The translations under genes were made by a program, and so were the position numbers. From positions 73,780,001 through 73,844,000 of the forward strand of contig OZ287748.1 of the NCBI GenBank assembly GCA_965649765.1: DNA of 64,000 nt. Reading direction: 5' to 3'. Positions within the stretch are counted from its first letter, which is position 1. Every line of letters starts with the position of its first letter. This document shows positions 1-64,000 of this stretch, piece by piece. Source of the DNA: Bispira polyomma (Eukaryota). The notes beneath the pieces are model-generated. The model was not told where the DNA came from and did no database searches. It saw only the letters and a list, made by a program, of their open reading frames with translations.

Positions 1-980
1 AGGTTTTTTTATTAAAGGAGTGACAATAGCCTTTTTAAAATCATCTGGAAAGACGCCATTTATCAACGAGAGGTTGATAAGTTTTGTGATTGAGGGCAAT
101 AAAATGTCAATACATTCTTTGACAAGGAATGTGGGCCACGGATCTAACAAGCAAGATTTTACGGGTGATGCCAGTATAATTTTCCTGACTTCATCAACAG
201 TTACTGTGGAGAAACAGTTGAAGACGGTTGGTGGAGCTGCTGGTAAAGGGGCATTTGGGGCAGCTAATGTAAAACCGTCACGGATTCTGGTAATTTTATC
301 AGTGAAAAAAGTACTAAAAATGTTTGCCAGTGATTTGCTATTGGAATTTTCGGGTAGTATAGTCTGTTTTTTACGGTGGAGGGTGTTATTTAGTTTTTGC
401 CAAAGTTTCTTCGGGTCACCCTCGCTTTGTGATATCATGTTGGCATAGTAGACACGTTTTGAGTCATTTATAGTGTTGTTGCACCGGGTGATCCATTGGC
501 GTAGTCTAGATCTATTTGTAGCTGTTTTGTTTCGGCGCCATGTTCGTTCGGCTTGCCTGCACAGCATCTTCATTTCACGATAATTACTGGTGATCCACTC
601 AGGTGCTGGCTTCTTCAATGTCTTTGATTTACATGGCGCATGGCGTTCTATAAGAGACTGCAGGTCAGTGCAGTACTGTGTGTATAGGTCAGTGGCATTA
701 TCAGCAGGAGACTTGACGAAGGCCGTATCTGCCAACTCTTGTCTAAGGTCAGACATTGATTTTTTGAAATTGCCGAAAAGTGATTTGTGTGACATCAAAA
801 GATGGTGGGGAGGGAGCATCAATTTCACAGGATATCGAAAAATGATCACTGATGCAACCAATGTTTTTTATGTTTCTGATACCATTGAAATCAATCGGAG
901 TTAGCAAGCAGTCTAGTGTATGCCCATGAATATGGGTAGGGAAGTTTGTGTGTTGGGTAAGATTGCAAGATTCCAAAACG
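1..980 (-). mobile_element. L2/CR1-clade non-LTR retrotransposon ORF2 fragment (end of endonuclease, linker, start of RT region), disrupted
   Basis: Minus strand reads PTHIHGHTLDCLLT...ISDH (AP endonuclease end), then after a frame break WITSNY...KKLWQKL...SCLLDPWPTFLVKEC...LINLSLINGVFPDDFKKAIVTPLIKK, typical of L2/CR1 ORF2. Runs off the window start. Confidence 0.9.
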
Positions 981-1402
981 AGATATGAATTTCTCTATAA
1001 CCACGTGGTGTCAGTATTTATAATGCATAAATGTAGTAAATATGAAGAAAAAGTTCAACCGGCTGTATTTAATTAAATTATTAGGGAGATTTATGTTGAT
1101 ACTATTTGATAAAAATCTCTGTCATAATAAAACGGCAAGCAAATCTCTTTAATGGCCGCCAATTTGCCAGTGTTTTGGGTCAAGGCCACAGATTGGGAGT
1201 ACTCTGGGAGCTTTCAACCTACGAGCCGTGTCCACCAGCTGTGTGGCCGTTCTTGGCGTTATTTACGAGATGTGAGGTGGTAAACACGGCTCGGAACAAT
1301 GACACGAACGGCACATTAGTATATACCCAAATTGTTTTGCTTTACGACATTGGGCGATAATTAGTGTTACCAAACCAAAACCTTGTAAACTTGTGATAGA
1401 AT

Positions 1403-4400
1403 ATGGCAGCTTCATTTTTCACCAGAGAAAGATATGGTTATTCTGTGGAATTTTCTCCATATGTAGCACAACGATTTGCAGTTGCAACATCAGAGAACTT
1501 TGGAATTGCAGGTATCGTTGTACTATTATCCTTGCATTTTTGTTTTCGACGGTGTAAGACAATTTACCGCATTTTATGGATATTTATGCGCTATCATTGT
1601 GTAAATATAGTACCACATTGTAGGACATATTGTTTTCTTTATTTTAATATAAAATTCACGGAATGTTTCCATTTATAAATATAGTTTAAACTCCTTTTAT
1701 TAAATACTGCAGGGGCCGCGGTGGCCTAGTGGTTAGCAAGCATTGCGCTTCACAATCACTGGTCTCTCACCTCTGGATGGCGTGAGTTCGAATCCCGTCG
1801 ATGCCTATGTAGGAAAGGTGGTAGTTCCGTACTGTGGGCCGCTGGTTTCAGTGCAGAACCTTGATCAACTGTATGCAGTGTTTCCTCCAGCGTTTCCAAC
1901 TACCCGTCCCAATATAACCTAAACAGGTACTAGAATGGACATTAAATATCCAAATTCAAATATTATATACTGCAATTAGTTTTGTATAATCTAATCTAAT
2001 CTAGTCGTACTTTTATAGCGCTTAATCTTTGTACAACAAATTCTAAGGCGCAACAAACCCAAAACGTTAATCGCAAATCAAAAATAGTGGGCAGATGGAA
2101 GTCATAACCAGGGAGACTACCGTAGATGGTTGCGACGGCTAAGGTGGAAAAGCCTGTTCAAAAAGATAGGCCTTCAGCTTACTCCTGAAAGAGGAGAAAG
2201 TTTGAGCCAGGCGAACATGATCAGGTAGGCTGTTCCAAATGAGGGGGCCATCATGAGCTAGGCAGTGATTGAACTGAACTTTGGATTTGTGGATGCGAGG
2301 GTCGAAAGTGGGAATGTTAAGGTATAATTTATCAGGGTTACTGCGCCTAGTCCTGACTGAGCATGTATATTTGGATAGATGGGGGCTAAAATAAGTGGGT
2401 AATCCAGAATTTAGAAATTTATATATTATTGTTGCTGTTTTGAAAGCAACACGATATTTTATTGGGAGCCAGTGCAGTGACTTCAGTACAGGAGTAATAT
2501 AGTATACTAAAAACAGTTACTGGTTATTGACATTGATGCTTAAATTCATCAAACCCACATGTTAAGTTTATAAAGAAAAGCACACACAGTTCTTTTTCAT
2601 TGATTTTTCCACGAGTTACAAGCATTTATTTTAATAAATATTACACAAATATATTTTTTTTAATGCAAATGAAATTGCGTACGGCAATTTTTTACTGAGC
2701 AATATTTGGAAGTCGATTTTCTCGAATAGGTTTAAAATCTGCACACTCAATTTTATTTGCATAGAAAATATTTTTACGTACTGTTTTATTAAAATAAAAT
2801 GGTCTATTTAATGAGAAATTCAATGAATTGTCAATTTATATCCTAATATTTTAAAAATTACAATATACTAGACCAGCTAGCTTCGCCAAATTTGCAGGAT
2901 ATCTTCATTGGGAGGTAAGCTTCTCTGCGACTGAAATTAGCCTCATTCAGAAAAATAAGATGGCAGCCATAGGTATTTCATTGAAAATTATCCACCTTTT
3001 TCTACTGGCTGGTTCTCATAACTAGAAGGTTAAATATCTTCATAGGAAATCATGGGCTAGGAATCTTCTGATGTGGTCAAGTTTGACCTTGGACCCCTTA
3101 TTCAAGGTCAAACAAGGTATCCAAACTTAAAAGTGCTTATAACTCGCTTATTATTAGTCCTAGAAGTTTGGCATGTGAAGCCTACCTATAGGAAATCATG
3201 GGCTGGGAATCTTATGATTGGGTCAGGTTTGACCTTGGGCCCCTCCATCAAGGTCAGACGAGGGCAGTTAAACTCGTAAGTGCTTATAACTTGCTTATTA
3301 TTGGTCCTACAGTTTTGAAATGTAAAACCAACCTATAGGAAATCATGGGCTGGGAGTCTTCTGATGTGGTCAGGTTTGACCTTAGATTTGACCTAGTTAG
3401 CAGCAAATAAATTTGATTTTTAAACATCCTCAAACAGAGGGTCCTGTTTTCATGGGGACTTATATTAGGAGTTGTAAATATTGTTTGAACAAGTACCTTA
3501 CCACGGCTGATATTTTCGATGAAAACAAATTCAAGATCTAACATTTTGATGCTAAAACACCATCAAAAGTAAACTATTTAACATGATTAATGATGGATCA
3601 TTTAACATGCCCCAAAATAAACTGGTTTTAGGCACAGGTATTACCTTAACTTCATCTTTTGGTAATATATTGGTACAAGAATCATTTTCAATTGATAAAT
3701 GCAAACATTGCTGTTTTATAAGGACATTTGACACACACACTCCACTTTGACACAGTTCACTAATTGATTAGTATCAGAAACAATAATCTGCGAAAATAGG
3801 AGACCCACGAAAATTGGTCACCTGGTGATAGATACAGCCATTTATTCAATTTAAATTTTCGAGGAAAACGCCATAAAATATGGGGTGGTCTGTCTTTTTA
3901 ATAAAATGGGCCATTTGTTTTACAGGGCGAGATGTCTTGAAACCTATTACACCACAGTGTTCATTGCCCTTAGGTAGACCAAGTTCACGGTTCTTGCCGA
4001 AACAAGTAAACCGAGTACCCCAATCATTCACATTAAGCAACTTCTCGACATGCAACAATACTGCTTTTAGTACTGCTTTAACCACCTAGATGTGGAATCT
4101 ACTATTGCGAAATTTACTAGCTGACTACGCAGGTGTTCATAACACTGCTTCATCGTTCATATTCTCCCCTCCCCCCCCCCCCCCTGTATCTGTATGATTG
4201 GTTGAAGTGTGTCAAAAAAGTTACGTTGAAACATTTGATTAAAAACCCTAAATTTTTACATTTTAAATTTGGCAAAGTTTTAATGCATGGAGTAAAATTA
4301 CCTCACAAGTTAAGGAGATAGAAGAGTGTTAAAACAGTTATGTAAATATTTCAAAGATGGCGTCCAACTAGACAAAATTTTACAATTATTTTTTCTTTTA

Positions 4401-7400
4401 ACAGACAAAATTTCACAATTATTTTTCACACTACCAATGCTTTCGGCGTGGCAATAAAATACAAATGTCCTAATAGTATCTGGTCAATTGTTTTGAGTAG
4501 AATGAACATTTTTAACTTATATACACAATTTATGCCCTTTAACTTCCTATTATACACTTCTAAATACTAGTAGTAATAGCTATGAACACATTATTATGTA
4601 CTTGTGCAAAAGGTGAATTTACTACAAAAGTAATGCTATACATTTGTTGTCTGAATTTCTCAAATATTATAAATACAATTAATATAAACTTATCAGCGTG
4701 TGTTTACTGTTCCAACTAATTACAACATTGGCACCATTCTTTTGTTAATATCCTTAATCACTTTTATCCTTATTTTAAATAATAATTTCAGGTGGAGGTA
4801 GCTTATTTTTTCTGGATACTTTACCAAATGGTCAGATAGTTGAAGTTAGGACTTTTAACTGGTCAAACGGCTTGTTTGATGTCACATGGAGTGAAAACAA
4901 TGAGCATTTAGCTGTATGTGGGAGTGGTGATGGTACTGTACAACTCTGGAATATAACACAGCCTACGGTTAGTTAGTGATAACACAGTCTACGGTTAGTG
5001 AGTGATCGTCAGAATGACATAAAAACTGTACAACTCCGATATATAACACAGCCTACGGTTAGTTAGTGATTTTTAGAATGACATAAAAACTATACAACTC
5101 TGGAATATAACACAGCCTACGGTTAGTTAGTTAGTGATTGTTAGAATGACATAAAAACTATATAACTCTGGAATATAACACAGCCTACGGTTAGTTAGTG
5201 ATTGTTAGAATGACATAAAAACTATACAACTCTGGAATATAACACAGCCTACGGTTAGTTAGTGATTGTTAGCACAGAAACATTAAGCTCTTTGAAGGTT
5301 ATTTGATATACTTATAGGTTATGTATTTGAGAGTTTGTTTGATATACATGTACGTACATGTATATGTTATAACAGAAATTGCTATGTCACATATTAAATA
5401 CCTGTGAAACCTGTATTCAGTCATAATGATATACGTATTTAACACTATAACTATATGTTATAATAGAAATAACTCCAAATTACAGTGTCACAAATTTAAT
5501 GCTTTATGTGAAATAAAGAGATTTTAGTAAGTTGTAGCATAGCGTTAGTTTGCAAATATATTAAATTAATAAAAACATATTCCTTGTTATTTGGTCTATA
5601 TTTTGATCTCAAATATTAAATGGTGTGTTATGTTAATATTTTAACACAATATGTTGGCTGTGTGTTTTAATTGTAGGAAACGTGTTTTAATTATAGTTCT
5701 TGAACCATTTTTCAGGGTCCTGTACAAGTATGGAAAGACCACGGGAAGGAGGTAGGTTTGTGTGGGTTATTATATATCCCATTTTTAAGGCATTTTATGT
5801 AGAAGTTTAACCACGTCTAAGATGAACATTTAGGATGTTATTGTCAAATAGTTTATCAGCATAGTTCTAAACAGGGCAGTAATGTCGACAATAAGGTATT
5901 TATTTGTACAAAGTTTACATGAACAAGTTGTAAATATTCTGAGCAGATAGAAAGGTTGATTACCATATTCAATTATTCATATGCTTACCAGTGACTAATT
6001 AACATTTATATGCTTACTGGCTATGACATTTTTTTGGTTTGACCAGGACATTTGCGTGAAAATGGCAAAATAATTAATTATTAACGGACATAAGAACAAA
6101 ACAGAAAAAAAGCACAGAGACTTTATAAACTCGTTTTGAGGTTTTGTTGGGTTGATAATTGATTCTATATAATACAGGTGTACGGTGTCAACTGGAGTCC
6201 AGTTAGGGGTGAAAACTTTGTACTGAGTGCTTCTTGGGACAAAACAGTCAAATTGGTAAGTAGAGGTAGTCTGTTTGTGTGGTTATGTTGTTAACATAGT
6301 ATATGAGTTCAGGATTTCTTTGTTTCACACTGCAAAAAGAAGTTACAAGGTAATTTAGAGGGGTTTTAACCTCTTTTTGTTGTCAAATATAAAAATGTTA
6401 TAATACAGTGGAACTTAACATAAGTCGGATGTCCTAGGGACAGTCATATTCAGGATAGTGACTCAACAACAATCAAGATGTCTTTTCTACATGTCGAGTC
6501 ACTGCAACTTTAGGTTGGGACAGTAAAAATGTTGTCTCTGGTGATATGCCACGTTGAAAAACAGTTAATATTGTCATCTGATTTCACTGCAGGCTGAAAA
6601 CCTCACTATGTTAAACATCAAGGCCATTCTCTGATCAATTAGTTAAATATATGTACATGTACTTATATAAAACAGGATCTTAAAATTTATTTACGCCAAG
6701 CTTTAACAATCAGTGTATGGTACAAACATTAGACCCAAAATGCCAAAATGCATTCATTCTATAATTCATTTGTCATCATTTGTCATCATAGTTTACAAAA
6801 TTCTAATGATTTTCATTCACTAATTCCAGCATTAAATACTGAATGGTGTCTATTATATTTTCCTTAGTGGGACATGAATGGTGGCAAGTGTCTGGCCACC
6901 TATGAGGGACATGATCATGTGGTCTACACTGCTGTCTGGGCACCTCTAGTCTCTGCATGCTTCGCCTCAGTCTCAGGTAAGACTTTTCTGTTCTTCAGAT
7001 GCTGGTTGAAGCCCAGATATAAGGGCATGGAATAATAGACACACAGTAGAGTCTCTGGTATCTGAATTTCTATTATCTGGAAATTCAAGTTTTTGAACTT
7101 AATTTAATCTTTGCGAATTCATATTTCTTCCTGTTTTTGTGCTCAATTAGTTCTTCTGGTTTATGAACATCCCCCATTGTCCAGTCTCTGGTATTAGTAT
7201 CACCTAACCAAGCAGCAAGCTTACACTTGATGTCACTGTTAGCCCATTCAACAGGCCCCTTGCCTCTGAGGATGTGGCTTGGATGTAAAAATGAATTTCA
7301 TCCCTTGCACATATTCTCTGAAATTGGTTAAGTGAATGTGTAAGAACCACCACTGACCAAATCAGTTATACATCTCACTTTTGTATTAATGTAAGGAATG

Positions 7401-10400
7401 TTGTTAGAACAGATAATTTTGCAGCAATTGCAAAAGTTTCTGTCCACAAAAAGTTAAAGAATATTTTTACTTCTTTTCAGATGTAATGTATTTTAATATG
7501 CTTGTGTGTATTAATTCAGTTGAGTACTCAATGTGGAATGAACACACTAAGATGTTAATGCTGATTGCTTCACCTTCATATTCGTAACTACTGTATGAGT
7601 GAATGACAGTATATGGTCCTATATATAGACCATGTGGAAATCATTGTACATGGAAATAACCTATACTTGTGACCATTCATTTTAATAGATCTTTTTAGTT
7701 ATAGAGAATCTAGATTAAAGTTGAGTATGAGTTTGAGCTGAGTATACGTTCAAGAAAAGCAGCCCAGAGTTATCCAAATATTGGATTTCGTGAACTCATT
7801 TCCACTCTCTAACATTTTCCTATTGGTTGTACACAAATGCCTATCTGGATAATAGAGGTTTTCATGTAGGTTGACTTGCAACATAATGCCTAGTTTTTGC
7901 CCCTGTCACACCAGGAGACAAGACTTTACGTGTGTGGGATGCCAGGAAGCAGTACATGCCACAGATGGTGATCCCTGCCCACACATCAGAAGTCATCACC
8001 TGTGATTGGTGCAAGTATAATCAGGTATGACGTGTAGGTATTGATCTACACTATTTGTAAATTTTGGAAGAAAAACTTGTGGTATGGCAAAACCCCTATA
8101 ATAAGTCCATCAACTGTTTTGTGATGTCACAGCTATGGTATGGCAAAACCCCTCCAATAAGTCCATCAACTGTTTTGTGATGTCACAACCATCATGACAT
8201 CACAATACAGTGACATGACAGTCACACTAGTTATGATTGGTTTTCAATAAAATTATTTAACATATTTGACACAGGATACTTCTTCAAGGTACTTGAAATA
8301 CATGACTCAAACCAAATCATTCAAGCATGGTCACGCAACTGTACAAGACGTACTAGAGTTAACTTTTTACCATGTTTAATAATACACAGTGGTTAAATAC
8401 ATCGATAAAATTCCCAACATCTGGCAAAAAAACATTGTTCCTTCAAAGTCAAAGGTTAAAGACAATTAAATACCCCTATATAGAATTTGATACTTGGGAT
8501 TTATATGTGCACATGGTCTATACTTTCCACAGTTACTCACTAGATGGCGCCACCCTGCGAAAGTGAGAAAGTAAATAAACACATATAAAAATGGTTACTC
8601 ATATTTAAACTTGAATATGTTAAGCATTTCTCAACAGATTTTGATGAAAAAAAAGCACAACATTCGAAATAAAATGAGTTATCAAAAAAAAAAACTTCGC
8701 GGAACGAATTTAATTGAAAATTACTTACCAAAACAAACTTTTATGAATTTGGTGTTTCCCGGTATGCGCTTCCCGAAATTAAATGATTTGCCGACATACA
8801 ACATTTTTGTTCGATGCCAGGAAATATATCCATGCATACCACATCTCCGTTAATAATATTACTCTCCAAACTTGTATGGTTCTACTGTTTGTGATTGGAA
8901 CCTTTTGCTCAGCGCTGCTTTACACTCTTCTATATTTATCCCAGTTACAGAATCTAGTCATTACTGGAGGTCTCATGTCTATAAATTAAGTGCTTTCCAC
9001 CCTTGGTTAAGCAGTTTGCCCACATGGTCATCTGACAATGTGGCCCTCGTAGGCCACTCCATTCTGTTCTTGTTGTAAATTCTATCATCTGAAAAAAACT
9101 TACACTCCTCTTACAGAATATAGTCCTTTGTAGTTTTACTGTATGTGTTTATAACATAGTTGCACACTCTTCTACGTTTCTGCCTCTTTCAGAATCTAGT
9201 CATCACCGGAGGTGTAGATGGTGCTATAAAAGGCTGGGACTTGAGGAATTACAAGCAGCCTGTGTTTGAGCTTAAAGGTCACAAGTATGCTATCAGGCGC
9301 CTCAAGGTATGAGCTTAAAAGTCACCAGTTTGCTATAAGTATATTCAAAGTATGAGTTTCAAGGTCACCAGCACACTATAAGGAGACTCGAAGTATGAGC
9401 TTCAAGGTCACCAGCATGCTATAAGGAGACTCAAGGTATGAGCTTAAGGTCACCAGTATGCTATCAAAAGACCGGTTGCTCCTTAGAATTCACCAGGACA
9501 GAGATTAAGTGCAATTACGGAATTGATTAGTTTAGATTATTCAATTTGAAAAGCACGTCCCCATGTATTTTTAATATTGTATTTTACAAGAAATTAATTA
9601 TTTCTAATTATTATATTAATAGTAAAAATGAAATGCTGCAAGGTTCAATTATCATCAGAAATTGTGAACTCCAAACTTTCGTCCCAGTAATTATGGTCAG
9701 TAGTGATTATTCACCAAAAAAATAATAATAACTTAGGTTGATCCTTTTGCACTAAAAATAGGGTACCACAAGAAGAATTGTTTGTATCTTATTATACAGG
9801 CATTTATAAAGCACCAGCTATATGGTAAATATTGAATTAGCCACAGTGATGTAATATAACTTGTTTTATTTTTCAGTGTTCACCCTTCCAGGGAAGTATC
9901 TTGGCAACATGTTCCTATGACTTTTCTACACGGTGAGGCTTTTGGAAATGTCAACTTTGTGTATTGATTCTTTTAACAATGAAAATAAGTGTTTTACAGC
10001 TTTCTTTATGTTATGTAGATACAATTTACGATGCGTGTAACGTAGTATGGCTAATAAGGGCAGTACCCGGTATTTAAAAAAAGGAAAATTTATGTTGTAA
10101 ATTGCATATTTTTATTGTAACAGCTCCCAGTATTTATAGTAACTAAGTTTAAAATTAAAACAAAGAAATAGTTTTAATGAATATTATAATGATTTTCAAG
10201 TATTTTAGCTAGTATTTAGGTCCTGTTGTGTTTTGCTTGTATTACTTAGTTTCTGGGATATCCGGCAGTCTGACCCTTTAGAGGTGATAGAACATCACTC
10301 GGAGTTTGTGTGTGGGCTGTCTTTTAATATTCACATCCCTGGTCAGGTAAAGTACACAGATTATTAAATAAACTTATGCCTTGTTTCAGTGAAAGTAAAT

Positions 10401-11670
10401 TCTAAAAAGAAATATAACATAAATGTGTTACACTATTTTAAATGGATTCTAAGTAAACATGGGACTTTCCTTCTAAATGTGATATTTCATTGTGTCCAAG
10501 TACCATTACAGTGTTATGTACAGTTATAATACAATTACATGCAAGGTATGTCAGTAATGTGACACCGATTTGATATATTGATTCCTATTAAAATAACACT
10601 TTCTGTGGCTGTATTCTTTAAATAATAATTTAAATAAATTCTTTAAACTTAAGCTTAAAGTCAGACTCAGCTCAAAGGTAGACTATGTCTACATCCTTGT
10701 ACATGGAAGTGACCTCAAAGGTAGACTATGCCTACATATTTGTACACATGGAAGTAACCTTAAAGTAGACTATGTCTATATTATGTACATGGAAGTAACC
10801 TTAAAGGTAGACTATGTCTACATTCTTGTAGATGGAAGTAACATCAAATAGAAGTAACCTATACTTGTGACCATTCATTTTAATAGAGCTTCCAGTGCTG
10901 AATTCAAATATACAGTCAGATTTTACTTAATATCACTCCAGCCAGATATGGAGACTTCAGTTTTGAGCTGGGGTCTGAGTTGAGCCGAGATCTTTCTAGA
11001 ATACAGCCCCTGATTAATAGGAGTCTTAAGCAGTGCTAAGTACCGACATGGTCTTATATAGGTTTAATAACATCACATCTGCAGGTAAACTGGCACACCA
11101 TAGAGTTGGCCTTTCTGTGTGTAGAACAAAAAATATTCCCATGCAAAACATTTTCTTAAATTTTTTTATTTTTCACAAAGAAAGCTTCTGACTATGTTGC
11201 TGCTAGAGATTAACCTGTCTCTAATATATAAGCAGTGGTTAAATATATGTAAACATTATGGATAGTTCTTACGATGTCTGGGAGCCAGGGTACATTTGTA
11301 CAAATGTATATTTTATTCACAAAAAGACTTAGTCTTTTAACTTAGTCTTAAGCTAAACATTTAAGTCTAATATATTTAAGACCTCTACTGCTAGCCTTTA
11401 GTGTAAACAGCGAAGTTAACACTAACCAACGATCTTTTCTTAGTGTCACTCGGACTAAAACCACAATAATTATCTTAGACTTTTCCGCCAGAATCATAAA
11501 ACTAAGTTGGGGCTAAAACCCTTTTGTGAACACGGCTTAAGATGAACTTGCAGGGTATGTGTGACTCTATATTTTAGGTGGCTGACTGTTCCTGGGACCA
11601 GTCGGTTAAAGTGTACAGTCCGCAGTGTCTGTTACCACAGCAACAAGCTCCTCCCCCTCCCGTACCTTAA
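1403..11670 (+). CDS. PEX7: Peroxisomal targeting signal 2 receptor (peroxin-7, WD40), complete, 10 coding exons, 325 aa
   Basis: Exons 1403-1511, 4792-4967, 5716-5751, 6178-6255, 6868-6976, 7915-8024, 9193-9306, 9877-9932, 10250-10346, 11578-11670. All introns GT-AG and phase-compatible, 978 nt total. Motifs [99 protein letters not shown] match PEX7. Confidence 0.97.
1712..1960 (+). mobile_element. tRNA-derived SINE, full length, in PEX7 intron 1
   Basis: A box TGGCCTAGTGG, B box GTTCGAATCC, CAAATT-type tail. Flanked by a 14 bp TSD TATTA(A/T)ATACTGCA at 1698-1711 and 1961-1974. Same family as 20047-20298. Confidence 0.9.
1988..2498 (-). mobile_element. 5'-truncated L2-type LINE 3' end
   Basis: Minus strand encodes [16 protein letters not shown]...WNSLPDHVR...[10 protein letters not shown] followed by a (TAGAT)n tail. 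Near-identical to 24600-25190. Confidence 0.88.
3040..3395. repeat. Tandem repeat, unit ~146-147 bp, about 2.3 copies
   Basis: AGGAAATCATGGGCT recurs at 3044, 3190, 3337 with TTTGACCTT/CAAGGTCA motifs, reminiscent of Helitron-associated satellites of molluscs (family assignment is inference). Confidence 0.8.
4935..5272 (+). repeat. Minisatellite (~64 bp unit) spanning the PEX7 exon 2 end and splice donor
   Basis: CTACG|GTTAGT donor repeated after 4967, 4993, 5057, 5121, 5189, 5253. Confidence 0.93.
8080..8187. repeat. 56 bp direct duplication in PEX7 intron 6
   Basis: TGGTATGGCAAAACCCCT...GTGATGTCACA at 8080 and 8136. Confidence 0.85.
9268..9470 (+). repeat. Minisatellite (43 bp unit, ~5 copies) spanning the PEX7 exon 7 end and donor
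   Basis: GAGCTTAAAGGTCAC-like unit starts at 9268, 9311, 9354, 9397, 9440. Confidence 0.9.
10606..11009. mobile_element. MITE, PIF/Harbinger-like, with internal ~43 bp tandem repeats
   Basis: TIRs GGCTGTATTCT / AGAATACAGCC, CTG on both sides as a 3 bp TSD, internal AAAGGTAGACTATGTCTACA...CATGGAAGT x4. Related fragments near 7640-7770 and 58920-59125. Confidence 0.75.
11313..11537. mobile_element. MITE, Harbinger-like, same family as 30433-30633
   Basis: TATTCACAAAA...CTTTTGTGAACACGGC termini and shared GACTTAGTC/ACTAAG internal motifs. Confidence 0.65.
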
Positions 11671-14321
11671 CATGTGTGTGGCTGTATATTGTTTCTAATG
11701 GGAACCTTTACAAAGGTGCTAGTCCAAAAGACAAGGAAAAACTATGCTACACAGCCGACGGTGTTTCTGAACGATTTTTACATAAATTTGCAATTTTGTA
11801 AAAAAATATGTGAAACAGAGATGCAATTGATAACTGAAGCAAGTATTAAAACTTAGTCAACATATTTACCTGTTCTAGAAACTTTATATATTGGTTGATA
11901 TTTATCATAAAATTGCCAAATAAAGCCTGAAAGTGATCACATTTACATAGACAATGATGCTGAATCTTTTTGTATGGAGAAAAATATGTTTTACTCCACA
12001 AATTTTTTTTTATTCAGCTATACTGACCTTTCGAAAATACTGACCATTCAGAAATACAGATGTCTGTGTAGTGTCAAGCATTTGTTATGTGTCTTTGTTA
12101 ATGTTTATTCAGTCAAAAAAAATCTAGTTATAGAGAATTAACTACTACTTAGTGTTGTGTATTGTAAGGGGACAATAGTTCAATGTAAAACCTGGAAATT
12201 ATTAATATGATATAATATGAGTTGTGTAAAATCAGCGGAGATCAACATAAAAATTCATTGATAGAATGTAGTAAATATCATTTTAATTTAGATAAAAAAA
12301 TCTTACTTCTATATAAAAATGGAAGAAGTGATTTGTGTCTGAATAAAGAAACAATATATAATGCGCCTGTTTGAACAACCTTAGGCTTAGTACAGGCTGT
12401 ATAATTTTTGGGTATACAATTAATATGATATTTTGCTATCTTCTCTCTTAAAGGTTACTGTTAATTGAAGATGTCAGATGTTTTCTATTCAGTACTTGGT
12501 TCCATGTATATTTTTATTTTTGTCACTATTTTGATGGAATTTTGGGAAAGTAAATTAGAAAAAACAAAAAACCATATGTCTGATTGGCCAGGGACTGTAG
12601 TTTTCACCTCCTGGATGGGGAAAAAACTTAGCTTAATGTTGTCGTCTGGAAAATATTGTTGTAACAAATTGTTTGAAAGTATGGTTTGCATAAAATGACC
12701 AAGTGAGCCATTGGAATTTTATTTTCATTGTATGAAATATTTTTAGTTTTATTGAATCAATTAAAATTTTCATGTATAAATAATTTAATTGCTCACGAGT
12801 ATTAATTAATTAAAATAGGGCACATTAGTTCCAGGTTACATATTATTGTCTATAGAACTAAGTCAAAGTTTGATTATTTATACATATTTCTAATTGTTAT
12901 TATAATTTGCTGTGATATTGAATTGTATGGAAAATTAGTGATACTTTTTATAAAATTAATAAAATATAATATGCTAATATTTATTTTCATATTGGTGAAG
13001 ATTTACGTACCAGTAATTTTGTGTATCTTTTAAAGTTTTTATTTGTAAATGCTTAATCTGGCACCACTGTTATAATCATAAAATGGTCTGTCCAAATTAA
13101 TCTGATCCCAAATAATTTTTGTGTTTGTGTTACATATATAAACCCCTTTGTAGTGTCTTAGTGGTAACATACTCATTTTAGGTACTCGGTACTCATTTGG
13201 TACTGGGGCCTTAGAACCCTTAAGTTTTCATATCATCATTCATAATATTATAACAAACACTTTTTGAGATAATCCTGTGACAAGTACTTTTAGACCCCAC
13301 GATCATGTGAATCATTAAGTAGGTCAAAGTTTGAATCCCAACTATTTTAAATACCTCTACTCAAGCAGGAATTCCACTTGAAAGGTTAGATTTGAAAAGA
13401 AAATGTTTCGGTGGGACTGCACATTGTTCTTCACATAAAAGAAGCGGCAAGCTGCTTAATATAACATTATCGTTTCTGTCAATAGTGAAATAAAATATGT
13501 TTAAATCACATGAATGAGAATTTCACTCAACCGTGTTCAACTAAAAGGATGACAGAGATTTGCAAGGAGTTCACTTTTTTTCGTATTTTTTTAATTTACT
13601 TCAAATTAGATGCAAGTACTTTTCATACTGGGAAGTTAAATTCATTTAACCAAGGGAAAAATAAGAATGTAGGGAAATGGAACTACTAAAATGTTTGTGT
13701 ATTTTTACGTTTCACATAATATACCGGTACTGTAAGCATGATATAGCCTTTATGTCTAATTATCTCGTGGATATCTTAACTATCTTAAGTCACACAATAT
13801 CAGAACTAGCTCACCATATAAGACAACACTTTTTGAATATTAATTTCATCCCATATATTTAAAAACCTAATAATATGCACTATTTCAAGATATTTTTATT
13901 TTTAAAAGTTATAAAAACTGATAAATGGTCTTCCCCAAACGAGCTTCGGCACCCATAGTGGCTGTCCATGAGGAAGCATATTTAAAATGACCATATGCTG
14001 TATAAGTGTGCTGTAACAAATGTTATTTTTCATTTCATATCACAACTGCTAATTGATTGGTGGACAGTAGTCGGTCAAGATTTCTGAATTGCAAACGACA
14101 CTGGCCTTCAACAAGTCTACTGTCAATTTTCATGCCAGGTTCACTATTTCACCCCTGGATTGTAGAGGTGGGAGACCAAAGTGCCATCTCTACACCACTG
14201 AGGCCTCTTCCTGCTGTTGTGGGATTCCAGGCTTCAATTGACATTGTCTTGTTATAACAAGTACATGCTGAGACAAACCTTGAACTACATGCAGTTCATA
14301 TAACTGAACACAAAGGCTTGA

Positions 14322-14550
14322 GGGGGCTGCCGTGACAAAGTGGTTAGAAACGTCAGGTTTACAATGACTGGCCTCTCACAAATATGGGTTTGAATCCTGT
14401 TGGTTCCTTCATGTGCAAAAGTTTGACACATACTTGCCATAAATCGTTTAGGTTTACAGTGCTTCAGCACTGGTTTCTTCCACTCTTCATTTTGGCCATT
14501 GTGATATGACCTAAGCTGTTGAAAGTGACATAAAACCCAACTAAATTGAA
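14322..14550 (+). mobile_element. Degenerate tRNA-derived SINE
   Basis: GGGGCTGCCGTGACAAAGTGGTTAG head, GGTTTGAATCC B box, GATATGACCTAAGCTGTTGAAAGTGACATAAAACCCAA tail. Confidence 0.7.
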
Positions 14551-14982
14551 ATTCAGAGGCTTGAGGATGACCATTTTTCAGCATCCCCAAGGTTATGTAC
14601 TCTGTCACTTGGGTAGGAGTCAATGAAAAAGGACCACAAATTTTTTAAATGGTCATCCAAGCCACTATTTATCTGTCTATTATCTATCTGCAACCCAGAG
14701 GTACAATGTTATTACTGCATTCCTATGTCTTGGATTTTTGTTTTTAATTTTGTTTGTATTTCCGAACTAATCAGAGTGCATTATGTTCTCATATATGCAT
14801 ATAGGCCAAGATACTGTCTGCATAACTTGTCAAGTTAGAATTTTAAATCAAAACTATTTTTAATCTTTATTTGTATGACTTAAATATTTACTTGTAAAAA
14901 GGAAAACCTTTTATCAGCTAGAAGGGCACTAAATGGAGTGCATACCTCTGCAATGGTGGCAGAGAAAAAATGTGAAAAAAGC

Positions 14983-15320
14983 CAGTGTATAGCTCTCCTC
15001 CATAGAAGTCTGCCCAGTACTAAATGAGTTAATGAAGTCACAACTTGTCTGACAGCCTCCAGAACAGATTTCTGTCTCTTGTCCACATTTTAAGGCCTGA
15101 TTCTGTAGCACTAGTCTGTGACAGATTTTCCAGAAGTCTAGACACTCCTCACTCCTCACACAGTGCTGGTCCCTTCTGGTGGTGATCTCTCTGATGTAAT
15201 GGGAGCCACACTGGGCTCGACATTGGCTCAAGGTTACAGCCTGGTCTTGGGTTACAGCTGAGGTCATAGGTGGTAAAAGTACTAGTAGCAGAAAACTACT
15301 AGTGGCAGAAAACCGTCCAT
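14983..15320 (-). pseudogene. Paralog D: 5' fragment of the Cys-box membrane protein gene
   Basis: ATG at 15320 is out of frame with the rest (53 nt to the ATG at 15267; short duplication in the signal peptide). Homology stops after EESYTL at ~14983. Confidence 0.9.
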
Positions 15321-16973
15321 GTTATATTATCCAATACTTGATAGATATTATGAATTTTCTGGTTGGTTTCGTTACTTACTTATAGTAAAGCTTGTCACTG
15401 CCTATGCTATTCAATTCACAGGTGTTGTTCAATAGTTTAACATGTATTAATTGAGAATGTGCTTACATGCTGGAGGCAAGTTTGATAATGAACCAACTAT
15501 CTACTTGTACCCTTTATATAGCAGAGTCATCTTGCTCTTTTGTTGAATTCTCCCAATTTAAATTGAGTTTCCATTTCCCTACTCTCAACTGGTTGCTGCC
15601 TGAGTACTGATTTCTTGACATAAATAACTACTCCCCAATTTTTTGAGGGCCTCAGTATATATATAGATACTCTGTAGCAATTGTAGCTGAGTAGGAATGT
15701 GTGATTGCAATTGTGTTTGGCATCAGCTGGATCTTAATGAGGAAATAAACAGCTGTATTTAGTGGACTTATTATAATCATAATTTAAAGTTTAAAACTTG
15801 AAAATTAAAAATATTTTGCTGTAGGATATAAAAAAGAATAAATGAATGAAGTATACATATATTTAGAAATAAATTTGCACAATAAATATGTAATATTTTT
15901 GAAAAATAAAGTAAATTAATTAATGTACCGTAAGTTTTGCAATGTAATCAAGGAGGAATTTAAGATTGTACAGTTATAAAAATGTATTACCATTTTTGTG
16001 AACTATGTGGCCCAATAATATAAAATGTATATTTCTGGTGGATTTTAAAATATTTATTGTTAACTTTACTCAGGTGTATGTAGAGCTTCATTCCATGTTC
16101 AACTGTCCTACATTGGTGCCTCAATTACTTGATTGCAATAATGTGTACATTTTACCAGTTATACATCTTACCTAAAATAATGTAAAATAAAAGTGACTTC
16201 TAAGCCCATTTGGGCTGGGCAATTTTGATATAGATGTATGTATTGCCTGTCACTGTAATAAATAAATACAAATTAATAAATTATATGACCTGTTGAAAAT
16301 TACTCGGTAACTCTAACAAAATGGTAACTATTAAAGGTGTCTAATTATTGTTTTTTTGTAATTTATTGCTATAATTTAACTTATTAGATAGTTATATTTT
16401 GTAGATAAATATACTAGTCCACTAGATCAATCTGTATTAAGTGGATATCATGCTTATTTCATCTTTATATGTGCAACACAACAACTCAAAATTAAACTAG
16501 AACTCCCATTTTTGCCTACATTATTAAAGTTCCCTGAGTTATTTAAATTTAACTTCCCAGTAGGAAAAAATCCCTACTTATTTGCATTATGTAATACAGT
16601 TTATAAAAGTGAACTCCTTACAGACCTACATTATCATATTAAGAACTCAGTAAGGCTATATGTCTAATTGTAATTACTGCAAGTAATTCATGATAAAACT
16701 GACTCTCCCCACTTGCTAATTGCTGAGTAGGTATTTATGCCAAGAAGTCTGGTAATCAAATAAATAATTGCAATTACTGCTCTAACTGCTGCAATTAAAT
16801 TATAAAATAACTGTATATGTTCTCCACCCTGCTAATTGTTGAGTAGGTATCTATGTCAAGGAATCATGTACTCAGGCTAGACCCAGATGAGTAGGCAGGT
16901 AGATCTCTTGGCTGGATTGCAATCTAATATAATAAATAGCAATTGTGAATGACTTCTTCTTTTGACCTATGTG

Positions 16974-17007
16974 TATATAAAGCTGTGATCTTTGTAACTG
17001 CATCATT
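16974..17007 (+). promoter_or_regulatory. Putative TATA box plus initiator of paralog A
   Basis: TATATAAA at 16974 and TCATT at 17003, ~30 bp apart. The same arrangement is conserved upstream of paralog C. Confidence 0.55.
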
Positions 17008-17169
17008 ATCAAACTTACACTCAACTGTGACTGAACCATTACTGTTGAAATACTATATTATAAATACTTATCTGTATTGTCTACTAAAAGCACAAAGTGT
17101 ATTTATTTTATTGGAGACTTTATCATTTTTATCAAGATTGTTTGAACATAACCTTTGTTTGCAGTAAGC

Positions 17170-18396
17170 ATGGAAGGTTTTCTGCTACTAGTGGTCCTAC
17201 TTTTAGCACCTATGACCTCAACTGTAACCCAAGCCCAGGCTGTGTCCTTGAGTCAGTGTCGAGCCCAGTATGGCTCCCATTACATCAGAGAGATCACCGC
17301 TAGAAGGGACCAGCACTGTGTGAGAAGTGAGGAGTGTTTAGACTGCTGGCAAACCTGTCACCGACTAGTGCTACAGAATCAGGCCTGGAAATGTGCACAA
17401 GAGGCCGGAATCTGTTCTGGAGGCTGTCAGACCAGTTGTGACTTCATTAACTCATTGGGTGAACGGCAGACTTCTACAGAGGAGAGCTATACACTGACCA
17501 CAGAAGTGACCATGAACAACACATTCTTTGTCATTCATGTACACCTGACTACTAATGAAGATTTTGACCATGGAAGAGTTGTATATTCCTTGCTGTACAA
17601 GCACAAGACCAGTCCTGAGTGGAGATATTACTCTTCGAGTTTGGACAGTCAACTGTATGTAGTAGGAACTCACCATATGTATGATGATGTAGAGTTCAAG
17701 GTCATGGCCATGACACCAGAGGGCATTGTGGGAAGTACAGCACTAGTGCACAGTGACCTGAAGGAAGAAGTGGCCGAAAGATCAGCTGAAACAACAACTA
17801 CAACAACTACAGAGAATGTGGAAAGTCTGAGTGGTGAGGCCAGTACTGAAGAACTGACCACAGAGGAGGTCACTGAGTACACAAGTAGTGAGTACATTGA
17901 TAGTACAAGTGCACTTTATAGTACAGGTGTACTTAGTACTACAGAGACACAGGAGCAGAGTAGTAGTTCATCAGGTGAGAAGAGAGACAGTGTAGATAGA
18001 GTAGAGGAAAGCAGTAGACATACACAGACTGTAGTCATAGTTCTGACTCTACTCCTGTCTACTCTCACTGCTACTGTCCTAGTTTTGCTCTGGTTACATA
18101 TCCGACTCCTCAGAATCATAAAGAGACAGTCCAGATTTAACCAGCTCAGAAGAAACAGACCAATCTATAAAGGTGGACATCAAGGACAGACAAAGCCTCA
18201 AACCCAGAAATCTGAATGTCAAGTGATGTTACACTCTGAGCCTGATCAAATGAAGAGTTTGCCTTGTGTTTTTAGGGATACAGCAGTTGTAGTTAATATG
18301 GACTTCAGTAGAGAGGAGATGTCAGTGTGTATTGATCCACTGGGTCCTCCTAAACACTCACACTTTGATCTGAGTCTGGATATTTTTGACTGTTAA
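17170..18396 (+). CDS. Paralog A: type I membrane protein, anosmin-like Cys box, FN3-like region, S/T/E stalk, TM, cytoplasmic tail (408 aa)
   Basis: Uninterrupted ORF from ATG 17170 (the track start at 17155 is TTG, inside a pyrimidine tract/CAG). Signal peptide MEGFLLLVVLLL, C-x5-C-x2-C-x3-C and CQTSCDF, TM VVIVLTLLLSTLTATVLVLLWL, basic stop-transfer residues. Confidence 0.85.
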   Translation: MEGFLLLVVLLLAPMTSTVTQAQAVSLSQCRAQYGSHYIREITARRDQHCVRSEECLDCWQTCHRLVLQNQAWKCAQEAGICSGGCQTSCDFINSLGERQTSTEESYTLTTEVTMNNTFFVIHVHLTTNEDFDHGRVVYSLLYKHKTSPEWRYYSSSLDSQLYVVGTHHMYDDVEFKVMAMTPEGIVGSTALVHSDLKEEVAERSAETTTTTTTENVESLSGEASTEELTTEEVTEYTSSEYIDSTSALYSTGVLSTTETQEQSSSSSGEKRDSVDRVEESSRHTQTVVIVLTLLLSTLTATVLVLLWLHIRLLRIIKRQSRFNQLRRNRPIYKGGHQGQTKPQTQKSECQVMLHSEPDQMKSLPCVFRDTAVVVNMDFSREEMSVCIDPLGPPKHSHFDLSLDIFDC

Positions 18397-20046
18397 GATT
18401 AATGTTGTTATTGTTTTGTATGTAATTGTTAAGTTTTCTCTTGTCTGTGTATATATAACATTGTTATAAGTTGTATGATATACATGCATGTCTAAATTAT
18501 TGAGTTGTTTATAAGATGGTTATAAAAATATGAACTTAAAACATATTTTTTTGTCATTTCAGGACTTCAGTCTACTGTAGAAGCCAATCCAAACATTGAT
18601 TAACTGCTCCTACTTTATTTAGCTGTCCTTAGGAGGTTAAAGTTTTTGCTATACTTCAGTTTATTTGAACTAATTTGCATGAAATGTGGTGAAGGGATTG
18701 GACAGGAGTACCTTAAACTTTGGTGGGATAGCATCCTTGGGCAAGATGTGAACACAACTGACTAATATCTCCATTGGCAGATTAAATATCCTTGGGGACG
18801 TTGATAATGGTCATCCTCAAGCAAGCCTTGGTGCTTATAGTGGCTGCCCATGTGGAAGCGCATTTAAAACTGCCCTGTGTTCTATAAGTGCGCTATATCA
18901 AATGTCCTATTTCATTTCATTTACTGTAAAATACCACCAGCTTAGAGCAAGGACTGGTCAAACTATCCCACATGAAGGAAGGAAAAGTAGTGGGAGTTGA
19001 GCCCACTGTCCTCAAGAGGTGAAAAAGGCTAGTGATATTAAAACAAAAAGATACTTAATATGTCCACTAGGTCACTGCAACGGGCCGGGCCCCTTATATC
19101 TACTTATTAGCAGCTACAATAACAAAAGCTTTTTGAGGCAATTGTGTCGATATATATACAGGTTGATGGATACAGCTTCGCTTAAATAGACTGTCTTAAC
19201 AAATCGCACATTACTCAGATTTAGGAGTGTATTAAAGTAAGCAATCCTAAAATTCAAAACTGTATCTGAAAAATTCGCCACCTAGAAACTGTTGTGTTTT
19301 TGGTAGAAATATTGGGCAATATTTTGCTGAAATTGATATTCTTGTGACTATTTTTCCTTACTTACCTAAATTCCAGTTACTTTTTTGCCCAGGTTTTTAT
19401 TAAATTTGGGTAAAATTGTAAGGGGTAGTCAATTTCAAATACAGTTGCGAATTTTACGATTCCTTTCTCTTAACGTTTCTTGTTGATATATTCCAGACCC
19501 TGGTGACGGTTGTCTCTCTGTGTGTATATTGTGTATCTCTCTCCAAAGTCTATGTGTGCATTCTATAAACAAACCTCATTAATAAATGCTGTTACTGTAT
19601 GTTATAGGCTCAATAAACCTGTCCAGTAAAAAAAAACCCCAACCAATCATTTGTTTTGTTTATCCCACAAATGACACTTCAATCACCATCTAACTACAGC
19701 TTTTTAAAAAAAAACATGGAACATATGACTCCCCCTCTTTCAAAAACTAAATTTAATTGATCAAATTAAACTTGATAATGCAAAACTCAAATAAAACTAA
19801 GGCAACCTTTTGGATAAAAGCATGGGAATGTGCAAAACATCGTCTGTTGAAACTTTAAATAATAAATTTGATAAAACAATTGTCTTTGGCAAAGATCTCC
19901 TTTCAAGGAGTGAAAAATAGCTTCATGATGATAAACAGTATGGTCATCATAACAGTACAGCGACATTCTTTCTGAGAAACTGGTGTAGAACAGTATGTTG
20001 GCTAGAGGTCAAAACATAGAAAATCCTTTGTATGGTTATTTACAGA

Positions 20047-20298
20047 ATTTGAATTTGGATATTTAACGTCCACTCTAGTACCTCTTAGTAGGTTATATTG
20101 GGATGGGTAGTTGGAAACGCTGGAGGAAACACTGCAAACAGTCGGTCAAGGTTCTGCAGAGAAACCAGCGGCCCACAGTAAGGAACTACCACCTTTCCAA
20201 CATAGGCATCAACGGGATTCAAACTCACGCCGCCCAGAGGTGAGAGACCAGTGATTGTGAAGCACAATGCTTGCTAACCACTAGGTCACCGCGGCTCC
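20047..20298 (-). mobile_element. tRNA-derived SINE, full length, with 13 bp TSD
   Basis: Reverse complement of the 1712-1960 family. TSD GGTTATTTACAGA at 20034-20046 and 20299-20311. Confidence 0.92.
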
Positions 20299-22141
20299 GG
20301 TTATTTACAGATGATAAGCACATTTTACCATGTAGCTTTCTGTCATGGCAGGAACAAGACAGAAGCAATTTCAAGGTCCAGAATAAATAAATGTCAAGGT
20401 TCATTGTAGAGTAAATCATAATGCAGCATATTTAAGTCATTATACGGTCAGTTACAACATGTGGCAACATAGGGACATGCCTTCACAACTCTTGCGATTC
20501 TTTCTACAACCAAGTATAATCAAAATGTCCTGCAACAACAAACTGGTTCCTCATGTACCGAATGCAAAATGCAGTTTGATTTAAGTGTATTTTGTACTCT
20601 AACATATCAGTCTCAAAACAATTTTTTTATACATGTACTTATAACGTAGGCGAGTGTTTAGGTTCATTTTCTTTGTTTAATTGAATGTTCGTGTATTTAT
20701 TGTAAATTGTCATAATTTGTAAATCAAAATACAGTTTTCCAGTGTCATGTTCTGGCCTCCTCTCTATTTTTCACCTTGAAGTTATGACCTTGACCTTTTT
20801 CTGGACTGTTGACCTGTTTAACTGCTGGTACTAGTCTCCTAGCAAAGCTTCCACAGACAGTCTCCAATAATTTCAAAAATGCATTTCTTTTATTAACCGC
20901 TCCTTCTATTGCCATTATTAAATGATACAGAAAAAAATACTGCATCGGTATATCAGGCTTTATTGAAAAAAAAACTAGCTTTACACGTCACAGATTTTAC
21001 AAGTATATATTGGTATAAACTGTCAGAAATTTAAACTCTTTCTAGATTATTTATATACAAGTAACTCATAATATCATAGAAAGAAGTCACTTAACTGATT
21101 CAGTCTTTTGAAAAAGTCGGTTATTAAAAAATATTATAATAAATTACAACAGGCTATTATAAAAACTAATCTTGAGACATAATCAGTTTTTAACATACCC
21201 AACTTTTAACGTAGTCAATTTGATAGAACAAAATCAATGTATTAAATGTAGCTGTGATATTTTACGTTTCAACTCGCATATTGGCACAAAATTATTATCC
21301 CCCAATCCTAATACAATTTTCTAAATCAAAACTCTTTTTTCTATTTAGTCTTAGAACCAGTGTAACCTATCAGCAGACGGATCTATATTTTAATATACAT
21401 TTAGTAATCTAATAAATTTAGTAATACATTTAGTAATCTCATAAAAAAATAACATAAAATTCATTGAAACTATTTATCACAACTATTGCAATAAAAAATA
21501 AACAACATAGCACTTGGCACCTATTAGTTATCACTATAAGCTAATAATACTGTTGAAACAACAAACCAATGTTTATATGACTTTATGAAACAAAAACACT
21601 AAAATATTAATTCATGAATACTGATCATTTGTAGGAGTTATAATAGATACACATTAATAAGTTAGGACTGAACACTGTAAGTATATAAATGCACTGAACA
21701 CATACGTTGGTAGATCCTAACTGCTCACAATATTAACTTAAGTTCAATAATTTACATCTGTTTAAAAATTATTTAAAAATTTTAAAGCTATGTAAAAAGT
21801 TAAAAGTTCTATCACAAAATATTTCAGTTAAAATATCAACATAATTAAACAGAAACAAATTATTTTAGGATGGAAAAAAATAACAATATTATATGAAATT
21901 TGTTTTAAAAATAACAAAATTAAACTCTATATTCTGCAAGGTTAACAAATAATAACAGCAAATTATTAAGTTATACAACATATTAACACACAGGAAATAC
22001 ATTAAATCAGTATTAAAAATAACAAAATTACACTGTCTCTTGTAAGGATAAAAATAACAAAAAAATAACAAGATATTGAAGAATCAAGGATAAAAAAAAA
22101 AAAAAAAAAAAAAATGCAACAGTTTTTGAAGTAGGAAATAT

Positions 22142-25100
22142 TTAATCTTTGTGTTGATCTCCATGGAGACCAAATAATTCCTTCTCCATCTCCTTTATCT
22201 GTTTTAGCAGCACAGAACCTGCATCCAGACGCTCCAAGAACTCAGACTGGCTCTTCTGTGTATACGCCTTTAGTTCAGCCACCTCCTTTCTAAACTCCTC
22301 TGCCTCTGATTTCACGGCCTGAATTCCTTGCACTAGACTGGTCAGTCCAATGTGCAGACCATTGGCCAGGTGTGAGGCTCTCTGGAGTTGTAAGCACTGA
22401 TCACAGCCGGCCTTAAAGTGACCGCCGTGTTTGCTGTGGGCATCTGATCTGTACTGGTGGACAAGAAGGACCTGTGGAGGGTGCACAGAAGTAACAAGTT
22501 AATTAAAATGTAAATTTGCATTGATAAAGCACTTTCTTTCAAAGCGCTGTACACAGTTTACACCCCCCCCCCCCCCTCCCAGCCTTGGTTCTTTCACTTG
22601 TCAACAAATTGTTCAGTCTCAGCTCCCTTAAGGAAGCATATACTAGTTATGCTGCCACACACGGCACAAAAATTAACACACCCATTAGCAGCCAGGTACC
22701 TATTTATATACCTGGGTGGAGATGGATAACTTAGTGTGAAGTACCTTGTCCAAGGGTACAATCACCAGACAAACAGTCAGGATCGAACCAGGATCCTCCG
22801 ATCTTCCAAATCTAAAAGTCTGACACTATATCCCACAGAAGTAGTAATTAGTAAGTGGTGAAATGCCTAAAAAAATGACCCCAAAAATGGAGTTCCCAGG
22901 ACCTGACCATTGATAAAAAGTCTCAAAAACTTTGGTTCAATTCCTATCTTTAACATCTTTATCTAAACTGTCATATGTTGGTATACTATGTATAATATAT
23001 AAAATTATATATTAGGGGTAAAATTATATATTAGGGGTGAGCCGGTTAAAACACAGTGCAAATATATAAATTTGGAAGAGGGTGAATATGTTCCTAAAAT
23101 TAAATATTCAGAAAACATAAGTTTGGAGATAACAGAGGTTCTACTGTATATATATATATATATACAGGGGTCAACAAAAGTCACTTACCAAGACAATCAC
23201 TGCAATGGCTAGTAGGAGTGCAACAAGATATCCAGCAGCTCCAGATTCTACAGTAATAAACATCCAGCTCCAGGCTTCAGCAAATTCTGCCAGCTGACTG
23301 AATCCAATCAATACCAGATTATACAGCTTGTTAAAGCATGCCATTGATGCCTCAAAGCCACACTTCAGAGCAGACAAGACTCCACCAATGACAAGACCAA
23401 GAACAGCAACCAGAGCAGGTAACATATCGGCATGGTGAATGGTTGTATACCCGGCTGTAGATAAGACATCCATGATGTGAGTAGCCTTCTGGAGGAGATC
23501 CTTGCTAAAGTGATCATCATTGAATGTGGCAGCCACAACTTTGTTTTCTTCTTCCTCAGAAATAGTCACCTCGCATACCCTCATCCTCTGTTTGTGGGTT
23601 TCATGAACTGGGCTGTTGTTGTTACCCATGACAGCATCAAAGCCAAAGCTAAGGCCATCTGTGACAAGCAGGAAGCCATCAGAGAAGATAGATTTTCCAG
23701 TGGCCATGAGGTCCTTCATATCTTCTGCCATAACTGCAGAAGAACTTCGTACAATGGTCACCAATCCTTTAGCAACATCTATGGCAGCTACAATAAGACA
23801 AAAAGAAATGTTTAGCTAAAGTTATATTTACTACTGCATATCTTAATTAACATTAAAGGGTAATTTACTATAACTTCTGCATGGGTAGCTCTGGCTTCAG
23901 TCTACCCTTGGCCTCGGCCATTAAGAAATTTACTTCGTACTGATTTTACACGGGCAGTCGAGGCCAAGGGTAGGCCAAAAGCTAGCACCACCCATGTACT
24001 AGTCACTCTTAGATATAAATGTACATATAAACTTATATTACTGGTTATTTAAACACAGAATATAGTCTTGTACACACTTTAAAAAAAAAATAAATAAATA
24101 ATTTACGGGACAACATTAACGTTTCCAGATAAAGGACACACCACTTCATAACAAAATTTAGTATTACTTAGTTATCTTCAGACCTGACATGCCACTTTTG
24201 TCAGAATTCATAACTCACTTTCCGAGTTCTGTTATTTACACAAGCAAATATGTATTGTAGATTAGAAGTTTATCAAATTGAAAAATCAAAGCTTTTAGGA
24301 TTGATCACACATTGTAGAAGTATTAAGGTGTTGACATATTTAACACATACCAGAAATGTATGTTCTGTCGCCCTGGTTGTATTCTTTGACTGAGTACATT
24401 GTACCAGCATGGCTAAGGCCGTCATACATGGGAAATCCACAGCCTGGCAATACCAGGTCACCCTGCATGACAACATCACAGCCCTTAAAACAATAAAGTG
24501 AAGAGTTCATATGTTATTTATTTTATTTTAAGCAGCATTCAACTATCATCATTTGATATAAATTGAAGTATACAGTATAGAACATATATATATATATATA
24601 TCTAATCTAATCTAGTCGTACTTTTATAGTGCTTAATCTTTGTACAACAAATTCTAAGGCGCAACAAACCCAAAACGTTAATCGAAAATCAAAAATAGTG
24701 GGCGGATGGAAGTCATAACCAGGGAGACTACCGTAAATGGTTGCGACGGCTAAGGTGGAAAAGCCTGTTCAAAAAGATAGGCCTTCAGCTTACTCCTGAA
24801 AGAGGAGAAAGTTTGAGCCAGGCGAACATGACCAGGTAGGCTGTTCCAAATGAGGGGGCCATCATGAGCTAGGCAGTGATTGAACTGAACTTTGGATTTG
24901 TGGATGCGAGGGTCGAAAGTGGGAATGTTAAGGTATAATCTATCAGGGTTACTGCGCCTTGTCCTGACTGAGCATGTATATTTGGACAGATGGGGGCTAA
25001 AATAAGTGGGTAATCCAGAAATTTATATATTATTGTTGCTGTTTTGAAAGCAACACGATATTTTATTGGGAGCCAGTGCAATGACTTGAGTACAGGAGTA

Positions 25101-25856
25101 ATGTGGGAAAATTTAAAAGTTTTGGTCACAATACGTGCCAACGAGTGTTGGATATTCTGAAGGCGTCTGAGATGACTACGATATAAGGAACGTATATATA
25201 TATATGGGAGAGCAAGATTTATTCTGATAACATGAGGCCTATAAAATAGTATCAACAATGGGAGAATTTAAATTTGGTCAACTGTAAAACAATTTTACAA
25301 AATTGAGGTCTAAATAATATACATTCTATGGTGCACCAGCTAGGGTTTTTTTGTTGTGGCATTTACGTTTTCATAGTAGACATAAATTAAGCAGCAATAT
25401 ATGGTCTTTAAATCACATGTACGTTGTAGAACTTAGTAAAATATAAACTTTTGTTGTGTTTATTAAATGTGCTGTATCACAGTAATCTTGCCTAATTATA
25501 CTTTGTTGTTTTCACATAAAACTCTCCTAAAAAAAGTCTACGTTTGTGAAAACCTCAACTAAAAAGTCTACGTATACCACGAAAACGTAAGTGCCACGAA
25601 AACGCCATAAACAACCACAACCAGGATCCATTATGTTGACGTTTTCGTCACACTAAAATATTTGTTTGAAAACACAAACCTTCAGTTTTTCATCTGTTTG
25701 CACATATCTGTACTGAGACTTCAGTAGCAATACAAACAGGAAAAGTATTACACCAACGTGTAATATCTTGTGTAATATCTTCCGATACTTCAGCTTCTCT
25801 ATCTGCTTCATTATCTTCTGACGCTTCTGCTTACGTATCTTCCAACGCTTCATCAT
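22142..25856 (-). CDS. Uncharacterised 4-exon membrane protein with C-terminal coiled coil, copy 1 (~412 aa)
   Basis: Exons 25856-25680, 24483-24351, 23787-23189, 22471-22142. GT-AG introns with compatible phases 0,1,0 and no internal stop. Alternative in-frame ATG at 25961. Confidence 0.72.
22660..22835 (-). mobile_element. Degenerate SINE fragment (conserved-core type)
   Basis: CCAGGTACCTATTTATATACCTGGGTGGAGA...CTTGTCCAAGG...GGATCGAACC (reverse B box). Confidence 0.6.
23880..23996. mobile_element. Small foldback element/MITE in intron 2 of the orphan gene
   Basis: CATGGGT...CTACCCTTGGCCTCG pairs with CGAGGCCAAGGGTAG...ACCCATG. Confidence 0.65.
24600..25190 (-). mobile_element. 5'-truncated L2-type LINE 3' end inserted in a (TA)n tract
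   Basis: RRLQNIQHSLARIVT...[26 protein letters not shown] tail, (TA)n on both sides. Confidence 0.9.
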
Positions 25857-25951
25857 TAAGATGATGGTAAATATTATCAAATATTCATGAAAATAATATT
25901 CTCCCAACTTTTTTTGCAACCGTTTCCAAGAAAAGCGAACTTGATAATAAG

Positions 25952-25974
25952 ATGACGTCATGCGTCACGTGACG
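25952..25974. promoter_or_regulatory. Adjacent palindromic CRE (ATGACGTCAT) and E-box (CGTCACGTGACG)
   Basis: Perfect palindromes ~100 bp upstream of the ATG at 25856 of the orphan gene. Confidence 0.5.
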
Positions 25975-26495
25975 GTGTAAAATATTCTCCGCGACGTACC
26001 GAAAGAATTGTGCGCAAACATTTTGCAAGTTGTAAATGTGTAACGTTAATAATTGTGATTGTGTAACGTCAATTGTGACTTTATGACAAAAATAAATGTG
26101 TAACGTCAACAATTGTGACTTTACAACAAAAATAAACGAGAGTACAATATGTGTTAGTGCTTGAGTCAAGTTTTGAATAACATTACGCTAAACTCGGCTT
26201 AGAACTATTTATTGTACATATGCATGGCAAAACGCATAACGTCCTCTTTTAGGCCTAGTACAAAGATTAACTGTTTGTCGTCAGTTTTTCTTGACATAAT
26301 GCCCCGCATACAATCCTGCTTATCAGTGTACCCAGCATCAGTCAAAAACAGGTTGAAATAATGCCTTAACAGTCGTGTATAATTGTGGGGCCAAAACTCG
26401 CCATGATTGCAACTGAAAAACGAAACATAAGGGTAATATCCAGCTGTTGTCTGTGAATCAGACACGGTTTGGTGGGGACAGAGAGTGGGGTATTA

Positions 26496-26515
26496 GGGGC
26501 GGAAGTCTGACGTCA
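26496..26515 (+). promoter_or_regulatory. Overlapping GC box, ETS site and CRE
   Basis: GGGGCGGAAGTCTGACGTCA. Confidence 0.5.
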
Positions 26516-28440
26516 TAAACACCTATTTTTTTGTTTTTTGTGACGTGACACACCACATATTTCTAAGGTTGAAGATTATTTTGTTGTTGAGAAAATTGCA
26601 TATTTGACTATTTGTAAATATGAAGTCTTAACTACAAAAATTACGTCCTTTTTGTTCGTTCCTGGAACCACCATTTGTCTTAAACTTCTGCAGTCAGGTT
26701 AAAACAGTGGAAACGACATCAATATAGGTAGGACATAGATGGTTAATGTATACATGTACGAGGGCATTATGTTACCTGTCGCAAGCTCTGTGTGGATGTG
26801 ACATGCGCCAATACAGTACAAAGATAAAAAAAATATCCTCTACTATATTAACCAGGCATAAAGGTAATATGTGCTACATATTGACATTCACACAGAGGGT
26901 CTTTTTGCTTTACAATAACAGCACAGATCTGCCCTGGCTATTGGGGGGAAAGTCCATACACTAAATATGGATGTTACCATTTGATAACATGTTACAGCTC
27001 TAGTTAAATCTAATTTAGAAATTTTTTGTGTATTATGCCCCAGTCCCACCGGATTTACGTTAGTCTATGTTAACCACCAAAGGCTGTCGCAAAAATTGGA
27101 TGCAAAAATCCACACACAAGGGGGAAACCCCAGGCAGAAGTCGATTTATATTTTTTATTACGTCAAAGGCATTAACTTGCGCAGAGATCCATGTATTTGT
27201 ACGTCAACACCTGTAAAGAGTTGCACACATTTGTACGCAAATACACATAAAACGACGCACATTGACACGTTCAAGGCCATAATATTATATTAAACCACGT
27301 AATTTATTATGTTATATAGGTAATACTATTGATATAGGTAATACTACATCAATGTCTATGTATTCTTACGCTGTATGATTTGTATTACGTTAACACTCAT
27401 GTGGCTACGTCAAACCACGCTTTAGAAATAGATGTTCGCAAGTCTATGTTTTTTGGCCACATTGCTTGCCGCATCAATCTTATGTGGTTTGCGTGTCCAA
27501 ATTTCAAACGGTATCAAATTATAGATTTCTTGAATGTCATCTCTCACGTCAGATTATGTATGTTTATGTATATTACATTAGCTCCCGCAAACACCACGCA
27601 AACCCTACGCAAAATGATTTCGTTTAATGACTGCTTATGTGAAGTGCGGTGGAACTGAAGCATTACAGTAGAATTAAAGACTTTCGGTGCCAAGTTAAAA
27701 GATGGCCATTTACAATGTTGGCTGTTGCTGTTTAGAATATTGACTGTATGCTTGATGTTTTACTAGGATAAATTAATGGGGACCAAAGGTCTATTGTTAA
27801 TAGGTAAATATTATGTTAGTAAATGTAGCAAAGGAAAACAGAAAACTAGGTTTGCTATTTTGTTGTTGTTTTTTTTTGTTTATTCTAAGAGATCGTTTAG
27901 ACATTGGTAAGCAAATAGCAATAAAAACTACTCTAATTTAAACTTTAAAAACTTAAAAGTTTTGAGAGTTACTCGTGCTATATCTAATTAGTAATGATAT
28001 ATCTTTATGTGACCTTGGTAGTAAACAATTTTTGTTTTTGTCAAGGTTTGTAAGGATATACTGAATGTGTAAAAATAAATCGCATTTTGTACACCAAAAG
28101 TTAAGACTAATCACTTTTATTCTGGGGTAGTGCTTTATACAAGGTTACGTCCAAGAGTTCTATACGGCCTTGTCTAGTTGATATTTTCGTCATCGGTAAA
28201 ATAAACATTCTTTTAATAAAAGCAAAGACTTGGAAACTACATTAACTGTTAGATAAGAGGACAATCTATAAAAATGATATCACAACATAGAAGTTGATTC
28301 AATTAAAAGGCATTTAAAATGGCATTGACGGAAATATCTACTTGACAAAAATATCACAGAAGAGGGTGCAGAATCTCCCAATGTTCTCCTAATATCAAAA
28401 CGGTATCGTTTCCAATGATAAATTTTATTCCTATAAACAC

Positions 28441-28790
28441 CAATAATAATAATAATTGAAACGTTTATAAAGCACCAAATTGACGAGAACATTCTGTAAG
28501 GCGCTGATATCCAAAAAGGGTAAATTTCAGGGCCAAGCAAAATGTGGTTACCAGAAAGCATCCACCAAAAGAAGGGTGACTTAGGATGGGGATAGGCCAG
28601 TTTGAAAATTGTATTGTATTGTATTGTAGATTTTAAATGTGCATACTTGTAAAACAGTTAAAATGCATATTTAATATGAAGAGTTCCCTTAATATGTCCT
28701 TATCTATAGTGTTATTGAAAAGGTAAGTTTCAAGGTGGCTTCTTAAACCAGTGATTTTATCCTATTAAATAAAAGGCCACATGCATGGCC
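28441..28790 (-). mobile_element. Old LINE 3' end fragment (L2/CR1-like)
   Basis: Minus strand ends CAGCGCC...GTGCTTTATAAA followed by (ATT)n, with degenerate LRSHLET-like coding upstream. Confidence 0.45.
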
Positions 28791-29482
28791 ATAACCTCAT
28801 ACCACGAACAATAGGCATAATGTACACAAATAATTTTGTATTATAAATAATAATAATAGTTCTTCCAATATAAGTAATATATAGGTCAACTAGTATAAAT
28901 GATCATGTTTATATAATCAGGGATTGCATGTTCATTTATATGCTTTGTTTTAAAAAAAGTGACTTTTAGTTATAACTTAAAAATTCTTTGCTTTATGAAA
29001 TACTGGTGATTTTTCTAACAACGGTTTTCATCAATCCTCGCGTACATTATTGATAAAACCATATACCAATTTATAATTTCCCCACGAACCATAACGTCCC
29101 CAATGAGGTGATCTCGATATTACGTAGTAAACTGCTAAAAACTGTGAAATTGTGGGTATGTTTTAAAAGGGCTGTCATTAATATCTCTGCTGGGGTATAT
29201 TTATACATTAGGTGTTACATTATGTAGCCAGTATATTGTATGACATAAAATGAATATAATTTGCAATTAGAGTCTTTTCTCAAAGCGTTTTATATTACCG
29301 TACGTAGAGCTGTAACGACACACGTAGGTAAAAGTCACGGTATTGTAAAACGTTAAAAATACATATTAAACATGGAGGATCTTCTTAGTGTTGGGGGTAC
29401 AACAAGATATACCAGCTACCTAATGAAAGAAGTAAAAAATATATCTAGCGGAGATATAACGACAGGTACTTTAAAAAGACAC

Positions 29483-29810
29483 CAGCAGTTGTAGTTGATA
29501 TAGACTTTAGTACAGAGGAGATTTCAGTGTGTATTGATCCACTGGGTCCTCCTAAACACTATGACTTTGATCTGAATCTGGATATTTTTGACTGCGAAGC
29601 TTAATTTTGTTATTGTTTTGTATGTAATTAAAGTTTTTTTGGTTCTGGGTGAATCTTGTGTCTGTAGCATTATTATAAGTTGTGTATTATACATGCATGT
29701 CTAAGTTATTGAGTTGTTGTTAAGATAGTAATAAAAATATGAACTAAAGAAATACGTTATTGGATCACTTCAGCCAACTCTAGAAGCAGTTAGAAATATT
29801 TATAAACAAC
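29483..29810 (+). pseudogene. Paralog E1: 3' relic of the membrane protein gene (tail plus 3' UTR)
   Basis: AVVVDIDFSTEEISVCIDPLGPPKHYDFDLNLDIFDC then 3' UTR homology. No 5' part. Confidence 0.88.
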
Positions 29811-29818
29811 TGCTTCTT

Positions 29819-30050
29819 TTATTACCCAGCTGACAAGATTATGTTTTTAATGTTTTTTGGTCTGAGTCCGTTGGTTTGTTTGTCACGAAGATTTTTTTTT
29901 ACACAAAAAATGATTTACATGAAATTTTGTGGAGGGTTGTGTCATGGGTGAAAGAATAATCCAATAAATTGGGCAGGGCAGACCCATTTTTTTACATTTT
30001 TACTGTGCCTCAGCCTTGGCAGAGGTATGCATTCCATTGAGTGCCTTTTA
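29819..30050 (+). mobile_element. Putative non-autonomous Helitron/Helentron (HINE-like) element
   Basis: TTATTACC start, GTTTGTTTGTC, ATTTACATGAAATTT, and 3' CCTTGGCAGAGGTATGCATTCCATTGAGTGCC hairpin end. Related copies at 31772-31945 (-), 18622-18725 and 14918-14980 (-). Confidence 0.55.
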
Positions 30051-30432
30051 GATGCCGAATTGTAATACAAGTATAGATTAAAAAGAAGATTTTGAGATTT
30101 AAAATTCTATTAATTTGACAAGTTATTCAGAGACACCATCTTGTCTTATGTACTGTAAACAACAGAAATAACTCGGCTCTGCAGTAAACTTATTCAAAGG
30201 TTTGCTGCTGATGGGATTCGATCCTGGGAAAACCCCGTAAGCCAGAGTGTTTAATGCACTGATATACATGGATAGTACAATACGCAGGATTATCTGAGAC
30301 CATAATGCACTCCGACAAGTTTGTTGACATTGTATGGAAATATAAACAAAACCAAAAACCATAATCCAAATCCAAACCATAGGAATGCAGTGATAACATT
30401 GCACCCCTGGCTCATAGATAGCTAGTAGACAT

Positions 30433-30633
30433 GCGCCATATTCACAAAAGGTCTTCGTATTAACTTAATCATGAGATTTTGGTCTTAGTCCCAGTGACAT
30501 TAAGAAAAGATTGTTTGTTTCTGTTAACTTTGCACTTTACACTAAGACTAACAGTAGACAGTCTTTAATATTTGAGACAAAAATGTTAAACTTAAGACTA
30601 AGTCAAGACTTAGACCTTTTGTGAATACGGCCC
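30433..30633. mobile_element. Harbinger-like MITE with a visible empty site
   Basis: TIRs GCCATATTCACAAAAGG / CCTTTTGTGAATACGGC, flanked by CAT/CAG. The homologous segment near 14685 (reverse strand) lacks it and has a single CAG. Confidence 0.8.
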
Positions 30634-32170
30634 CAGATGAATAGTGCCTAGGATGACCATTTAAAAAATTGTTGGTCCTCTTTCACAGACTCCTACCCAA
30701 GTGGCAGAGTGATGTAGGGTTCACACCATGAGAGTATAGAGAGATGGTAAGAGATATTTTGAAAAATTCCCCTGTAGTGCGGGGAACCCTATCTATAACT
30801 TCCCTTAACTTCAGCTTCCTTCCCAAACCTTCTACAGTCGGCTATAAATTTCTTTCTTAGGATCTTATTTTACGACAGCAAAATAAATGAATGAATTGTG
30901 TTATTATATTCAATAGGTTGAATACCATAACAAGCATGTGTCCACAACGTTTGGTACATGTACAGTATGTGGACTGTAGATGCTTTTTAAAAAGTTTAGC
31001 ATCAAAAAAACAGTGTAGAAGAAGTAATTCCCATTTTTATATAATTTTTGAGGTGGTTGCTAGGATGATTATTGATTGACAGGTCAAGTTCCCTCCCCCA
31101 ACTATACTGTTTTATTGTGAAAAATACAGCCTGGGAAAAACCCACTCAAGTTCCCTCATATAAAATGACCTGAAAGCACTAATTTTATACACACAACTAC
31201 ATACACACAAGATTCTGTATGTTTGGCTTTTTATATCTAGGGGAAATGAGGAGGGGGCTTTATAGTTATTAAAGCAATCTCTGTGTGCTTGTTTAGTATC
31301 CTTAAGACAGAAATACTGTAGATTAGAAATACTGTTATTTTATTTCTGGAAGTTTCACTGTAAATATATTTTGTGTATCATTCTAAATATTTGCAAACTT
31401 GCAACAAACATTACAGTGCGACAGCCACTTCAATTATTTAAACCCCCATCATTGTCTTTAAGATGCGTACATCATATATTTTATAATTTCTCTTTTTAGC
31501 ACTTGTGACGCTGTTTTTTTTTTTTCCTTTCCATCAGGTTAGAACTCACAAACTATCAGGAGGTAAGTGTTTTTTGTCAAATAACGTGTGCAGCTTTTCG
31601 TCCATAAAACTACTTTTCACCCACATGGTCATCTGGCGATGGGGCCACAAGCGCACTTTATTCTATTCTTGTTGATAAAATTCAAAATTACTACACAACT
31701 TTCTCTTTATCTGTATTGTATTCGAATTTATACTCAGCTCAGTATATTTCTGCCTTATTTTGTACAGTAAAAAGACACTCAGTAGAGTGCTTACCTCTGC
31801 CAAGGCCTCACAGTCAAAAAAAGTGACTTCTGCCTAGATATGCTCCAATGTTTAATGTACTCCTGTCCCATTCTTTCACCACATTTCATGTAAATTAGTT
31901 CAAACAAACAGAAGTATGGCAAAAACGTTAACCTCATAAGGACAGCTAAATAAAGTAGAAGCAGTTTATCAATGTTTGTAACGGCTTCTAGAGTAGACTG
32001 AAGACCTCAAATGACAAAAAATATTTCTTGAATTCATATTTTTATAACCATCTTATAAACAACTCAATAATTTAGACATGCATGTATATCATACAACTTA
32101 TAACAATGTTATATATACACAGACAAGAGAAAACTTAACAATTACATACAAAACAATAACAACATTAATC

Positions 32171-33400
32171 TTAACAGTCAAAAATATCCAGACTCAGATC
32201 AAAGTGTGAGTGTTTAGGAGGACCCAGTGGATCAATACACACTGACATCTCCTCTCTACTGAAGTCCATATTAACTACAACTGCTGTATCCCTAAAAACA
32301 CAAGGCAAACTCTTCATTTGATCAGGCTCAGAGTGTAACATCACTTGACATTCAGATTTCTGGGTTTGAGGCTTTGTCTGTCCTTGATGTCCACCTTTAT
32401 AGATTGGTCTGTTTCTTCTGAGCTGGTTAAATCTGGACTGTCTCTTTATGATTCTAAGGAGTCGGATATGTAACCAGAGCAAAACTAGGACAGTAGCAGT
32501 GAGAGTAGACAGGAGTAGAGTCAGAACTATGACTACAGTCTGTGTATGTCTACTGCTTTCCTCTACTCTATCTACACTGTCTCTCTTCTCACCTGATGAA
32601 CTACTACTCTGCTCCTGTGTCTCTGTAGTACTAAGTACACCTGTACTATAAAGTACACTTGTACTCTCGATGTACTCAGTACTCCTATACTCAGTGACCT
32701 CCTCTGTGGTCAGTTCTTCAGTACTGGCCTCACTACTCAGACTTTCCACATTCTCTGTAGTTGTTGTAATTGTTGTTTCTGCTGCTTTTTCTGCCACTCT
32801 GTCCTTCAGGTCACTGTGCACTAGTGCTGTACTTCCCACAATGCCTTCTGGTGTCAAGGCCATAACCTTGAACTCTACATCCTCATACATGGAGTGAGTT
32901 CCTACTACATACAGTTTACTGTCAAAACTAGAAGAGTAATATCTCCACTCAGGACTGGTCTTGTGTTTGTACAGCAAGGAATATACAACTCTTCCATTGT
33001 CAAAGTCTTCATTAGTAGTCAGGTGTACATGAATGACAAAGAATGTGTTGTTGTTTATGGTCACTTCTGTGGTCAGTGTATAGTTCTCCTCTGTAGAAGT
33101 CTGCCCTTCACCCAATGAGTTAATGAAGTCACAACTGGTCTGACAGCCTCCAGAACAGATTCCGGCCTCTTGTTCACATTTCCAGGCCTGATTCTGTAGC
33201 ACTAGTCGGTGACAGGTTTGCCAGCAGTCTAGACACTCCTCACTCCTCACACAGTGCTGGTCCCTTCTAGTGGTGATCTCTCTGATGTAACAGGAGCCAC
33301 ACTGGGCTCGACACTGACTCAAGGACACAGCCTGGTCTTGGGTTACAGCTGAGGTCATAGGTGGTAAAAGTAGGACCACCAGTAGCAGAAAACCTTCCAT
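32171..33400 (-). CDS. Paralog B1: full-length type I membrane protein (409 aa)
   Basis: Intact ORF from ATG 33400, same architecture as A. Confidence 0.85.
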   Translation of the reverse strand: MEGFLLLVVLLLPPMTSAVTQDQAVSLSQCRAQCGSCYIREITTRRDQHCVRSEECLDCWQTCHRLVLQNQAWKCEQEAGICSGGCQTSCDFINSLGEGQTSTEENYTLTTEVTINNNTFFVIHVHLTTNEDFDNGRVVYSLLYKHKTSPEWRYYSSSFDSKLYVVGTHSMYEDVEFKVMALTPEGIVGSTALVHSDLKDRVAEKAAETTITTTTENVESLSSEASTEELTTEEVTEYRSTEYIESTSVLYSTGVLSTTETQEQSSSSSGEKRDSVDRVEESSRHTQTVVIVLTLLLSTLTATVLVLLWLHIRLLRIIKRQSRFNQLRRNRPIYKGGHQGQTKPQTQKSECQVMLHSEPDQMKSLPCVFRDTAVVVNMDFSREEMSVCIDPLGPPKHSHFDLSLDIFDC

Positions 33401-35054
33401 GCTTACTGCAAACAAAGGTTATGTTCAGACAATCTTAATAAAAATAATAAAGTCTCCAATAAAATCAATACACTTTGTGCTTTTAGTAGACAATACAGAT
33501 AAGTATTTATAATATAGTATTTCAACAGTAATGGTTCAGTCACAGTTGAGTGTAAGTTTGATAATGATGCAGTTACCAAGATCACAGCTTTATATACACA
33601 TAGGTCAAAAGAAGAAGTCATTCACAATTGCTATTTATTATATTAGATTGCAATCCAGCCAAGAGATCTACCTGCCTACTCATCTGGGTCTAGCCTGAGT
33701 ACATGATTCCTTGACATAGATACCTACTCAACAATTAGCAGGGTGGAGAACATATACAGTTATTTTATAATTTAATTGCAGCAGTTAGAGCAGTAATTGC
33801 AATTATTTATTTGATTACCAGACTTCTTGGCATAAATACCTACTCAGCAATTAGTAAGGGGGGAGAGTCAGTTTTATCATGAATTACTTGCAGTAATTAC
33901 AATTAGACATATAGCCTTACTGAGTTCTTAATATGATAATGTAGGTCTGTAAGGAGTTCACTTTTATAAACTGTATTACATAATTCAAATAAGTAGGGAT
34001 TTTTTCCTACTGGGAAGTTAAATTGAAATAACTCGGGGAACTTTAATAATGTAGGCAAAAATGGGAGTTCTAGTTTAATTTTGAGTTGTTGTGTTGCACA
34101 TATAAAGATGAAATAAGCATGATATCCACTTAATACAGATTGATCTAGTGGACTAGTATATTTATCTACAAAATATAACTATCTAATAAGTTAAGTTATA
34201 GCAATAAATTACAAAAAAACAATAATTAGACACCTTTAATAGTTACCATTTTGTTAGAGTTACTGAGTAATTTTCAACAGGTCATATAATTTATTAATTT
34301 GTATTTATTTATTATAGTGACAGGCAATACATACATCTATATCAAAATTGCCCAGCCCAAATGGGCTTAGAAGTCACTTTTATTTTACATTATTTTAGGT
34401 AAGATGTATAACTGGTAAAATGTACACCTTATTGCAATCAAGTAATTGAGGCACCAATGTAGGACAGTTGAACATGGAATGAAGCTCTAAACACACCTGA
34501 GTAAAGTTAACAATAAATATTTTAAAATCCACCAGAAATATACATCTTATATTATTGGGCCACATAATTCACAAAAATGGTAATACATTTTTATAACTGT
34601 ACAATCTTAAATTCCTCCTTGATTACATTGCAAAACTTACGGTACATTAATTAATTTACTTTATTTTTCAAAAATATTACATATTTATTGTGCAAATTTA
34701 TTTCTGAATATATGTATACTTCATTCATTTATTCTTTTTTATATCCTACAGCAAAATATTTTTAATTTTCAAGTTTTAAACTTTAAATTATGATTATAAC
34801 AAGAAGTCCACTAAATACAGCTGTTTATTTCCTCATTAAGATCCAGCTGATGCCAAACACAATATTGCAATCACACATTCCTACTCAGCTACAATTGCTA
34901 CAGAGTATCTATATATATACTCAGGCCCTCAAATAATTGGGGAGTAGTTATTTATGTCAAGAAATCAGTACTCAGGCAGCAGCCAGTTAAGAGTAGGGAA
35001 ATGGAAACTCAATTTAAATTGGGAGAATTCAACAAAAGAGCAAGATGACTCTGC

Positions 35055-35088
35055 TATATAAAGGGTACAAGTAGATAGTTGGTTCATT
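35055..35088 (+). promoter_or_regulatory. Putative TATA box plus initiator of paralog C1
   Basis: TATATAAA at 35055, TCATT at 35084, possible donor GTAAGC at 35109. Confidence 0.55.
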
Positions 35089-35250
35089 ATCAAACTTGCC
35101 TCCAGCATGTAAGCACATTCTCAATTAATATATGTTAAACTATTGAACAACACCTGTGAATTTAATAGCATAGGCAGTGACAAGCTTTACTATAAGTAAC
35201 GAAACCAACTAGAAAATTCAAAATTTCTATCAAGTTTTTGATAATATAAC

Positions 35251-36493
35251 ATGGAAGGTTTTCTGCTACTATTAGTCCTGCTTTTATCACCAATGACCTC
35301 AGCTGTAACCCAAGACAAAGCTGTAACCTTGAGTCAATGTCGAGCCCAGTGTAGCTCCCATTACATTAGAGAGATCACCACCAGAAGAGACCAGCCCTGT
35401 GTGAGAAGTGAGGAGTGTCTAGACTGCTGGCAAACCTGTCACCGACTAGTGCTACAGAATCAGGCCTCGAAATGTGGACAAGAGGCTGGAGTCTGTTCTG
35501 GAGGCTGTCAGACCAGTTGTGATTTTATCAGCGAAGTTATAAAATCACAGTTGAGTGAAGGGCAGAATTTTACAGAGGAGAGCTATACACTGACCACGGA
35601 AGTGACCACGAACAACAACACATTCTTTGTCATTCATGTACACCTGACTACTAATGAAGACTTTGATCATGGAAGAGTTGTATATTCCTTGCTGCACAAA
35701 CAAAAGACCAGTCCTGAGTGGAGATATTACTCATCTAGCATGGACAGTCAACTGTATGTAGTAGGAACTCACTCCATGTATGAGGATGTAGAGTTCAAGG
35801 TCATGGCCTTTACACCAGAGGGCATTGTGGGAAGTACAGCACTAGTGCACAGTGACCTGAAGGACAGAGTGGCAGAAAAAGCAGCAGAAACAACAATTAC
35901 AACAACTACAGAGAATGTGGAAAGTCTGAGTAGTGAGGCCAGTACTGAAGAACTGACCACAGAGGAGGTCACTGAGTACACAAGTAGTGAGTACATTAAG
36001 AGTACAAGTGTACTTTATAGTACAGGTGTACTTAGTACTACAGAGATACAGGAGCAGAGTAGTAGTTCATCCAGTGAGAAGAGACAGTGTAGATAGAGTA
36101 GAGGAAAGCAGTAGACATACACAGACTGTAGTCATAGTTCTGACTCTACTCCTGTCTACTCTCACTGCTACTGTCCTAGTCTTGCTTTGGTTACATATTC
36201 GTCTCCTCAGAATCATAAAGAGACAGTCCAGATTTAACCAGCTCAGAAGAAACAGACCAATCTATAAAGGTGGACATCAAGGACAGACAAAGTCTCAAAC
36301 CCAGAAATCTGCATGTCAAGTGATGTTACATGATGAACCTGATCAAATGAAGAGTTTGCCTTGTGTTTTTAGGGATACAGCAGTTGTAGTTAATATGGAC
36401 TTCAGTAGAGAGGAGATGTCAGTGTGTATTGATCCACTGGGTCCTCCTAAACACTCACACTTTGATCTGAGTCTGGATATTTTTGACTGTTAA
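35251..36493 (+). pseudogene. Paralog C1: frameshifted before the TM; ORF 35251-36096 encodes a 281 aa ectodomain-only protein
   Basis: GAGAAGAGACAG versus GAGAAGAGAGACAG in A (2 bp GA loss near 36080). TM and tail continue in another frame to 36493. Confidence 0.8.
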
Positions 36494-38143
36494 GATTAAT
36501 GTTGTTATTGTTTTGTATGTAATTGTTAAGTTTTCTCTTGTCTGTGTATATATAACATTGTTATAAGTTGTATGATATACATGCATGTCTAAATTATTGA
36601 GTTGTTTATAAGATGGTTATAAAAATATGAACTTAAAACATATTTTTTTGTCATTTCAGGACTTCAGTCTACTGTAGAAGCCAATCCAAACATTGATTAA
36701 CTGCTCCTACTTTATTTAGCTGTCCTTAGGAGGTTAAAGTTTTTGCTATACTTCAGTTTATTTGAACTAATTTGCATGAAATGTGGTGAAGGGATTGGAC
36801 AGGAGTACCTTAAACTTTGGTGGGATAGCATCCTTGGGCAAGATGTGAACACAACTGACTAATATCTCCATTGGCAGATTAAATATCCTTGGGGACGTTG
36901 ATAATGGTCATCCTCAAGCAAGCCTTGGTGCTTATAGTGGCTGCCCATGTGGAAGCGCATTTAAAACTGCCCTGTGTTCTATAAGTGCGCTATATCAAAT
37001 GTCCTATTTCATTTCATTTACTGTAAAATACCACCAGCTTAGAGCAAGGACTGGTCAAACTATCCCACATGAAGGAAGGAAAAGTAGTGGGAGTTGAGCC
37101 CACTGTCCTCAAGAGGTGAAAAAGGCTAGTGATATTAAAACAAAAAGATACTTAATATGTCCACTAGGTCACTGCAACGGGCCGGGCCCCTTATATCTAC
37201 TTATTAGCAGCTACAATAACAAAAGCTTTTTGAGGCAATTGTGTCGATATATATACAGGTTGATGGATACAGCTTCGCTTAAATAGACTGTCTTAACAAA
37301 TCGCACATTACTCAGATTTAGGAGTGTATTAAAGTAAGCAATCCTAAAATTCAAAACTGTATCTGAAAAATTCGCCACCTAGAAACTGTTGTGTTTTTGG
37401 TAGAAATATTGGGCAATATTTTGCTGAAATTGATATTCTTGTGACTATTTTTCCTTACTTACCTAAATTCCAGTTACTTTTTTGCCCAGGTTTTTATTAA
37501 ATTTGGGTAAAATTGTAAGGGGTAGTCAATTTCAAATACAGTTGCGAATTTTACGATTCCTTTCTCTTAACGTTTCTTGTTGATATATTCCAGACCCTGG
37601 TGACGGTTGTCTCTCTGTGTGTATATTGTGTATCTCTCTCCAAAGTCTATGTGTGCATTCTATAAACAAACCTCATTAATAAATGCTGTTACTGTATGTT
37701 ATAGGCTCAATAAACCTGTCCAGTAAAAAAAAACCCCAACCAATCATTTGTTTTGTTTATCCCACAAATGACACTTCAATCACCATCTAACTACAGCTTT
37801 TTAAAAAAAAACATGGAACATATGACTCCCCCTCTTTCAAAAACTAAATTTAATTGATCAAATTAAACTTGATAATGCAAAACTCAAATAAAACTAAGGC
37901 AACCTTTTGGATAAAAGCATGGGAATGTGCAAAACATCGTCTGTTGAAACTTTAAATAATAAATTTGATAAAACAATTGTCTTTGGCAAAGATCTCCTTT
38001 CAAGGAGTGAAAAATAGCTTCATGATGATAAACAGTATGGTCATCATAACAGTACAGCGACATTCTTTCTGAGAAACTGGTGTAGAACAGTATGTTGGCT
38101 AGAGGTCAAAACATAGAAAATCCTTTGTATGGTTATTTACAGA

Positions 38144-38395
38144 ATTTGAATTTGGATATTTAACGTCCACTCTAGTACCTCTTAGTAGGTTATATTGGGA
38201 TGGGTAGTTGGAAACGCTGGAGGAAACACTGCAAACAGTCGGTCAAGGTTCTGCAGAGAAACCAGCGGCCCACAGTAAGGAACTACCACCTTTCCAACAT
38301 AGGCATCAACGGGATTCAAACTCACGCCGCCCAGAGGTGAGAGACCAGTGATTGTGAAGCACAATGCTTGCTAACCACTAGGTCACCGCGGCTCC
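38144..38395 (-). mobile_element. tRNA-derived SINE, duplicate of 20047-20298
   Basis: Identical at +18097 with the same TSD. Confidence 0.92.
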
Positions 38396-40238
38396 GGTTA
38401 TTTACAGATGATAAGCACATTTTACCATGTAGCTTTCTGTCATGGCAGGAACAAGACAGAAGCAATTTCAAGGTCCAGAATAAATAAATGTCAAGGTTCA
38501 TTGTAGAGTAAATCATAATGCAGCATATTTAAGTCATTATACGGTCAGTTACAACATGTGGCAACATAGGGACATGCCTTCACAACTCTTGCGATTCTTT
38601 CTACAACCAAGTATAATCAAAATGTCCTGCAACAACAAACTGGTTCCTCATGTACCGAATGCAAAATGCAGTTTGATTTAAGTGTATTTTGTACTCTAAC
38701 ATATCAGTCTCAAAACAATTTTTTTATACATGTACTTATAACGTAGGCGAGTGTTTAGGTTCATTTTCTTTGTTTAATTGAATGTTCGTGTATTTATTGT
38801 AAATTGTCATAATTTGTAAATCAAAATACAGTTTTCCAGTGTCATGTTCTGGCCTCCTCTCTATTTTTCACCTTGAAGTTATGACCTTGACCTTTTTCTG
38901 GACTGTTGACCTGTTTAACTGCTGGTACTAGTCTCCTAGCAAAGCTTCCACAGACAGTCTCCAATAATTTCAAAAATGCATTTCTTTTATTAACCGCTCC
39001 TTCTATTGCCATTATTAAATGATACAGAAAAAAATACTGCATCGGTATATCAGGCTTTATTGAAAAAAAAACTAGCTTTACACGTCACAGATTTTACAAG
39101 TATATATTGGTATAAACTGTCAGAAATTTAAACTCTTTCTAGATTATTTATATACAAGTAACTCATAATATCATAGAAAGAAGTCACTTAACTGATTCAG
39201 TCTTTTGAAAAAGTCGGTTATTAAAAAATATTATAATAAATTACAACAGGCTATTATAAAAACTAATCTTGAGACATAATCAGTTTTTAACATACCCAAC
39301 TTTTAACGTAGTCAATTTGATAGAACAAAATCAATGTATTAAATGTAGCTGTGATATTTTACGTTTCAACTCGCATATTGGCACAAAATTATTATCCCCC
39401 AATCCTAATACAATTTTCTAAATCAAAACTCTTTTTTCTATTTAGTCTTAGAACCAGTGTAACCTATCAGCAGACGGATCTATATTTTAATATACATTTA
39501 GTAATCTAATAAATTTAGTAATACATTTAGTAATCTCATAAAAAAATAACATAAAATTCATTGAAACTATTTATCACAACTATTGCAATAAAAAATAAAC
39601 AACATAGCACTTGGCACCTATTAGTTATCACTATAAGCTAATAATACTGTTGAAACAACAAACCAATGTTTATATGACTTTATGAAACAAAAACACTAAA
39701 ATATTAATTCATGAATACTGATCATTTGTAGGAGTTATAATAGATACACATTAATAAGTTAGGACTGAACACTGTAAGTATATAAATGCACTGAACACAT
39801 ACGTTGGTAGATCCTAACTGCTCACAATATTAACTTAAGTTCAATAATTTACATCTGTTTAAAAATTATTTAAAAATTTTAAAGCTATGTAAAAAGTTAA
39901 AAGTTCTATCACAAAATATTTCAGTTAAAATATCAACATAATTAAACAGAAACAAATTATTTTAGGATGGAAAAAAATAACAATATTATATGAAATTTGT
40001 TTTAAAAATAACAAAATTAAACTCTATATTCTGCAAGGTTAACAAATAATAACAGCAAATTATTAAGTTATACAACATATTAACACACAGGAAATACATT
40101 AAATCAGTATTAAAAATAACAAAATTACACTGTCTCTTGTAAGGATAAAAATAACAAAAAAATAACAAGATATTGAAGAATCAAGGATAAAAAAAAAAAA
40201 AAAAAAAAAAATGCAACAGTTTTTGAAGTAGGAAATAT

Positions 40239-43200
40239 TTAATCTTTGTGTTGATCTCCATGGAGACCAAATAATTCCTTCTCCATCTCCTTTATCTGTT
40301 TTAGCAGCACAGAACCTGCATCCAGACGCTCCAAGAACTCAGACTGGCTCTTCTGTGTATACGCCTTTAGTTCAGCCACCTCCTTTCTAAACTCCTCTGC
40401 CTCTGATTTCACGGCCTGAATTCCTTGCACTAGACTGGTCAGTCCAATGTGCAGACCATTGGCCAGGTGTGAGGCTCTCTGGAGTTGTAAGCACTGATCA
40501 CAGCCGGCCTTAAAGTGACCGCCGTGTTTGCTGTGGGCATCTGATCTGTACTGGTGGACAAGAAGGACCTGTGGAGGGTGCACAGAAGTAACAAGTTAAT
40601 TAAAATGTAAATTTGCATTGATAAAGCACTTTCTTTCAAAGCGCTGTACACAGTTTACACCCCCCCCCCCCCCTCCCAGCCTTGGTTCTTTCACTTGTCA
40701 ACAAATTGTTCAGTCTCAGCTCCCTTAAGGAAGCATATACTAGTTATGCTGCCACACACGGCACAAAAATTAACACACCCATTAGCAGCCAGGTACCTAT
40801 TTATATACCTGGGTGGAGATGGATAACTTAGTGTGAAGTACCTTGTCCAAGGGTACAATCACCAGACAAACAGTCAGGATCGAACCAGGATCCTCCGATC
40901 TTCCAAATCTAAAAGTCTGACACTATATCCCACAGAAGTAGTAATTAGTAAGTGGTGAAATGCCTAAAAAAATGACCCCAAAAATGGAGTTCCCAGGACC
41001 TGACCATTGATAAAAAGTCTCAAAAACTTTGGTTCAATTCCTATCTTTAACATCTTTATCTAAACTGTCATATGTTGGTATACTATGTATAATATATAAA
41101 ATTATATATTAGGGGTAAAATTATATATTAGGGGTGAGCCGGTTAAAACACAGTGCAAATATATAAATTTGGAAGAGGGTGAATATGTTCCTAAAATTAA
41201 ATATTCAGAAAACATAAGTTTGGAGATAACAGAGGTTCTACTGTATATATATATATATATACAGGGGTCAACAAAAGTCACTTACCAAGACAATCACTGC
41301 AATGGCTAGTAGGAGTGCAACAAGATATCCAGCAGCTCCAGATTCTACAGTAATAAACATCCAGCTCCAGGCTTCAGCAAATTCTGCCAGCTGACTGAAT
41401 CCAATCAATACCAGATTATACAGCTTGTTAAAGCATGCCATTGATGCCTCAAAGCCACACTTCAGAGCAGACAAGACTCCACCAATGACAAGACCAAGAA
41501 CAGCAACCAGAGCAGGTAACATATCGGCATGGTGAATGGTTGTATACCCGGCTGTAGATAAGACATCCATGATGTGAGTAGCCTTCTGGAGGAGATCCTT
41601 GCTAAAGTGATCATCATTGAATGTGGCAGCCACAACTTTGTTTTCTTCTTCCTCAGAAATAGTCACCTCGCATACCCTCATCCTCTGTTTGTGGGTTTCA
41701 TGAACTGGGCTGTTGTTGTTACCCATGACAGCATCAAAGCCAAAGCTAAGGCCATCTGTGACAAGCAGGAAGCCATCAGAGAAGATAGATTTTCCAGTGG
41801 CCATGAGGTCCTTCATATCTTCTGCCATAACTGCAGAAGAACTTCGTACAATGGTCACCAATCCTTTAGCAACATCTATGGCAGCTACAATAAGACAAAA
41901 AGAAATGTTTAGCTAAAGTTATATTTACTACTGCATATCTTAATTAACATTAAAGGGTAATTTACTATAACTTCTGCATGGGTAGCTCTGGCTTCAGTCT
42001 ACCCTTGGCCTCGGCCATTAAGAAATTTACTTCGTACTGATTTTACACGGGCAGTCGAGGCCAAGGGTAGGCCAAAAGCTAGCACCACCCATGTACTAGT
42101 CACTCTTAGATATAAATGTACATATAAACTTATATTACTGGTTATTTAAACACAGAATATAGTCTTGTACACACTTTAAAAAAAAAATAAATAAATAATT
42201 TACGGGACAACATTAACGTTTCCAGATAAAGGACACACCACTTCATAACAAAATTTAGTATTACTTAGTTATCTTCAGACCTGACATGCCACTTTTGTCA
42301 GAATTCATAACTCACTTTCCGAGTTCTGTTATTTACACAAGCAAATATGTATTGTAGATTAGAAGTTTATCAAATTGAAAAATCAAAGCTTTTAGGATTG
42401 ATCACACATTGTAGAAGTATTAAGGTGTTGACATATTTAACACATACCAGAAATGTATGTTCTGTCGCCCTGGTTGTATTCTTTGACTGAGTACATTGTA
42501 CCAGCATGGCTAAGGCCGTCATACATGGGAAATCCACAGCCTGGCAATACCAGGTCACCCTGCATGACAACATCACAGCCCTTAAAACAATAAAGTGAAG
42601 AGTTCATATGTTATTTATTTTATTTTAAGCAGCATTCAACTATCATCATTTGATATAAATTGAAGTATACAGTATAGAACATATATATATATATATATCT
42701 AATCTAATCTAGTCGTACTTTTATAGTGCTTAATCTTTGTACAACAAATTCTAAGGCGCAACAAACCCAAAACGTTAATCGAAAATCAAAAATAGTGGGC
42801 GGATGGAAGTCATAACCAGGGAGACTACCGTAAATGGTTGCGACGGCTAAGGTGGAAAAGCCTGTTCAAAAAGATAGGCCTTCAGCTTACTCCTGAAAGA
42901 GGAGAAAGTTTGAGCCAGGCGAACATGACCAGGTAGGCTGTTCCAAATGAGGGGGCCATCATGAGCTAGGCAGTGATTGAACTGAACTTTGGATTTGTGG
43001 ATGCGAGGGTCGAAAGTGGGAATGTTAAGGTATAATCTATCAGGGTTACTGCGCCTTGTCCTGACTGAGCATGTATATTTGGACAGATGGGGGCTAAAAT
43101 AAGTGGGTAATCCAGAAATTTATATATTATTGTTGCTGTTTTGAAAGCAACACGATATTTTATTGGGAGCCAGTGCAATGACTTGAGTACAGGAGTAATG

Positions 43201-43953
43201 TGGGAAAATTTAAAAGTTTTGGTCACAATACGTGCCAACGAGTGTTGGATATTCTGAAGGCGTCTGAGATGACTACGATATAAGGAACGTATATATATAT
43301 ATGGGAGAGCAAGATTTATTCTGATAACATGAGGCCTATAAAATAGTATCAACAATGGGAGAATTTAAATTTGGTCAACTGTAAAACAATTTTACAAAAT
43401 TGAGGTCTAAATAATATACATTCTATGGTGCACCAGCTAGGGTTTTTTTGTTGTGGCATTTACGTTTTCATAGTAGACATAAATTAAGCAGCAATATATG
43501 GTCTTTAAATCACATGTACGTTGTAGAACTTAGTAAAATATAAACTTTTGTTGTGTTTATTAAATGTGCTGTATCACAGTAATCTTGCCTAATTATACTT
43601 TGTTGTTTTCACATAAAACTCTCCTAAAAAAAGTCTACGTTTGTGAAAACCTCAACTAAAAAGTCTACGTATACCACGAAAACGTAAGTGCCACGAAAAC
43701 GCCATAAACAACCACAACCAGGATCCATTATGTTGACGTTTTCGTCACACTAAAATATTTGTTTGAAAACACAAACCTTCAGTTTTTCATCTGTTTGCAC
43801 ATATCTGTACTGAGACTTCAGTAGCAATACAAACAGGAAAAGTATTACACCAACGTGTAATATCTTGTGTAATATCTTCCGATACTTCAGCTTCTCTATC
43901 TGCTTCATTATCTTCTGACGCTTCTGCTTACGTATCTTCCAACGCTTCATCAT
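40239..43953 (-). CDS. Uncharacterised 4-exon membrane protein, copy 2
   Basis: Exons 43953-43777, 42580-42448, 41884-41286, 40568-40239. Translated ORF pieces identical to copy 1. Confidence 0.72.
42697..43287 (-). mobile_element. L2-type LINE 3' fragment, duplicate of 24600-25190
   Basis: Identical at +18097. Confidence 0.9.
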
Positions 43954-46900
43954 TAAGATGATGGTAAATATTATCAAATATTCATGAAAATAATATTCTC
44001 CCAACTTTTTTTGCAACCGTTTCCAAGAAAAGCGAACTTGATAATAAGATGACGTCATGCGTCACGTGACGGTGTAAAATATTCTCCGCGACGTACCGAA
44101 AGAATTGTGCGCAAACATTTTGCAAGTTGTAAATGTGTAACGTTAATAATTGTGATTGTGTAACGTCAATTGTGACTTTATGACAAAAATAAATGTGTAA
44201 CGTCAACAATTGTGACTTTACAACAAAAATAAACGAGAGTACAATATGTGTTAGTGCTTGAGTCAAGTTTTGAATAACATTACGCTAAACTCGGCTTAGA
44301 ACTATTTATTGTACATATGCATGGCAAAACGCATAACGTCCTCTTTTAGGCCTAGTACAAAGATTAACTGTTTGTCGTCAGTTTTTCTTGACATAATGCC
44401 CCGCATACAATCCTGCTTATCAGTGTACCCAGCATCAGTCAAAAACAGGTTGAAATAATGCCTTAACAGTCGTGTATAATTGTGGGGCCAAAACTCGCCA
44501 TGATTGCAACTGAAAAACGAAACATAAGGGTAATATCCAGCTGTTGTCTGTGAATCAGACACGGTTTGGTGGGGACAGAGAGTGGGGTATTAGGGGCGGA
44601 AGTCTGACGTCATAAACACCTATTTTTTTGTTTTTTGTGACGTGACACACCACATATTTCTAAGGTTGAAGATTATTTTGTTGTTGAGAAAATTGCATAT
44701 TTGACTATTTGTAAATATGAAGTCTTAACTACAAAAATTACGTCCTTTTTGTTCGTTCCTGGAACCACCATTTGTCTTAAACTTCTGCAGTCAGGTTAAA
44801 ACAGTGGAAACGACATCAATATAGGTAGGACATAGATGGTTAATGTATACATGTACGAGGGCATTATGTTACCTGTCGCAAGCTCTGTGTGGATGTGACA
44901 TGCGCCAATACAGTACAAAGATAAAAAAAATATCCTCTACTATATTAACCAGGCATAAAGGTAATATGTGCTACATATTGACATTCACACAGAGGGTCTT
45001 TTTGCTTTACAATAACAGCACAGATCTGCCCTGGCTATTGGGGGGAAAGTCCATACACTAAATATGGATGTTACCATTTGATAACATGTTACAGCTCTAG
45101 TTAAATCTAATTTAGAAATTTTTTGTGTATTATGCCCCAGTCCCACCGGATTTACGTTAGTCTATGTTAACCACCAAAGGCTGTCGCAAAAATTGGATGC
45201 AAAAATCCACACACAAGGGGGAAACCCCAGGCAGAAGTCGATTTATATTTTTTATTACGTCAAAGGCATTAACTTGCGCAGAGATCCATGTATTTGTACG
45301 TCAACACCTGTAAAGAGTTGCACACATTTGTACGCAAATACACATAAAACGACGCACATTGACACGTTCAAGGCCATAATATTATATTAAACCACGTAAT
45401 TTATTATGTTATATAGGTAATACTATTGATATAGGTAATACTACATCAATGTCTATGTATTCTTACGCTGTATGATTTGTATTACGTTAACACTCATGTG
45501 GCTACGTCAAACCACGCTTTAGAAATAGATGTTCGCAAGTCTATGTTTTTTGGCCACATTGCTTGCCGCATCAATCTTATGTGGTTTGCGTGTCCAAATT
45601 TCAAACGGTATCAAATTATAGATTTCTTGAATGTCATCTCTCACGTCAGATTATGTATGTTTATGTATATTACATTAGCTCCCGCAAACACCACGCAAAC
45701 CCTACGCAAAATGATTTCGTTTAATGACTGCTTATGTGAAGTGCGGTGGAACTGAAGCATTACAGTAGAATTAAAGACTTTCGGTGCCAAGTTAAAAGAT
45801 GGCCATTTACAATGTTGGCTGTTGCTGTTTAGAATATTGACTGTATGCTTGATGTTTTACTAGGATAAATTAATGGGGACCAAAGGTCTATTGTTAATAG
45901 GTAAATATTATGTTAGTAAATGTAGCAAAGGAAAACAGAAAACTAGGTTTGCTATTTTGTTGTTGTTTTTTTTTGTTTATTCTAAGAGATCGTTTAGACA
46001 TTGGTAAGCAAATAGCAATAAAAACTACTCTAATTTAAACTTTAAAAACTTAAAAGTTTTGAGAGTTACTCGTGCTATATCTAATTAGTAATGATATATC
46101 TTTATGTGACCTTGGTAGTAAACAATTTTTGTTTTTGTCAAGGTTTGTAAGGATATACTGAATGTGTAAAAATAAATCGCATTTTGTACACCAAAAGTTA
46201 AGACTAATCACTTTTATTCTGGGGTAGTGCTTTATACAAGGTTACGTCCAAGAGTTCTATACGGCCTTGTCTAGTTGATATTTTCGTCATCGGTAAAATA
46301 AACATTCTTTTAATAAAAGCAAAGACTTGGAAACTACATTAACTGTTAGATAAGAGGACAATCTATAAAAATGATATCACAACATAGAAGTTGATTCAAT
46401 TAAAAGGCATTTAAAATGGCATTGACGGAAATATCTACTTGACAAAAATATCACAGAAGAGGGTGCAGAATCTCCCAATGTTCTCCTAATATCAAAACGG
46501 TATCGTTTCCAATGATAAATTTTATTCCTATAAACACCAATAATAATAATAATTGAAACGTTTATAAAGCACCAAATTGACGAGAACATTCTGTAAGGCG
46601 CTGATATCCAAAAAGGGTAAATTTCAGGGCCAAGCAAAATGTGGTTACCAGAAAGCATCCACCAAAAGAAGGGTGACTTAGGATGGGGATAGGCCAGTTT
46701 GAAAATTGTATTGTATTGTATTGTAGATTTTAAATGTGCATACTTGTAAAACAGTTAAAATGCATATTTAATATGAAGAGTTCCCTTAATATGTCCTTAT
46801 CTATAGTGTTATTGAAAAGGTAAGTTTCAAGGTGGCTTCTTAAACCAGTGATTTTATCCTATTAAATAAAAGGCCACATGCATGGCCATAACCTCATACC

Positions 46901-47579
46901 ACGAACAATAGGCATAATGTACACAAATAATTTTGTATTATAAATAATAATAATAGTTCTTCCAATATAAGTAATATATAGGTCAACTAGTATAAATGAT
47001 CATGTTTATATAATCAGGGATTGCATGTTCATTTATATGCTTTGTTTTAAAAAAAGTGACTTTTAGTTATAACTTAAAAATTCTTTGCTTTATGAAATAC
47101 TGGTGATTTTTCTAACAACGGTTTTCATCAATCCTCGCGTACATTATTGATAAAACCATATACCAATTTATAATTTCCCCACGAACCATAACGTCCCCAA
47201 TGAGGTGATCTCGATATTACGTAGTAAACTGCTAAAAACTGTGAAATTGTGGGTATGTTTTAAAAGGGCTGTCATTAATATCTCTGCTGGGGTATATTTA
47301 TACATTAGGTGTTACATTATGTAGCCAGTATATTGTATGACATAAAATGAATATAATTTGCAATTAGAGTCTTTTCTCAAAGCGTTTTATATTACCGTAC
47401 GTAGAGCTGTAACGACACACGTAGGTAAAAGTCACGGTATTGTAAAACGTTAAAAATACATATTAAACATGGAGGATCTTCTTAGTGTTGGGGGTACAAC
47501 AAGATATACCAGCTACCTAATGAAAGAAGTAAAAAATATATCTAGCGGAGATATAACGACAGGTACTTTAAAAAGACAC

Positions 47580-47907
47580 CAGCAGTTGTAGTTGATATAG
47601 ACTTTAGTACAGAGGAGATTTCAGTGTGTATTGATCCACTGGGTCCTCCTAAACACTATGACTTTGATCTGAATCTGGATATTTTTGACTGCGAAGCTTA
47701 ATTTTGTTATTGTTTTGTATGTAATTAAAGTTTTTTTGGTTCTGGGTGAATCTTGTGTCTGTAGCATTATTATAAGTTGTGTATTATACATGCATGTCTA
47801 AGTTATTGAGTTGTTGTTAAGATAGTAATAAAAATATGAACTAAAGAAATACGTTATTGGATCACTTCAGCCAACTCTAGAAGCAGTTAGAAATATTTAT
47901 AAACAAC
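47580..47907 (+). pseudogene. Paralog E2: 3' relic, duplicate of E1
   Basis: Identical at +18097. Confidence 0.88.
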
Positions 47908-48529
47908 TGCTTCTTTTATTACCCAGCTGACAAGATTATGTTTTTAATGTTTTTTGGTCTGAGTCCGTTGGTTTGTTTGTCACGAAGATTTTTTTTTACA
48001 CAAAAAATGATTTACATGAAATTTTGTGGAGGGTTGTGTCATGGGTGAAAGAATAATCCAATAAATTGGGCAGGGCAGACCCATTTTTTTACATTTTTAC
48101 TGTGCCTCAGCCTTGGCAGAGGTATGCATTCCATTGAGTGCCTTTTAGATGCCGAATTGTAATACAAGTATAGATTAAAAAGAAGATTTTGAGATTTAAA
48201 ATTCTATTAATTTGACAAGTTATTCAGAGACACCATCTTGTCTTATGTACTGTAAACAACAGAAATAACTCGGCTCTGCAGTAAACTTATTCAAAGGTTT
48301 GCTGCTGATGGGATTCGATCCTGGGAAAACCCCGTAAGCCAGAGTGTTTAATGCACTGATATACATGGATAGTACAATACGCAGGATTATCTGAGACCAT
48401 AATGCACTCCGACAAGTTTGTTGACATTGTATGGAAATATAAACAAAACCAAAAACCATAATCCAAATCCAAACCATAGGAATGCAGTGATAACATTGCA
48501 CCCCTGGCTCATAGATAGCTAGTAGACAT

Positions 48530-48730
48530 GCGCCATATTCACAAAAGGTCTTCGTATTAACTTAATCATGAGATTTTGGTCTTAGTCCCAGTGACATTAA
48601 GAAAAGATTGTTTGTTTCTGTTAACTTTGCACTTTACACTAAGACTAACAGTAGACAGTCTTTAATATTTGAGACAAAAATGTTAAACTTAAGACTAAGT
48701 CAAGACTTAGACCTTTTGTGAATACGGCCC
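48530..48730. mobile_element. Harbinger-like MITE, duplicate of 30433-30633
   Basis: Identical at +18097. Confidence 0.8.
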
Positions 48731-50267
48731 CAGATGAATAGTGCCTAGGATGACCATTTAAAAAATTGTTGGTCCTCTTTCACAGACTCCTACCCAAGTG
48801 GCAGAGTGATGTAGGGTTCACACCATGAGAGTATAGAGAGATGGTAAGAGATATTTTGAAAAATTCCCCTGTAGTGCGGGGAACCCTATCTATAACTTCC
48901 CTTAACTTCAGCTTCCTTCCCAAACCTTCTACAGTCGGCTATAAATTTCTTTCTTAGGATCTTATTTTACGACAGCAAAATAAATGAATGAATTGTGTTA
49001 TTATATTCAATAGGTTGAATACCATAACAAGCATGTGTCCACAACGTTTGGTACATGTACAGTATGTGGACTGTAGATGCTTTTTAAAAAGTTTAGCATC
49101 AAAAAAACAGTGTAGAAGAAGTAATTCCCATTTTTATATAATTTTTGAGGTGGTTGCTAGGATGATTATTGATTGACAGGTCAAGTTCCCTCCCCCAACT
49201 ATACTGTTTTATTGTGAAAAATACAGCCTGGGAAAAACCCACTCAAGTTCCCTCATATAAAATGACCTGAAAGCACTAATTTTATACACACAACTACATA
49301 CACACAAGATTCTGTATGTTTGGCTTTTTATATCTAGGGGAAATGAGGAGGGGGCTTTATAGTTATTAAAGCAATCTCTGTGTGCTTGTTTAGTATCCTT
49401 AAGACAGAAATACTGTAGATTAGAAATACTGTTATTTTATTTCTGGAAGTTTCACTGTAAATATATTTTGTGTATCATTCTAAATATTTGCAAACTTGCA
49501 ACAAACATTACAGTGCGACAGCCACTTCAATTATTTAAACCCCCATCATTGTCTTTAAGATGCGTACATCATATATTTTATAATTTCTCTTTTTAGCACT
49601 TGTGACGCTGTTTTTTTTTTTTCCTTTCCATCAGGTTAGAACTCACAAACTATCAGGAGGTAAGTGTTTTTTGTCAAATAACGTGTGCAGCTTTTCGTCC
49701 ATAAAACTACTTTTCACCCACATGGTCATCTGGCGATGGGGCCACAAGCGCACTTTATTCTATTCTTGTTGATAAAATTCAAAATTACTACACAACTTTC
49801 TCTTTATCTGTATTGTATTCGAATTTATACTCAGCTCAGTATATTTCTGCCTTATTTTGTACAGTAAAAAGACACTCAGTAGAGTGCTTACCTCTGCCAA
49901 GGCCTCACAGTCAAAAAAAGTGACTTCTGCCTAGATATGCTCCAATGTTTAATGTACTCCTGTCCCATTCTTTCACCACATTTCATGTAAATTAGTTCAA
50001 ACAAACAGAAGTATGGCAAAAACGTTAACCTCATAAGGACAGCTAAATAAAGTAGAAGCAGTTTATCAATGTTTGTAACGGCTTCTAGAGTAGACTGAAG
50101 ACCTCAAATGACAAAAAATATTTCTTGAATTCATATTTTTATAACCATCTTATAAACAACTCAATAATTTAGACATGCATGTATATCATACAACTTATAA
50201 CAATGTTATATATACACAGACAAGAGAAAACTTAACAATTACATACAAAACAATAACAACATTAATC

Positions 50268-51497
50268 TTAACAGTCAAAAATATCCAGACTCAGATCAAA
50301 GTGTGAGTGTTTAGGAGGACCCAGTGGATCAATACACACTGACATCTCCTCTCTACTGAAGTCCATATTAACTACAACTGCTGTATCCCTAAAAACACAA
50401 GGCAAACTCTTCATTTGATCAGGCTCAGAGTGTAACATCACTTGACATTCAGATTTCTGGGTTTGAGGCTTTGTCTGTCCTTGATGTCCACCTTTATAGA
50501 TTGGTCTGTTTCTTCTGAGCTGGTTAAATCTGGACTGTCTCTTTATGATTCTAAGGAGTCGGATATGTAACCAGAGCAAAACTAGGACAGTAGCAGTGAG
50601 AGTAGACAGGAGTAGAGTCAGAACTATGACTACAGTCTGTGTATGTCTACTGCTTTCCTCTACTCTATCTACACTGTCTCTCTTCTCACCTGATGAACTA
50701 CTACTCTGCTCCTGTGTCTCTGTAGTACTAAGTACACCTGTACTATAAAGTACACTTGTACTCTCGATGTACTCAGTACTCCTATACTCAGTGACCTCCT
50801 CTGTGGTCAGTTCTTCAGTACTGGCCTCACTACTCAGACTTTCCACATTCTCTGTAGTTGTTGTAATTGTTGTTTCTGCTGCTTTTTCTGCCACTCTGTC
50901 CTTCAGGTCACTGTGCACTAGTGCTGTACTTCCCACAATGCCTTCTGGTGTCAAGGCCATAACCTTGAACTCTACATCCTCATACATGGAGTGAGTTCCT
51001 ACTACATACAGTTTACTGTCAAAACTAGAAGAGTAATATCTCCACTCAGGACTGGTCTTGTGTTTGTACAGCAAGGAATATACAACTCTTCCATTGTCAA
51101 AGTCTTCATTAGTAGTCAGGTGTACATGAATGACAAAGAATGTGTTGTTGTTTATGGTCACTTCTGTGGTCAGTGTATAGTTCTCCTCTGTAGAAGTCTG
51201 CCCTTCACCCAATGAGTTAATGAAGTCACAACTGGTCTGACAGCCTCCAGAACAGATTCCGGCCTCTTGTTCACATTTCCAGGCCTGATTCTGTAGCACT
51301 AGTCGGTGACAGGTTTGCCAGCAGTCTAGACACTCCTCACTCCTCACACAGTGCTGGTCCCTTCTAGTGGTGATCTCTCTGATGTAACAGGAGCCACACT
51401 GGGCTCGACACTGACTCAAGGACACAGCCTGGTCTTGGGTTACAGCTGAGGTCATAGGTGGTAAAAGTAGGACCACCAGTAGCAGAAAACCTTCCAT
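50268..51497 (-). CDS. Paralog B2: full-length type I membrane protein (409 aa), identical in protein to B1
   Basis: Intact ORF from ATG 51497. Confidence 0.85.
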   Translation of the reverse strand: MEGFLLLVVLLLPPMTSAVTQDQAVSLSQCRAQCGSCYIREITTRRDQHCVRSEECLDCWQTCHRLVLQNQAWKCEQEAGICSGGCQTSCDFINSLGEGQTSTEENYTLTTEVTINNNTFFVIHVHLTTNEDFDNGRVVYSLLYKHKTSPEWRYYSSSFDSKLYVVGTHSMYEDVEFKVMALTPEGIVGSTALVHSDLKDRVAEKAAETTITTTTENVESLSSEASTEELTTEEVTEYRSTEYIESTSVLYSTGVLSTTETQEQSSSSSGEKRDSVDRVEESSRHTQTVVIVLTLLLSTLTATVLVLLWLHIRLLRIIKRQSRFNQLRRNRPIYKGGHQGQTKPQTQKSECQVMLHSEPDQMKSLPCVFRDTAVVVNMDFSREEMSVCIDPLGPPKHSHFDLSLDIFDC

Positions 51498-53347
51498 GCT
51501 TACTGCAAACAAAGGTTATGTTCAGACAATCTTAATAAAAATAATAAAGTCTCCAATAAAATCAATACACTTTGTGCTTTTAGTAGACAATACAGATAAG
51601 TATTTATAATATAGTATTTCAACAGTAATGGTTCAGTCACAGTTGAGTGTAAGTTTGATAATGATGCAGTTACCAAGATCACAGCTTTATATACACATAG
51701 GTCAAAAGAAGAAGTCATTCACAATTGCTATTTATTATATTAGATTGCAATCCAGCCAAGAGATCTACCTGCCTACTCATCTGGGTCTAGCCTGAGTACA
51801 TGATTCCTTGACATAGATACCTACTCAACAATTAGCAGGGTGGAGAACATATACAGTTATTTTATAATTTAATTGCAGCAGTTAGAGCAGTAATTGCAAT
51901 TATTTATTTGATTACCAGACTTCTTGGCATAAATACCTACTCAGCAATTAGTAAGGGGGGAGAGTCAGTTTTATCATGAATTACTTGCAGTAATTACAAT
52001 TAGACATATAGCCTTACTGAGTTCTTAATATGATAATGTAGGTCTGTAAGGAGTTCACTTTTATAAACTGTATTACATAATTCAAATAAGTAGGGATTTT
52101 TTCCTACTGGGAAGTTAAATTGAAATAACTCGGGGAACTTTAATAATGTAGGCAAAAATGGGAGTTCTAGTTTAATTTTGAGTTGTTGTGTTGCACATAT
52201 AAAGATGAAATAAGCATGATATCCACTTAATACAGATTGATCTAGTGGACTAGTATATTTATCTACAAAATATAACTATCTAATAAGTTAAGTTATAGCA
52301 ATAAATTACAAAAAAACAATAATTAGACACCTTTAATAGTTACCATTTTGTTAGAGTTACTGAGTAATTTTCAACAGGTCATATAATTTATTAATTTGTA
52401 TTTATTTATTATAGTGACAGGCAATACATACATCTATATCAAAATTGCCCAGCCCAAATGGGCTTAGAAGTCACTTTTATTTTACATTATTTTAGGTAAG
52501 ATGTATAACTGGTAAAATGTACACCTTATTGCAATCAAGTAATTGAGGCACCAATGTAGGACAGTTGAACATGGAATGAAGCTCTAAACACACCTGAGTA
52601 AAGTTAACAATAAATATTTTAAAATCCACCAGAAATATACATCTTATATTATTGGGCCACATAATTCACAAAAATGGTAATACATTTTTATAACTGTACA
52701 ATCTTAAATTCCTCCTTGATTACATTGCAAAACTTACGGTACATTAATTAATTTACTTTATTTTTCAAAAATATTACATATTTATTGTGCAAATTTATTT
52801 CTGAATATATGTATACTTCATTCATTTATTCTTTTTTATATCCTACAGCAAAATATTTTTAATTTTCAAGTTTTAAACTTTAAATTATGATTATAACAAG
52901 AAGTCCACTAAATACAGCTGTTTATTTCCTCATTAAGATCCAGCTGATGCCAAACACAATATTGCAATCACACATTCCTACTCAGCTACAATTGCTACAG
53001 AGTATCTATATATATACTCAGGCCCTCAAATAATTGGGGAGTAGTTATTTATGTCAAGAAATCAGTACTCAGGCAGCAGCCAGTTAAGAGTAGGGAAATG
53101 GAAACTCAATTTAAATTGGGAGAATTCAACAAAAGAGCAAGATGACTCTGCTATATAAAGGGTACAAGTAGATAGTTGGTTCATTATCAAACTTGCCTCC
53201 AGCATGTAAGCACATTCTCAATTAATATATGTTAAACTATTGAACAACACCTGTGAATTTAATAGCATAGGCAGTGACAAGCTTTACTATAAGTAACGAA
53301 ACCAACTAGAAAATTCAAAATTTCTATCAAGTTTTTGATAATATAAC

Positions 53348-54590
53348 ATGGAAGGTTTTCTGCTACTATTAGTCCTGCTTTTATCACCAATGACCTCAGC
53401 TGTAACCCAAGACAAAGCTGTAACCTTGAGTCAATGTCGAGCCCAGTGTAGCTCCCATTACATTAGAGAGATCACCACCAGAAGAGACCAGCCCTGTGTG
53501 AGAAGTGAGGAGTGTCTAGACTGCTGGCAAACCTGTCACCGACTAGTGCTACAGAATCAGGCCTCGAAATGTGGACAAGAGGCTGGAGTCTGTTCTGGAG
53601 GCTGTCAGACCAGTCGTGATTTTATCAGCGAAGTTATAAAATCACAGTTGAGTGAAGGGCAGAATTTTACAGAGGAGAGCTATACACTGACCACAGAAGT
53701 GACCACGAACAACAACACATTCTTTGTCATTCATGTACACCTGACTACTAATGAAGACTTTGATCATGGAAGAGTTGTATATTCCTTGCTGCACAAACAA
53801 AAGACCAGTCCTGAGTGGAGATATTACTCATCTAGCATGGACAGTCAACTGTATGTAGTAGGAACTCACTCCATGTATGAGGATGTAGAGTTCAAGGTCA
53901 TGGCCTTTACACCAGAGGGCATTGTGGGAAGTACAGCACTAGTGCACAGTGACCTGAAGGACAGAGTGGCAGAAAAAGCAGCAGAAACAACAATTACAAC
54001 AACTACAGAGAATGTGGAAAGTCTGAGTAGTGAGGCCAGTACTGAAGAACTGACCACAGAGGAGGTCACTGAGTACACAAGTAGTGAGTACATTAAGAGT
54101 ACAAGTGTACTTTATAGTACAGGTGTACTTAGTACTACAGAGATACAGGAGCAGAGTAGTAGTTCATCCAGTGAGAAGAGACAGTGTAGATAGAGTAGAG
54201 GAAAGCAGTAGACATACACAGACTGTAGTCATAGTTCTGACTCTACTCCTGTCTACTCTCACTGCTACTGTCCTAGTTTTGCTCTGGTTACATATCCGAC
54301 TCCTCAGAATCATAAAGAGACAGTCCAGATTTAACCAGCTCAGAAGAAACAGACCAATCTATAAAGGTGGACATCAAGGACAGACAAAGCCTCAAACCCA
54401 GAAATCTGAATGTCAAGTGATGTTACACTCTGAGCCTGATCAAATGAAGAGTTTGCCTTGTGTTTTTAGGGATACAGCAGTTGTAGTTAATATGGACTTC
54501 AGTAGAGAGGAGATGTCAGTGTGTATTGATCCACTGGGTCCTCCTAAACACTCACACTTTGATCTGAGTCTGGATATTTTTGACTGTTAA
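53348..54590 (+). pseudogene. Paralog C2: same pre-TM frameshift as C1; ORF 53348-54193, 281 aa, plus a Cys-to-Arg change
   Basis: Same GA deletion; CQTSRDF instead of CQTSCDF; TM/tail sequence is A-like. Confidence 0.8.
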
Positions 54591-54882
54591 GATTAATGTT
54601 GTTATTGTTTTGTATGTAATTGTTAAGTTTTCTCTTGTCTGTGTATATATAACATTGTTATAAGTTGTATGATATACATGCATGTCTAAATTATTGAGTT
54701 GTTTATAAGATACTAATAAAAATATGAACTTAAGAAACAATTTTTTGTCATTTGATTGCTTTAGTCAACTCTATTTATAAACTGCTGCTACTTCTAGTAG
54801 CTTTAGGGTGTTGTTGATAGGAGAGAAATACAATGTATAACATAATCCAAGTCCAAAAAACTCATGGAATTGACTGCACTGC

Positions 54883-54980
54883 TAGTTTGTGGCTAGATAG
54901 TAGGGAAAGAAGCCCATGAAAAAAGTCCACCATATGGTGGACCTTTTTCATGGGCTTCTATACCTAGTGACAGCCAAACT
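54883..54980. repeat. Near-perfect palindrome / foldback element
   Basis: Core 54908-54959 AGAAGCCCATGAAAAAAGTCCACCAT|ATGGTGGACCTTTTTCATGGGCTTCT with one mismatch, and looser outer arms. Confidence 0.85.
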
Positions 54981-57854
54981 AAAGGATCTTGGGGATACAT
55001 GTATTGAAAAATGGTCCATGATAAATGGACCATAAACTCTTATAAGCTCATAGCCCTTGTCAAAAGTTACTAGTCCTGATATTTTTGCATCCACATGGTT
55101 CTAAAGTGCATAACTTCTTCATTACACTAGTACTTAGTTAAGTTCAAACTACCAAGGGTTTTCTCACTTTTTATAAAGTTGCTGATGTTTCTTTTACAAA
55201 TCCTACATTTTCTTACCTTGATAAAAAGAATTATTCAAGTCGAGTACAGAGCGTAGATACCAAGCCATAACTTGCACTACAGGAGATGCACAGGACATAA
55301 AGATGACGCAAAATGGAGAAGATGATAGATATAAATATCACAACAAGAGCTTTATACTTTCTTATTTTCATAGCCTAAGTAAAAAGTATATGGACAACAA
55401 ACCACCAGAGATTTGGCATACTGTGTACAATTGTGTAAAAGCCAGTCAGTGTAGTTGTATAATTTTATTAAATAACTTTACAGGTGTTTTGCACCTCCAG
55501 TACAAAGGTGTGATGTCTGGGTGCATATAAATTACATTTATTAAATAACACATGCAAATTGTACAAACACAGCACTGCTTCTTCTTTTTTATATTTATTT
55601 ATATGGATAGAAATATACAAAACAACATAACAACGCAATATAATAATAATATTATTATTAATTGTATTAACATAAATATATATATATATGGAATACAGTA
55701 AGGTATATATACTACAACACTGTTTAAAATCTCATGAGGTAATATATTTACCTTAAAATGAATAGGTTGGTGAAAATGAACGAATGGTTAATCAGACGAA
55801 ATTCTGCAAACCCTAAGCACACAAACTGTTCTATAAAAGGGAAACATATTTCAGCTGTTCTTATCTTTGTCACTAGAATTACACAAAAAGTAGTGAACAT
55901 GAACATTTGGTGGAGAGATGGGACATGGGCCAAGGAAAAATTCATTGATTTGGGTTTTTTTGGCAGTGGATCTGAATGAAAAGAATTTTTTGAGCACATT
56001 AAATATTTCCCTATTCCCAAGCTTGGAATAGAGTGTGAAATTAACGTATTTACAATAAAATAAAGATATCAAATCAATTACATATTTCACAGATTGAACC
56101 AATAATATATTGGTTTAAATAAATTAGCAATATATTTTAGCTCTTTCAAAACAACATATCTAATATATTACAGAAAAAAAAACAACCAATAAAATGACAA
56201 ACTAGCGCAGCTTAAATAGTTTGGATTTGACTGACTTAATGTTTAAGATGTTCAGAGAAAATTGCCACAAGACGTCAGGGACCCAAAAGTGTCTCGAGAA
56301 CAAAATTGTGTAGTTTTATAAATATGGCCCCTGTTTTCCAAAGCCCAACTACATTCTTAGGGCCACTACTAGCAACTTCCTTGGTACTAGTAGACTTGTT
56401 GTGACCATAGAAAATACTACATCACACCATAATCTAATGACTCCACTATCCATAAAATTCAGTAGGTCCTTACACCTTTGTGAGTATCATGAGTCAGTGT
56501 AGCAGCCATTTCTATGGCCTTGGCCACTTCAAAATTTACATGGACTTTCTATTGATTTTACTGAGCCAGTGCCAGAGCCAGTGCTGCCACCTTTCTACAA
56601 AAGGTAGAACTTATAGGGTAATACACCTTGGGGCTTTGTAAAATAGGGGCATGATCGTTTAAATTCTACTAGAGATACAGAAGCACCACAATATATATAG
56701 CAATATAGTATTGGTTTTACATAGCAATCTTAACAAAAGGGTTTTAATATCAGTGGGTTTTTAAAATATATTCTGAATCACACGTCATGTGAAGGAATTG
56801 GCAAGTTTATGTAAGACTTAAAATACTTTGACTAGTTTAAGATTTATGCAGTCACACCAATATAACCACAAAAAACAACAGATTTCTGCCAAGTCACTAA
56901 TAAGATTTTTGTTTTAGTACAATGTACTTATAATACAGTAGAACCTCAATTATCTAAACATGTTGAGGGAGTAAGATTTTGTTTGAATAATAGAAGGTTA
57001 ATAAAATGAAAGAGATATATTTTAGTATAAAACAATAGGAAAACATGAATTTGAGAGGGTGGAAATGTGTTCATAAAATCGGCTACATGTATATATTAAT
57101 CTCCATACAAGAGTCACCTGTGCTAAAACCACACAAATTATCTACATTATAAACATGGAATGTCTAATGACAAGAAAAAAAAACACATCACCAAACAATA
57201 TATATATAAATTATATATATTGAGTATAAATTACAGTAATGGCAAGATATGAACATATGCTGATAATTAAATGCCAGTATTATTCACCCTGGTTCCATAT
57301 TTTATTTTTCTGTGCATTATTTAAATACATAACGAACAACACATACACACTTTAGAACATTGGTATTTAAACTTACTACAACATCAGGATATTTAGGGTA
57401 CAAGTAGTTTCTGAAAATACAGATTAATAATGGAGAGTTAGTTTAGTTTGAAACATATTTTATTGGCAACAATCATTGAATACAAATTCTATTAGGGCCC
57501 TCTTTGCAAGATGAGGTATTATATACAGATGTAATAATAAGATGGATTGGGAGCTTTATGAATAGCGGTATAGATACAACAAGTGGGGTTTACATGTATG
57601 TACTGACCCTGCCGGGATGATTTGGTTCTTTAAATTCCCTAGCTTACAACATTTTGAACCATATATGACTGTTTACATTTAATCATTAATAAATATTTAG
57701 CTTGACATAACTTTTTACACATATGCAGTTCTAATATTAATATGCAGTTAATGCACACACGCACATATACAGGTTTTATACATTTTGTGAGATCAATTAA
57801 TTTGCTTAAATCGACAAAAGTAGACGCAGACACAGACATTACCCACAGACAATA

Positions 57855-57975
57855 CAGTAGAACCTCTGTTATACGAACATGTTAGGGGAGAGTAAGATAT
57901 TTGCTATAAAAGAAAAGGAAAATAATGGCGACAAATATTCGGATGTCCAAAGTTTGTATAATAGAGGCTTTACTG
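57855..57975. mobile_element. Tc1/mariner-type MITE
   Basis: TA-CAGTAGAACCTCTGTTATAC ... GTATAATAGAGGCTTTACTG-TA. Related ends near 6407, 23140 and 56935. Confidence 0.75.
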
Positions 57976-59716
57976 TAATTTGCTACTGATCCTGATTGTA
58001 TAACTTATTTTAACAAAAACACAAAGTTTTGACATTTTAACTACAGAACTTTGTTATAACTTTATTATAACTTTTTTAACTTGTTACAAACAGTAAACAA
58101 TGGAATGTGAAAATGAACAGGGGTAAATTGTTTAACAATTACACCGAAAATTAAACGCCTTGAAAATCTTGTGGAATGCAGCAAAAATATGATAGAGAGA
58201 AATACACCATAGACATGTAAAATCATCCGAGAATGGAATGTAATGAAAAATAAAATAGTTCATTCAAAAAACTGACATCTGGAATGATAGAAGCAAAAGT
58301 AGAGTATAGCTAAAGTAAATGTATATTATAGCGATGGTAAAACAAGTCTGTCACACTGTTAAGAATTTGCAAGTAGTACATCTATTTATAGCAGGTTTAA
58401 GCGTTAAACAAGGTAAAATGTGGTTTAAAAAGCAACAAATCACATTATTTCATTTGACCTTTCAATATGGTCCCCCCAAAAAGTTTCTATTAATGCAAAA
58501 CAGTTTTAAAACATATTTGAAATGGTTCCATTAGTCAGACACATCCTTCATTGTCCAATGAAACTGTAGTTTAAAACAGTCTTATTGATTGAAATCGGCT
58601 CCAAAGTTTCTGTCCTGTGATTCTATGCCAAAGAATGTCTCTAGTTTGAATTCATACAAACTTACTAATATTATCCAACAGAAAGGCTTGTTACAGTTTT
58701 TAACCTCTAATATGAGATTTAATTGGTAGATAATTGTTGTCTACTCAAATTAGAATACATCCACAACATCTAGTTATAAGATACCAATAAAACAACAGTA
58801 ACAAACTGAGGTGTCAAGAAATGCTGTAATAAAGTAAAGACTAAAACTCTCTACTTCTGAAATTAAGATTGCGTACACTGTGGGTTTTATCACTTGTCCT
58901 GTTTAAATAATCGAACTTCTGGACTAAGACTAAGATTAAACTCAAATAAAGTCTGCTATTCACTGTACATGCAGCAAACCTAGACTTGTGACCATTGCTT
59001 TTTATAAAAGCTTTCAGCACTAAATTTAAATATGCAGTCAGATTTTACTTCAATTTACTTTAACCAGAAATATGGAAACTTCAGATTTGAGCTTGAGTTG
59101 AGATATGTTTCTATGAGAATATGGCTCCTTGACTTTTAAACTCTTCGATAAAAATAAAGACTCATATAACTCAACCATATATTTTTATGTTCAAATGTTC
59201 TTTACTTGTAAGTGTTACAAGTTACAACCACACCAAACATAAAATTGTTACATAACTTTAAAAGTAAAGTCAACTACAGTAATTCATGTTTTTTAACACT
59301 TTTGTTTTCTTTAAAACAGATTTCACCTTCTCCTTGACAGTTTTTCTTTCAACATATCACTTGTACTTTTCTGAGACATGCTATAGAGCTATTTCAACAG
59401 TCTTGTGTCAATATCACAGCACAGTGTTACACCTGTATCATCTGCATAGCAATACATATCAATTCTTTTCCAATTCTTCTGGTACGTCTGTTAGATAATG
59501 ACACCAAAAACAGTTCACCCTTGAAACCTGGAGCCTTAAACCATTCTCGGAATGCCATTCTAAGAATTTTCTTTGTGTCAGAAAATCAGGGTGCTTTTTA
59601 TGTAATTTGCTAAGCCAATAAGATTCGTTATTACATATTGTTACACATGTCCAGTACTATTCTAGCTGATGTGACATGGCACGTGACTGGGTTTCTTGAG
59701 TATTCTAGTCTTGTGT

Positions 59717-62700
59717 TCACCCTGTGGACAGAAGTGTGTGGGCAACTTGGGAGAAGCTGAGTAGTGGGTTCTCTACTGACCGCTCACCATCCCTCAATAT
59801 AGCAGCCTAAAAACACATAAATTACAGCGGTTAACATCAGTAAGGTATGATAGTTGTAAGACTTTGCAGTCTTATTAAAAACACCATGCATGTCTACTAT
59901 ATCATAGCAGTTTAAATTATATAAGGGTTCCTATCTCTCACAAACAAATTCTTAATATACACAATCTATGTCAAAGAAATAGAATTTCTATCATTTAGCG
60001 CCCAAATAAAAAATGTCACCCAGAGAAAAGGATGTCACATTAACCAAAACAACTTGTGTTATTTGTTATGTTTAAAGAACTCTAAAATTAAAGTTCTTAA
60101 TGCTAAATATCGAGGGTGTTGAGGTTACGTTTATATTGATTTATAGTCTTAAAGCTGTTTACATTTTTCCATAAATTAAACTAACTATTAAGGGGTTTTA
60201 ACATAACACTAATATTGATTGATGGACCAGAAACTCCATTTACTACATTTTCTATAAATTAAACTAAATATCGAAGGATTGTTAAGGTTACGTACCTACC
60301 TTGGCTGGTTCTATGATGTGTGCCCTCGTGTGTGCCAGGACTGAGGACTCCCCACACGGTCTCTGGAGGGACTCGTGGGTAGCGCCGTGGGCGGGAATGT
60401 GCCAGTCATATGGAGATGATTGGGGGTTGATGGCTCCTCCAGGGTGAGGATGGTGGAGCCAGGAGGAACAGGAGCGTACCACTGGTACTGCTATACCACG
60501 ACAGTTGTCTGTGCTATGTGACCTGTGGGATTAGACAGCAATAATTTATTGTATTATAGATTTTTAATGCACCTTATTGATGAGAGACATCTTCTAAAGT
60601 GCAACAACAGAATCAGTTAACCAATAGAGAAGTCCAAAAACATAGCCAAGGTATATACTGGCTACTCAGTGGGTTTCTAAGTTCTGATAAAGTTTGATTA
60701 TACATATATCTTTTACAACAGACTATAATCAAAATATAAACTGTTCAATATTCCAAAGTATGAAATACATGTTAAATGTCATCCAAAGTTTAAATACCTT
60801 GGGAGAGCAAGATTTTGTTTTTAAAAGAGAAGGTTATAAAATGGAAGAGGCTGTGCTTTTACATAACCAATCAGGATAAGGTACAGTAGTAATGAGGTTA
60901 CAAAGTAAATATTAAGATAACAGGGGACATAATTACCACAGGTTATAAACTCAAAGGTTTTAGCATAGAACTTGAATTAGTCTGTAGTCAGATTTTGACA
61001 TACTTATGTTGCACAAAGATACCGCAGGATCCCATATTTTGAGAATACGACCTCTGATCAACATAGATCCAGATGTTTGGATGCCATCTGATAGTTTTCT
61101 TAATTAAAACACACATTAAAACACAAAATTCTTAAAAATCCTCACCTGCTGTCTACTAGTTTCCCACCACTTGCAGTTGTGTGGTCTGGACTCATGGCTG
61201 ATGTTGGACTGGGGTTACTCAGTGCAGACGTGTTCTCACTATTGCTACCTGTGGATGGGACATGCATGCCGCCACCACCACCTCCGCCACTGTGCTGAGA
61301 ACTCTCCGTCTTACCCACAAACGTGGGCCAACTGTTCAGTTCGCAGTCCGAGTGTTGTGTGGCCTGGGGTGTGGATGGATGGTGCTGTCCATTGTTAGTG
61401 TTTGTGCTATAATTAGTGGTGGTCGGAGATTTCTCACAGCGAGGACTAGTACTACGTATGACAGATGTGTAGCCTGAGAGCGGCTGTTGTTGCAGCTGTT
61501 GCTGTGACAACACCACCACTCCTGAGGCTTTGTCTGTACAGTTCTGCACATTCTGAACAACACCGCAGCCGCTACTACTGCTATTGTTGTTAGACTGATG
61601 ATGATGGTAGTCCGATGATGTGCCGTTGTTGGTGGTTTCCTTCGCTGAGTAGGCGCCTACTAAGTTTTGACTAGTGTGTCGACTACTAGTGAGATCGTTG
61701 TTGTGAGTGTTTACTACAGGACAGGAGGACAAGGATGGAGGTGAACCGATAGGAGTGCCGTCGGGATTACACTGCAGTAATCCACTGGTGGAATTCATGA
61801 GGTGACCCCCCGAGCTCTCGTAGAGGGAGGACTTGCGTAAGGACTCGTAGGAGCCGTTTAATCGGGAGGAGAGCTTATCGTCCGCGCCTTGAGTCTCGTA
61901 CCCCCGGTAGGAAGAGGATTCATACTTGGGACTGTCGTAGTAACTGTTTCTCTTGGCCAGGTCTAACCCGTAACCCGAGCCCATGAAGGAGTCGTAACTG
62001 TACTTGGACATGTCGTATCCGTACTTGGAATGCGACACTAAGTCTGAGTAGCCATTGCTGGGATACTGCAGCGAGTGTTGGTAAGGCCGCGTCATGGAGT
62101 CGTAGTAGAAGCCGTTGGTATAGCCGTGTCTGTCCACATCTAACCTGGCAAGACTCTCCGTACCTGGTGGGTACATCCCAGTGGCTGCGAACGAGGGGTA
62201 ACCATTTCTGTAGAGGTCTGCGGCTGTCTCCAGTGACAGGGGGTTGGTGGTGGCTCCTGTAGTGTAAGATGTCAGTAGTTCATTCTTCATGTCGCCACTT
62301 ACTCCATAGCCTGCTGCTGTATAGCCGTTGAGACCAGTGTAGGCTGAGCTGTAGCCATTTAGTCCATTGTAGACCTCTCTGTAAGGGGTCTTCCTCTTCC
62401 TCCCTGCTTGGAGGTAGTCCTTTAACTGTGTCTTAGATTTCTTCTTACTGGGTTTGACCTTGGACAGGTCCTCCTCTTCAAGAGCCGCTCCAAACCCACT
62501 CGGGTCGGCGTCTATGATGGGATACGGCAGTTTGAACTCGGAGCCTCTTTTACCAAACAGGTCTTTCCCTTCATCTTCACTGTAAAAACAAAGGACTGTA
62601 TTAGTAACCTGTTATATTATTTTAACAATGTACAAATATATGGTAAAATTTAACAATTTTAATTTTGCTTAAATTACCCAAAATAAACTTTCATTTTTGG

Positions 62701-63312
62701 GATTCTATACAAACAGTCATTCTTATTTTAATTTTTAAACATTTCTTTTTATTAATTAACTTCTTAAATAAATAATATCAGACTGTATTATTTATATCAG
62801 GCAATATATAAAATTTCTATACTTTCTGTTATCCAAGTGAATTTTCAAACTGACTAATGCATTTTGTTCATATCGCAGGAGTATTGTACTTCTAATAGTT
62901 GCCATAGAATAACTGGCCAGTATATTGGCACCATAAGGTATCTCTTGCATGCATACTTTGTTCTTTGTATTATATAAAGATTATATTAAGATAATATATG
63001 TTTCAAACTGTAATATTTACTCTTTACCTTTGTTTTAAATAACCTACAATAAAAAAATAACCAATTTAAAATGACCTAGATACTGTTGACTGTTAAAGTA
63101 TATTTTAGGGAACATTAATTAATAATTGATGTTTAGATACAACAAAACTAAGTAATCAGTATAATCTTACGTGAGATGCCTGTGAGTACAGATGACAAAG
63201 TCTGGTTTACTGTTTTTATAAACCACCTTGGAACTCGTCTGGAGCCAGATCCAGCGCATGTCTTTGGTCATCAGTCGGTAAGCAATCAGACCAGAACTGC
63301 CTGTCTTAATTA
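59717..63312 (-). CDS. AHR: Aryl hydrocarbon receptor / spineless orthologue, 3' part (PAS-B end and C-terminal region); 5' exons outside the window
   Basis: Exons 63312-63171, 62579-61146, 60522-60300, 59806-59717, GT-AG, phases 2,2,0. KTGSSGLIAYRLMTKDMRWIWLQTSSKVVYKNSKPDFVICTHRHLTEDEG is the AHR/spineless PAS-B/PAC end. The terminal PLLSFSQVAHTLL resembles the protostome AHR C-terminal motif. Confidence 0.92.
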
Positions 63313-64000
63313 CTAGTAACAAAACAAACACAGAGACATTTAATATTAAAAAATAACATGACACAGAACTCTTTTAATTTTTCTCAAAAAAAATGTGCAC
63401 ATGTATGTGTTTTCATAATGGAGTAATATATTTGACATATGCATGTGTACAATATAAACATCTCTTTCCACATAAGGAAACGGCTCAATTTTTTAGAAAA
63501 TATTGTTACTTTTTTTTACCATGAAGTTTGCACAAAAATATGTTAACAAGGTATAACGTTTTGATAAACCATATTAAAAAAAAAAAATCTGTAGATTCTT
63601 AATAAGAGGCATATCGCCTTGGTATCAAAACCGCCAAAATGATATACCTTGTTCGGTCTTGGTTTCCGAATGTGTCTAATTTTATCCAGACCAACAGATA
63701 CTGAAACCAGTTAAGCGTTGTACAGATATATTCATTTTCGTAACCAAACATTTAAATATTTTTTTTAAAAAGACGAGGTAATAGATACATACAAGATGGT
63801 TAAAATTCCATCCTTTGTGACACCTTGTTATTTAATGAACACTGCATTTCTATTACCAGAGCCACAAAGGGGATATACCCACAATATTTTTTTTCTATTT
63901 TTTACTCTATGTACGACTCTCTCATAAACTGAAGAAGATCTGTAAATGAGCTAGTTTTAGATATTTAAACCTGTAACTTGTCCCTTTTTGACTATTTGTA

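What the first reader, a model, noticed from the sequence alone, without database searches (positions are those of the whole stretch)
14983..54590. Expanding cluster of intronless cell-surface proteins with an anosmin-1-like cysteine box
Seen: eight copies or relics of one gene (A, B1, B2 intact; C1, C2 frameshifted; D, E1, E2 fragments) between PEX7 and AHR. Each intact protein has a signal peptide, C-x3-C...C-x5-C-x2-C-x3-C...C...C-x3-C-x3-C-DF, a beta-rich FN3-like segment (VVYSLLYK...EWR...VEFKVMA.TPEG), an S/T/E stalk, one TM and a ~90 aa non-catalytic tail. Known: the C-x5-C-x2-C-x3-C spacing and CxTSCxF ending match the N-terminal Cys box of anosmin-1 (KAL1), which is secreted and has a WAP domain that is absent here. 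Inference: a lineage-specific, membrane-anchored receptor/ligand family under birth-and-death evolution, a pattern often seen in recognition (immune, self/non-self, gamete) genes.
Basis: partly seen in the sequence, partly recalled or inferred. Interest (0 to 1): 0.8.

Follow-up and report, generated by a model that had tools for sequence, protein, structure and literature searches.

The report
Fend-family surface-protein gene cluster
This is a cluster of single-exon genes for membrane proteins related to the insect axon-targeting protein Fend; their cysteine-rich tip looks like the "CATCH" domain at the tip of the ROS1/Sevenless receptor, and half of the apparent cluster growth is one 18-kb stretch present twice in identical form.

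Summary
The eight gene copies and relics exist where stated. E2, B2 and C2 are a near-perfect replica (2 mismatches outside the tail) of E1, B1 and C1, made by one 18,097-bp tandem duplication. Its junction lies in the gene's 3' end. The junction copy's 10 private variants are absent from the only public reads. So there are five independent sequences.

No window copy pairs an intact ORF with the canonical 10-Cys framework. Intact canonical copies lie on other contigs, and the genome holds 19 family loci in four subfamilies.

The proteins are homologues of arthropod Fend (hhalign 97.3%, E 2e-11). The family spans annelids, a brachiopod, bivalves and arthropods. In Mactra, Dreissena and Lingula the same N-terminal module heads FGFR/RET-like receptor tyrosine kinases.

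The beta segment is a true FN3 domain. The Cys box is predicted as a disulfide-stapled helical bundle. Its best solved matches are the CATCH domains of Sevenless and ROS1, with weak Z (3.2-5.3). Pfam's anosmin Cys_box matches none of 38 members, so the anosmin link is structural resemblance only.

dN/dS is 0.15-0.55, so diversifying selection is not seen. Transcription could not be tested. Earlier scan notes concern this same window only.

The parts
14956..15294 (-). Relic D: N-terminal fragment (aa 4-123; signal peptide, Cys box, start of FN3). It has lost the invariant Cys of the C-x2-C-W motif.
   Evidence: tblastn, 75% identity to A; Cys-box profile 69 bits; translation
17170..18396 (+). 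Gene A, intact single ORF of 408 aa. Signal 17170-17238; Cys box 17239-17457 (9 Cys, second framework Cys replaced by Tyr); FN3 17458-17763; S/T/E stalk 17764-18030; TM 18031-18102; tail 18103-18393.
17983..36614 (.). First copy of the tandemly repeated stretch (period 18,097 bp). It starts inside the 3' end of gene A and ends 121 bp past the stop of C1.
   Evidence: Offset identity scan and three-way comparison
36080..54711 (.). Second copy of the repeated stretch. It is identical to the first except at 35518/53615, 35598/53695 and 10 sites in the tail.
29485..29595 (+). Relic E1: last 37 codons of the tail (81% identity).
32171..33400 (-). Gene B1, intact single ORF of 409 aa, 11 Cys in the box (extra Cys37). 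TM at 32465-32536. The 3' third is about 100% identical to A.
35251..36493 (+). Gene C1: canonical 10-Cys box but a 2-bp deletion in an AG microrepeat at about 36078-36080 shifts the frame before the TM.
36181..36337 (+). Ten variants private to the C1 tail, which is the junction copy. They are absent from A, B and C2, from every other locus of the assembly, and from all read contigs.
47582..47692 (+). Relic E2, exact replica of E1.
50268..51497 (-). Gene B2, exact replica of B1.
53348..54590 (+). Gene C2: same 2-bp deletion as C1. The last framework Cys is changed to Arg (site 53695). Its tail is identical to A's tail.

Best explanation
The window holds a tandem cluster of single-coding-exon paralogues of the Fend family. 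These are type I membrane glycoproteins.

Anatomy: the ectodomain head is a roughly 70-residue Cys domain with ten framework cysteines. It is predicted as a disulfide-stapled helical bundle of the CATCH kind found at the tip of ROS1/Sevenless. It packs onto one FN3 domain. An ~89-residue S/T/E-rich, probably O-glycosylated, stalk raises the head above a single TM helix. A 97-residue non-catalytic tail follows, with a conserved basic juxtamembrane motif.

Inferred function: the head is a partner-binding module. In bivalves and a brachiopod the same module is the N-terminus of FGFR/RET-like receptor tyrosine kinases, and Drosophila Fend alters motor-axon targeting when misexpressed. The kinase-less proteins most likely act as cell-surface recognition or co-receptor subunits. 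They would bind an unknown extracellular partner and signal, if at all, through adaptors on the tail.

Shown evolution: the cluster changes by tandem duplication, unequal recombination within the homogenised 3' end, gene conversion and decay. The copies in this window look like the decaying edge of the subfamily rather than its functional core.
For: Homology to Fend:
- A 5-sequence ectodomain profile retrieves 39 proteins from 1.84 billion. They include NCBI 'uncharacterized protein fend' of Cloeon dipterum.
- hhalign of the window-subfamily profile against that Fend gives probability 97.3%, E 2.2e-11, 157 columns, with all framework Cys aligned.
- Atlas features and shape searches independently rank arthropod FN3/Fend clusters first (score 0.93; TM 0.80 over 166 residues).

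Module in RTKs:
- Mactra KAL4237986, Dreissena XP_052275055 and Lingula XP_013384387/XP_023932380 carry PK_Tyr_Ser-Thr after the module.
- The Mactra ectodomain hits the window genes reciprocally (E 4e-9).

FN3:
- The family profile hits solved FN3 domains (PTPRdelta 2e-5, DCC 3e-4).
- Pfam fn3 reaches its cut-off inside the module in the tick member.

CATCH-like Cys box:
- AF2 models have pLDDT 86 and pTM 0.83 / 0.77.
- The only PDB entries aligning both domains are ROS1 ectodomains (Foldseek E 7e-4).
- C3a/C5a also appear, as that paper reported for CATCH.

Architecture: it is general across the family, with a conserved N-x-S/T sequon at the start of FN3.

Evolution:
- Duplication.
- Tails of A, B and C2 about 100% identical against 4-12% divergence upstream.
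- Mosaic dS: A vs C7 ectodomain 0.20, tail 0.89.
- Tight in-species clade.
- Purifying selection overall (omega 0.15-0.55).
- Cys losses and gains and frameshifts in every window copy, whereas the C11 and C7 copies are intact and canonical.
Against: - No expression data: no RNA run holds the locus.
- No sequence-level match to ROS1 or Sevenless.
- Disulfide connectivity was not examined.
- The two-domain model does not superpose rigidly on ROS1 (TM 0.33; not in the VIA top 50).
- Function is transferred from one Drosophila gain-of-function study at about 26% identity.
- Tails differ completely between subfamilies, so signalling is unknown.
- This genome has no detectable kinase-bearing member to partner with.
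Confidence: 0.72

Rival explanations
1. The Cys box is a true member of the anosmin-1 Cys_box family, so these are membrane-anchored anosmin relatives.
For: An arthropod 'anosmin-1' cluster of the ESM Atlas superposes on the two-domain model (TM 0.58, 129 residues, rmsd 3.0). That recollection is memory, not a test.
Against: PF17869 matches none of 38 Cys boxes at E<=10, and none of 32 full-length members. The family's Cys-box profile finds only family loci in its own genome. There is no WAP domain. An Atlas features search of the Cys box among named clusters gave nothing. No anosmin sequence was available through the tools for a profile-profile test.
Confidence: 0.3
2. The apparent expansion (E2, B2, C2) is an assembly artefact. 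The real locus has one unit: D, A, E, B, C.
For: 100% identity over about 17.3 kb. The junction copy's 10 private variants appear in no read contig of three runs, which all show the A/C2 letters at full depth. A single C1/C2 SNP at 35518 is kept in both forms in the same data. No other locus carries those variants. A/C2 tail identity with an odd middle copy does not fit a simple unequal crossover.
Against: Both letters at 35518 are present in reads, as two copies or two alleles would give. Long-read assemblers more often collapse than expand repeats. The junction sits in a 535-bp homogenised repeat, the expected substrate for real unequal recombination. Contigs can drop rare variants, and all laid sequence was inside the unit, so no single-copy depth was available.
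Confidence: 0.4
3. It is a rapidly diversifying immune, self/non-self or gamete recognition family under positive selection.
For: Multi-locus tandem expansions with birth-and-death. FN3 omega (0.4-0.55) is higher than the Cys box (0.15-0.3). Stalk length varies among C4-array members.
Against: All pairwise omega values for ectodomain regions are under 1. Ectodomains of loci on different contigs are kept 88-96% identical by conversion rather than diversified. There are no expression or challenge data. The only functional precedent is neuromuscular targeting.
Confidence: 0.12
4. The window's copies are all non-functional or decaying. Function resides in the canonical copies on contigs C11 and C7.
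For: No window copy combines an intact ORF with the canonical 10 Cys. A has 9, B has 11, C1 and C2 are frameshifted, D and E are fragments. C11a, C11b and C7 are intact with 10 Cys.
Against: A and B keep 408-409-codon open frames. A-B ectodomain omega is 0.49 and tail dN is 0. An extra or missing Cys can be tolerated or used for dimerisation. P0002 in a relative also lacks one Cys.
Confidence: 0.3

Closest known systems
Drosophila Forked end (Fend, CG12664) and its arthropod orthologues (e.g. Cloeon dipterum XP_065335863)
   Same: Sequence-level homology of the whole head (hhalign 97.3%, E 2e-11, 26% identity, all framework Cys aligned). Same order: signal peptide, Cys box, FN3, linker, one TM, short non-catalytic tail.
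   Different: Arthropod members have a 130-200-aa linker, which is a second FN3 in spider and millipede members. Here it is an 89-aa S/T/E stalk. Tails are unrelated. Here the coding region is a single exon, and the genes are multi-copy in tandem clusters.
CATCH domain plus FnIII-1 at the N-terminus of ROS1/Sevenless (PDB 9bfp, 9pvp, 9oyz; PMC11743138, PMC13044245, PMC13100127)
   Same: A disulfide-stapled helical Cys domain at the extreme N-terminus, followed directly by FN3. It is the best solved structural match of the Cys box. ROS1 ectodomains are the only PDB entries aligning across both domains.
Lophotrochozoan receptor tyrosine kinases carrying the same head (Lingula XP_013384387 'VEGFR1 isoform X4', Mactra KAL4237986, Dreissena XP_052275055)
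   Same: Homologous Cys box plus FN3 at the N-terminus (profile E 8e-6 to 4e-5; reciprocal E 4e-9). Single TM.
   Different: They have a 270-320-aa linker (one has a Pfam fn3) and an FGFR/RET-like kinase domain. The window genes have no catalytic domain, and this genome has no detectable kinase-bearing member.
Anosmin-1 (KAL1/ANOS1) N-terminal Cys box, Pfam PF17869
   Same: A Cys-rich N-terminal region with a similar C-x5-C-x2-C-x3-C core (recalled, not tested), followed in the protein by FN3 domains. One Atlas structural match (TM 0.58).
   Different: The Pfam profile does not match (0 of 38). Anosmin is secreted, has a WAP domain between the box and FN3, and has four FN3 domains.
ALKAL (ALK/LTK ligands) and anaphylatoxins C3a/C5a
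   Different: These are soluble ligands with a different Cys count. The resemblance is at the level of general fold only.

Membership tests
Fend family (Forked end-like type I membrane proteins) | Significant sequence similarity to a Fend orthologue over the ectodomain | tested here: met
   hmmsearch E 7.9e-4 against 1.84e9 proteins with a 5-sequence profile. hhalign probability 97.3%, E 2.2e-11, 157 columns.
Fend family (Forked end-like type I membrane proteins) | Architecture: signal peptide, Cys-rich region, FN3, single TM, short non-catalytic tail | tested here: met
   Hydropathy and domain layout of A, B and 25 family members.
Fend family (Forked end-like type I membrane proteins) | Role in neuromuscular target recognition | not testable with these tools
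   Known only from Umemiya et al. 2002 (pmid 11984842, cited in PMC2276209 and PMC9966960). No expression data for this genome.
CATCH domain (ROS1/Sevenless) | Two disulfide-stapled helical hairpins (about four helices, multiple disulfides) | tested here: inconclusive
   AF2 models (pLDDT 86) give helices 4-15, 23-29, 31-45, 50-54 and 61-72, with ten conserved Cys placed on or beside them. Disulfide pairing could not be read out.
CATCH domain (ROS1/Sevenless) | Structural superposition on solved CATCH domains | tested here: inconclusive
CATCH domain (ROS1/Sevenless) | Position at the mature N-terminus, directly followed by an FN3 domain | tested here: met
   Foldseek aligns both domains only to ROS1 ectodomains (E 7e-4).
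CATCH domain (ROS1/Sevenless) | Sequence similarity to the ROS1/Sevenless N-terminus | tested here: not met
   The Cys-box profile has no PDB sequence hit at E<=10.
Anosmin Cys_box (Pfam PF17869) | Match to the PF17869 profile at or near the 29-bit cut-off | tested here: not met
   0 of 38 Cys boxes at E<=10, and 0 of 32 full-length members at E<=0.001. The window was not picked up in the genome scan with PF17869.
Anosmin Cys_box (Pfam PF17869) | Followed by a WAP four-disulfide core domain | tested here: not met
   No WAP in any Pfam scan.
Anosmin Cys_box (Pfam PF17869) | Same fold as the anosmin N-terminus | tested here: inconclusive
   One Atlas match to an arthropod anosmin-1 cluster: TM 0.58 by query, 129 aligned. 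No anosmin sequence or model was available for direct comparison.
Fibronectin type III domain | Profile similarity to known FN3 domains and a 7-strand beta sandwich | tested here: met
Receptor tyrosine kinase | Cytoplasmic tyrosine kinase domain | tested here: not met
   No kinase in A, B or any of the 19 loci of this genome.

The most novel reading that the evidence does not exclude
The Fend-family head is a previously unrecognised occurrence of the ROS1/Sevenless CATCH-FnIII-1 module. If so, CATCH-FN3 is an ancient, mobile ectodomain cassette. It would be shared by ROS1, by an undescribed class of lophotrochozoan FGFR/RET-like receptor tyrosine kinases, by kinase-less Fend-type proteins and perhaps by anosmin-1. 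The kinase-less, expanded mollusc-type paralogues would then be tethered ligand-like or decoy partners of such receptors.
Probability: 0.5. Interest if true: 0.6.

Novelty: new member of a known kind. Interest (0 to 1): 0.45.

Why it matters
Fend has been an orphan since one 2002 study. [quoted passage not shown]

If the link holds, CATCH gains a family-wide context: kinase-less surface proteins across protostomes, and a second RTK class with the same head. Fend gets a structural hypothesis. The possible kinship with anosmin's Cys box becomes testable.

For genome annotation, these loci can be named Fend-like rather than left as hypothetical proteins. The apparent recent expansion should not be counted until the duplication is checked with long reads.

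Tried and rejected
- Pfam on full proteins and on isolated segments found nothing for the window proteins.
- PDB sequence search with protein A found nothing real. The Cys-box profile against PDB gave zero hits.
- PF17869 on the genome gave two weak candidates. The better one (L002) is a short AT-rich frame ending in a stop, and I judged it spurious.
- An Atlas features search of the Cys box among named clusters gave no usable hit.
- I asked whether the kinases attached to the module are ROS1-type, which would have tied the module to ROS1. They are FGFR/RET-like.
- I looked for a gene-conversion donor for the C1-private tail variants. None exists in the assembly.
- Transcription: only three DNA-type runs from one study hold the locus, and none is RNA.
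- Depth-based copy counting was not possible. The one read-laying run lay wholly inside the duplicated unit, and the tail is shared by A, B and C.
- Two-domain rigid superposition on ROS1 did not appear in the VIA-align lists, which FN3 domains dominate.
- Pfam on the ten longest flank ORFs did not verify PEX7 or AHR.
- A literature search for any anosmin-Sevenless/CATCH link returned nothing.
Full report
OBSERVATION

- D, 14956-15294(-): fragment, aa 4-123.
- A, 17170-18393(+): intact, 408 aa.
- E1, 29485-29595(+): last 37 codons.
- B1, 32174-33400(-): intact, 409 aa.
- C1, 35251-36490(+): frameshifted.
- E2, B2 and C2: the same three, 18,097 bp further on.

An offset scan shows that 17983-36614 is repeated at 36080-54711. 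About 17.3 kb is 100% identical. Two mismatches lie in the C body (35518 and 35598; the second turns the last framework Cys of C2 into Arg). Ten more lie in the tail. So eight pieces reduce to five independent sequences.

The C1/C2 frameshift is a 2-bp deletion in an AG microrepeat at about 36078-36080. That is exactly the 5' edge of the tract that is identical to A.

THE DUPLICATION

The repeat boundaries lie in the gene's 3' end, which occurs three times (A, C1, C2). Over this 535-bp tract A and C2 are identical, and C1, the junction copy, has ten clustered private variants. After the tract, A and C1 continue alike while C2 runs into unique sequence. The 3' third of B, on the opposite strand, is also about 100% identical to A, although the ectodomain-coding parts differ by 4-12%. 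A homogenised tail of this kind is a natural substrate for unequal recombination.

The junction is not confirmed by the reads:
- Only three public runs, from one study and probably the assembly's own source, hold the locus.
- In all three, the only contig covering 36080-36442 carries the A/C2 letters at all ten sites, at full depth.
- In the same data, the single C1/C2 difference at 35518 is kept in both forms.
- No other locus in the assembly carries the C1-type tail.

Contigs can drop rare variants, and the laid stretch contained no single-copy reference. I therefore put the chance that the duplication is an artefact at about 0.4.

FAMILY SIZE

The same genome (1.04 Gb, 75 contigs) has further members:
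- Intact copies at 83-84% identity on contig C11, as a head-to-head pair.
- An intact copy at 73% on C7, plus a copy with an internal deletion.
- Three divergent subfamilies at 24-34% identity: one gene on C2, one on C4, and a seven-member tandem array on C4.

All are single ORFs of 405-479 codons. The Cys-box profile finds 19 places in the genome, all of them these loci.

In the window, no copy combines an intact ORF with the canonical ten Cys. A has 9, B1 and B2 have 11, C1 has 10 but is frameshifted, C2 has 9 and is frameshifted, and D has lost one. C11a, C11b and C7 are intact and canonical.

WHAT THE PROTEIN IS

Pfam, a PDB sequence search and a word-based homology search left it open. 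The word search found only two unnamed relatives at 55% identity.

An exhaustive profile search with an ectodomain alignment found 39 proteins among 1.84 billion, most of them covering the whole head. Their sources are Capitella, Lingula, Mactra, Dreissena, ticks, mites, spiders, a millipede, a damselfly and the mayfly Cloeon. The Cloeon protein is named 'uncharacterized protein fend' by NCBI.

hhalign of the window-subfamily profile against that Fend gives 97.3% probability, E 2.2e-11, with all Cys aligned. Atlas searches by features and by shape independently put arthropod FN3/Fend clusters first.

Fend (CG12664) is known from one gain-of-function study of neuromuscular specificity (Umemiya et al. 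2002, cited in PMC2276209 and PMC9966960).

Three to four family members are receptor tyrosine kinases (Mactra, Dreissena, two Lingula) with FGFR/RET-like kinase domains. The Mactra ectodomain hits the window genes reciprocally. This genome has no kinase-bearing member that I could detect.

DOMAINS

With a 38-sequence alignment (A5), the second half of the head matches solved FN3 domains by sequence. AlphaFold2 gives a confident two-domain model with pLDDT 86 and pTM 0.83: five helices, then a seven-strand sandwich.

Foldseek's top three PDB hits are the 2026 ROS1 ectodomain structures. They are the only hits that align both domains.

The ROS1 and Sevenless papers describe an N-terminal 'CATCH' domain followed by FnIII-1. 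[quoted passage not shown]

A Cys-box-only model (pLDDT 86) was searched without Foldseek against 48,161 chains:
- Chicken ROS1 26-99 and C3/C5/C5a also appear.

These are consistent but individually weak. There is no sequence-level match to ROS1, and Foldseek on the box alone is not significant. I rate 'CATCH-type domain' at about 0.6.

ANOSMIN

Pfam's Cys_box (PF17869) matches none of the 38 boxes even at E<=10. There is no WAP domain. One Atlas structural match to an arthropod anosmin-1 cluster (TM 0.58, 129 residues) keeps a distant fold relationship possible. Family membership was tested and not met. I could not obtain an anosmin sequence through the tools for a profile-profile test.

EVOLUTION

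Pairwise dN/dS is 0.15-0.3 for the Cys box, 0.4-0.55 for FN3 and about 0.3 for the tail. There is no sign of pervasive diversifying selection.

dS is mosaic. A vs C7 gives ectodomain 0.20 and tail 0.89. A vs B gives 0.08 and 0.01. This points to repeated gene conversion or segment exchange.

In a tree of the head, the window, C11 and C7 copies form a very tight group (paths 0.06-0.12). They sit inside a 100/100 clade with the relative's P0001/P0002 (0.4) and the C2 paralogue. Each other in-genome subfamily pairs with a sequence from another assembly. So one subfamily expanded recently in this lineage, while the family itself is old.

MECHANISM (INFERRED)

The head is a partner-binding module displayed on a mucin-like stalk. 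The same head on kinases shows that it can serve as a receptor ectodomain. The kinase-less proteins would act as recognition molecules or co-receptors.

Not shown: expression, localisation, partner and signalling.

NOT VERIFIED

The PEX7 and AHR flanks and UTR introns were not verified.

Noticed in passing
window 23171-23764 (-) and its replica 41268-41861 (-): A 197-aa ORF with hydrophobic C-terminal segments and no Pfam match lies inside the duplicated unit, so this second gene is duplicated as well.
   Followed up: partly
P0026 (Mactra KAL4237986), P0059 (Dreissena XP_052275055), P0028/P0021 (Lingula XP_013384387, XP_023932380): Receptor tyrosine kinases of about 970-995 aa. Their N-terminus is the Fend-type Cys box plus FN3, and their kinase is FGFR/RET-like. 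One is auto-named 'VEGFR1'. This looks like an undescribed lophotrochozoan RTK class.
   Followed up: partly
G000:C4:71633347-71661025 (L017-L020): A tandem array of seven divergent family members (448-479 aa), one with a premature TGA and one N-terminally truncated. Their stalks contain a variable number of a 10-residue P/T-rich repeat (TTQVPHTDPL-like), so stalk length differs between neighbouring paralogues. Retroelement ORFs lie between array members.
   Followed up: partly
G000:C7:10174870-10175865 (L014): A family copy with an internal deletion that joins the Cys box, just after its seventh Cys, directly to the middle of FN3. A frame disruption follows in the TM region.
   Followed up: no
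window 33106: Read contigs show a C/G polymorphism inside B (24-45% of depth) that neither B1 nor B2 carries in the assembly.
   Followed up: no
window 36743-36939, 37334-37530 and 38122-38515: Very high k-mer depth, up to about 5e5 in X1 and 1.8e6 in X2, with many internal joints. These are high-copy repeats just downstream of the gene tail at the start of the duplicated unit.
   Followed up: no
L001 (relative's contig, ERZ22147071), around 10001-11122: The 55%-identical relative P0001 is also a single ORF and is flanked by reverse-transcriptase ORFs (RVT_1) on both sides.
   Followed up: no

Follow-up and report, generated by a model that had tools for sequence, protein, structure and literature searches.

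Gene copies and duplicated layout of the locus

The window, by which we mean the whole 64,000-nucleotide stretch of Bispira polyomma contig OZ287748.1 analysed here, holds several copies of one gene. Copies A and B are inverted duplicates of an intronless gene encoding a fend-like single-pass membrane protein, and the surrounding DNA is organized as follows.

14983-18723: left arm of the inverted duplication (D-spacer-A), 3.7 kb
14983-15320, minus strand: copy D, a 5′ remnant only, with an 11-bp insertion near the start; it stops where the fibronectin type III (FN3) domain begins
15321-17169: D-A spacer, 1.8% different from the B-C spacer (33401-35250)
17170-18396, plus strand: copy A, intact ORF of 408 aa, with Cys34 changed to Tyr (base 17270)
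18241-35517, plus strand: first copy of a 17,277-bp block; the second lies at +18,097 (36338-53614)
29483-29823, plus strand: old 3′ remnant of the gene, repeated at 47580-47920
31845-35592: right arm of the inverted duplication (B-spacer-C)
32171-33400, minus strand: copy B, intact ORF of 409 aa, with all ten of the ten family cysteines and an extra Cys37
35251-36493, plus strand: copy C, with a 2-bp deletion near 36080; the ORF stops at 36096 (281 aa)
50268-51497, minus strand: copy B2, identical to B
53348-54590, plus strand: copy C2, with the same frameshift as C and Cys90 changed to Arg

The inverted arms are 95.4% identical overall and about 12% divergent at either end (11.8% and 12.9%). 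A putative 5′ UTR splice acceptor marks the end of the D-A spacer, immediately 5′ of A's ATG, and this upstream acceptor is missing from copy C. The truncated product of C has no membrane helix; its tail DNA carries 10 differences of its own (36181-36337), and its 3′ flank is identical to that of A. In the old 3′ remnant at 29483-29823 the last ~110 coding bases are 92% alike, followed by 3′ UTR. A search for further tail-bearing copies gave 12 matches, all among copies already known, and additional family copies lie on three contigs besides that of the window.

Protein architecture and relatives

In copy A the encoded protein divides into four parts.

17236-17454, plus strand: helical cysteine box, aa ~23-95 (limits set by eye from a model of B)
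17455-17754, plus strand: FN3-like domain, aa ~96-195
17755-18027, plus strand: Ser/Thr/Glu-rich stalk, 40% S+T
18028-18396, plus strand: membrane helix predicted at aa ~287-310, followed by a 98-aa tail that has a single Tyr

Pfam returned nothing above cut-off for A, B, C and two other ORFs. As read from the alignment, in which B has ten cysteines and A nine, the proteins have a signal peptide, an N-terminal ten-cysteine helical box, FN3 and a single membrane helix, which is the layout of arthropod fend, a protein to which roles in axon guidance and neuromuscular recognition are ascribed (PMC9966960). B and the Cloeon ‘fend’ P0034 share 22% identity over 179 residues (pairwise E 1e-12), and a Penaeus cluster member carries the name ‘Transmembrane protein fend’. 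Unlike fend, A and B have a mucin-like stalk directly after the first FN3 and a tail without similarity.

The modelled cysteine box has four helices (pLDDT 85); against ROS1 24-103 it gives Z 4.3 and rmsd 4.1 over 65 aligned residues, tied with unrelated bundles, and Foldseek gives it TMq 0.53 and E 3.8. Foldseek also ranks ROS1 heads among its five best matches, over 185-196 columns, though weakly (E about 8e-4, rmsd about 15 Å). The ESM Atlas points to clusters of FN3 and anosmin (0.85-0.88), no more than a lead, and the family profile matches anosmin-1 at 1e-11. A tyrosine kinase domain stands behind the same head in 3 of the 9 relatives scanned, and in one of these relatives, P0030, the kinase has its nearest matches in Ret and FGFR chains; Torso, a candidate for the closest kinase, has no chain among the structure matches listed. 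The head of A and B may resemble that of ROS1/Sevenless (CATCH + FN3), anosmin-1 and invertebrate Ret/FGFR-like kinases, but no kinase domain was found in the A and B ORFs, and their 98-aa tail has no Pfam match. In the ectodomain tree, where deep support is weak, the window genes cluster with other intronless one-FN3 genes, and orthology with arthropod fend gains no support. A and B may be cell-surface recognition or ligand-binding proteins with a receptor tyrosine kinase (RTK)-type head and no kinase.

Divergence between copies A and B is stepwise

An initial annotation of this DNA, made by eye, had described divergent ectodomains on an identical membrane helix and tail, and its counts hold: 26 amino acid differences and one 3-base indel fall in codons 1-248, while codons 249-408 show no amino acid difference and a single synonymous change (window 18111). 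At the DNA level there are 43 differences in the first 750 coding bases versus 1 in the last 477 (Fisher P 1e-8), with the best split matched by 0 of 300 permutations, and uniform divergence is therefore rejected. The upstream spacer is nearly identical, as had also been noted (34/1869 = 1.8%). Identity continues for ~138 bases beyond the stop codon, after which divergence rises to 22/187 = 11.8%. The homogenised stretch covers the stalk end, membrane helix, tail and start of the 3′ UTR:

17913-18534, plus strand: homogenised tract, with 1 A-B difference over ~620 bases

Copy B had further been called a patchwork of A-like and C-like segments. A patchwork among A, B and C2 is real (runs test P 0.0006), but its polarity at THSMYEDVEF was wrong: of four changed bases, three occur in A alone, with B, C and the copies on contigs C7 and C11 in agreement, so that A, not B, is the derived copy there. 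At KDRVAEKAAETTIT the proposed likeness is present, as B and C have common states; this stretch has 6/158 differences for B-C2 versus 16/158 for A-B, which fits B-C exchange.

Probable gene conversion of the 3′ half

Silent sites follow the same division, with 1/108 changed between A and B in the tail versus 14/174 in the ectodomain; at the ectodomain rate, one tail change or fewer has a chance of 5e-7. Significant identical tracts were detected for A-B, A-C2, B-C2 and E-F (identical-run tests P 0.0003), and in C2 the membrane and tail DNA is out of frame, yet shows 0/369 differences from A. Since silent sites and 3′ UTR are identical, selection on amino acids cannot explain the identity of the A and B tails, and the frameshifted C2 carrying the same tail out of frame makes recent gene conversion the likely cause. 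Within contigs of the genome studied, paralogs are closer to one another than to orthologs in the converted region; the proteins of two outside pairs give mixed results. For A's private tract, at least 9 genome matches yielded no donor, a point against the explanation favoured below.

It is barely credible that no conversion took place and that strong purifying selection on a signalling module keeps the tails identical. Between C1 and C11 copies the tail does have a dN/dS of 0.24-0.30 and its last ~80 coding bases are nearly invariant, but the same tail diverges at the ectodomain's pace (about 10%), and neither the identical silent sites with 138 bases of 3′ UTR nor the out-of-frame tail of C2 is expected on that account. 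An assembly artefact is very unlikely, whether near-identical tails merged into a single consensus by collapse or polishing, or a false duplication of the 18-kb tandem block. The 17,277 repeated bases do contain zero differences, and the copy number of the tandem block comes from the assembly and weak contig-depth figures. Against an artefact, C retains its ten tail differences, every copy has its own flank, and the A-B contrast is independent of the tandem block. The 3′-flank contig depths in run X2 (A-type ~160, B-type ~148, C2-type ~69) agree with the assembly's 2:2:1, though these are weak figures, depth not being copy number and the runs possibly being the assembly's source. Among the rows listed for the contig sets of three runs from one study, A-specific letters do not appear, which carries no weight since contigs lose variants.

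The change point lies at coding bases 743-777 for A-B and 805-829 for A-C2, both within A's stalk (A coding bases 743-829; window about 17912-17998), where an 18-bp tandem repeat occupies 17900-17934; all C1 or C11 copies tested against C7 copies change at 774-839. In tree tests the ectodomain partitions reject the tail tree, which differs mainly by parting C from C2, and for the stalk partition the Cys-box tree is not rejected (AU 0.21).

We therefore consider that the 3′ halves of A and B are identical through recent gene conversion among five nearby copies, with a probability of about 0.62 for the explanation as a whole, including ectodomains that retain older differences. The duplication itself would date to ~12% divergence, as suggested by two short arm ends, one of them a pseudogene, and spacer and tail were probably converted later, in separate events. 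The purine-rich, repetitive stalk may be the seam where tracts start or stop, a coincidence that amounts to two or three events in one haplotype of a single assembly. The initial proposal that conversion homogenises the signalling half has good support as far as conversion of this half goes, but the case for a ‘constant signalling tail’ is weak: the tail has been homogenised even out of frame in C2 and is ~30% different in a C7 copy.

Copies on other contigs

One copy on contig C7, G, shows the reverse pattern: its ectodomain is near-identical to that of B (dS 0.14), its tail is old (dS 0.84), and it switches at nearly the same stalk position as A-B. Silent differences between B and G are 15/119 in Cys box and FN3 versus 42/83 in membrane region and tail (P 5e-9). 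In the Cys box, G differs from B at 3/73 residues and an outside homolog at 22/73; in the membrane region, G differs from A at 19/50 and the outside homolog at 14/50. Ectodomain half and tail half thus have separate histories, and the seam may have been used in reverse, giving this C7 copy a recent ectodomain on an old tail.

The A-B pattern is partly repeated in other pairs. Coding sequences of the C11 and C7 pairs are 0-8% divergent versus mostly 12-25% in their flanks. The intact C11 pair tends in the A-B direction (26/731 vs 7/487, P 0.03), with its step elsewhere, at coding base 241; the C7 pair with a broken member shows no such tendency (P 0.38), and seven C4 copies have no step (2.2, 3.4, 4.1 and 3.0% by region). 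Two protein pairs from outside the genome are mixed in raw residue counts (5/176 vs 4/82; 10/176 vs 2/82). In comparisons across contigs, the ectodomain half is better conserved than the tail half.

Selection on the ectodomain and the state of copy A

The suggestion that the outer half is actively diversified found no support, as dN/dS is near or below 1 and silent divergence does not exceed that of the flank. Ectodomain dN/dS is 0.62 for A-B, indistinguishable from 1 (P 0.14), and 0.48 and 0.35 for A-C2 and B-C2, both below 1 (P < 0.01). Over codons 1-248, none of the 13 pairs computed exceeds 1 (0.31-0.62); a 53-codon stalk stretch gives 1.55 (P 0.73). Silent divergence in the ectodomain (14/174) shows no excess over the unconverted 3′ flank (22/187; P 0.29), and accelerated evolution of the ectodomain is rejected on this baseline. 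It is above that of the spacer (P 2e-5), and a silent divergence equal to the flank and greater than the spacer places the pattern beyond the reach of amino-acid selection. The ectodomains thus likely just kept differences of older date, the selection on them being purifying or relaxed.

Changes private to A number 16 nonsynonymous to 5 synonymous, equal to the neutral site ratio (P 1.0), and those private to B number 6 : 6, under the neutral ratio (P 0.04); the contrast between the two is not significant (P 0.15). Cys34 is present in 37 of 37 aligned rows, A standing outside that alignment, and has been lost in A. This loss is likely damaging, and judged from its coding sequence A looks to be under relaxed selection and may be drifting.

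It is possible, if on balance doubtful, that conversion is frequent along the arm and that selection removes tracts that would homogenise the ectodomain, so that distinct recognition surfaces persist on one tail. The ectodomain is a divergent island between two homogenised tracts, and such an island arose in 36 of 524 divergence-matched neutral runs (from a crude simulation of 1800 runs with assumed tract lengths and rates). Divergence peaks are described as a signature of selection by Fawcett and Innan (PMC3924837), and dN/dS > 1 is not required in such a model. Of the 43 A-B ectodomain changes, 29 are replacements, and the intact C11 pair shows the same direction and the broken-member C7 pair does not, as selection predicts. 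Against this, the same step is seen versus C2, which has an untranslated tail, no upstream acceptor and one invariant Cys missing; A has also lost an invariant Cys. The displaced C11 step, the seven C4 copies without a step, the mixed outside pairs and the greater conservation of the ectodomain across contigs count against it as well.

Comparison with known systems

For mammalian TLR1/TLR6, Kruithof et al. 2007 (PMC2077338) describe a C-terminal part that conversion keeps alike and an N-terminal ectodomain that differs. A and B resemble this pair as described there, being adjacent paralogs with a homogenised membrane helix and intracellular part and a different outer part, and they likewise show an identity tract that includes silent sites and is bounded by far more divergent DNA. 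The TLR1/TLR6 pattern is reported from nine species, its boundaries almost unchanged, which argues for selection (PMC2077338), whereas A and B come from one assembly, are inverted, have several broken sister copies and recur only in part. Most likely the locus offers a small but clear example of partial gene conversion, in a receptor-like family that has been little studied. It also warns that an outer part can vary above a constant tail without selection for variety. Partial gene conversion is already known from TLR1/TLR6; the A/B family is new for it, and we found no earlier literature on its expansion or conversion.

A wider reading, which we regard as improbable, is that these are kinase-less invertebrate receptors with an RTK head, whose ectodomain and membrane-tail modules are exchanged at the stalk seam under selection for combinatorial recognition akin to that of vertebrate paired receptors. 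If so, there would be several ectodomains on one tail (C1), soluble decoys (C, C2) and a single ectodomain shared by two ancient tails (C1/C11 versus C7). Should selection maintain the common seam and the reversed C7 pattern, an invertebrate would here have a modular recognition system, with a handful of testable proteins. By eye, using the ITIM and ITAM motif definitions, neither tail shows an ITAM, an ITIM or a charged membrane residue, and each has one Tyr. In the KLRC, PIR and Ly49 paired receptors the ligand-binding ectodomain is described as homogenised while membrane region and tail diverge (PMC3210942), and Siglec-11/16 likewise shows partial homogenisation (PMC5701461). The C7 copy and the C1/C11 copies are unlike these in lying on different contigs and in having uncharged membrane helices, but like them combine a homogenised ectodomain with divergent tails (dS 0.14 vs 0.84).

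Gene copies and their arrangement

One intronless gene, for a fend-like membrane protein, is present in the window as five full-length copies and three remnants:

14983-15320, minus strand, D, a 5′ remnant
17170-18396, plus strand, copy A
32171-33400, minus strand, copy B
35251-36493, plus strand, copy C
50268-51497, minus strand, copy B2
53348-54590, plus strand, copy C2
at 29483 and 47580, tail remnants of the gene

D, a spacer and A form one arm of an inverted 3.7-kb duplication, and C, the spacer and B form the other. A very high-copy repeat (18720-18940), with a contig depth about a thousandfold over that of the gene, starts exactly at the end of the A arm and may mark the duplication breakpoint. 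A 17,277-base block (18241-35517) recurs at +18,097 bases (36338-53614) with zero differences, reflecting either a loop in the assembly or a copy-number change that happened very recently. The junction of this 18,097-bp tandem duplication falls within C, which has the 5′ end of C2 and the 3′ flank of A, as would be expected from unequal crossover between A and C2. C and C2 have a 2-base deletion in common, which stops their reading frame ahead of the membrane helix. Three contig-level sequencing runs contain the region, all from one study; they are not independent support, and their contigs cannot show alleles; flank depths in one contig-level run (X2) agree with the assembled 2:2:1 copy ratio, which is a weak check.

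The duplicated block also carries a 186-aa ORF (23171-23731 and 41268-41828, minus strand) with a hydrophobic C-terminal part, for which Pfam gave nothing above its cut-off and an atlas search no usable match. A 382-aa ORF (61142-62290, minus strand), rich in Ser, Tyr, Gly, His and Gln, looks like a transcription factor exon; a Pfam search gave no match.

Elsewhere in the genome, where copy counts are lower bounds, there are two further head-to-head pairs, E/F (contig C11, with 2 kb between its members) and G/H (contig C7, with ~10 kb between; H has one deletion and one frameshift), and distant subfamilies on contigs C2 and C4. One of these, intronless and at 27% identity, forms at least seven tandem copies (G000:C4:71631847-71662465, L026-L032), with ten-residue stalk repeats that vary in number, one copy truncated and one inverted. 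Lone distant members at G000:C2:34823755 (L024) and G000:C4:50259005 (L033) each pair with an outside protein in the tree, and the family comprises at least four old subfamilies.

Partial homogenisation of A and B

Of the first 750 coding bases, 43 differ between A and B, against 1 of the last 477 (Fisher P = 1e-8; best split reached in 0 of 300 permutations). The front part has 26 changed residues and one codon indel and the rear none, just as the initial annotation had counted. Along the arm, divergence is 12.9% in the D/C part, 1.8% in the spacer, 5.7% in the ectodomain, 0.2% in the tail (a level that persists over the first ~138 bases of the 3′ UTR) and 11.8% in the 3′ flank. At silent sites, 1 of 108 in the tail and 14 of 174 in the ectodomain have changed, and the probability of at most one tail change at the ectodomain rate is 5e-7. 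Membrane and tail DNA of C2 shows 0 differences from A in 369 bases, though C2 is out of frame there, and tests for identical runs reach significance in A-B, A-C2, B-C2 and the pair on C11 (P = 0.0003 each, among 15 pairs). Because of this silent-site identity, the identical out-of-frame tail and the identical runs, gene conversion is the likely source of the A/B tail identity, and the initial annotation was right to propose it. Since the C2 tail is out of frame, its homogenisation cannot serve a constant protein tail. The tail of C (36181-36337) has ten differences from A and C2, six of which match C11 or C7 states; it may be a relic predating tail homogenisation.

The partial homogenisation is real and an event of known kind, the same as described for TLR1/TLR6 (PMC2077338) and for paired receptors (PMC3210942); our literature searches on this family found no report of such conversion.

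The silent divergence of the ectodomain is no different from the 22/187 of the 3′ flank (P = 0.29) and lies above that of the spacer (P = 2e-5). The simplest interpretation is that of an old duplication whose spacer and tail were converted later, leaving the ectodomain near baseline. Alternatively, selection might keep the two ectodomains distinct despite conversion, which we consider less likely. PMC3924837 describes divergence peaks under conversion as a selection signature, and such a signature does not require dN/dS > 1. A comparable island arose in 36 of 524 runs of a crude neutral simulation with matching overall divergence, and placing tracts at random therefore does not give the best fit. 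Without any selection, that fraction would rise if the boundary were fixed or conversion were limited by mismatches. Codons 1-248 give dN/dS values of 0.62 for A-B (P = 0.14 for a departure from 1), 0.48 for A-C2 and 0.35 for B-C2; together with the flank-like silent divergence, this leaves the active ectodomain diversification of the initial annotation unsupported, while its conversion stands.

Among the 44 A-B differences, 21 are private to A, 12 are private to B, and at the remaining 11 both states occur in other members of the family. A-private changes (16 replacement, 5 silent) show a neutral ratio and B-private ones do not (6 and 6, P = 0.04); the two sets do not differ significantly (P = 0.15). 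Cys34, which is invariant in 37/37 aligned rows, has been lost from A. Given these ratios and this loss, A looks relaxed and B constrained, though the numbers are small. The cysteine box has nine cysteines in A (base 17270) and eleven in B (codon 37), whereas C, E, F and G have ten; one unpaired cysteine in each might allow disulfide-linked dimers.

Patchwork and a possible stalk seam

B had been described as a patchwork of A-like and C-like segments. The 82 informative sites among A, B and C2 are indeed clustered in runs (P = 0.0006): A groups with B at 26 of 36 in bases 1-300, and B with C at 16 of 25 in bases 501-743. B differs in the first stalk segment from C2 at 6 of 158 positions and from A at 16 of 158, which fits a single B-C exchange there; tree tests of the patchwork give modest support. 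Much of the B-with-C signal is a derived state of A, including at THSMYEDVEF, where B had been described as C-like.

Coding regions are far more similar than flanks in both E/F and G/H. E/F again show more differences in the ectodomain than in the tail (26/731 vs 7/487, P = 0.03), with a change point at base 241. This step is absent in G/H (P = 0.38) and in the seven C4 copies, and is mixed in two outside pairs compared as proteins only; C1 copies (the window's contig) and C11 copies diverge evenly, at ~10%.

Compared with the other copies, G and H show the reverse: their ectodomains are close and their tails distant. B-G dS is 0.14 in the cysteine box and FN3 and 0.84 in membrane and tail (P = 5e-9). 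G differs from B at 3 of 73 cysteine-box residues (outside homolog P0001, 22/73) and from A at 19 of 50 membrane-region residues (P0001, 14/50). Because its box is near B while its membrane region is farther from A than that of P0001, G is likely a chimera of recent ectodomain and old tail. The switch in G is placed at base 798 (support 774-839, six comparisons), near the change points of A-B (743-777) and of A-C2 (805-829), and all of them fall within a repetitive stretch of the stalk that is rich in purines. Each half of the gene has a history of its own; the stalk as a true recombination seam, with two or three events behind it, could be coincidence.

The encoded protein

The protein comprises a signal peptide, a ten-cysteine helical box, an FN3-like domain, a Ser/Thr/Glu stalk, one membrane helix and a 98-residue tail (predicted structure: pLDDT 90, pTM 0.87). 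Pfam returned no family above its cut-off; a search at E up to 0.001 gave 40 relatives, the name fend is carried by 2 of 10 clusters looked up, and the relatives with names belong to arthropods, bivalves, a brachiopod and an annelid. A tyrosine kinase follows the same head in 3 of 9 scanned relatives. Fold searches point weakly, with scores within the noise range, to the ROS1 head and complement anaphylatoxin bundles; a Sevenless paper (PMC11743138) notes this same distant likeness for the CATCH domain. By analogy with relatives, a role in recognition or ligand binding may be supposed, with putative signalling by the tail. In A, B, E, F, G and H a pyrimidine-rich CAG lies 5-7 bases ahead of the ATG, suggesting an intron in the 5′ UTR; the CAG is missing from C and D, which would further weaken C as a working gene. 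The last ~37 tail residues (18282-18393, 29483-29595) are conserved at every locus, in the remnant and in P0015, a 61-aa fragment from outside (70%), and are altered in proteins P0001, P0002, P0042, P0063 and P0064.
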